Below are positions 1-32,000 of a stretch of DNA of 32,000 nucleotides, one piece after another. A program made the translations under genes and the position numbers. Under the pieces are notes generated by a model, which saw nothing but the letters and a program-made list of their open reading frames with translations, had not been told where the DNA came from and did no database searches. This DNA comes from Halomicronema hongdechloris C2206. GTDB taxonomy: Bacteria > Cyanobacteriota > Cyanobacteriia > Phormidesmidales > Phormidesmidaceae. The stretch is taken from contig NZ_CP021983.2 in assembly GCF_002075285.3 (NCBI RefSeq), forward strand, positions 2,670,001 to 2,702,000, in the 5' to 3' direction. Positions within the stretch are counted from its first letter, which is position 1, and every line of letters begins with the position of its first letter.

Positions 1-1
1 T

Positions 2-400
2 AAAGGAAATTATATGAGCTATTTTGGCTCTTGGGATAGTCATGTTCTTGGATGGATGAGCGGAACAAAGAATAATAATACTGATTTCATATGCTTAAAG
101 TATGAAGATCTCAAAGATGAAACAGAAAAAGAGTTAACTAAAGTAGCTGACTTTTTAGGACTCAAGATTAACCAAGAACTATGTCAGAGAACTATTACTG
201 CTAGTTCCTTTAATAAGATGAGACAATTAGAGTCTATGGATTGGGAGAAATCTAAGGCATTAAGCAATGGTAATCCTCATAAGCGATTTGTAAGAAGTGG
301 GCAAGTAGATGAATGGAAATCGTATTTTAATCAAGAATCAGAGAGAAAATTACTGTCAAAATTTAGACCTGCAATGGAAGCACTTGGCTATACAGATTAG
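2..400 (+). CDS. sulfotransferase, C-terminal part (5' end lies left of the window)
   Basis: The frame is open from base 2 with no stop before the listed ATG at 14, so the gene is cut by the window edge. The C-terminal KRFVRSGQVDEWKSYF resembles the RKGxxGDWKxxF PAPS 3'-phosphate-binding motif of Sulfotransfer_1-type enzymes. AT-rich like its neighbours. Confidence 0.65.
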   Translation, partial: KGNYMSYFGSWDSHVLGWMSGTKNNNTDFICLKYEDLKDETEKELTKVADFLGLKINQELCQRTITASSFNKMRQLESMDWEKSKALSNGNPHKRFVRSGQVDEWKSYFNQESERKLLSKFRPAMEALGYTD

Positions 401-684
401 TCTCTAATAAACTTTTGAAAAGTTCATTAGATAAATAAAAAATAAGCTAAACCATGAGACTAAAAAAATAGATGAGATCTAGCTATAGGGACAGAAGAAC
501 AGTTGGTTTGTTGTAAAAATGTATTACCTTTAAATACCTATTCAGATGCAAAAGTCAAATCTAATTAGTCACCTCAATGGATGAAATGTGCACAATAAAT
601 AAATGATATCTGAGGCAAAAAATTTGGAATTATATTTTTTACTACTTTATAATTCCATATAAAAAACAAGAGAAAATTAAAATC

Positions 685-1512
685 ATGATCAATATAACGT
701 CTTTTTTTAGAAGCAGAAAAGAGTTTAATCTATTATTCTGCATTAACTCTGGAAGATCTGGTTCAAACTACCTTTCAAGTCTCTTAGGAACAACAAAAGA
801 AGTATTTAGTCAGCATGAGGCTGAGCCTCCTATGATTGGTGGATATCTTGAAATGGTAAATAATTATCCCTTTTCTGAATCTTATCAATCTAGAAGAGTA
901 AAAGTCGATGCTATAAAGCAAGCTATTAAAAGCATGCCAAAAAGTAAGAAGATTTACTGTGAAACAAATCACATGTTTATTAAAACATTCTTTGATGTCG
1001 TAATGGATGAATTTTCTGAGAAAGTGGAAATTATTATTCTAAGAAGAAACTTGGTGAGAGTTCTGAAGAGTTTCATAGAACTTGGTTATTTCTCGGAGCG
1101 CAATAAAGTTTGGTCTGAATGGATGTCTAGCCCCAACTCTATAACGGCTGTACTTCCCTGTATTGGTTTAGATAGTGAACTAGATCAATATGATCTATGC
1201 ATTGCATATCTTTTAGATATAGAAGCAAGAGCAGAAAAGTTTCAGAAGGATTATCCTTCAGCAAGGACATATGAGATCAAACTTGAGGATTTAAACGATT
1301 TTTCAAATATAAATAGAATGTTTAAGGCCATGAAAATAACACCTACACAAGAAACTTATAAAATATATAATAAAAAAATTAATAATAGAGAAATTAGAAA
1401 GAAAGAGATAGGAATTAGCTCTAGTTTAGACTATTGCGAGAAGAGATTGAAAGAATACATTGAAAAGGCTAATTACTTGGGGATAGAAATACCGCAAAAG
1501 GCGGCAACATAA
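685..1512 (+). CDS. sulfotransferase-family protein (predicted)
   Basis: 275-aa ORF. The N-terminal LFCINSGRSGSNYLSSLL is a PAPS 5'-phosphosulfate-binding-loop-like motif, nearly identical to the loop in the ORF at 2554. Same strand and composition as the flanking glycan genes. Confidence 0.55.
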   Translation: MINITSFFRSRKEFNLLFCINSGRSGSNYLSSLLGTTKEVFSQHEAEPPMIGGYLEMVNNYPFSESYQSRRVKVDAIKQAIKSMPKSKKIYCETNHMFIKTFFDVVMDEFSEKVEIIILRRNLVRVLKSFIELGYFSERNKVWSEWMSSPNSITAVLPCIGLDSELDQYDLCIAYLLDIEARAEKFQKDYPSARTYEIKLEDLNDFSNINRMFKAMKITPTQETYKIYNKKINNREIRKKEIGISSSLDYCEKRLKEYIEKANYLGIEIPQKAAT

Positions 1513-1580
1513 ATATCTCAGTCAAGCAAGGCTCTTAAACATTTTGCTTATTATCAGGCATTTAAATTGAAGGTAAAACC

Positions 1581-2465
1581 ATGGACCATAATCTCAATCC
1601 TAAAATTAGTGTAGTAATGATAGATGGTTCTTTTCGAGAAAACTTCTCTGCAATAAAGTACTTTGGAGATCAATCTCTTCCTTCTGAGAGTTATGAATTA
1701 ATTTGGGTAGAGTATTACAACAACGTAGATAAAAATTTGAGGAGAGAGATTGAAAAATTTCCAAATTTTAGAATTCTCACTTTAGGCAGAGAAGGAGAAT
1801 ACCATTCTTCCTATTGTTTTAATGCTGGGATTTCAGAAAGTATCGGTGATGTAATCGTAATTCCAGATGCAGACTTAGTTGTAGAAAACAATTTTCTAGA
1901 GGAAATTCTTTCCGAACATAGAAAAAATAACGAGCTGGCAATGTATATCTATAGGCTAAACGAGCCAAAAGAATTACATCAAGAGCCCATTACTCTAGAG
2001 CATTTAAAGCAAGTTTGCATTCTAACAAATCCAACTAACTATGGGGGTTGCCTTTCCGTTAGAAAAGAATGGCTCCTGAAAATCAACGGATACGAGCAAC
2101 ATCCTACATTTGGGACAGGATTTCACGCTAATGGATTAGATATCTATACAAGATTAAAAAACCTTGGACTACAAATCAAGTGGCATCCTACTCTAAGGCT
2201 ATACCATGCTTGGCATCCATTCACTGAAATCAGTGACCATGCATACAAGTTACAAAAGGAAATCATCAAGTATCGTGAGAGAAATCTCCTTACTAATACC
2301 TTTTGTGGAATTGATGTAAAGAGAAATCAGTCAATACCTGATGAGCTGATAGAGAGGCTAGAAAAAATCAGGGTTGGCAAGTCATATAATAGCAATAAAA
2401 AATTAGTAACTTCTTTTAAGTTGAGGGATATTGCATCTCGTTTTACAAGAGATCTTACTCCATAA
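1581..2465 (+). CDS. glycosyltransferase, GT2-like (GT-A fold)
   Basis: 294-aa ORF. The N-terminal ISVVMIDGSFRENF...YELIWVEYYN and the acidic motif VIVIPDADLVV (DxD-like) are typical of family-2-type glycosyltransferases. Confidence 0.65.
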   Translation: MDHNLNPKISVVMIDGSFRENFSAIKYFGDQSLPSESYELIWVEYYNNVDKNLRREIEKFPNFRILTLGREGEYHSSYCFNAGISESIGDVIVIPDADLVVENNFLEEILSEHRKNNELAMYIYRLNEPKELHQEPITLEHLKQVCILTNPTNYGGCLSVRKEWLLKINGYEQHPTFGTGFHANGLDIYTRLKNLGLQIKWHPTLRLYHAWHPFTEISDHAYKLQKEIIKYRERNLLTNTFCGIDVKRNQSIPDELIERLEKIRVGKSYNSNKKLVTSFKLRDIASRFTRDLTP

Positions 2466-2553
2466 AATTCAATTACATAAAATACAAACAATTTTAGCTC
2501 TCCAACGAATGCCTTTCAGGAGTATGTAAATATATCTATTTCCAATCGAGCTA

Positions 2554-3372
2554 GTGTTGCAGTTACTTTTTCTGATCACAATGTCTATCTTCGGGGTACT
2601 TAATAATAATAATAATTACAGTACCAGCAAAACCAATTTTGTAGTCTTATCAATGCCTAGATCTGGAAGCAACTATTTGTGTGGCCTCTTAAATTCACAT
2701 CCTGACATTTTGTGTCACCACGAAGTTTTTCATAGAGATGAGATCTACTACTCTTTGGATCATCGAGATGGCGATTTAAATCTTGGGACAATTGAAGAGA
2801 GAGATCAATATTCTAAAAAGTTCATTAGGAAGATCTGGGAAAATAATTTCGGTTGTTCCAGTGTCGGTTTTAAGATTTTTCCAAACCAACACAAGAAAGC
2901 TATAAATTTCGTTATAAATAACCACAAAATTAAGAAAGTTATCCTTAAAAGAAATAATTATTTTAGGTCTTATACATCGTATATATTAGCTAAGAAAACT
3001 GGGATTTACTCTAATCTTAAAAAAAGTAAATCGCCAAATCATAAAGATAAACAAACGAAGATCAGAGTTGATTTAGATGATCTCGATAGATATATCATTT
3101 CGAGGAACAATTTCTTTCGATCAGTGAGAAACAGGCTTGAATCGACAAATCAATCATTTGTAGAAGTTTCATATGAAGATCTTTTCGGAGGTAATCGGAT
3201 TAGTGTTCACCAGAATATTCTAAATTACATTTGCGTTAAAAATTCAGATCTCCTAAAGGAAACACATCGCAAGCAAAATTCTTCCAGATATCTATCAGAA
3301 ATCATTGATAACTTTTCTGACTTGTCGGAAAAATATCAAGATTCGGATTTAGCAGAATATTTATTAAACTAA
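2554..3372 (+). CDS. sulfotransferase-family protein (Stf0-like, predicted)
   Basis: FVVLSMPRSGSNYLCGLLNSHPDILCHHEVF is a P-loop-like PAPS-binding motif followed by a His-containing segment. The listed start is GTG at 2554; an ATG at 2581 (MSIFGV...) is an equally plausible start. Confidence 0.6.
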   Translation: MLQLLFLITMSIFGVLNNNNNYSTSKTNFVVLSMPRSGSNYLCGLLNSHPDILCHHEVFHRDEIYYSLDHRDGDLNLGTIEERDQYSKKFIRKIWENNFGCSSVGFKIFPNQHKKAINFVINNHKIKKVILKRNNYFRSYTSYILAKKTGIYSNLKKSKSPNHKDKQTKIRVDLDDLDRYIISRNNFFRSVRNRLESTNQSFVEVSYEDLFGGNRISVHQNILNYICVKNSDLLKETHRKQNSSRYLSEIIDNFSDLSEKYQDSDLAEYLLN

Positions 3373-3484
3373 TAGCTCTAGCTTGTCTAATCAAAATATA
3401 AGGCACAAGCTCAGATTAATTACAGTCAAAATATTTAGATGGATTTAATAGCTTTATAAACGTTATTTTGTCACTCTAATCTCT

Positions 3485-4291
3485 ATGAAAAATGTCATCA
3501 TTTTAGGTTCAGGTCGCAGTGGTACCAGCATGGTAACTGGTACCCTTGTTAAGGCTGGTTACTTCATGGGTGATGATCTTTGGAAAGCACGTGAAGCGAA
3601 CCCTAAAGGATTCTTTGAAGATCGAGAGATCAACAGCATTAATGAAGAACTTCTGGCACCTTTAATTCCGCCTAGAATTCGTATCCCAGCTTCCCATCGC
3701 TTGAAGTTGCCAATCAAGCATTTGCGGCAGCATCAGCCTATTCGGCAACAGCGGTGGCTTGCTTGTATTCCAGTCAATGCTTCTATCCCAATATCCGTTG
3801 ACCTAGCTGGGAAAATTCAGAAAATCACAGCTAGAGAACCTTACTGCCTAAAAGATCCAAGATTCTCTTATACATTGCCTGCTTGGAAACCTTACCTAAA
3901 AGATACAGTATTCGTTTGCGTTTTTCGTGATCCAGCTAGCACTTCAAACAGCATTCTAAAAGAGTGCTCTGGTGTTTGGCATCTTAGCAACTCTTCCACA
4001 GGCATCCGCATATCTCGACGGCGGGCACTGCAGATATGGACATTAATGTATCAACACATTCTCGAGAAGCATTATCCCACAGGAGGTAAGTGGTTGTTTA
4101 TGCACTACAATCAGGCCTTAACCTCTGAAGGACTAAGCCGCTTGGAATCCTTCGTACAAGCTCCTGTGGATTACAGTTTTCCAAATCCAAGTATCAGACG
4201 CACTTTTTCCAGGGAACAAGTTCCCAAAAAAGCAAATCAAATATATCAGGAACTTTGCAAGCTAGCTGAATACGAAGATCTAGACTTCTAG
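3485..4291 (+). CDS. sulfotransferase-family protein (predicted)
   Basis: MKNVIILGSGRSGTSMVTGTL at the extreme N-terminus is a 5'-PSB loop. The 268-aa size is typical of bacterial Sulfotransfer_3-like proteins. Confidence 0.6.
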   Translation: MKNVIILGSGRSGTSMVTGTLVKAGYFMGDDLWKAREANPKGFFEDREINSINEELLAPLIPPRIRIPASHRLKLPIKHLRQHQPIRQQRWLACIPVNASIPISVDLAGKIQKITAREPYCLKDPRFSYTLPAWKPYLKDTVFVCVFRDPASTSNSILKECSGVWHLSNSSTGIRISRRRALQIWTLMYQHILEKHYPTGGKWLFMHYNQALTSEGLSRLESFVQAPVDYSFPNPSIRRTFSREQVPKKANQIYQELCKLAEYEDLDF

Positions 4292-4333
4292 ATCTATCGA
4301 TCCAGAATTGCAGCTTAAAATGGCAGTGTAATC

Positions 4334-5257
4334 ATGTTTATTTCAGTCGTCATATGCACGCTCAATCGAGCTGACTATCTCAGGAAAGCAATCAAAAGCT
4401 TAACTAGTCAGACATTTAACGCTGCTCAGTTTGAAATTATTGTCGTTGATAATAACTCTACTGATAATACTCGATCTGTCGCCAAAGACGAGTTCGGTGG
4501 TATTAATAATATTCGATATCTATTTGAACCAGTAATGGGACTCTCGCAAGCCCGTAACACTGGTTGGCAAAATTCTAGAGGTGACTTTATTGCTTTTCTC
4601 GATGATGATGCCATTGCTGCACCACAATGGCTTGAAATAATCGCACAGGTATTTGCGTCTGTTACTCCTATGCCGGGGTGTGTAGGTGGTAAGGTCAAAC
4701 CACTCTGGGAATCGCCAAGGCCCAGCTGGTTATCAGATTCCCTATTATCCTGTCTATCACTTATTGACTATGCCGATTATCCCACTTTTCTAGAAGATGG
4801 CTTTGTCGTTGGCGCTAATATGGCGTTTCCCAAGAAAGTACTCCAAGAACTCGATGGTTTTAGCACCATGTTGGGGAGAAAAGGCAAAAGTCTTCTCTCG
4901 AATGAAGAGATCCTCCTTAGAAATCAACTTAAGAGTGCAGGCTACAAAATTTTCTACCATCCTGAAGCAAGTGTCATCCACCAAATTCCTGCATCTCGAC
5001 TAGAGCAATCATGGTTCCTGAAGCGTTACTATTTTCAAGGTGTATCAGACGCTTATATGATGCTCTATAAAAATAACTTGAGTTCACTGAGACGCCTGAA
5101 TTTGGTTCGCAGAAAAACTAAGTCACTACTTAACTTATCGGATAAATTGGTTCCTCTTTTTCTTCGCTCTGAAGATGCCAATACTTTTTACAAAAAATGT
5201 CAAGCCCGTCGAGATATCGGATATATTGCCGCATTGGCAGGACTTTCTAAGACTTAG
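4334..5257 (+). CDS. glycosyltransferase family 2
   Basis: The canonical GT2 N-terminus ISVVICTLNRADYLRKAIKSLTSQTF..FEIIVVDNNSTDNT is followed by FLDDDA (DxD). Confidence 0.85.
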   Translation: MFISVVICTLNRADYLRKAIKSLTSQTFNAAQFEIIVVDNNSTDNTRSVAKDEFGGINNIRYLFEPVMGLSQARNTGWQNSRGDFIAFLDDDAIAAPQWLEIIAQVFASVTPMPGCVGGKVKPLWESPRPSWLSDSLLSCLSLIDYADYPTFLEDGFVVGANMAFPKKVLQELDGFSTMLGRKGKSLLSNEEILLRNQLKSAGYKIFYHPEASVIHQIPASRLEQSWFLKRYYFQGVSDAYMMLYKNNLSSLRRLNLVRRKTKSLLNLSDKLVPLFLRSEDANTFYKKCQARRDIGYIAALAGLSKT

Positions 5258-5312
5258 CTCTATGTTTGCTTTATAAAACAAATCTATCTGGCGACTAATT
5301 ATTGTGAAATCC

Positions 5313-6407
5313 ATGACTCCATCCAAACTAAAAAAACCTTTACGAGTCGCATTTTTATCGGATTGGTTCGGCAGTCCGTATAAGAAGTTATTAGCGGAAC
5401 ATCTTGAGCAACTAAATGTAGAGGTGACAGAATATCAACAATATAGGAGATTTATAACAACTGTACTTAAAGATAAAAAACCACACGTTGTACATATCCA
5501 CAGTACTATTTTTAACTTGTTTGGTAACAAGGACTCTCAACTACTGAAATGGATCCGAATATTGCAGTTTGTGAGCCAAGTCATCCTACTCCGACTGTTA
5601 GGTGTCAAGACTATTTGGACGATCCACGAATGGGCTGACAAGCATAACCGAGGGAATCGTGATTTATCTACTTGGCAATATGCCCTACTTGGGCAAGTAT
5701 TTCACTCTATTATTGTTCATTGCAAGTCTACCGGCAATGAAGTTGTTAAGTCTTTAGGAATTCAAAATCAGTCTAAGTTGATTGTTATTCCTCATGGAAA
5801 TTTTATCGATTTTTATGAAAACACTGTCGATCAGATAATTGCTAGAGAAAAACTTGGAGTTCCTCTCAATCACACTGTGTTTTTATTTTTTGGTGCCATT
5901 TCTTATCACAAAGGAATCATAGAGACTCTAGATGCTTTCAATGTTGTTTCAGAGCAAAAGTCTGAAGTATCACTACTTGTGGCCGGCAAAATATCTCATT
6001 TAGAGGTGAACCTTGAAGATAATATTCACAAAAGAATAATTAACAACAAAAACATCCATCTCTTTCCGGGAAAAGTGTCTGATGAGGATGTACAGCTTTA
6101 TATGAATGCTTGTGACTGCGTTGTTACACCATATCGTTCATTTACAACTTCTGGTGTAGCACTACTAGCAATGTCTTTTGGAAAAGCTATAATTGCACCT
6201 AAAAGAGGATTTTTTAGCGATTCTCTAAGTAAAGAAGGGGCGTTTTTATATGACCCATTTTCCAATAATTCGCTTATAGAAAGCTTTGAACTAGCTGTTG
6301 AAAATAAGAATAATTTGGCAAAAATGGGACAACATAATCTCTTAATAGCTAAAAAACTGAATTGGAAAACGATAGCCGATCAATCTTTGGAAATTTATCT
6401 TGGCTAA
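5313..6407 (+). CDS. glycosyltransferase, GT-B fold (group 1 / GT4-like)
   Basis: C-terminal half reads FLFFGAISYHKG...LLVAGK...VVTPYRSFTTSGVALLAMSFGKAIIAP, the Glycos_transf_1 pattern. The ORF track starts at GTG 5304; the ATG at 5313 is chosen here. Confidence 0.7.
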   Translation: MTPSKLKKPLRVAFLSDWFGSPYKKLLAEHLEQLNVEVTEYQQYRRFITTVLKDKKPHVVHIHSTIFNLFGNKDSQLLKWIRILQFVSQVILLRLLGVKTIWTIHEWADKHNRGNRDLSTWQYALLGQVFHSIIVHCKSTGNEVVKSLGIQNQSKLIVIPHGNFIDFYENTVDQIIAREKLGVPLNHTVFLFFGAISYHKGIIETLDAFNVVSEQKSEVSLLVAGKISHLEVNLEDNIHKRIINNKNIHLFPGKVSDEDVQLYMNACDCVVTPYRSFTTSGVALLAMSFGKAIIAPKRGFFSDSLSKEGAFLYDPFSNNSLIESFELAVENKNNLAKMGQHNLLIAKKLNWKTIADQSLEIYLG

Positions 6408-6486
6408 ATTTATTGCTCATAAAGTTTCAGCTTTTGAGACTTCTGTTGACTAGGAGATTTAAGTGGACTTGAACTGGAAAATGGAT

Positions 6487-7617
6487 TTACTTAAATTGTG
6501 CTTGGGCTTTAAAGATAGCTTTTTCCCAATGATGCCGCCGAATCTGACGTCCATACCAAATGGGCCGACCAATCAATTTCCCTAACGGCGACTGTCGCCG
6601 CCAGCGCTCATAGCCTTCCACCACTGGCCCCGCTAAAATCTCCCGCCAACACTTCGCCACCCCATCGGCATCATAGTCCCGCACCCGTTGCCAGCCATTC
6701 TCTACCATGGCCTGGTAATAGCCCGGCTCTTCTTTCAGTCGCCGTAGTGCAGCAATAGCTTCCTCCGAAGAATGCACCTCAATGTAGTCCAACTTCGAGC
6801 GGCGCAACTGTTGATAAGCTGGCTCTGGCCCCAACAACGCCGGGCACCCTGCTAACCAGGCATTGACCAGCTTACTCGCCGGTTTCACCGACAGCAAAAG
6901 CGGCTTACTCTCACGAACCGCTAGTACTGCATCCGTCTGAGAATAATCGTGCCAGTCTTTCCATGCCTGTTTTAGATCCTGGGCATTTTCATCACTGGTT
7001 TCTAACTGAATCCCCAACCCATGCAGAGCAGTGACAAACTCCTCTTGGCGAAATGGGGCTGCTAAATGTTGACTACGGCCCTTATAGACCAACGTGTCTA
7101 GCTGGCACCCCCGGTTACGATCCCTAGGAATGATATTCGGCTGCGGCCAATGGGGGACAAAATGATCGACTCTCGCATCAACCACATTGAGTTGATTTTG
7201 CACGATCCGGTGGTTACAGAGCTCTGGGCGGCCGCGGTCATGCTGGCAAGCCACTACAAAACTATTAAAAGATAGGCGTTTAGGCGATAGTTGTTCATAA
7301 ACCGCCACGCAAATTTGCCCCGGCACATAGCTGCGTGTTAGCTCGACATTGAGCCCCCGCTTCATCAACTGCACATAGGTTTGAATTGGCCAATTGAGTG
7401 TTTCAGTGCCGATACCAGAGCGATACTCTGGTGACCATAGTCTTAAGGCCTCGTAGAGGTAATCCACCAGGTCATCTGCTGGGAGTGATGCGGCCTCATC
7501 AATGGCTGCTTTGAGACGCAGCCAACTCTCCTGGGACACACGACAGACAAAATAAACTGGATATGGTAAGGGCTGCAGAGATAAAACCATAGTACTCTTC
7601 GATGAAGATTCAATCAA
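6487..7617 (-). CDS. hypothetical protein, possible GT-B-type glycosyltransferase (CgeB-like C-terminal domain)
   Basis: 376-aa ORF in GC-rich DNA. The C-terminus KPASKLVNAWLAGCPALLG...IEVHSSEEAIAALRRLKEEPGYYQAMVENGWQRVRDY resembles the Glyco_trans_1_2 type C-terminal domain. The function call is weak. Confidence 0.4.
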   Translation of the reverse strand: MIESSSKSTMVLSLQPLPYPVYFVCRVSQESWLRLKAAIDEAASLPADDLVDYLYEALRLWSPEYRSGIGTETLNWPIQTYVQLMKRGLNVELTRSYVPGQICVAVYEQLSPKRLSFNSFVVACQHDRGRPELCNHRIVQNQLNVVDARVDHFVPHWPQPNIIPRDRNRGCQLDTLVYKGRSQHLAAPFRQEEFVTALHGLGIQLETSDENAQDLKQAWKDWHDYSQTDAVLAVRESKPLLLSVKPASKLVNAWLAGCPALLGPEPAYQQLRRSKLDYIEVHSSEEAIAALRRLKEEPGYYQAMVENGWQRVRDYDADGVAKCWREILAGPVVEGYERWRRQSPLGKLIGRPIWYGRQIRRHHWEKAIFKAQAQFK

Positions 7618-7995
7618 TCTGAAATAAAGTTGCTAATGACTATCAAACTTTCCTGATGAGCACTGTCATTCTAGAAGAGATAACTGAAATTTTAACTGCC
7701 ATGGTAATCATGGCGATTAGTTACTGGCTTACAAACGCCAGGTACCAACCACAAACGCCTTAAATCATTACCTACATTGACCCTCTGTTCTCAGCAATTG
7801 GTTCCTGCTTTACCATAGCCACTGTTAATGATCTTCATTCAGTTAGCAAAGGATCAGGAAACTATTTTTGAATAATCATCGTCTCAGATAAAAGTGCAGA
7901 TCAGGTAGACATTGTGCATCCCTATTCCCTAAATTAAAGCCACACAATTGCCCCTTGCATCGCTAGGTAGTGCTCAACCCAATTTGCTCCTTACC

Positions 7996-8997
7996 ATGCA
8001 CTCAATAGGCGTTGTCACCATTGGCCGCAACGAAGGAGAACGACTGATTCGTGGCCTTAAATCCCTAACAAAATACCTACCCTCTGACACCCCCATTGTC
8101 TATGTCGATTCTGGCTCTACTGACGGAAGTATCGCCGCTGCCCAAGCCTTAGGTATCCACGCCATCGAGTTAGACATGTCAGTTCCTTTCACCATGGCCC
8201 GGGGGCGCAATGCAGGCTTTCAATACCTGATAGATCAGTTTCCTGAGCTCACCTATGTGCAATTCATGGATGGTGACTGTGAGCTATTGCCTAACTGGAT
8301 TGAACCAGCAAAAGCTGCCCTAGACCAAGCCCCTGATCTGGCCATCGTTTGTGGTCGTCGGCGGGAGCGCTTCCCCGAGGCTTCCCCCTACAACCGGCTG
8401 GCCGACATGGAATGGAACACCCCCGTCGGTGAAGCCAAAGCCTGTGGGGGCGATATGTTGGCTCGTGTTGCCGCCATTAAAGACGTTGGTGGCTACACCC
8501 CCACCCTGATCTGTGGCGAAGAACCCGAAATGTGCATTCGCCTACGCCAGCAGGGGTGGCGCATTCGCCGCATCGATGCCGATATGACCCTGCACGATGC
8601 CGCCATGACCCACTTTAGCCAGTGGTGGAAGCGTTCTATCCGGGCGGGTTGGGCCATTGCCGAAGGGAAAGCCATGCATGGAGCCCCCCCTGAAAACTAC
8701 ATGGTGAAAGAATCCCGCAGTGGCTGGTTGTGGGGGTTCATTATTCCAGGTTTAGCCATCGGCCTCAGTTGGCCCACCCGGGGCATCAGCGTAACGCTAC
8801 TGCTGGGCTATGGCGTACTTATGGGGCGTATCTACCAATATCGCAGGCAACAGCATGATCTCCCTGAGCATGCCTGGTTATATGCCCGTTTCTGCACGTT
8901 ATCTAAGCTGCCTCAATGTATTGGTCAGGCACGATATTGGCTAACTCGCCTGCGTCGCCAACAGGCAACTCTTATCGAGTATAAGACCACCTTCTGA
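7996..8997 (+). CDS. glycosyltransferase family 2 with C-terminal membrane segment
   Basis: MHSIGVVTIGRNEGERLIRGLKSL...VYVDSGSTDGS...QFMDGDCEL shows the GT2 signature and DxD. A hydrophobic stretch (WLWGFIIPGLAIGLSW..) lies near the C-terminus. The ORF track offers a TTG start at 7948; the ATG at 7996 fits the family N-terminus better. Confidence 0.8.
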   Translation: MHSIGVVTIGRNEGERLIRGLKSLTKYLPSDTPIVYVDSGSTDGSIAAAQALGIHAIELDMSVPFTMARGRNAGFQYLIDQFPELTYVQFMDGDCELLPNWIEPAKAALDQAPDLAIVCGRRRERFPEASPYNRLADMEWNTPVGEAKACGGDMLARVAAIKDVGGYTPTLICGEEPEMCIRLRQQGWRIRRIDADMTLHDAAMTHFSQWWKRSIRAGWAIAEGKAMHGAPPENYMVKESRSGWLWGFIIPGLAIGLSWPTRGISVTLLLGYGVLMGRIYQYRRQQHDLPEHAWLYARFCTLSKLPQCIGQARYWLTRLRRQQATLIEYKTTF

Positions 8998-8998
8998 C
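8990..8998. repeat. target-site duplication, left copy (CCTTCTGAC)
   Basis: The identical 9-mer occurs at 10299-10307, directly outside the two inverted repeats of the IS. It contains the TGA stop (8995-8997) of the GT2 gene. Confidence 0.65.
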
Positions 8999-10298
8999 CT
9001 GACTGCCTGACACATCTTTTACTCTAGTCGGCAGGATAGAGAGCGGATGCGAGAGAACCAGATTTGGTCGTAATAGTCGTGCTCCGCTTTTTTGGAGGCA
9101 AAACAAGGCTCTGGGTCACGGACTAACAGCGCTATCGGCTCTAGAAGCTGTCGTCCTTTGTGAACGACTCCCTTAAGCCAGCGCAATCCAATCTTGAGGT
9201 AGCTGAGTCCGCGCCGCCAATGAGGGTCTACCTGCTGCCTAAGGCCTTCAATCTGAACCGCCATGCCAGTGGTTGTTCCATAAAGCAGTGCAATAGCGGC
9301 CACTAGATAAAGTCGCTCAAGGGCTACCGCTGAGCGGATTCGGGAGTCTTCAATCTCGAAAGCTCCTGATTTGCTATCCAAAAACAGCTCCTCTACTCTG
9401 AAACGCAACGCGTAGCGCCAGAGCGTCTGCAAGGTAGGCGGTTCATCGGTGATGACGGCCCAAGGCTCTTTGACGCCTTTAAGCGTCGCCAGCACGATGT
9501 TGCACTGGTGGGAGCCATCCTGCCACAGCCTGACATTTCGATAGAAAATCGCCTCGCCTTTTGGCGGCCACAGATATCTCACTTCAGTCGGATAACGCCT
9601 TGGCCCGTGCAGCAGGACATCGCAGGGCACTCGCAAGCAGTAGTGCCAACTGCTCGCTTGCAACCAACTCATCAAGTCGTGGTTGGCAAAGCCTCGGTCG
9701 GCCAGCAGCATTAGGTTCGGGTACTGCCTCAAAAGCCACCGGGCACGGCGCAGCAAAGGGCGGTATTCTTCAAAAGCCACCGTTGCACTGCCATGCTCAA
9801 GCACTCGCCACAGTAGCGGGACTGCTCGTCCGCAGCACACCACTGACAGGTGAATCATGCAGTATTGGTTCCACAGCACCGTTGTATCGAGTGCCAGATA
9901 CAGCCGCTTGCCCTCCCACTGCCTCAGCGTCAGCAGCACCAGCGGTAGGTAGAGCTGATTTATCTCAACGAGCCGGTTGCCGAAAAATCGATGCCACCGC
10001 CGCTCGAAGCTTTGCGCTTTGTTGGCACGGCTTATCACGTAGGACTCCCAAGCAGGTGGGCTCAGCTCACCACTACAAATCAGGGCGGTGACCATCCAAG
10101 ATAGGGCTTTGATATGGCGCAAGTCCCGGTAGTGGCTGTATTGACGCAGATAGTGCAGCAGTTGATCATAGAGCTGGGTAGAGCTTGGCATGTCGCTTTG
10201 GCCGTCAGTGTGGTAACTACAGCCTCGCACACGAGCTCTGCCTATTTCCTCTTTGTCCTGATATGACTACCTTTCAGCTACTTCTGTCAGGCACTCAG
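8999..10298 (-). mobile_element. IS4-family insertion sequence (~1.3 kb, single transposase)
   Basis: Terminal inverted repeats are CTGACTGCCTGACA (8999-9012) and the reverse complement of TGTCAGGCACTCAG (10285-10298), matching at 13 of 14 positions. The element is flanked by 9-bp direct repeats and encodes a DDE transposase with a YREK signature. Confidence 0.8.
9019..10191 (-). CDS. IS4-family DDE transposase
   Basis: The motifs LALDTT, LLADRGF and YALRFRVEELFLDSK fit D, D and Y-x2-R-x3-E-x6-K exactly. The likely start is the ATG at 10191 (MPSSTQLYDQLL...) rather than the upstream GTG at 10230. Confidence 0.85.
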   Translation of the reverse strand: MPSSTQLYDQLLHYLRQYSHYRDLRHIKALSWMVTALICSGELSPPAWESYVISRANKAQSFERRWHRFFGNRLVEINQLYLPLVLLTLRQWEGKRLYLALDTTVLWNQYCMIHLSVVCCGRAVPLLWRVLEHGSATVAFEEYRPLLRRARWLLRQYPNLMLLADRGFANHDLMSWLQASSWHYCLRVPCDVLLHGPRRYPTEVRYLWPPKGEAIFYRNVRLWQDGSHQCNIVLATLKGVKEPWAVITDEPPTLQTLWRYALRFRVEELFLDSKSGAFEIEDSRIRSAVALERLYLVAAIALLYGTTTGMAVQIEGLRQQVDPHWRRGLSYLKIGLRWLKGVVHKGRQLLEPIALLVRDPEPCFASKKAEHDYYDQIWFSRIRSLSCRLE

Positions 10299-10307
10299 CC
10301 TTCTGAC
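10299..10307. repeat. target-site duplication, right copy (CCTTCTGAC)
   Basis: Identical to 8990-8998 and abuts the right inverted repeat. Confidence 0.65.
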
Positions 10308-10341
10308 ACCATTTCCTGCGTCGTTTGCTTGGAACATTTTC

Positions 10342-10728
10342 ATGTCAGCGCCGGTTGTTAAGTCTATAAAGCACTCAATGCCTCGATACCCGGTCTTGGA
10401 TGGCTGGCGAGGTATTAGCATCCTCTGTGTGTTAGCCTCTCACATGCTGCCGCTTGGTCCTGCCGCTTGGGATTTGAACCTAGCAGCAGGGTATCTGGGC
10501 ATGTCCTTATTTTTTACATTGTCGGGCTTTTTAATTACAACAAGCCTGATTTTTAGATTAGACCTATATGAATTCGCTATCCGGCGAGTGATTAGGGTTG
10601 TTCCCCTTGCTTGGCTTTATGTGGCTGTTGTTTTATCGTTGCAATTGCCCAGCTTCTCTACTGCCGTAGCGCATCTTTTGTTCTACGCTAATTTACCTCC
10701 ATCTTCTACTATGAAAAACCTTTTATAG
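10342..10728 (+). pseudogene. acyltransferase family 3 (OafA/YrhL-like O-acyltransferase), 3'-truncated
   Basis: The N-terminus RYPVLDGWRGISILCVLASHM...FFTLSGFLIT...RRVIRVVPLAW matches the Acyl_transf_3 start. It stops after 128 aa, whereas family members are typically ~350 aa or more with about 10 TM helices. Confidence 0.65.
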
Positions 10729-10822
10729 TCTGGGGAAAACGGTGGATTATATAGAGCCAGGGAAAGTTTATTCCCTCAAAAAATTAGAGACATAAAAACA
10801 TGATTGATTTTGGAAACAAAAA

Positions 10823-12115
10823 ATGATGGGAAATAAAAAGCTGAGAATTCTATTAATCATCGAGCAGTGTAATCCTGAGTGGACATCAGTTCCGCTGCAA
10901 GGCTATTATTTCTATATCAGTATTAGAAATTTATTTAATACAACTCTGGTCACTCACGAGAGAAATAAACCAGCACTAGAAAAAGTACATTCAGATAGAG
11001 ATATTGTTTATATTTATGAGAGTAATTTTACTAAGTGGTACTATAAACATGCAGAATCTTTAAGCAAAATAAAAGGCAAAATAATTTGGCCTCTCTACAA
11101 TACACTAACCTATCCAATTTATGCTGAATTCAACCATCTAGTCTACAAAAAGTTTAAAACTTCTGTTCTTAAAAGAGACTATGACATTGTCCATGTCGTC
11201 ACACCAATGATGCCGCGCTATCCGGCCAAGATTATCAAAGCTTGCAAAAATATTCCCTTTATAATTGGGCCAGTAAACGGTGGTGTGCCCTATCCAAAAG
11301 GATTTCAAGAGATCGCTCGAAAAGAGTTTGCTGGCTTTAACTTCTTGCGGTTAATTGGCCGATGGCTTATTCCTGGCTACCGTGAGACCTACGAAGAGGC
11401 TGATTATATCCTCGCTGGCTCAACTTATACACTAAATTTAATCAAAAGCCTATTCGACGTTAGAGATGAACACATAGAACTATTCTATGAAAATGGAATC
11501 AATGACGCCTTCTTTAGTAAAGATCCCAAAGTCGACACTGAAGAGAGTATACAGATAAACCTTCTCTTTGTCGGTCGTCTCGTACCTTATAAAGGAGCTG
11601 ATATATTAATAGACTCAATTGGTCAACTAAGACCGCAGATCCAAGAAAATATATCTTTAATTATTGTTGGTAATGGCTCTGAGAAAGAGTCTTTACAGCA
11701 GCAAGTGCAAAATCTCGATCTAAAAGAAAAAATCCACTTTCCAGGCTGGGTAAATCAGCAAGAAATACTCGAGTATTACCATAAATCCGATATCTTTTGT
11801 TTCCCTTCAGTTAGAGAGTTTGGAGGTGCCGTAGTCATAGAGGCTATGGCTAATGGACTTCCATGCATCGTTGTTGACAATGGTGGTATTGGAGAATATG
11901 TCACCGAAGAAACCGGATTTAAAATTAATCCGATTTCCAGAGAGTTTGTCGTGCAGGAGCTAAGAAAACGAATTGAGCAATTGGTAGAAGATAGGGCCTT
12001 ACATGCTGCAATGTCATACGAGGCAGTTGAACGGGCAAAAGAGTTTACTTGGGACTCCAAAGCCGAGAAAATATCAGACATTTACTTGAAATTATTAAGT
12101 AATTCGAGTGAATAA
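10823..12115 (+). CDS. glycosyltransferase family 4 (group 1)
   Basis: LLFVGRLVPYKGADILIDS...FPSVREFGGAVVIEAMANGLPCIVVDNGGIGEYV is the canonical GT4 E-x7-E region. Confidence 0.85.
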   Translation: MMGNKKLRILLIIEQCNPEWTSVPLQGYYFYISIRNLFNTTLVTHERNKPALEKVHSDRDIVYIYESNFTKWYYKHAESLSKIKGKIIWPLYNTLTYPIYAEFNHLVYKKFKTSVLKRDYDIVHVVTPMMPRYPAKIIKACKNIPFIIGPVNGGVPYPKGFQEIARKEFAGFNFLRLIGRWLIPGYRETYEEADYILAGSTYTLNLIKSLFDVRDEHIELFYENGINDAFFSKDPKVDTEESIQINLLFVGRLVPYKGADILIDSIGQLRPQIQENISLIIVGNGSEKESLQQQVQNLDLKEKIHFPGWVNQQEILEYYHKSDIFCFPSVREFGGAVVIEAMANGLPCIVVDNGGIGEYVTEETGFKINPISREFVVQELRKRIEQLVEDRALHAAMSYEAVERAKEFTWDSKAEKISDIYLKLLSNSSE

Positions 12116-12153
12116 TCATAACCGATCCTCAAAGTTATTTGAGATTTAAAGAG

Positions 12154-13350
12154 ATGAATTTGACCTTAGGATACTTTGTTCCCGAATTTCCCAGCCAGAC
12201 CCATGCATTTTTCTGGCGAGAAGTGAATGCATTGCGCGAACAAGGCATTAGTGTCCAATTATTCTCTAGCCGTCGCCCGCCGGATACAGCGTGTTATCAT
12301 CCATTTGCGGATACAGCACGTCAGCAAACTTACTATGTCTTCCCACCCAATATCATAAAGGTTCTATCTTTTGCGTTCTCACATCCCCATAAGTTATGGT
12401 GGGGAATTTCGTATATCGTAAATCTACCTGAAATATCTTATTTGCAACGAGTAAAGCTAATGAGCTTACTCGCTTGTGCCATAGAATTAGTAGCCCATTG
12501 TCGAAACCTAGACATCAATCATGTCCACTTTCATTCTTGTGCAAATTCTGCCCATATTGGTGCGATCGCAAATATCATCTCTGAAATTTCGTATAGTTTA
12601 ACTTTGCATGGTGATCTGACAATCTACGGAACTCATCATCCCCAGAAAATGATGCGAGCCGAACTGGTCACCGCAGTAACTACACCACTAAAAAAGCAAA
12701 TACTTGATGCGACCTCAATGACCGAAGATCGTGTGCCAATCATCCATATGGGCGTTGATGTTGATTACTTCCAACCTAAAACCCGTCAAAAAGATACATC
12801 AACAGAACTGCATGTGGTTACGGTCGCTCGGTTGAATCGAGTTAAGGGACATGTCTATATGTTAGAAGCCCTATCAAAACTGCAAGAAGAAGGCCACAAC
12901 ATCAAGTATTCTATCGCAGGCGAAGGGACATATCGTCCAGAGATAGAAAAGAGAATTAAGGAATTGAAACTAGTAGATTCAGTAGTAATGCTAGGTTCCA
13001 TTGGAGAAGATGATGTTCTTCGGCTTCTACAATCGGCAGATATTTTTGCACTCACTAGTACTGGACGTGGTGAAGCAGCACCAGTCTCGGTCATGGAAGC
13101 TATGGCCTGTGGTCTACCCACCATATGCTCTATTATCGGAGGGACACCAGACATGATTGAGCATAGAAAGGATGGATTTCTACTCAATCAAAAAGACATT
13201 CCTGCCATAACCAATACCCTACGAGAATTAATACTTTCTCCCGAGTTGCGATATCAAATTGGCAAAGCTGCCAGACAGAAGGCAGTTCATCGCTATGACT
13301 ATCGGGTCACAGCAAAACAGCTAAGTGAGGCTATATTGAAATTTAAATAG
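12154..13350 (+). CDS. glycosyltransferase family 4 (WcaL-like)
   Basis: MNLTLGYFVPEFPSQTHAFFWREV is a WcaL-type N-terminus, and VTVARLNRVKGH...GEAAPVSVMEAMACGLPTICSIIGGTPDMI is the GT4 region. The ORF track start at TTG 12139 is probably too early. Confidence 0.85.
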   Translation: MNLTLGYFVPEFPSQTHAFFWREVNALREQGISVQLFSSRRPPDTACYHPFADTARQQTYYVFPPNIIKVLSFAFSHPHKLWWGISYIVNLPEISYLQRVKLMSLLACAIELVAHCRNLDINHVHFHSCANSAHIGAIANIISEISYSLTLHGDLTIYGTHHPQKMMRAELVTAVTTPLKKQILDATSMTEDRVPIIHMGVDVDYFQPKTRQKDTSTELHVVTVARLNRVKGHVYMLEALSKLQEEGHNIKYSIAGEGTYRPEIEKRIKELKLVDSVVMLGSIGEDDVLRLLQSADIFALTSTGRGEAAPVSVMEAMACGLPTICSIIGGTPDMIEHRKDGFLLNQKDIPAITNTLRELILSPELRYQIGKAARQKAVHRYDYRVTAKQLSEAILKFK

Positions 13351-13407
13351 TCACTATAGATATTAAAAATCTTTTCCAAAACATGTCTTTTGAATTTATG
13401 AGGATCC

Positions 13408-14145
13408 ATGAATTATCCATATCGTCACATACCAATAGTTTCTCCTGCGTACCGAAACCTGAGGAGATTTGTGAATAGCAGACGCTACGCCGGAAACAAT
13501 GTCTGGTGTCCTGTTTGCTCACGGTCCTTCAAGTCTTGGTTAAATAATCAGAGTCATGGCTCATGTCCTTACTGCCGCTCTGAAACTCGTCACCGAATAA
13601 CTTGCTTGTATCTGCAAAATCGATACAGTAATACTCAACTACCGATAAAGCTTCTTTATTTTGCTCCACACTGGGGACTAGAGCGATGGCTCCGTAAACA
13701 AAAACGTACGTTTTCCTGCACCACAACTGACCTGTCAGCACCCAATGTAGATGTTCATGCTGACATAACTAACTTGCCGTTTAAGAGTCAGTCATTTGAC
13801 CTGATTGTGTGTTGTCATGTTTTAGAACATATTCCTAATGATGAAAAAGCCATTAGTGAGTTGTTTCGAGTGTTACACAACGATGGAACCGCATTGATAC
13901 AGGTTCCATGTAATTATTCTGCTGAATATACAGACGAAGATCTATCCATCACAGATGCCCATGAGCGGGAAAAACGCTTTGGCCAGTTTGATCATGTCAG
14001 ACTCTATGGCCAAGATATTGTGAAACGACTGAAACTGCCAGGGTTCAAAGTGGAAATCTTTCGTCCTACACGGAACTACACAAGGCAAGAAAATGAACGT
14101 TTAGGGCTATGGGATGACGCTATTTTTGTCTGTCGCAAAGGTTAG
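13408..14145 (+). CDS. class I SAM-dependent methyltransferase with N-terminal Cys4 zinc-ribbon-like motif
   Basis: CPVCSRSF...CPYCRSETRHR is followed by FDLIVCCHVLEHIPNDEKAISELFRVLHNDGTALIQVP, which is Methyltransf_11-like. Confidence 0.8.
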   Translation: MNYPYRHIPIVSPAYRNLRRFVNSRRYAGNNVWCPVCSRSFKSWLNNQSHGSCPYCRSETRHRITCLYLQNRYSNTQLPIKLLYFAPHWGLERWLRKQKRTFSCTTTDLSAPNVDVHADITNLPFKSQSFDLIVCCHVLEHIPNDEKAISELFRVLHNDGTALIQVPCNYSAEYTDEDLSITDAHEREKRFGQFDHVRLYGQDIVKRLKLPGFKVEIFRPTRNYTRQENERLGLWDDAIFVCRKG

Positions 14146-14303
14146 AATACCTATTAGTCCTCTTTAGGAAATTTGGGTGTCCAAAAAGAATGCTTATACA
14201 ATGTTAGTTACAGCGATGCAGAAAATTCCTGAAAGCCCTGAAGTGCAAGAATTCTCAGAGTGCATCCTAGTTTTCTGACATTACGGTTAATAATGGAGGC
14301 ATA

Positions 14304-15020
14304 ATGGCAACATTAAGTAGTTTTTTCGATCGCATTTATATTTTAAACCTTCCCCATCGCGTTGATCGACGCAAAGCCACCATCAAGGAGTTGGAGTCAA
14401 TAGGAGTATTTTTGAAACCTGAAAAGATTGAAGTCTTTCCGGCTATCAAGCCTGACAAGGCAGAACCTTTCAAGAAATTGGGATCTAAAGGTTGTTTCCT
14501 GAGTGTGTTAGCTATCCTCGGGCATGTAAGAGATGAAGGTGCTAACAACGTCTTGATTTTTCAGGATGACATTAAATTCCCCCCATTTTTCAACAAACAT
14601 GAGAGTTCTTTAATACAGCAGCTTGAGCTCCAGAACTGGGATATTGCTCAGTTCGGTCATCTTACCACCGAAATAGATGATGCAGATATCAAGGATAAAT
14701 TTGCCACCTGGAGAGACTCTGAAAGTAAAGCTATAGGTGCACATTTCTTTGCCGTCAATGGCAAATCCCTCGATCGATTCATTCATTTTCTTGAAGAGCT
14801 TATGAGTCGCCCGAGTGGACATCCTGAGGGGGGAGCCATGCCCATAGACGGAGCATTTACTGTATTTCGTCGTCAGAATCCTGACATAGTTAGATTACTG
14901 GCTATACCTAGCTTTGGGGGGCAAAGAAGTTCACGCAGCGATGTTACTCCTAAGTGGTTCGATAAGCTACCAGTAACATCAAACTTGGCTCAACTATATC
15001 GGCACTGGATTTATCATTAG
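14304..15020 (+). CDS. glycosyltransferase family 25-like
   Basis: The N-terminus FDRIYILNLPHRVDRRKATIKELESIG matches the GT25 (LOS/LPS galactosyltransferase family) start motif. A GGAGG Shine-Dalgarno sequence lies just upstream. Confidence 0.6.
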   Translation: MATLSSFFDRIYILNLPHRVDRRKATIKELESIGVFLKPEKIEVFPAIKPDKAEPFKKLGSKGCFLSVLAILGHVRDEGANNVLIFQDDIKFPPFFNKHESSLIQQLELQNWDIAQFGHLTTEIDDADIKDKFATWRDSESKAIGAHFFAVNGKSLDRFIHFLEELMSRPSGHPEGGAMPIDGAFTVFRRQNPDIVRLLAIPSFGGQRSSRSDVTPKWFDKLPVTSNLAQLYRHWIYH

Positions 15021-15517
15021 TCAATGGTGGAGCTTAAGGATTTCTACCGTATTTCACAGACTATAGTCAGCTCACATCACTATTAGAGGATATTTGGAAA
15101 GTACCCTGCAACTTTGCTCCAGGCTTGCTTCTGGCCAACAGAACCATACACGCTAAAACGCCTACCTTACAGGCCTTTCAGCCGAGTTTTCAAATACCCT
15201 CTTAGGCATCTCAGACTCAGATAAGGAAGCTGTACTGGCAATTTGTCAAGTACTCAGTCAGATCGAGAGCATAATTTGAATATTTTTTTAGTGGACGTAC
15301 CATATTAATTTATCTTGGTTACCATGGGGCAATCATCCAGGGGGTAATCTCAGTCATCGTTGCTCGATAGTTGCCACTGCCTGGCAGTGTCGTAGGGCGA
15401 ACATAGAGATCTAAAATAAACCTGCTACTCTTGGTGCACTCTACCTACAGGCAACGAAGCTAACAATGATGTCACTATTGGTGACTTTTTTAACCTCAGG
15501 AAGCCAGTGCACCAACC

Positions 15518-17725
15518 ATGAATACCATCCCACGCACGTATTACGTTTCCCCTAATGGTAACAATAATAACCCAGGTACAGAAGCCCAGCCTTGGAAAGA
15601 CATTCGCTATGCCACCAGTCAAGAGTCACCTGTGCAAGCAGGCGATACCATTTTGGTTCAGTCAGGCACTTATACAGAGACGATTACTTTAGAAAAGTCC
15701 GGTAGTAATCAGCAAGGGCATATCACCCTGAAGGCTAATGACAACGTTATTCTCCGCGACCCCCAACCCAACCAGGGTGGGTTCCGGGAAGGGGTGATCC
15801 AGTCTGCCGGAAAAGGTTATTGGGTCATCGATGGGTTCCGCATCGAAAATACCTCCTGGGCTGGCATTGCCCTCAGGGATGCCAATAACATGGTTGTGCA
15901 AAATAACCATACCGACAATACGGGAGCCTCGGGCATTATCGTCATGCCGGATAAATTCTTCGGCGGTGGCGAAGCCGAGGTTACCAGCTCGGATATCAAA
16001 ATTCTCAACAATATCGTGGAGCGGGCCAACTGGAAATGGCAAACTGCCAACGATACTGGCGCACCTCAAGAAGCACTAACAATTTGGGGGGTTGATGGCT
16101 TCGAAGTCGCAGGAAATCTAGTTAGAGATACCAAGAAAGAAGGCATCGATATCAAAACCGGCTCCAGAAATGGCTCAGTTCATGACAATCGGGTGACTAG
16201 AACCGCGTTGATTTCAGGAACCCCTGCAGGGTATCGAGGCGGCCCTGCTATCTACGTAGACGGCAATCGGGCAGATACGTTCAATATCGCTATCTACAAC
16301 AATGTCGTTCATAACAACACCTCCAGCGGCATCGTAATCGCCGATGAAGTAGTCGGCGTGGGTGATGTTGCCGATATTCGGGTTTACAACAATGTCATTT
16401 ATGACAACGGTCGACTCGGAATTAATGCGGGGGCAGGCATTAGTGTCCGCCATAACGTGGAAGACGTGAATATCATCAACAATACCCTTTCTGGCAATGT
16501 GCAAGCCTTCCTTGTTGATGGGGCTTCTGCCTCAGGAAATCCCAAGCTTGAGGATGTTCTCATCCGCAACAATATCTTCGCAGACAGCGTCTTTCGTAAT
16601 GGCTTCATCGGTGCCGCCGAGGACATTACCATCGACAATAACCTGTTTACCAATGACTTTGATGTCCTATACCAGCTCGGGACCGTCACCGATCTGCATG
16701 ACAGTGCCAATGATGTGGTCGCCTCGGTTGGCTTTGTTGATGCCCAGAACCAGGACTTTCGACTGAGCGCCTCATCTGCAGCCGTCGATAGTGGTTCTAA
16801 CCAGATTGGCAACTATGCTCAAACGGACTTCAATGGTGTTCTACGGCCCAATGGAGCCGGGGTTGACCAGGGAGCCTATGAGTTTTTGCCGCACAATAAG
16901 AGCACCACTATTGGCGAGTACGACACCTTAGATCTCAACCACCAGTGGCAGACAATCCTGCTGGATGAGTCCTATATTAATCCCGTTGTCATCGTCTCCG
17001 ACCCCACCCTGAATGGCTCAGATCCTGCTGCCATTCGCCTCCGCAAGGTCACCCAAGACTCCTTTCAAATCCGGCTGCAAGAGCCTAACTATAAAGACGG
17101 TAAGCATATTAACGAATCTGTTTCGTATCTGGTCATAGAAGCCGGAGATTGGACCCTTGCGGATGGCACTCGCATCTCCGCTGGCCAGCATCAATCTGAT
17201 CGGTTAACTTCCAAAGGCTTCGACGCCATCGACCTGACAGGCTTCGACAGCACCCCGGCGGTGTTATCTCAAGTGCAGACCTTCAACGGCAGCGACTGGG
17301 TAACTACTCGCACTACCGGACAATCTGCCAACGGGTTCCAACTGGCCATGCAGGAAGAAGAGGCCCGCAATAATGGTGGCCATGTGGATGAAACCATTGG
17401 CTGGCTAGCAGTCTCCCAGGGGGTGGCATCTGATGGCGATACTCTGCTACAGGGAAATACAACTGGGCGAAATTACGATCACAATCAGGCTACCGTTAAC
17501 TTTGACGCAGACTTCAATACAGCCCCATCAGTGTTGGCTAAACTAGGCTCTTACTTTGGGCCAGATACCGCTAATCTGCGCTTAGATGACATCACCGCCA
17601 ACGGCTTTAGCCTAGGGGTATATGAGGAGCAATCTTTGAACCAGGAACTCCTTCATACCCAAGAATCAGTTTCCTTTTTGGCTCTAGAAGGACCAGCTGG
17701 CGTCTTAACCGGATTGCCATTTTAG
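15518..17725 (+). CDS. right-handed parallel beta-helix (PbH1/CASH repeat) protein with three C-terminal tandem modules; polysaccharide lyase/hydrolase/epimerase-like
   Basis: The DUF1565-type N-terminus YYVSPNGNNNNPGTEAQPWKDIRYA is followed by about 9 repeats of the form xxIxNNxIxDNxxxGI. The helix cap is FVDAQNQDFRLSASSAAVDSG...VDQGAYEF. Three ~65-70-aa repeats follow. An in-frame TAA at 15491 rules out an N-terminal extension. Confidence 0.8.
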   Translation: MNTIPRTYYVSPNGNNNNPGTEAQPWKDIRYATSQESPVQAGDTILVQSGTYTETITLEKSGSNQQGHITLKANDNVILRDPQPNQGGFREGVIQSAGKGYWVIDGFRIENTSWAGIALRDANNMVVQNNHTDNTGASGIIVMPDKFFGGGEAEVTSSDIKILNNIVERANWKWQTANDTGAPQEALTIWGVDGFEVAGNLVRDTKKEGIDIKTGSRNGSVHDNRVTRTALISGTPAGYRGGPAIYVDGNRADTFNIAIYNNVVHNNTSSGIVIADEVVGVGDVADIRVYNNVIYDNGRLGINAGAGISVRHNVEDVNIINNTLSGNVQAFLVDGASASGNPKLEDVLIRNNIFADSVFRNGFIGAAEDITIDNNLFTNDFDVLYQLGTVTDLHDSANDVVASVGFVDAQNQDFRLSASSAAVDSGSNQIGNYAQTDFNGVLRPNGAGVDQGAYEFLPHNKSTTIGEYDTLDLNHQWQTILLDESYINPVVIVSDPTLNGSDPAAIRLRKVTQDSFQIRLQEPNYKDGKHINESVSYLVIEAGDWTLADGTRISAGQHQSDRLTSKGFDAIDLTGFDSTPAVLSQVQTFNGSDWVTTRTTGQSANGFQLAMQEEEARNNGGHVDETIGWLAVSQGVASDGDTLLQGNTTGRNYDHNQATVNFDADFNTAPSVLAKLGSYFGPDTANLRLDDITANGFSLGVYEEQSLNQELLHTQESVSFLALEGPAGVLTGLPF

Positions 17726-17830
17726 GGGGGACTTCGTTCGATATCACAGTCTAAAAATCGGCACTTTGCGTTGGCCAACGCGTCAGAGTCTCTAGGGTAT
17801 CTACCAGTACGACTTCTCTGTACTGCTCCT

Positions 17831-17836
17831 AAGGAG
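17831..17836 (+). promoter_or_regulatory. Shine-Dalgarno sequence (AAGGAG) of the poly-Asp gene
   Basis: AAGGAG lies 10 nt upstream of the ATG at 17847. Confidence 0.5.
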
Positions 17837-17846
17837 ATTACACCCG

Positions 17847-18191
17847 ATGAAGACATCCCTAAGTCTAGGCCTTCTAACGTTGCTGTTGAGCGTTCCCTTG
17901 CAAATTGGGTTTGCTCCCTGGGCCTATGCCCAGATCGAAAGTGATGATGATGGCATCGAAATCGAAGATACCGATGACGATGACGACGACGACATCGATG
18001 ACGATGACGATGACGATGATGATGACGATGACATTGGTAATGACGACGATGACGATGTTGGCGAGTTCGATGACGACGATGTTACGGTTCCCAGCGATCC
18101 AGCCAATGTCCCCGAACCCATGACCATCCTCGGTAGCATGGCTGCCCTGGGCATGGGCTATGCGGCCAAGCGCAAACTGTCAGATAAGTAA
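17847..18191 (+). CDS. secreted poly-aspartate protein with PEP-CTERM sorting signal
   Basis: The signal peptide is MKTSLSLGLLTLLLSVPLQIGFAPWAYA. The core has 33 Asp and 4 Glu in 59 residues, with D7 and D12 runs. The C-terminus VPEP-MTILGSMAALGMGYAA-KRK is the PEP motif, a TM helix and a basic cluster. A strong RBS is present. Confidence 0.75.
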   Translation: MKTSLSLGLLTLLLSVPLQIGFAPWAYAQIESDDDGIEIEDTDDDDDDDIDDDDDDDDDDDDIGNDDDDDVGEFDDDDVTVPSDPANVPEPMTILGSMAALGMGYAAKRKLSDK

Positions 18192-18341
18192 TCCCTGATT
18201 CCGGACATGCCTACTGCCCCATTTTGGGGCTGACGGCCTGCGCGGATACCTTTCCCACCAATCAGGTGCCGATCACAGAGGTCGCCTTTGGCATCTGATT
18301 CGGCAGAGAGAGGACGTTATGATCCCGTCTCGATGACATCG

Positions 18342-18368
18342 CCCCCCTCGCCCGAGGGGGGATTTTTT
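18342..18368 (+). terminator. Rho-independent terminator
   Basis: The stem is CCCCCCTC (18342-18349) paired with GAGGGGGG (18354-18361), with loop GCCC, followed by A + TTTTTT (18363-18368). The opposite strand has no T-tract. Confidence 0.6.
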
Positions 18369-18579
18369 ATCGACCTCGACCCCCTCCATCCCCTGACTCT
18401 GTTCTCCTCCGGGGGCGGAAGGGGAACAGCGGTTTGAGGTTCCAACTGTAGGAAAGCTGAGATGAGTTGTCTAGCCATAGCAAGACACTTTTCTGGATTC
18501 GGGTGGCGCTACGCTTGCCCGGAACGACGAGACTCTTTTTCGGGGTGAATTGGCTATCTAAGAAAACCTCATGATCGTC

Positions 18580-18599
18580 ATTCCCGCGGCGGCGGGAAT
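18580..18599. repeat. small palindromic unit ATTCCCGC-GGCG-GCGGGAAT
   Basis: A perfect 8-bp stem with a 4-nt loop. On the minus strand it translates as LDSRRRGND, a motif I recognise from spurious ORFs over small palindromic repeats in other bacteria. A degenerate relative lies at about 18494-18530. Confidence 0.4.
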
Positions 18600-18793
18600 C
18601 CAGAGCGTCAGCCTCGGCACGGGCACAAAGCGCATAGTCTGCCAATAGCATAGCCCTCTACCTGGATGCCGAGTGGCGCATGGGTAGCCAAACGCTAGAC
18701 TAAATCTAGGCACCCCATGGCACCCGCATCAGGATTCTCGCGACCGGCAAATCCCTCCCCCCAACTAATCCGCCTCCTCCGCCCCAGGAAAGC

Positions 18794-19153
18794 TTGCCGA
18801 CCATGTATGATTTGCCCAGCGAGAATCCTGAGGAACCGGGCTTGCCTGATGAATTTCATGAGTTTCAGCCTCAATTACTGCGGGAAACCTGCCGATCTCC
18901 CGAGGTTAGGGCCGAGGAGATGTTCATTGGCACAGACCTTAACCTCTATTACGACGGTCGCCATCCCTTCTGGTACAAGCGATCTGATTGGTTTTTGGTA
19001 ATAGGCATAGAACCAGCCCAGGATCAACACAGTCTGCGACTCAGTTATGTGATGTGGCAGGAGACGGTGGCCCCTTTTTTAGTGGTGGAGTTATTATCTC
19101 CAGGGACTGAGGCCTATGATCGAGGCGGGAAATTTGCGCTCTATCGTCGTTAA
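18794..19153 (+). pseudogene. Uma2-family (DUF820) endonuclease, 3'-truncated
   Basis: MYDLPSENPEEPGLPDEFHEFQPQLL...DLNLYYD...RLSYVMWQE...VVELLSPGTE is the typical cyanobacterial Uma2 N-terminal two-thirds. It ends at 119 aa, shortly after the catalytic-core ELLSPGTE, whereas family members are usually ~190-240 aa. Confidence 0.7.
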
Positions 19154-19187
19154 GACTGCGCTTAATCTTGTAGCTCAGGGGGCTCAC

Positions 19188-19304
19188 CCGGGGGAATTTC
19201 GCTTCCCCCGGACCCCTACGACCAGGGCGTTCCGCCGCCCTGGACCTGCGGAAGGGCATATCGATCAGTGGCGCTAGATCGCGTCGCATCGGCGGGGACG
19301 CGAT
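19188..19304. repeat. cluster of three GC-rich stem-loops
   Basis: Hairpin 1: CCGGGGGAA / TTCCCCCGG (19188-19211, loop TTTCGC). Hairpin 2: CCAGGGCG / CGCCCTGG (19222-19243, loop TTCCGC). Hairpin 3: ATCGCGTC / GACGCGAT (19278-19304, 11-nt loop). Confidence 0.45.
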
Positions 19305-19428
19305 GGACTTGTCTGCTTCTGCCTTCCCTCGTCACTCTTCATTCACTCCACCCCTAAACCCTGCGGAGGGAATAACACTCCTGGCGGGGGGGCTGCCACC
19401 TCAGCTTGCCCGGCCTGCTTTCGGGGGA

Positions 19429-19800
19429 TTATAGCCCTACGGGCTTCCCATCCAGCCCGAATTCGTCTTGATTGGCCTTGGCATAGGTGTAGACTGCCAA
19501 GGAGGCAGAGTAGGCATCGCTGCCCAGGGCCATGACTGTATCGTCGACTAATTGGTGCAGTCGTTCTAGTTCCATGGCTACGGCATAGAGGGAGCGAAAG
19601 GCTTCTACATCCCGCTGCATTTCATCGAGATCGAAGGCTCGGGGGAGAATGTCGGGGTGTTGCAGGGCGACGTCTAGGGCTTTTTCGACGAAGGCCCGGC
19701 TCTTGTCACCTAGTTTGGCGAGGCTCTGACGCTTCTCTGCCGACAGCGGCTTGATGTAGTTCTCAAGGGTGAAACGATGGGCTTGAGGAATCGATTGGCA
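19429..19800 (-). pseudogene. conserved hypothetical protein, 5'-truncated remnant
   Basis: The minus-strand frame is open from a stop near 19801 down to 19429 and reads ...FTLENYIKPLSAEKRQSLAKLGDKSRAFVEKALDVALQHPDILPRAFDLDEMQRDVEAF...GSDAYSASLAVYTYAKA. This resembles a widespread uncharacterised family. There is no ATG/GTG/TTG upstream of the internal Met at 19620, and the 5' end overlaps the start of the next gene. Confidence 0.4.
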
Positions 19801-20694
19801 GCCCTATTGCTGGGGGCAGGGTTAGGAAGCATAGTCAGCCTGCCCGGGTTGGCGCAGCCGGCCCCAACGGCCCGCTATGCCCAGGGGGAGGCCGTAGACC
19901 TGGCCTTGATCATCGAGGAATGGAAACAGAAGCATCCGGAGATTCCCGTCTTTGCCTGCGTCTGCGATCAGCAGCAGTGTGACCACACCCCCAGGTGGCC
20001 CTTTCGCACCTACAGTCGCTACCAGTTCACCGTCGCCCTAGGACCGTTCAACGCCAGTTACACCGAGAGTCGCGGCTTCAACTGCTTCGATATCCAAACG
20101 GGGCAAGCCCCTGATGCCCAGACAGATATGGGGTCAGATGATGCCTCGGATACCGATACTGGCCAATTGCCGACGGTGGCAGTGCTGGATCAGGGCCGTC
20201 GATTGCAGATTCGGCATCAGGGCCAGATGATCAGCGCCGATGTCACCGGCTGGAATCTGCAACTCTTCCAAGCCCTAGACTGTTCCGGTCCCCGCATTGT
20301 GCCGCAGAAGGAGGTCACGGCGCGACGGGTGATCTCAGAGCCGGCCATCGATCCGGCCAGCGGTAATATCGCGGTGCCGGTGCTACTGGAGGACTGTGTG
20401 GAGACCCAGCAAAGCGCCGTCTTTGTCGTGGATCCCCAAGGCGGAGCCTATGGGCTCTATCGAGTGCAACTGCCGGGCGAGCAGTCCCTACCCCATGAAT
20501 TTGCTAGCTATCCCTTTGCCAGTATCACTGGGCTGCACTACTGGGACAGCACCCTATTCGTGCGCCAGGGAGACGCAGCCGGAAATCGCGCCTTAGTGGT
20601 CTTCGAGCCAGGGCGTACCCCCGCCGGGACCTATGGCGGCTGCCTACTGCTGGAAACCATCGAAGGATCAGGGAGACTATGCCCGCGCCAATGA
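19777..20694 (+). CDS. secreted hypothetical protein (Cys-containing)
   Basis: The N-terminus MGLRNRLAALLLGAGLGSIVSLPGLAQP looks like a Sec signal peptide. The ORF is 305 aa with no motif I recognise. Confidence 0.55.
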   Translation: MGLRNRLAALLLGAGLGSIVSLPGLAQPAPTARYAQGEAVDLALIIEEWKQKHPEIPVFACVCDQQQCDHTPRWPFRTYSRYQFTVALGPFNASYTESRGFNCFDIQTGQAPDAQTDMGSDDASDTDTGQLPTVAVLDQGRRLQIRHQGQMISADVTGWNLQLFQALDCSGPRIVPQKEVTARRVISEPAIDPASGNIAVPVLLEDCVETQQSAVFVVDPQGGAYGLYRVQLPGEQSLPHEFASYPFASITGLHYWDSTLFVRQGDAAGNRALVVFEPGRTPAGTYGGCLLLETIEGSGRLCPRQ

Positions 20695-21010
20695 GTGGGA
20701 GAGTGGGGAGGGCGGAGAGCGGGGTGATGGGGAGAGATTGACTGCCCTGGCAGCTCCTACGCTGGCTCCATCACAGGCTTGCGACACTTCAACACCCCAC
20801 GATATCCACACCCCCTGGGCTCGTCTCCCCCTCGTCCGCTGCTGACACCTGAGTGTTTGTCTCACCATCCACCTGCAACGGCGGCTGATATACGTATAGC
20901 CATCGTCACAATCCTTTGTGCGATGGCGAGCCAGTCAACCCCCTAAACTGGGCTGTTGGGCGATCAGTCATGTCTTACGCTGACTGGCCAACGCGATAAG
21001 TTCTGAGGCG

Positions 21011-21041
21011 CAAAGAAAAGAGCCTGACCGCAGTCAGGCTC
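21011..21041 (-). terminator. Rho-independent terminator downstream of the haloperoxidase-like gene
   Basis: A 9-bp stem GAGCCTGAC / GTCAGGCTC (21020-21041, loop CGCA). On the minus strand it is followed by TTTTCTTTG (complement of 21011-21019), 50 nt after the stop at 21092. Confidence 0.6.
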
Positions 21042-21091
21042 AGGGCTTCGTCTTGGGTTCAACTATGACAATCGCAAAGACAATCGAACGA

Positions 21092-23233
21092 TTAAATACG
21101 AATCGTGCCGCCGTCAAACAGGGGAATCGTCATCGAGAAGTTCTCGCCATAGGTGAGCTTTTGCTCCTCTAGGATGCCCAGGGCAATAGCCTCCCCGAGG
21201 CGAATTGACTCGATGTAGTCGGTGAAATAGTGGACGCCGGCCCAGTTGCGACCGATGGCAATATTAGCGGCCAACTTGTTCAGCTCTGCACCGACGGTTA
21301 AGGGGCGATCGAGGGTAACCGACTCTAGCTGAGCACCATCCACAGACGGCTGATAGCAGACAGGCAGCTCATAGCCGTGGTCGAAGAAGGCCTTGAGAAT
21401 GGTGACGCAGGCCCCGGCCACCGTACCGTGGCCAGCTCCATAGGCGGGGTGCATCGGCGATCCTTCCGGGAAGGCCATCGGTAACAGGTAGCTATTGGAG
21501 CCGGCACTGGCATCGCCAGAACGATCGCTATGCTGGTTCTGACGGCGGTTGTGGTCGGCAATCTCCTCTAGGAAGGACTCGCCGAAGCCGTTGACTAGGG
21601 GCTCCACTGGCATGAATTCCTGGCGGTCGCCGCTGGCATAGCGGTGGATTAATCCCCCAATGGCCTCCGGCCGGGCCCGGCGATGCACGTTGAACTTCTG
21701 GAACCGCACTGCCTTCAGGGCGCGGGTGGCCACTTCCGTCACTAGGGAGAGAATGTGGGGGCCACCGAAGTGGGCGAAGCCCTGTTGCTTGTCGATGTGA
21801 TCAGCCCGCTGGAAGGGAATGCCGGGATCGAAGGGCACGCCCAAGGACAGCATGATCAAGCAGGCATTGAGATAGGCCTCGTAGAGGGCGTCGTAGTGAA
21901 CGTAGGTGGCCAGGTCCCGAGGCGTAGCCATGAATCGGAATTTGGGGTCATCGGCATAGAGCTCTAGGCCGCGGAAGTCGGCGCCGTTCTGGACATCCAG
22001 CCAGGCTTCCCAGGTGGTCATGTAGTCCCGGTAGGGGGCGGCCACCCGCACCCGCTGGTCTGCCCGAATGGATCCGTACTGGATGTACCCATCGCTGATG
22101 GCCTGGGCATCGCCGAGGCCGGTATTGCCCACCAGCAGAAACTGGGACAGGTAAGGCCCCACCTCATCGCCGGGGGCAATGCCGCGAAAGACCGTTTGAC
22201 GGGTGAAGGGACTACGCAGGCGCGATTCTTCCTCGGGGCTCAGGGCCAGGGCATCGGGGGATTGAATCCAATCGGTGGCGTTGAGCCGATCGATGGCCTG
22301 CTGGATCTCTGGGGCGCTGTCGAATTTGGCAAAGGGAATATCCCGCAACAGGGCCATGGTATAGACTTCCACCATTTCGGCCAGGAGTTCTGGGCTATCG
22401 AGGGTGGGGGCCGGGGGCATGGTCACGGCCTGGGCGTCGGGTCCTTCCAGATCGAAGGTGTTGCCAGCCCCCGGCACTTTCCCAGGCCCGCACCGGTAAT
22501 TTCTCGCGTTGGGCCAGGTTAGACTTCCAATTGGGAAATTCGACGCCATCCCTGTCCGGAGGCCCAGGGGAGTGTCCTGGAAGTCGCGGGTATCGCCGGA
22601 ATCGATGCCCCGAACAAACCGCTGATAGGCATCGGCATCCGAGAGCAGGCCGCGGTCATCGTGGGGCAATCCCTTGGTGTAGTTAGCGATGTGGCTGGGT
22701 TGGTTATCGGTATCGCGATAGAGCAGCTCCTCGCCGTTGCTGAGGTGCTCAGGATGGGCGGGGCGCCTGGCCAGTTCGGCGGCCTGGCGCCGCACCTCGA
22801 GGGCTTGTAGTCTACGATCCCATAGTCTTGCTCCTGGTATGTTGGGGGGATTGAATAGACAGATAGCCGGTGGAGCGCCGTCGCCTCGAGCGCCGGGGGG
22901 GGAGAGCGCCAGAGAGGGGGCTCGCTCTACTGGGAGCACTACTGTCTGGTTGCGATCGCGGCTGTTCCACAGCACGCTGTCTGCGGTGCTCTTGATCAAC
23001 TGGTTGCCGTCAAATACTTTGAAATACAGATCGGGCAACCGATCAAACCATATGAAGTCTCGGAACGAGGTGTCATCGAATTGCACCTGAAAGGCACCCT
23101 GAGCATCGGTGGTGGCCTGGGCTAGAAAATCATCGAAGATGAGGTCTTTGTCCCAGACTTCAACCCGTAGGCCTGATAAGCCGGCGCCAGTGGCTTGACT
23201 CACCACTCGCCCGGCAATGCGATAGAAGCTCAT
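21092..23233 (-). CDS. vanadium-dependent haloperoxidase-like protein (PAP2 superfamily) with N-terminal transthyretin-like domain
   Basis: The N-terminal ~90 aa (RIAGRVV...GLRVEVWDKDLIFDDFL..TTDAQGAFQV..PDLYFKVF) look like a carboxypeptidase-regulatory / transthyretin-like beta-sandwich. The C-terminal part carries KFNVHRRARP, HPAYGAGHG and GRNWAGVHYFTD, which correspond to the K..RP / xGH / R..H active-site motifs of the vanadate/phosphate-binding superfamily, and NYTKGLPHD typical of VHPOs. Confidence 0.7.
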   Translation of the reverse strand: MSFYRIAGRVVSQATGAGLSGLRVEVWDKDLIFDDFLAQATTDAQGAFQVQFDDTSFRDFIWFDRLPDLYFKVFDGNQLIKSTADSVLWNSRDRNQTVVLPVERAPSLALSPPGARGDGAPPAICLFNPPNIPGARLWDRRLQALEVRRQAAELARRPAHPEHLSNGEELLYRDTDNQPSHIANYTKGLPHDDRGLLSDADAYQRFVRGIDSGDTRDFQDTPLGLRTGMASNFPIGSLTWPNARNYRCGPGKVPGAGNTFDLEGPDAQAVTMPPAPTLDSPELLAEMVEVYTMALLRDIPFAKFDSAPEIQQAIDRLNATDWIQSPDALALSPEEESRLRSPFTRQTVFRGIAPGDEVGPYLSQFLLVGNTGLGDAQAISDGYIQYGSIRADQRVRVAAPYRDYMTTWEAWLDVQNGADFRGLELYADDPKFRFMATPRDLATYVHYDALYEAYLNACLIMLSLGVPFDPGIPFQRADHIDKQQGFAHFGGPHILSLVTEVATRALKAVRFQKFNVHRRARPEAIGGLIHRYASGDRQEFMPVEPLVNGFGESFLEEIADHNRRQNQHSDRSGDASAGSNSYLLPMAFPEGSPMHPAYGAGHGTVAGACVTILKAFFDHGYELPVCYQPSVDGAQLESVTLDRPLTVGAELNKLAANIAIGRNWAGVHYFTDYIESIRLGEAIALGILEEQKLTYGENFSMTIPLFDGGTIRI

Positions 23234-23333
23234 AGAGTTTGGTTATCCATGCAAAGGTGAGCTGTGAATGTACTCCCTTCTAGGATGGCGAGACAGAGGG
23301 TGCGATCGCATCACCCCAGTGGGTACTTTCCAG

Positions 23334-25583
23334 CTATGCAGCCGCGATCACTCTGAGTTGCTGCTCCCGTCGCAGCAGGCTATCACACAGCAACCGAGCC
23401 AAATAGGTCTGCACCGCGTGGGCCAGTTCCGGCGCTTCTTGCTGCATGGCGTCGAAGGCGCTCCGTTCCAAATAGTAGAGGCTGGTGGGCAAATCGGTCA
23501 CCACCGCCGTGGATAGGGGCGGCTTGCCATAGAAGCGCATTTCCCCCAGCACATGGCCCTGGGTATGGGTCTCCAACCGGCGAGTGTGTCCGTCCGGCAG
23601 CTCCAGTAGCACACTCACCTGCCCCGACTCGATGAAATAGAGGCGATCGCTGTTTTCCTGGGTGAAGAGGACATGGCCAGCGTCCACTGGGTCATGTTTC
23701 AGATACGCCATGAATTGCGGGATGCGATCGCGGCTGAGAAATAGTTCTTCCAGCTGGGTTTCGATGGGGGCGGGTGGGTTCATGGAAGGGGGCCTCCAGC
23801 AGCAGTTGGTTCTCACACCACTCCAGCCCCCGATCCAAATCGGCAAAGATCTGGCAGCAGTCTTCATCCACCAAGCCATCTCCCCCTGACGCAGTTGCCC
23901 CTCCACCGCTGGAGTGAGGCCAGTGTAGACCACCGTGAGCTGCCGTTGACGAGCGATCTTGAGAATTTTCATGAAGCTGAGCACCCCGGAGGCATCCAGG
24001 CCGTCCACCTGGCCAAAGCTAATCACGATCCAACTGGGAGCTGGCTTATCCTCAGCCTCCAACCGTTGCCGCACCTGATCTAGCACGTAATTGGCGGTGC
24101 CAAAGAAGACATAGCCACGCAACTCTAAGATAAAAATCTGCTCCCCCCGATCTTGCAGCCATTGCCGTTGCCGCGGCGAGCGTCGCACATTGCTAAAGGT
24201 GGTTGCCCCCGAGGTCACCTGCTTGGCCACATCCAAATAGCTGTAATCCACCATGAACAGGATCACCGCCAGCACAAACCCCAAGACCACCCCCTGGAGA
24301 AACCCCAGGGCATTGATGGCCACCAGCATGATGATGACGATGGCGTAATCGCGCCAGGACAACTTAAACCAGGCCCGGTAGATCCATTGAATCAACAACG
24401 ACAGGCCCAGATAGAGCAATAGCGCCCCTAGCACTGGTTTGGGGAAATAGGCCAGAAACGACGCCCCCAGCTGTAAGACCACGAAACAGACGATCGCACA
24501 GACAATGCCAGACAGGCGATTACAGGCATTGATCTTGTAGACCAATAGGGTACTGGGCAAGGCTTGATTGCCGGCCATGCCAGTGGTGATGCCCGAGGCC
24601 AGATTGGCCATGCCCACCGACTCCAGTTCCGTATCCAAATCCAGGTCTCGCCCCACCACCAGCTCAATGCCACTGTTGCTGAGCATCAGCGACAGTAAAC
24701 TGACCACGGCTACAGACCCCACCAAGCCCCAATGGTCCAGCACCGCCGGCCACTGCACCTGGGAGAGGCTACTCAGGGTCAAGGGATGCCACAGTCCCCC
24801 CTCGGGAAAGGGCCCCAATAGCCAGCCCGCCTGCCGCGCTTCAGTAGGAGATACCTGGACCACCCAGAGGGCGGCATAAAAGACGCCGATGGAGGCCAAC
24901 AGAGCCGCCGGCATCACCAGAAAATGCTGATACCGCCAAGACAACAGCATCAATCCCAGGGCAAAGGCCAGGGCGCAACCCCAATGGCTTAGGAATGCCG
25001 GGGTCAGCAACTGCGGTAGCGTGTCCAGGCTGAGAGCAAAGTCCGCCGTCACTTGAATCGACCCATCCACCAGCAGCCAACCGGTACCGGCCATGAATCC
25101 CCCCACCACCGGGTAGGGGATGAAGCGGATCTTGCGCCCCAACTGGAACCGCCCCAGCAGCCAGAGCACCGCCCCGGTGACTAAAGAACTCACCGCTATG
25201 GCCGCCAGCACTGTTACCAGAATTACCTCAGAGGACACGGTACCCTGCAATTGCCGGGCAATTTGACCGGCCAACAGGGCCAAAATTGCGGTGGGAGCGG
25301 CCAAGGGTGTGGCGATCATCCCCGGTAGGGAACTGGCCAGGGCCACGACAATGCTGACGATGGCAGTGCTGAACACGGCCATGCCCACCCCCAGGGAAAG
25401 GTAGCCGGAGAGGGCTCCGGAAAAGATTAATGCGGCATAGGAGATGCCGCGGAAGACCCCAATCACACCGGTGACCAGCCCCGCCGTCAGGCTGGGAAAG
25501 AGGCGACTGGGTTGTAGTTCATCGAAGACAGGGGCTAGGGCGTGGGAGGGAGGAGAGTGTTCTAGGGTCACCGGTAGGGCCAC
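23334..25583 (-). CDS. SulP-family anion transporter fused to STAS and cyclic-nucleotide-binding domains
   Basis: There are about 11-12 hydrophobic segments with a SulP N-terminus (FRGISYAALIFSG). The STAS domain reads IFILELRGYVFFGTANYV...VDGLDASGV. The C-terminal CAP-like domain reads GHVLFTQENSDRLYFIESGQV...GHVLGEMRFY. The start is GTG. See the finding on an internal out-of-frame stretch. Confidence 0.85.
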   Translation of the reverse strand: MALPVTLEHSPPSHALAPVFDELQPSRLFPSLTAGLVTGVIGVFRGISYAALIFSGALSGYLSLGVGMAVFSTAIVSIVVALASSLPGMIATPLAAPTAILALLAGQIARQLQGTVSSEVILVTVLAAIAVSSLVTGAVLWLLGRFQLGRKIRFIPYPVVGGFMAGTGWLLVDGSIQVTADFALSLDTLPQLLTPAFLSHWGCALAFALGLMLLSWRYQHFLVMPAALLASIGVFYAALWVVQVSPTEARQAGWLLGPFPEGGLWHPLTLSSLSQVQWPAVLDHWGLVGSVAVVSLLSLMLSNSGIELVVGRDLDLDTELESVGMANLASGITTGMAGNQALPSTLLVYKINACNRLSGIVCAIVCFVVLQLGASFLAYFPKPVLGALLLYLGLSLLIQWIYRAWFKLSWRDYAIVIIMLVAINALGFLQGVVLGFVLAVILFMVDYSYLDVAKQVTSGATTFSNVRRSPRQRQWLQDRGEQIFILELRGYVFFGTANYVLDQVRQRLEAEDKPAPSWIVISFGQVDGLDASGVLSFMKILKIARQRQLTVVYTGLTPAVEGQLRQGEMAWWMKTAARSLPIWIGGWSGVRTNCCWRPPSMNPPAPIETQLEELFLSRDRIPQFMAYLKHDPVDAGHVLFTQENSDRLYFIESGQVSVLLELPDGHTRRLETHTQGHVLGEMRFYGKPPLSTAVVTDLPTSLYYLERSAFDAMQQEAPELAHAVQTYLARLLCDSLLRREQQLRVIAAA

Positions 25584-25697
25584 AGAGGAAGGGTCACCCC
25601 AAATTATGGTCAGCCAGGGTTACCCCAAAACTGTTAAATCGACTACAGGAGAAGGGTATTAGCTATCCTTATCCCTAGATCCCTAGCATCCTCAGCC

Positions 25698-27311
25698 CTA
25701 TTCCCACTCGATGGTGCCAGGGGGCTTGGAGGTAATGTCGTAGACCACTCGATTGACGCCGGGCACCTCGTTGACGATGCGATTGGATAGGGTTTCCAAC
25801 AGATCGTAGGGCACCCGTGACCAGTCAGCGGTCATGCCGTCTTCGCTAGAGATCAACCGCAACACAATGGGGTGAGCATAGGTGCGCTGATCTCCCATGA
25901 CGCCGACACTGCGAATGGGTAATAGCACGGCAAAGGCCTGCCAAAAGTCGTGGTAAAGCCCCTGCTTATGGATCTCATCCCGCACGATGAAATCGGCATC
26001 TCGCAGAATCTCCAGCCGTTCTTCGGTGATCTCGCCGATGATGCGAATGGCCAAGCCTGGCCCCGGGAAGGGATGACGCCGCACGATTTCTTCCGGTAGC
26101 CCAATGGACCGACCCACCTTGCGCACTTCGTCTTTAAATAACTTGCGCAGGGGTTCCACCAGCTTGAACTGCAGGTCTTTTGGTAAGCCGCCGACATTGT
26201 GATGGCTCTTGATTTTCACCGCCACCCGTTCGCCGGTTTTAGGGTCGACATTGGTGTCAGCCGATTCGATCACATCGGGATAGAGGGTGCCCTGGGCCAG
26301 ATAATCAAAGGGGCCCAGCCGTTTCGATTCTTCCTCGAAGACGCGGATAAATTCGTGGCCGATGCGCCGACGCTTCTCTTCTGGATCGGTCACACCCACC
26401 ACCCGGGCCAAAAAGCGATCGCGGGCATTGACATAGTGGACGGGGATATGAAACCGCTCCCTAAACAGCTTAATTAACCGCTCGGGTTCCTCCTTACGCA
26501 TGAAACCCTGGTCAATGAACATACAGGTGAGTTGGTCACCGATGGCCTGATGTAGTAAGAAGGCCAGGGTGGAGGAATCGACACCACCGGAGAGGGCCAA
26601 CAACACGCGCTTATCGCTCACCTTGGCCCGCACTTCCCGGATGGCTTCTTCCACGAAGGCTTCTGTGGTCCAGGTGGGTTGGCAATTACAGATGTGATAG
26701 ACGAAGTTGCGAATCAGGGCGATGCCCCCCTGGGAGTGCACCACCTCTGGGTGGAATTGCACTCCATAGAGTTTGCGCTCGTGGTCGGCGACGGCGGCAC
26801 AGGGAGTGTTATCGGTATGGGCTAGGCCCTCAAACCCTGCGGGTAAGCGGGTGACAGAATCCCCGTGGCTCATCCACATGGTGGTGCCATCTTCCACATT
26901 GGTGAGGAGATCGGTGGGATCGTCGATGAATAGGGAGGCTTTGCCATATTCACCACGCTGGGCCCGCTCCACGCCGCCGCCCAATTGCTCTACCATCAGT
27001 TGCATGCCGTAGCACACTCCCAGTACCGGAATCCCCAGATCCCAAATGGCGGGATCGCAGTGGGGAGCGCCAGGGTCGTATACCGAGTTGGGACCGCCCG
27101 ATAGAATCAACCCTCGAGGATTGAGTTGTTTCAATTGTTCGGCGGTGGTGCGATAGGACAGTACCTCGGAGTAGACCTCTGTTTCGCGAATGCGGCGAGC
27201 AATCAACTCTGAATATTGGGAACCAAAATCTAAGATGATCAACATCTGACGGTTGACATCCGTCAGCACAGGAACATCTGGGGTGGAAGGAGTCTCGGTC
27301 TGTAGGGTCAC
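25698..27311 (-). CDS. guaA: GMP synthase (glutamine-hydrolysing)
   Basis: Full-length match to GuaA hallmarks: the GATase domain ([21 protein letters not shown]), the ATP-PPase SGGVDSS motif, and the C-terminal KPPGTIEWE. The GTG start at 27311 is uncertain; an internal Met before ILDFGSQYS is possible. Confidence 0.97.
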
Positions 27312-27459
27312 GGGTTGAAACCTGCAGAATGCAAATATACAGCTAAGAAGACTGACTAAAGTGGGGGTGGGGAAAGATGATAGTCAACAGATTGAACAGG
27401 GTGCAGTCCCCGAACTACTACCGGTTGAATTAACGTATCAAGGTAAAAAATTATTCCAT

Positions 27460-28587
27460 CTAGCTTATCAAACTTGACGAAATCTGGGTGCGAGCTGTAG
27501 CACTGGCCACGATGATTTGGCGACGGCGGTCAAATAGTAAACACCCTACCTGGACCCGCTGTTGGCTATGGCGGTGAATGTAGGCGCTGGCTCGCTGCTC
27601 GATGCGGGTTGCGATCGCACCGTAGACCTGGGCCACCCAGGTTTCCCCCAGCTGGCGCAGCTGCCCCAACCCGGCCTCCGCCGTCTCAGCAGCTAGGATC
27701 GCCTGCACCGTCTCCCGGGGCACCCCTTGATTGGCACAGTGGGCCGCCAAGATCTCTTGCCGGCCATCGGCCACATGGTGGTGGGTATGGAAGATGCCCC
27801 CAGCCAGTTTGAGCAGTTTGCCGTGGTAGCCCAGCAGCACCACCGAATCCACCCCCCTGAGGCCCGCCTCCACCAGCAACGGCCCCAACCAGTTGGCCGT
27901 CTTCACCCGCCGGTCCGCCTCGATGCCCAGGGTCAGGGCCAGATCCAGGCCATTCTCCCCCAGACAAAACACCAGGGAATCGTAGCGGCTGGCCTTGTCT
28001 TGGAGATCAGCCCGAAACGCCTCCAGTTGGCCCGGCGCACTCAGGGGTTGGGAGATGCCACTGGTGCCCAACAGAGCCAGGCCCTCCACCACCCCAAAGG
28101 CCTCGTTGGAGGTGCGTTGCCCCAGGGCCCGGCCCTGGGGCAAGATCAAGGTCACCCGAATCGGTCGGTCGGGGCGCCACTGGTCCAGGTTCTCTTGCAA
28201 CAGGCGGCGGGCATAGCGACTGATGGACATAGGACCCTCGGCCCCCAAGCGACCCACCCCTTCCCCCGGCAGAATGGCAATGGCCGGGCTTTGCTCGGCG
28301 TCCCCCCAGCCCACCACCGCCCACACCGGGGTATGGCGGGTTAAATCCAAGTTGTCACCGGGATCACTGCGGCTGATGGCCAGCACGGTACCATCGGGCA
28401 AAGGGGCCAACTGCTCGATGGCGATCTCGACAGTCTCCGCCGGCTCCAACAGATTCACCGCCACCGTATCGGGGCAATCCCGGCAATCACAGAGATAGCG
28501 CAGCGATGCGATCGCACCGGCACAGGCAAACACCGGCAGGGTATAACCGGCCCGAGCAGATGACGACGAATTGGGGGAAGAGACCAT
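27460..28587 (-). CDS. cbiD: cobalt-precorrin-5B (C1)-methyltransferase
   Basis: CbiD hallmarks are present throughout: RAGYTLPVFACAGAIASL, GEGVGR, LLGTSGISQPLS, GYHGKLLKLAGGIFHTHHHVADGR. Confidence 0.9.
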   Translation of the reverse strand: MVSSPNSSSSARAGYTLPVFACAGAIASLRYLCDCRDCPDTVAVNLLEPAETVEIAIEQLAPLPDGTVLAISRSDPGDNLDLTRHTPVWAVVGWGDAEQSPAIAILPGEGVGRLGAEGPMSISRYARRLLQENLDQWRPDRPIRVTLILPQGRALGQRTSNEAFGVVEGLALLGTSGISQPLSAPGQLEAFRADLQDKASRYDSLVFCLGENGLDLALTLGIEADRRVKTANWLGPLLVEAGLRGVDSVVLLGYHGKLLKLAGGIFHTHHHVADGRQEILAAHCANQGVPRETVQAILAAETAEAGLGQLRQLGETWVAQVYGAIATRIEQRASAYIHRHSQQRVQVGCLLFDRRRQIIVASATARTQISSSLIS

Positions 28588-28651
28588 ACTTTAGAAATAG
28601 ATATGTTGTTAAACTGGTCGACGATGGACGAATAGCGAGTGGGCAAGCAAT

Positions 28652-28677
28652 GAATTTTGAGTTTTGAATTTTGAATT
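28652..28677. repeat. tandem heptamers GAATTTT-GAGTTTT-GAATTTT-GAATT
   Basis: Read directly in the cbiD-moaA divergent intergenic region. Confidence 0.5.
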
Positions 28678-28723
28678 GCCCCCTCCACCCCCTCACCCCA
28701 CTACCCTAACGACTCGCCGGCCC

Positions 28724-29709
28724 ATGATTCCTACCGATTATCTCCGCATCAGTCTGATCGATCGCCTGCAATTTTCGTTGCCAGTACTGTATGCCCGAGG
28801 GCAGCGACTTGCAGTACGTACTGCAGCAGGACTGGCTCACCCGAGCAGAACTGCACACCCTGCTCCAAGAGGTGTTCATCCCCCTGGGCTTTAACCGCTT
28901 TCGTCTTACCGGCGGAGAACCCCTGCTGCGCCCTGATCTGGTCAATATTGTGCAAGACATTGCCAGCCAGCCCCAGACCCAAGACCTCTCCATGACCACC
29001 AATGGCTTTCTCCTGGCCAAGCGGGCGGCGGCTCTGTGGCAGGCGGGGCTGCGACGCCTCAATATCAGCCTCGATTCCCTCGATGCCGAGACCTTTCAAC
29101 AGATCGTCGGGGGCGGGCGGCAGCGCTGGCAGCAGGTCTGGGAAGGCATCTTGGCGGCCCATCAGGTGGGCTTCTCGCCCCTGAAGCTGAATGTGGTCGT
29201 GATTCCCGGCATCAATGACCACGAGGTGCTGGACCTGGCCGCGCTCACCCTGGATCGGGCCTGGCATGTACGCTTCATTGAGTTCATGCCCATCGGCAAT
29301 GCCTGGTTGTTTGAGCATCGCGGTTGGATGCCCTCGCAAGAGCTGCGGCAACGGATTCGGCAGCGCTGGGGCTTAACCGAGTCATCGGTGCTGGGAAACG
29401 GCCCCGCCGATGTATTTCAGATTCCCGGGGCCCAGGGCACCCTCGGCTTCATCAGCCAGATGTCAGAATGCTTTTGCGATCGCTGCAACCGCATGCGACT
29501 GTCCGCCGATGGTTGGCTGCGTCCCTGTCTGTTGAATGAAATCGGCCAGATTGACTTAAGAACTCCCCTGCGCCAGGGTCAACCCCTATCTCAGCTGCGG
29601 GCGGCGGTGGCGGAGCTGCTGGCCCAAAAACCCGAGATCAACTACAAAACAGCGCCAGTCAGGCACCACCGGAGCCTACGGCCGCACCATGTCCCAAATC
29701 GGGGGTTAA
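28724..29709 (+). pseudogene. moaA: GTP 3',8-cyclase MoaA (radical SAM), interrupted by two +1 frameshifts (or two sequence errors)
   Basis: Frame A (28724-28765) reads [14 protein letters not shown]. Frame B (28767 to ~29654) reads [12 protein letters not shown]...GGEPLLRPD...[14 protein letters not shown]. Frame C (29656-29709) reads [17 protein letters not shown]. The longest intact ORF (28791-29726) starts inside the CxxxCxxC cluster motif. Confidence 0.85.
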
Positions 29710-29808
29710 AAAACCTCCCTGGCTGACGGACCAAGGAGGTAATGCAGAGATAGTCAATAGCGCGGTAAGGGTATGCCAGCGTACGCCAGCAAAGAACCTA
29801 AACGCAGC

Positions 29809-30417
29809 CTAGGCTTTCCGAGAGTAGTACTCAACCACCAGCAGTTCGTTGACGTTGAGGGCCACCCATTCTCGCTCGACGATACTGTTGACCTTAGCAG
29901 TCAACTTATTCTTGTCGAGTTCCAGGTGGGTAGGCACATTGGCCAAACCTGGATACTGCAGATTGGTTTCCACCAGCTGCCGAGAATTATCCCGATCCCG
30001 GACGCTGATTTCATCCCCAGGGCGGCAATTGTAGCTGGAAATGCTCATGCGTTTACCGTTGACGGTGATATGGCCGTGATTCACCAGTTGTCTGGCCGCT
30101 GGGATGGTAGGCGCAAAGCCTAACCGGAATACCGTGTTGTCTAGCCGCATTTCTAGCAACTGTAGTAGCACTTGCCCGGTGGACCCGACGGCTCGCCGAG
30201 CTCTTTTCACGTACCGTAGCAATTGCTTTTCGGTCAGGCCGTAGTTGAAGCGAAGCTTTTGCTTCTCTTCCAAACGCACCGCATATTCAGTCTTCTTCTT
30301 GCGAGCCTGTCCATGCTGCCCCGGAGGGTAGGACTTGCGGGCCGTTTTACGGCTTAGCCCCGGCAATTCCCCCAGGCGACGGACCACCCGCAGCCGTGGG
30401 CCTCGATATCGCGCCAT
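29809..30417 (-). CDS. rpsD: 30S ribosomal protein S4
   Basis: [21 protein letters not shown]...[10 protein letters not shown]...S4 domain. The start is the ATG at 30417; the ORF-track start at 30444 adds 9 non-homologous residues. Confidence 0.97.
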
Positions 30418-30501
30418 GTATGTTCTCTCCGCAAAGCTTTGCAAAGCTACAATTTTACTCTATGGGAAGGCATAAAACAAGCCTTGATAGCCATTACATC
30501 G

Positions 30502-30729
30502 TCAGGACGGGGTGTTTTGTACGTCTGGTTTTTCCTCAGGCAAAATGGCCCCTGCCACCGGACACACCTGCAGGCAGATGCCACAGTCGATGCAGGTGGC
30601 AAAATCAATCCAGTACCAATCCGTGCCTTTGGCATTCTTGCCGGGCCCCTCGTGGATACAGGCAACTGGGCAGGCATCGACGCAATCGGCCACGCCCTCG
30701 CAAACATTCGTCACAATCGTGTGGGGCAT
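30502..30729 (-). CDS. 4Fe-4S dicluster ferredoxin (small, 75 aa)
   Basis: Two cluster motifs are present: CEGVADCVDACPVAC and CIDCGICLQVCP. Confidence 0.9.
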   Translation of the reverse strand: MPHTIVTNVCEGVADCVDACPVACIHEGPGKNAKGTDWYWIDFATCIDCGICLQVCPVAGAILPEEKPDVQNTPS

Positions 30730-30790
30730 GGAACTCCTCTCAATCGTCTATCAACGGGGTGACTGCTCATAGCCACCTCTAGTCCCTAAC

Positions 30791-32000
30791 CTAAGGTAAT
30801 GTTTCAATTTCTGGCAATCCATCTGGCCCGATCCAAGCGATGCGATCAATCTGGCGCTGCTTGGCAATCATGCGGACGGTCTCGGCTGCCGGGGGATCCT
30901 TGGCAGAGAGGGCCTCTAGATAGACTTCCACCCGCACCAGATTGGTGGCTTCGCGGATGGTCTGAGCGTAGGCGAAGGCGGCGGCAGCGGCGCTGGGTTG
31001 CAGCGGCACCACTAGCCAATCGCTGGCGGCGGTGGTTTGGGGTAATTGACCACTGGGCATGAGCACCTGATGCAGGGCTTCGATGCTGAGCATGAAGCCA
31101 ATGCCAGGATAGCTGATGTCCTCGGGATGAAAGACCCCGAGCAGGTTGTCATAGCGGCCGCCCTTGCCCAGCACCTGGCGAGCGGCGGTGTCGCTTACCA
31201 CTTCGAAGACTAGGCCGGTGTAGTAGTCAAAGGTCTCGATCAGGCTCAGGTCTAAGACCAGGGAGGGCATGGTGGCAGTGGCTCTCTGGGCAGTGGCCTC
31301 TTGTAGTAGCTCGACTAGGGTCTTTAAGCCCTCGACCATATGACGTTGCTCAGCACTTAGATCTAGGCCACTGACGGTCTGAAGCACGTCTTCAGGCCGC
31401 CCCCGCAGATCCATCAGTTGCAGGGCCCGTTGTCGTAGGTCTGCCTCTAGGGGTAGGATTTCTAGGGTAACTCGATCGAGATGTGCGATCGCACATCTCA
31501 CCGCCGCCCGGTGCTCCTGGGGAAACGGCGCCAACAACGACTGAGTCAGGCCGGCATTGCCCAGCACCAAATGCCAGCGGGCCAAGCCGAGATGCCGCAG
31601 GCTATCGATCACCAGCAACAGCATTTCCGCATCGGCCAAGCCGCCGCCAGTGCCCAGCAGTTCTACCCCAGCCTGATAGAGTTCCTGCTGCTGCCCATGG
31701 CTGCCCTGGGCAGCGCGGCGAAAGACATTGGCGACATAGTACAGCCGCTGCGGATAACTCACCCGAGCCATGCGAGTCACCGCCGTGCGGGCAATGGAGG
31801 CCGTCAATTCTGGCCGTAGTCCCAACCGTTGGGTTGAGGTTCCCTGCAACTCGATTACCGTCGTCTGGTCGATAGCGCCCCCCGCCATCAGGGTTTCCAG
31901 GCTCTCCACCGTGGAGGTAATGATGCGCTGATAACTCCAACGTTGGAATACCTGCTCCAGGCGCTCTTCGATCCAATGTTTCTGGGCAACATCTAAGGGC
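30791..32000 (-). CDS. hisZ: ATP phosphoribosyltransferase regulatory subunit (HisRS paralogue), 5' end beyond the window
   Basis: The frame is open to the window edge. Upstream of the listed Met it reads PLDVAQKHWIEERLEQVFQRWSYQRIITSTVESLETLMAGGAI. It then reads LGLRPELTASIAR, RLYYVANVFR, ELYQAGVELLG and GKGGRYDNLL, a class-II HisRS-like core of the HisZ type. HisS cannot be fully excluded. Confidence 0.75.
   Translation of the reverse strand, partial: PLDVAQKHWIEERLEQVFQRWSYQRIITSTVESLETLMAGGAIDQTTVIELQGTSTQRLGLRPELTASIARTAVTRMARVSYPQRLYYVANVFRRAAQGSHGQQQELYQAGVELLGTGGGLADAEMLLLVIDSLRHLGLARWHLVLGNAGLTQSLLAPFPQEHRAAVRCAIAHLDRVTLEILPLEADLRQRALQLMDLRGRPEDVLQTVSGLDLSAEQRHMVEGLKTLVELLQEATAQRATATMPSLVLDLSLIETFDYYTGLVFEVVSDTAARQVLGKGGRYDNLLGVFHPEDISYPGIGFMLSIEALHQVLMPSGQLPQTTAASDWLVVPLQPSAAAAAFAYAQTIREATNLVRVEVYLEALSAKDPPAAETVRMIAKQRQIDRIAWIGPDGLPEIETLP
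31478..31499. repeat. perfect 22-bp palindrome centred on a HIP1 site (GAGATGTGCGATCGCACATCTC)
   Basis: Read directly. It lies inside the hisZ coding sequence, where it encodes ..VRCAIAHL... Confidence 0.85.

Follow-up and report, generated by a model that had tools for sequence, protein, structure and literature searches.

The first 15,020 nt of a 32,000-nt stretch of DNA (the window) encode four sulfotransferase-type proteins that are unrelated to one another, as well as eight glycosyltransferases and a SAM methyltransferase with a Zn ribbon. They also contain an IS4 element and the remnant of an acyltransferase gene, both absent from an earlier, sequence-only reading of this DNA. We consider it probable that these genes assemble and decorate the glycan of an xss-like (synechan-type) locus, whose product would be a sulfated polysaccharide, either extracellular or at the surface, of Halomicronema hongdechloris C2206; the source organism is matched at 100% identity by XM38_025180 and XM38_025210. 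Such clusters have already been surveyed by Maeda et al. 2021 (PMC8205485); new here are the 52% full-length identity of one glycosyltransferase, the GT2 at 7948, to XssM and the presence of an XssC-like GT25 and an XssI-like GT4.

Four sulfotransferase-type proteins

The four motifs put forward as sulfotransferase hallmarks all lie where they had been placed: INSGRSGSNYL in ORF 685-1512 (nt 751), SMPRSGSNYL in ORF 2554-3372 (nt 2659), LGSGRSGTSM in ORF 3485-4291 (nt 3512) and RSGQVDEWKSYF in the edge-truncated frame 2-400, all on the plus strand. The proteins are of sulfotransferase type, three of them by HMM or PDB homology and ORF685 by its predicted fold, conserved motifs and neighbourhood. 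In the HMM searches ORF 2-400 and ORF 2554 scored above the cut-off, while ORF 3485 stayed just below it and ORF685 had no curated match; if close homologs are counted along with the ORFs themselves, three of the four reach the curated Pfam thresholds. With the PF13469 and PF00685 families the ORFs of the locus have the fold in common, and likewise the 5'-PSB loop and the 3'-PB Arg/Ser motif. Outside the loops the four proteins are unrelated and are not recent duplicates, as the earlier reading had judged by eye: pairwise BLASTP gave matches of loop size only, and hhalign of two of the sulfotransferase family profiles aligned 21 residues with 3.8% probability.

The ORF at 2..400 is the C-terminal half of a SULT-like Sulfotransfer_1 sulfotransferase. 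It scored 83.4 bits on PF00685 (cut-off 22) over model positions 136-254 of 255, the N-terminal part of the protein, with the 5'-PSB loop and some 135 model positions in all, lying left of base 1. It matched 46 PDB sulfotransferase sequences; in the alignment with estrogen sulfotransferase, RSGQVDEWKSYF is aligned to RKGIIGDWKNHF, and RSGQVDEWK stands opposite RKGIIGDWK.

ORF 2554 (2554..3372) encodes a NodH-type carbohydrate sulfotransferase, with 31 bits on PF13469 (Sulfotransfer_3; cut-off 27) and a match to PDB 9vki, "LPS sulfotransferase NodH" (E=6e-17, residues 25-249). The alignment with this NodH-type enzyme is full-length and includes the RSGS loop and a downstream R...S motif. The protein also found matches on 81 plasmids at at least 80% query coverage and less than 60% identity. 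These matches are mostly rhizobial (57 of 85 records are Sinorhizobium), and several among the matches listed are annotated "sulfotransferase". However, identity is only 24-28% among the matches listed, and ORF 2554 sits in a cyanobacterial glycosyltransferase cluster of polysaccharide type, not in a nod operon.

ORF 3485 (3485..4291; XM38_025210) is a Sulfotransfer_3-type sulfotransferase, as judged by its fold and its homologs. Its own score on PF13469 (24.8 bits) is just under the cut-off of 27, and its homologs at 48-68% identity carry PF13469 in most cases among the matches listed. The AF2 model (pLDDT 89.6) has its best fold matches in CurM ST, TPST1/2, Stf9 and Stf1. In the family alignment G10-R11-S12-G13-T14 are nearly invariant, and R148 and S156 are invariant.

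The fourth protein, ORF685 (685..1512), is a divergent sulfotransferase-fold protein. It had no match in Pfam or NCBIfam at E<=0.01, scored only 15.4 bits on PF13469, and its family profile found no match among PDB sequences. Thus the HMM test failed for this ORF, whereas the structural comparison returned sulfotransferase folds: its AF2 model (pLDDT 89.9) best matches CurM ST, TPST2 and HS 3-OST, at a level equal to that of ORF 3485. The similarity is remote (TM about 0.5), and nucleotide kinases rank only a little lower. In an alignment of 28 family sequences, G23, R24, G26, L119-R120-R121 and S129 (the last two forming LRR-x7-S) are invariant across all 28, and S27 is nearly invariant. A weak Sulfotransfer_3 signal appears in nine of the 28 members, with no rival family. 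Family members occur fused to GT2, NodZ-like and FkbM domains, and of ten neighbours of the gene tested in other genomes, all ten are Pfam sulfotransferases. Fold, motifs and neighbourhood together point to ORF685 being a sulfotransferase. Unlike the Sulfotransfer_3 and Sulfotransfer_1 proteins, it falls outside the curated models and, as judged from sequence, belongs to a separate and large family (1318 representatives, that is at least 1318 clusters at 50% identity) that neither Pfam nor NCBIfam covers with a model. In the deposited annotation, XM38_025180 (226 aa), the start codon is placed 49 codons too far downstream and the PAPS loop is missing.

Glycosyltransferases, methyltransferase and mosaic structure

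Seven to eight glycosyltransferases had been counted by eye, and Pfam supports eight, at 1581, 4334, 5304, 6487(-), 7948, 10823, 12139 and 14304; all but the one at 6487 are on the plus strand. The first (1581..2465; PF00535, 27.6 bits) is a GT2 / Glyco_transf_7C-like enzyme that forms a conserved gene pair with ORF685, its homologs (42-58% identity) lying directly 3' of ORF685 homologs in loci L016, L020, L021 and L022. It is followed by an HpsE/AglG-like GT2 (4334..5257; PF00535, 103.7 bits; NCBIfam HpsE 137 bits, sub-threshold) that weakly resembles XssB (26% identity, E=4e-6), and by a GT4 (5304..6407; PF00534 68 bits, PF13692). The GT-B-like protein at 6487..7617 is a borderline Glyco_trans_1_2 match (PF13524, 25.3 bits, cut-off 25) encoded by the sole minus-strand biosynthetic gene, of intermediate GC (0.52); in Okeania/Microcoleaceae loci (L001, L002, L017) its homologs, of 32-34% identity, are separated by 7-10 kb from those of ORF685.

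The best match to a synechan protein is the membrane-bound GT2 at 7948..8997 (PF00535, PF13632), which aligns with XssM (Slr5054) at 52% identity over 330 aa (XssM residues 1-326 of 329, E=1e-129), the hydrophobic region at the C terminus being part of the alignment; its true start is probably the ATG at 7996. Further downstream come an EpsH-like GT4 (10823..12115; PF00534, 134.8 bits; NCBIfam EPS_EpsH 263 bits, full length, sub-threshold) and an EpsE-like or XssI-like GT4 (12139..13350; NCBIfam EPS_EpsE 394 bits, cut-off 400, full length; XssI 24% identity over 399 aa, E=4e-33). These two make up an EPS-type GT4 pair. The zinc-ribbon methyltransferase and the GT25 proposed earlier are upheld by Pfam. 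The former (13408..14145; PF08241, 53 bits) is SAM-dependent, matches further class I methyltransferase models and shows the N-terminal CxxC...CxxC cysteine pairs in its translation; the latter (14304..15020; PF01755, 30 bits) is XssC-like (37% identity over 229 aa, E=3e-55).

The region is not uniformly AT-rich, as the genes at 6487-10298 have a GC of 0.52-0.55. An XssM-like core of intermediate GC thus separates two low-GC arms, in which GC3 is 0.27-0.39, whereas the housekeeping genes at 23-32 kb have values of 0.65-0.76; from this composition the arms are apparently foreign in origin. Within each arm the same-strand intergenic gaps are short (24-159 bp). Next to the XssM-like gene sits an IS4-family insertion sequence (8990..10307, minus strand; DDE_Tnp_1; NCBIfam IS4, 125 bits). 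Its transposase (9019-10230(-)) is bounded by terminal inverted repeats of 14 nt (8999-9012 and 10285-10298), and a perfect target-site duplication of 9 bp, CCTTCTGAC, was read from the sequence at 8990-8998 and 10299-10307. The insertion is recent, and its point is the stop codon of the XssM-like gene, which is left whole. Beyond it lies a 128-aa remnant of an Acyl_transf_3 (O-acyltransferase) gene (10342..10728, plus strand; PF01757, 49.6 bits, model positions 4-111 of 326), whose end is the start of the second low-GC arm, GC falling at 10729-10822. Given the IS element and the remnant, the locus has been rearranged and could therefore be partly inactive.

Two further plus-strand genes follow. 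The first (15518..17725) encodes a 735-aa right-handed beta-helix protein with choice-of-anchor-Q and H-lectin-like domains (PF13229, 75 bits; NF041518, 40.5 bits; PF09458, weak) and no match among PDB sequences; it may bind or cleave glycan, and its membership of the pathway is uncertain. The second (17847..18191) encodes a secreted protein that is rich in Asp and bears a sorting signal of the cyanobacterial PEP-CTERM type (TIGR04155 cyano_PEP, 41.4 bits, cut-off 21.6); its tie to the pathway is only suggestive.

The putative product and its alternatives

In the pathway that we propose, the eight glycosyltransferases, including the XssM-like membrane GT2, the XssC-like GT25 and the XssI-like GT4, would assemble the repeat unit, an oligosaccharide, on a lipid carrier on the cytoplasmic side of the membrane. 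The four soluble, PAPS-dependent sulfotransferases (SULT-like, NodH-like, Sulfotransfer_3-like and the ORF685 family) would each modify a different hydroxyl, and the methyltransferase would perhaps add an O-methyl group. Sulfation would precede export, since the four sulfotransferases are without a membrane segment and PAPS is found in the cytoplasm. We infer that the locus is expressed, that all four enzymes act on one glycan and that this glycan is an EPS, possibly one that is heavily and regio-specifically sulfated. As the sequence-only reading had noted, export and PAPS genes are missing from view: Pfam and NCBIfam profile searches and comparison with the Xss proteins found no Wzx, Wzy, Wzc/PCP, OPX, ABC exporter or priming sugar transferase in the window, and no PAPS-synthesis genes or XssQ/R/S regulators. 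Genes for the PAPS supply, for priming transferase, flippase, polymerase and co-polymerase, and for the outer-membrane exporter would thus have to lie elsewhere.

The same enzymes might instead decorate lipopolysaccharide (O-antigen or core) and not a released EPS; the glycosyltransferases would make an O-unit, and the sulfotransferases would act on LPS, as is reported of the NodH-type enzyme in PDB 9vki. Three components would suit this reading equally well, namely the GT25, the sulfotransferase of NodH/LPS type and the remnant of an O-acyltransferase: Pfam describes GT25 as an LPS biosynthesis family, the sole close solved relative of ORF 2554 (PDB 9vki) bears the annotation LPS sulfotransferase, and remnants of Acyl_transf_3 genes are typical of O-antigen acetylases. 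Low GC and mosaic structure, both seen here, are typical of O-antigen loci. However, the relationships with the best support link the locus to the synechan EPS genes XssM, XssC and XssI, a GT25 is present in xss too, and profile searches of the window found no Wzm/Wzt, WaaL or Wzz, so that we hold LPS to be an unlikely product.

The product might also be no polymer but a glycolipid or lipo-oligosaccharide carrying sulfate and methyl groups, or a small molecule or protein (such as the PEP-CTERM neighbour) that is glycosylated, which would explain the absence of polymerase, flippase and exporter from the window. NodH-type enzymes act on lipo-chitooligosaccharides, and one is found in the locus; the CurM sulfotransferase domain, from a natural-product pathway, is the best structural match of two of the sulfotransferases; and the PEP-CTERM gene lies 2.8 kb downstream. 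We nevertheless regard such a product as improbable, since eight glycosyltransferases are many for a small molecule, the XssM-, XssC- and XssI-like genes indicate a repeat-unit polysaccharide, the window holds no PKS, NRPS, lipid-synthesis or NodABC-like genes, and in cyanobacteria most sulfotransferase clusters are incomplete, the genes for export lying elsewhere (Maeda et al., PMC8205485). There is only a very slight chance that the locus is a decaying patchwork of horizontally acquired fragments whose pathway no longer works. The IS4 insertion, the truncated acyltransferase, the three compositional blocks and the lack of export and priming genes in the window would agree with decay, but all 12 of the 12 full-length enzyme ORFs are intact when compared with homologs or models, the thirteenth (the Sulfotransfer_1 gene) is cut by the window edge only, the catalytic-loop residues are conserved, and the IS sits at the exact stop codon.

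Comparison with synechan and other sulfotransferase loci

A sulfated polysaccharide locus of xss type thus remains our preferred reading. The xss cluster lies on pSYSM of Synechocystis sp. PCC 6803 (sll5042-sll5060), where XssM is a membrane glycosyltransferase essential for synechan EPS (Maeda et al. 2021, PMC8205485). It has only two sulfotransferases (PMC8205485) against four here, in agreement with the earlier remark that it uses fewer. The rarity that this remark implied is overstated, since the genomes listed for marine cyanobacteria carry 12-30 sulfotransferase genes each, most of them within EPS clusters that are partial (PMC8205485), and equally dense loci occur in other phyla. A check of synteny found similar interleaved loci in Okeania (L002) and also in a Desulfobacteraceae MAG (L016), Nitrospira japonica (L010) and the Bacteroidota (Roseivirgaceae, L018; Weeksellaceae, L031). 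All five share the interleaved sulfotransferase/glycosyltransferase architecture. The Desulfobacteraceae locus has at least four sulfotransferases among six glycosyltransferases, with a same-order module of ORF685 homolog, GT2 (58%), ORF 3485 homolog (51%) and GT2, and also Sulfotransfer_3, NKWYS and Sulfotransfer_2 genes. In contrast to the Halomicronema locus, these loci, which come from unrelated phyla and are known from genes alone, lack the ORF 2554 and XssM-like genes.

Compared with xss, the Halomicronema locus is chromosomal and compositionally mosaic, it has the methyltransferase, IS4 element and acyltransferase remnant in addition, and the window is without counterparts of Wzx (XssH), Wzy (XssF), PCP (XssK), the priming XssP and XssQ/R/S. 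XssA is related to none of the four sulfotransferases, and XssE shares only a 35-aa match, with the ORF 2-400 fragment. On the other hand, both clusters are cyanobacterial and have sulfotransferases interspersed among eight glycosyltransferases, XssM (52%), XssC/GT25 (37%) and XssI (24%) have full-length relatives here and XssB a weak match, and an exosortase/PEP-CTERM gene lies nearby in both, in xss a cyanoexosortase-A-associated gene. The likeness to xss is thus closer than the sequence-only reading had recognised. The locus therefore looks like a patchwork relative of the Synechocystis synechan cluster rather than a new kind of system.

Layout and composition of the glycan island

Halomicronema hongdechloris is a chlorophyll-f cyanobacterium isolated from a stromatolite. 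Its genome comprises 5,577,845 bp at 54.6% GC (PMC6416890). The sequence-only reading had described the segment 1-15020 as a sulfotransferase-dense glycan island, and this description held: eight glycosyltransferases (starts at 1581, 4334, 5304, 6487 on the minus strand, 7948, 10823, 12139 and 14304), four sulfotransferase candidates and a methyltransferase (start at 13408) whose N-terminus bears a CxxC...CxxC zinc ribbon lie within 15 kb. The ORFs at 685-1512 and 3485-4291 are 100% identical to the deposited proteins XM38_025180 and XM38_025210, respectively.

The island is built of blocks and is foreign by composition. GC is 0.32-0.43 in a first arm (2-6407, GC3 0.27-0.39), 0.52-0.55 in a core (6487-10298) and 0.38-0.43 in a second arm (10823-15020), as against 55-64% GC and GC3 of 0.65-0.76 for the housekeeping genes at 23-32 kb, which include a SulP-type permease gene, guaA, cbiD, moaA, rpsD and a HisRS-like gene. 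Inside each arm, all genes lie on a single strand with an intergenic spacing of 24-159 bp, and this spacing by itself suggests that the arms are two transcription units. Scans for consensus promoters and terminators were uninformative on operon limits because their counts (39 and 11) match the shuffled expectation (38.3 and 15.5, respectively). No tRNA and no Rfam family, sought as marks of tRNA-associated integration and as regulatory RNAs, was found in the window.

Two further features had gone unreported in the sequence-only reading. An IS4-family element occupies 8999-10298, with a DDE_Tnp_1 domain, 14-nt terminal inverted repeats and 125 bits against the NCBIfam IS4 cut-off of 152. Its 9-bp target site, CCTTCTGAC, is duplicated without mismatch on either side (8990-8998 and 10299-10307) and takes in the TGA stop of the glycosyltransferase gene starting at 7948, a relative of XssM from the Synechocystis synechan (xss) cluster. 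The point of insertion is the stop codon of this gene, which is intact. The insertion is clean and probably recent, and could separate the XssM-like gene from the genes downstream. The second feature is a 128-aa Acyl_transf_3 remnant at 10342-10728, at the end of which arm 2 begins.

Several genes to the right of the island were also characterized. A 735-aa right-handed beta-helix protein (15518-17725, plus strand, GC 0.51) carries choice-of-anchor-Q and weak H-type lectin domains; it has no relative among PDB sequences and might cleave the adjacent glycan as a glycanase or bind it as a lectin. The 114-aa secreted protein at 17847-18191 (plus strand) is built mainly of Asp runs, for which a GAT/GAC tandem repeat (17972-18081) codes, and has a cyanobacterial PEP-CTERM sorting signal at its C-terminus (TIGR04155, 41 bits). 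Its gene is followed by a strong hairpin of the terminator type (18342-18361). The 119-aa ORF at 18794-19153 (plus strand) is probably a gene fragment, since its match to Uma2, a putative restriction endonuclease, is partial (model 32-119/172). A 713-aa protein (21092-23233, minus strand) without meaningful Pfam match was considered as a hidden exporter or co-polymerase. This was ruled out, as its PDB matches (5lpc, E=2e-213; also 1qhb and 1up8) identify the protein as a vanadium-dependent bromoperoxidase, a halogenating enzyme encoded 6 kb off the glycan island. Finally, a SulP-family permease fused to STAS and cyclic-nucleotide-binding domains (23334-25583, minus strand; Sulfate_transp, 96 bits) falls far short of the NCBIfam thresholds for sulP and for BicA, which would tell sulfate from bicarbonate, and it may lie near a sulfation locus by chance.

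Four dissimilar sulfotransferase candidates

All four motifs picked out in the sequence-only reading were recovered at their positions. The x-[RK]-[ST]-G-[ST] PSB loop, which lacks the Walker-A lysine of kinases, is present in ORF685, ORF2554 and ORF3485 (each named by its start), while the corresponding N-terminal region of the fourth candidate, fragment 2-400, lies off the window. A 3'-phosphate-binding motif, either an Arg followed by a Ser 7-8 residues on or of the GxxGxxK type, is found in all four. The candidates were then compared with the HMM thresholds of PF00685, PF13469, PF03567, PF17784 and PF09037. Such a search had been proposed as a check on their sulfotransferase nature, and its outcome was divided: fragment 2-400 and ORF2554 score above cut-off, and ORF3485 (24.8 bits against 27 for PF13469) and ORF685 (15.4 bits) below. 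The claim that the four are not recent tandem duplicates stood, as paralogy was undetectable among them in pairwise BLASTP and, for the ORF685 and ORF3485 families, in hhalign.

Fragment 2-400 corresponds to the C-terminal half of a SULT-like enzyme (PF00685, 83.4 bits against a cut-off of 22, model 136-254/255) and matched 46 sulfotransferase sequences in the PDB. In that search, its RSGQVDEWKSYF aligns on RKGIIGDWKNHF of estrogen sulfotransferase, and its C-terminal GxxGxxK-type motif RSGQVDEWK falls over RKGIIGDWK of the same enzyme. A homolog search queried with this truncated fragment returned no match. ORF2554 (PF13469, 31 bits against 27) aligned along its whole length with PDB 9vki, annotated as "LPS sulfotransferase NodH" (E=6e-17), its PSB loop PRSGS pairing with ARSGS and its 3'-phosphate-binding stretch KRNNYFRSYTS with ERENKLASYSS. 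It also matched 81 plasmids, mostly rhizobial, at 80% query coverage or more, with 24-28% identity among the matches listed. For ORF3485, PF13469 is present in most of the listed homologs (48-68% identity), the loop GRSGT is nearly invariant in the family alignment, and R148 and S156 are invariant. Its AlphaFold model (pLDDT 89.6) has as best structural neighbours the CurM sulfotransferase domain (4gbm, E=3e-5), TPST1/2, Stf9 and Stf1, these fold matches being distant (TM about 0.5). We therefore hold with high confidence that each of these three is a sulfotransferase.

ORF685 is the weakest-supported of the four. It has no Pfam or NCBIfam match at E<=0.01 (E=0.023 for PF13469), only chance matches were obtained against PDB sequences by phmmer or with a 28-sequence family profile, and hhalign of its family with that of ORF3485 aligned the loop alone. 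Four independent lines nevertheless lead to a sulfotransferase, namely motifs, fold, a weak Sulfotransfer_3 signal, and fusions and neighbours. In the 28-sequence alignment, G23, R24 and G26 of the GRSGS loop are invariant and S27 nearly so, and an LRR-x7-S motif (R120/R121, S129) is invariant; G-R-x-G and LRR-x7-S are the expected PSB and 3'-phosphate-binding elements. The predicted structure (pLDDT 89.9, pTM 0.87) finds the CurM sulfotransferase domain (4gbm, E=2e-5), TPST2 and heparan-sulfate 3-OST as top fold matches with TMq of 0.52-0.55, E-values and TM-scores on par with those of ORF3485. Both models lie closest, if distantly, to sulfotransferases, with nucleotide kinases ranking under them (E 1e-3 to 1e-2). 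Weak Sulfotransfer_3 matches occur in 9/28 family members (best E=2e-4) and no rival family recurs; other members are fused to GT2, NodZ-like or FkbM domains, and all 10 of the tested ORFs neighbouring ORF685 homologs in other genomes are Pfam sulfotransferases. Taken together, ORF685 is likely a sulfotransferase.

The deposited XM38_025180 is 226 aa long and starts at Met50, 49 codons downstream in the 275-aa ORF, leaving out 685-831. Its N-terminus is probably mis-annotated because the INSGRSGS loop of all 27 homologs is thereby omitted, and the aligned homologs favour an ORF of 275 aa.

The ORF685 family and related loci in other phyla

The ORF685 family comprises at least 1318 clusters when grouped at 50% identity, and has a curated model in neither Pfam nor NCBIfam. 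Domains of this type stand beside or fused to glycosyltransferases in Cyanobacteria, Nitrospira, Desulfobacterota, Bacteroidota, Planctomycetota and others, always with further sulfotransferase genes around. In fusions of 540-580 aa, roughly the first 270 aa make up a conserved domain (P0280, P0313, P0318, P0332, P0338, P0351, P0353, P0360 and P0388). We considered that these N-terminal halves could be glycosyltransferases of the type encoded by ORF1581, the GT2 gene next to ORF685, in a Rosetta-stone arrangement; BLASTP similarity was nil and the idea was rejected, the halves constituting a separate domain of their own. In a Pfam scan of one related fusion (P0261), the N-terminal domain was likewise unmatched.

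A scan of a genome collection gave 31 related loci. In one of them (L016, a Desulfobacteraceae MAG), the arm 1 module is found in the same order, with an ORF685 homolog, a GT2 (58% identity to ORF1581), an ORF3485 homolog (51%) and a second GT2, followed by Sulfotransfer_3, GT2, NKWYS, Sulfotransfer_2, GT2 and GT4 genes; ORF2554 has no counterpart in this module. The pair formed by ORF685 and the ORF1581-type GT2 also occurs in L020, L021 and L022, and an Okeania locus (L002) holds at least three sulfotransferases beside sugar-nucleotide enzymes. Three to five sulfotransferase genes lie amid glycosyltransferases in L016 (8701-19232), as well as in Nitrospira japonica (L010, 11660-15572), a Roseivirgaceae (L018, 5540-13606) and a Weeksellaceae (L031, 1183-13201). 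Since modules recur in L016, L020-L022 and Okeania, low-GC sulfotransferase/glycosyltransferase cassettes appear mobile across phyla, and here they appear to have been placed on either side of an XssM-like gene of intermediate GC.

These data imply that glycan loci dense in sulfotransferases are present in many bacteria other than cyanobacteria, which is awkward for the published view that only cyanobacteria make sulfated polysaccharides (PMC8205485). If the loci are active, such polysaccharides would be widespread in bacteria rather than a cyanobacterial speciality (PMC8205485), and ORF685, GT2, sulfotransferase and second GT2 would form a mobile sulfated-sugar cassette. We tentatively propose, short of an even chance, that ORF685 represents a large, undescribed and unmodelled family of carbohydrate sulfotransferases. 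This family is the part of the locus most deserving further study and, together with the non-cyanobacterial loci, gives a concrete handle on the wider bacterial occurrence of sulfated glycans.

Proposed function and comparison with synechan

Sulfated polysaccharides are valued biomaterials with few bacterial routes, and to our knowledge synechan, made by the xss cluster on pSYSM of Synechocystis sp. PCC 6803, is the sole genetically dissected bacterial pathway; its transfer into production hosts is under way (PMC13125312). Maeda et al. (2021) surveyed cyanobacterial genomes with PF00685, PF03567 and PF13469, and found 12-30 sulfotransferase genes in marine cyanobacteria, mainly in partial EPS clusters (PMC8205485). 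The island is therefore unsurprising as a genome feature, and H. hongdechloris has other sulfotransferase/glycosyltransferase neighbourhoods, such as XM38_005510-005540. The species is absent from the table of Maeda et al. (PMC8205485), and sulfotransferases go unmentioned in its genome paper (PMC6416890).

The family assignments and homologies are demonstrated by the searches; on the analogy with xss, we infer the following steps. The glycosyltransferases would build a lipid-linked repeat unit, and the four soluble sulfotransferases would modify separate positions of it. Sulfation is placed in the cytoplasm because the four candidates have no membrane segments and PAPS is available there. The methyltransferase may O-methylate one sugar, and the product would be exported by machinery encoded outside the window, export genes located elsewhere being usual for cyanobacterial sulfotransferase clusters according to Maeda et al. 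(PMC8205485).

Compared with xss, the 32-kb window is devoid of XssH, XssF and XssK homologs and of Pfam families for Wzx flippase, Wzy polymerase and PCP, an absence that concerns the window only. Nothing beyond chance-level fragments matched XssP or XssQ (BLASTP E<=1), with XssR and XssS outside the comparison set, and no response-regulator or histidine-kinase domain was detected by Pfam among the ORFs scanned, a set that excludes short overlapping or antisense ORFs. The sulfotransferases also differ: none of the four matches XssA, XssE matches only 35 aa of fragment 2-400 (E=4e-4), and tblastn of the four against plasmids including pSYSM gave no Synechocystis match.

The glycosyltransferases are closer. 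GT2_7948 shares 52% identity with XssM (Slr5054) over XssM residues 1-326/329 (E=1e-129), the C-terminal hydrophobic region included, and its translation probably begins with the ATG at 7996 rather than the TTG at 7948, since the alignment begins at M17. Without the membrane glycosyltransferase XssM, Synechocystis produces no synechan EPS and forms no blooms (PMC8205485). GT25_14304 is related to XssC (37% over 229 residues, E=3e-55), GT4_12139 to XssI (24% over the full length, E=4e-33) and, weakly, GT2_4334 to XssB; GT4_12139 in addition scores 394 bits against the NCBIfam EpsE equivalog cut-off of 400, and GT4_10823 resembles EpsH along its entire length. The relationships to XssM, XssC and XssI lead us to favour an EPS product. 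An LPS, which would suit the NodH/LPS-type sulfotransferase of the island as well as its GT25 and acyltransferase remnant, we consider improbable. The four sulfotransferase lineages and the XssM-, XssC- and XssI-like glycosyltransferases constitute a parts set for assigning enzymes to positions, suited also to combinatorial engineering in a Synechocystis chassis. In common with xss, the island also has its sulfotransferase genes clustered among many glycosyltransferases, here four and eight in 15 kb.

Follow-up and report, generated by a model that had tools for sequence, protein, structure and literature searches.

A small poly-aspartate protein with a cyanobacterial PEP-CTERM tag, encoded beside a sulfotransferase and glycosyltransferase island in Halomicronema hongdechloris C2206

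A short open reading frame on the chromosome of Halomicronema hongdechloris C2206 (2,687,847-2,688,191) would encode a protein in which Asp makes up 53% of everything between an apparent signal peptide and an apparent sorting tag, and it raises two questions: whether such a sequence is a gene at all and, if so, what its product might do outside the cell. Here we report an analysis of the 32,000-nucleotide stretch of DNA that contains it (contig NZ_CP021983.2, positions 2,670,001 to 2,702,000; the window, whose coordinates are used below unless the chromosome is named). We conclude that the ORF specifies a precursor of 114 residues in three parts, a Sec signal, a disordered polyanionic core and a cyanobacterial-type PEP-CTERM tag, and that this PEP-CTERM substrate with its near-pure poly-aspartate cargo is an unusual load for a known export system. 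The product reads, part by part, MKTSLSLGLLTLLLSVPLQIGFAPWAYA, QIESDDDGIEIEDTDDDDDDDIDDDDDDDDDDDDIGNDDDDDVGEFDDDDVTVPSDPAN and VPEPMTILGSMAALGMGYAAKRKLSDK. A preliminary description of this DNA had listed the ORF, its Shine-Dalgarno sequence, signal peptide, Asp and Glu counts and tail, and all of them were found where it had placed them. The features that matter for the argument are these:

15518-17725, + strand: XM38_025320, a beta-helix protein of 735 aa, polysaccharide-lyase-like, with a lectin-like C-terminal part
17831-17836, + strand: Shine-Dalgarno sequence AAGGAG, read directly, 10 nt 5' of the small-ORF ATG
17847-18191, + strand: small poly-Asp ORF, ATG at 17847, stop at 18189-18191, 114 aa
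17847-17930, + strand: Sec-type signal peptide, residues 1-28, MKTSLSLGLLTLLLSVPLQIGFAPWAYA, predicted cleavage between AYA and Q
17931-18107, + strand: polyanionic core, residues 29-87, from a composition count, predicted disordered
17972-18081, + strand: imperfect GAT/GAC (CGATGA hexanucleotide) array encoding the Asp runs, from TRF
18108-18188, + strand: PEP-CTERM sorting tag, residues 88-114, comprising VPEP, the helix MTILGSMAALGMGYAA, KRK and LSDK
18342-18371, + strand: intrinsic terminator, CCCCCCTCGCCCGAGGGGGG then a T-run, from a terminator scan and inverted repeat I1

The case for a gene was built on comparison with a single relative. A word-indexed search of ~5.8 billion protein clusters returned one homologue of the small protein, the 89-aa P0001, whose source is two Namib Desert salt-pan metagenomes (loci L001 and L002). 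Because the P0001 gene directly follows, on its 3' side, the gene for a 735-aa beta-helix protein with 90% identity, free of gaps, to that of the window, the small-gene loci are orthologous. The coding lengths of the two small genes differ by 75 nt, or 25 codons, leaving the frame intact. Nei-Gojobori comparison of the window gene with that of P0001 gave an omega of 0.08 for the signal peptide and 0.075 for the tag, in which 24 of the 27 residues are identical and 9 synonymous changes stand against 3 non-synonymous ones, and the neighbouring beta-helix enzyme has an omega of 0.073 at a dS of 0.70. On these counts the signal peptide and tag are under purifying selection, with an omega the same as that of the neighbour. 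The block around the Shine-Dalgarno sequence, TAAGGAGAT(T/C)ACACCCGATG, is kept in both orthologous loci, and a G+C-rich hairpin followed by a T-run also lies 3' of the orthologue in L001 and L002; the corresponding predicted terminator at 18342-18371 is taken to end the transcription unit that holds the small ORF.

These observations bear directly on the reading that there is no gene here, merely a chance frame over a non-coding GAY microsatellite. The exact 114-aa product, like two alternative-start versions of it, has no match in a 15-billion-protein collection in which the products of neighbouring genes are present, a point in favour of that reading which has to be taken with the possibility that the collection filters low-complexity sequences; other frames are open as well, with poly-Ser and poly-Met/Thr ORFs overlapping the small one. 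Against it, the frame survives the 75-nt length difference, omega is ~0.08 in both flanks of the core, the Shine-Dalgarno sequence and terminator are conserved at the orthologous loci, and both orthologues exceed two independent curated HMM thresholds. The substitution pattern effectively refutes the non-coding reading, which we consider extremely improbable, and the small ORF is a genuine protein-coding gene of H. hongdechloris C2206. The antisense poly-Ser ORF and the poly-Met/Thr ORF in the +2 frame were each considered as the real gene and rejected, since conserved, selected flanks occur only in the Asp frame. Seven of eight other ORFs tested in 17722-19289 were absent from the same collection; the eighth, an antisense frame of 94 aa, is the annotated XM38_025340. 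A locus-tag slot, XM38_025330 (ASC71581), falls between the beta-helix gene and XM38_025340. As the core has neither Lys nor Arg, trypsin-based proteomics would miss the mature peptide.

Relatives are extremely few. An exhaustive phmmer search with P0001 against 1.84 billion representatives found, beyond the family, only unrelated proteins sharing the PEP-CTERM tail, so that the family has two members among those representatives. No relative was recovered when GTDB representative genomes were scanned with small-protein patterns, which were partly poly-Asp and for that reason poor, and a metagenome scan with a tag-only alignment gave a single match, an unrelated PEP-CTERM protein. A further genome scan, with GuaA, matched a filamentous cyanobacterium at 89-90% at best.

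Both ends of the protein carry recognisable sorting signals. The Sec-type signal peptide ending in AYA that had been proposed earlier has the expected layout in a heuristic n/h/c test, by which it was called: a basic n-region (K2), a hydrophobic h-region no shorter than 15 residues, in which the Kyte-Doolittle value over 15 residues reaches 1.97, and Ala at -3 and -1 of the predicted cleavage site, ahead of a Gln that is conserved, AYAQ being kept in the orthologue. The tag at the C-terminus is tripartite, with VPEP at 88-91, MTILGSMAALGMGYAA at 92-107 and KRK at 108-110, followed by four residues. The suggestion that this was a PEP-CTERM signal was borne out by profile searches, the tail scoring 41.4 bits against TIGR04155 (cyano_PEP; cutoff 21.6) and 19.4 bits against the general PEP-CTERM model TIGR02595 (cutoff 16); for P0001 the values were 37.9 and 18.9 bits. 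The Pfam model PF07589 (PEP-CTERM) was sub-threshold on the small protein (12.6 against 20.7). Profile searches found no exosortase gene within the 32-kb window, and no paper linking Halomicronema with exosortase was found in the literature. In Nostoc punctiforme, deletion of crtB (cyanoexosortase B) altered the levels of the PEP-CTERM exoproteome, mostly downwards (10.1101/2024.12.02.626408). The window holds one cyano_PEP gene and the Namib contig L001 holds two, side by side. The second of these (L001 3139-3759) encodes 206 aa, scores 38.9 bits against TIGR04155 and comes right after the small acidic gene; at the matching position in H. hongdechloris, 18191-18687, there is no second cyano_PEP gene and a short repeat element lies there instead, and a homology search with the second tagged protein matched no H. 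hongdechloris protein.

What lies between the two signals is far less constant. The core of the window protein, 59 residues, contains 33 Asp, 4 Glu and no Lys or Arg, with a net charge of about -37 and Asp in runs of 3, 7, 12, 5 and 4. AlphaFold predicts helices only at residues 7-19, in the signal peptide, and 94-112, in the C-terminal transmembrane segment, of the 114-aa protein (pTM 0.14), leaving the acidic core without secondary structure. The core of P0001 is shorter, 35 residues with 7 Asp, 7 Glu and one Arg. Core sequence has thus turned over completely between two orthologues whose flanks are nearly identical, and what is conserved, to go by this one comparison, is a short, strongly acidic, seemingly disordered linker interrupted here and there by hydrophobic residues, not poly-Asp itself.

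The Asp runs are encoded by a tandem array. TRF describes it as a period-6 repeat of CGATGA (10.2 copies, 85% matches) at 17972-18032 and as a period-30 repeat (3.7 copies) over 17972-18081; the tandem-repeat table of the genome paper lists a period of 6, 10 copies and CGATGA at chromosome positions 2687972-2688032 (PMC6416890), a match that fixes the window at 2,670,001-2,702,000 of the chromosome. The 19 GAT and 15 GAC codons of the small ORF are close in ratio to the 139:101 found in eight other window genes, the beta-helix gene and seven downstream. Locus comparison showed that the CGATGA array is absent from L001 and L002, and since the orthologue core has no long Asp runs, the poly-Asp is a lineage-specific, in-frame GATGAC expansion. 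It had been suggested beforehand that Asp length might vary in frame; the 25-codon difference between related genomes agrees with this, and the long Asp runs themselves are limited to C2206. A second Asp-coding repeat is listed at chromosome positions 5,255,385-5,255,537, with units such as GATGACGACGATGACCTAGGC giving a DDDDLG-type repeat (PMC6416890, supplementary file 1), which by its sequence suggests another Asp-rich repeat protein in the C2206 genome.

A fast-changing core of this kind could also be neutral cargo, with the gene real and exosortase-sorted, the core serving as a hydrophilic spacer or "brush" or as a carrier of modifications, and the Asp runs reflecting neutral slippage with no role in ion binding. 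The only orthologue lacks Asp runs and has a shorter, mixed core, the family is tiny, with two members, and the hexanucleotide array is still recognisable at 85% matches, which suggests recent expansion; moreover, fast-evolving, low-complexity cores are general in PEP-CTERM proteins, whose cargo is Ser/Thr-rich (10.1101/2023.01.19.524832). However, the core is strongly acidic with no more than one basic residue in both orthologues despite its turnover, which points to selection on charge. The cyanobacterial PEP-CTERM cores sampled here are also of a different kind: a regex scan of 1.4 Mb of mostly cyanobacterial loci, crude and small as a sample and in agreement with the literature on Ser/Thr-rich cargo, gave ten PEP-CTERM-like ORFs with cores of 3-10% Asp and 13-31% Ser plus Thr. 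Finally, ~60 residues that together carry a charge of -37 will take up divalent cations from a Ca/Mg-rich brine whether this is "intended" or not. We regard neutral cargo as a possible explanation, if on balance an unlikely one.

The surroundings of the gene give the acidic product a context. On its 5' side, window positions 14-15020 encode three sulfotransferases, about nine glycosyltransferases, a methyltransferase, a truncated acyltransferase and a DDE transposase; the sulfotransferase/glycosyltransferase island is mostly 31-45% G+C, and the window from ~18 kb on is 56-63% G+C. The preliminary description had set the small gene next to a glycan island, and domain searches agree, the gene directly following this island; the association with exopolysaccharide biosynthesis genes that marks PEP-CTERM systems is therefore found at this locus. 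Sulfotransferase-bearing polysaccharide clusters are typical of cyanobacterial sulfated exopolysaccharides (PMC8205485). The island (1-15020) also carries a GT25 gene and is interrupted by the DDE transposase (9019-10230, - strand), which lies in a stretch of 55% G+C, and likewise by a truncated Acyl_transf_3 ORF (10342-10728). From its gene content and composition it appears to be a cluster for a sulfated glycan, acquired by horizontal transfer and rearranged later.

Several further observations were made on the 3' side and across the window. XM38_025340 (ASC71582), annotated as a hypothetical protein of 94 aa at 18367-18651 (- strand), lies over the short repeat element, which occupies 18489-18622 and has two copies in the Namib contig L001 (4740-4836 and 5450-5586). 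The gene call is probably spurious, made on a mobile or repetitive element. A 713-aa protein at 21092-23233 (- strand) is named a putative vanadium-dependent bromoperoxidase in GenBank (ASC71588); searches against Pfam and NCBIfam gave it no significant family, only a weak N-terminal transthyretin-like match. A SulP-family sulfate permease with STAS and cyclic-nucleotide-binding domains is encoded at 23334-25583 (- strand), at most 6 kb from the sulfated-glycan island, and through this domain fusion the supply of sulfate may be tied to cNMP signalling. Scanning the window for Rfam families and for tRNAs gave no match.

The immediate upstream neighbour is 100% identical to XM38_025320 of C2206, and four further window proteins correspond exactly to C2206 accessions. 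XM38_025320 matches the Pfam Beta_helix family (75 bits) and the NCBIfam model choice_anch_Q, and its C-terminal part, which is poorly modelled, scores 23.7 bits against H_lectin, just under the cutoff of 24. AlphaFold predicts a right-handed beta-helix over residues 1-420, with pLDDT mostly >90. No match was found when its sequence was compared with PDB sequences, only the fold search being informative: the best Foldseek matches were the pectate lyase Pel9A, PL6 alginate/chondroitin lyases, GH136 lacto-N-biosidases, the epimerase AlgE4 and the Vibrio matrix lyase RbmB. As modelled, XM38_025320 has the fold of lyases and epimerases whose substrates are anionic polysaccharides. Proteins homologous to its N-terminal 460 residues occur widely among cyanobacteria and have swapped C-terminal modules, lectin-like in the window and in L001, and made of RTX repeats in Sphaerothrix and Almyronema; other homologues range from ~460 to >1000 aa, a spread in length that suggests further tail variants.

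This neighbour is the basis of another reading, in which the small protein is an accessory factor of the enzyme: a substrate mimic acting as inhibitor or immunity factor, a surface tether, or a supplier of Ca2+. Lyases of the PL9 and PL6 types are Ca2+-dependent. The two genes lie side by side on the same strand, separated by 121 nt in which the scan detected no terminator, and the pair is kept in the Namib relative; the enzyme resembles in its fold the Ca-dependent lyases that cleave anionic polysaccharides, and its sequence shows neither a signal peptide at the N-terminus nor an anchor. On the other hand, the enzyme is acidic throughout (pI 4.5, with a charge of about -22 on each half), which argues against simple electrostatic docking of the small polyanion, so that direct binding would need cation bridges. 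Furthermore, the small PEP-CTERM ORF is absent 3' of a full-length orthologue of 71% identity (L083) and of the RTX-tailed L084 and L085; it accompanies only the two closest versions of the beta-helix gene, those of the window and the Namib relative, and the small protein must therefore be dispensable for the enzyme and for cyanobacteria in general. We hold the accessory-factor reading to be very doubtful. The 121-nt spacer itself contains a perfect 14-bp palindrome, GCGTTGGCCAACGC, at 17768-17781; L001 and L002 conserve the blocks on either side of it and keep the palindrome itself only in part. Its role could be that of an operator or of a hairpin for RNA processing.

Both known hosts come from saline microbial mats rich in divalent cations: H. 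hongdechloris C2206 was isolated from a Shark Bay stromatolite (PMC6416890), and P0001 comes from Namib salt pans (10.1101/2022.02.18.481119). The best explanation of the locus, and one to which we give about an even chance of being right, is that the small gene encodes an exosortase-sorted polyanion that binds divalent cations and conditions a sulfated exopolysaccharide. The precursor would pass the inner membrane via Sec and be cleaved by signal peptidase after AYA, while the helix of its C-terminal tag, with the KRK facing the cytoplasm, would transiently retain it in the membrane; a cyanoexosortase would then cleave at or near VPEP, and a peptide of ~60 residues with a charge of about -37 would reach the cell surface or the exopolysaccharide layer. 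There, to judge from composition, the flexible polycarboxylate would bind Ca2+ and Mg2+ with high capacity and low affinity, and the cation-bound peptide might bridge or condition the exopolysaccharide that the adjacent island would produce. This polymer, anionic and probably sulfated, is probably remodelled by the co-inherited, lyase-like beta-helix enzyme encoded upstream. The Asp runs would represent the GATGAC expansion of an ancestrally acidic linker, with selection keeping the charge density of the core and not its sequence. Cation binding or matrix cross-linking by the small protein is plausible on compositional grounds; the roles put forward in the preliminary description, a Ca/Mg buffer, a mineralisation modulator or a cross-linker, stay hypothetical. 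Several points tell against this explanation: the sub-threshold Pfam score of the tag, the lack of poly-Asp runs in the sole orthologue, the two-member family, the missing small gene beside more distant orthologues of the partner enzyme, and the acidity of that enzyme. A more specific version, in which the exosortase plants the poly-Asp peptide in the sheath, where it sequesters Ca2+ and Mg2+ and determines both the site of carbonate nucleation and whether it occurs, with in-frame lengthening and shortening of the GATGAC repeat possibly tuning its capacity, we consider doubtful.

Environmental bacteria and cyanobacteria have many PEP-CTERM proteins, and a function is known for very few of them. 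In the present case the chemistry of the cargo is evident from the sequence (~60 residues carrying ~37 carboxylates), so that a synthetic peptide would allow its function to be tested directly. The capacity of mat matrices to hold Ca2+ and to delay or template carbonate has mostly been discussed as a property of bulk exopolysaccharide; a single small gene giving a defined polyanion offers a genetic handle on the question of Ca2+ and carbonate in mats. If the sheath-nucleation reading were true, the gene would make a bacterial equivalent, at the level of a gene, of the Aspein of molluscs. Absent from very large protein collections and invisible to trypsin-based proteomics, the product is also easily overlooked. 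A two-member family with a strain-specific poly-Asp tract may equally be a local curiosity.

Among known systems the closest are the PEP-CTERM substrates of cyanobacteria, such as ZepA (All3515), the hormogonium proteins of N. punctiforme and ScyD, ScyE and ScyF. The small protein shares with them an N-terminal Sec signal peptide, a VPEP, transmembrane helix and basic cluster that score above the curated cutoff of the cyanobacterial TIGR04155 class, and a gene position beside polysaccharide biosynthesis genes. ZepA of Anabaena is a metal-binding PEP-CTERM exoprotein (PMC10957091), and the cargo of the small protein is plausibly an exterior metal-ion binder too. In contrast to typical members, it is far smaller, at 114 aa, its homology to them is limited to the tag, and its cargo is an unfolded polyanion instead of a folded domain or a Ser/Thr-rich stretch. 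The preliminary description knew of no characterised bacterial PEP-CTERM protein of the poly-Asp type, and our literature search likewise found none. PepA of the floc-forming Zoogloea resiniphila is an exosortase-dependent, low-complexity surface protein thought to link cells and exopolysaccharide, as we propose here; however, proteins of the PepA type are rich in Ser, Thr and Asn and presumed to be glycosylated, whereas the small protein is a polycarboxylate that would act via cations and not via glycans.

In composition the small protein is more reminiscent of Aspein and Asprich, shell-matrix proteins of bivalves, in which a signal peptide is likewise followed by poly-Asp blocks with few other residues; these proteins too are intrinsically disordered, with an extracellular destination and a carbonate-precipitating setting. 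The Asp-rich domains of Aspein bind Ca2+, and their sequence is not conserved between species (PMC9496343). The bivalve proteins are nevertheless eukaryotic, non-homologous and much larger, and lack the C-terminal sorting tag that the small protein has; neither phmmer with P0001 nor the word-indexed search with the window protein detected homology to Aspein-like members. Calcium binding and polymorph control have been demonstrated for Aspein, and the likeness of the small protein is one of composition only, its one circumstantial tie to a mineral phase being the stromatolite from which the host came. A last parallel is found among homologues of the beta-helix partner, two of which, P0010 of Sphaerothrix gracilis and P0011 of Almyronema epifaneia, end in RTX repeats (GGxGxD, PF00353), an acidic Ca2+-binding module. 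RTX repeats are fused to the enzyme, fold upon binding Ca2+ and serve type I secretion, whereas the small protein is a separate, exosortase-tagged product with no RTX motif. With RTX tails on the partner's homologues and a small acidic protein beside the partner itself, the pairing of this enzyme with an acidic Ca-binding element therefore recurs.
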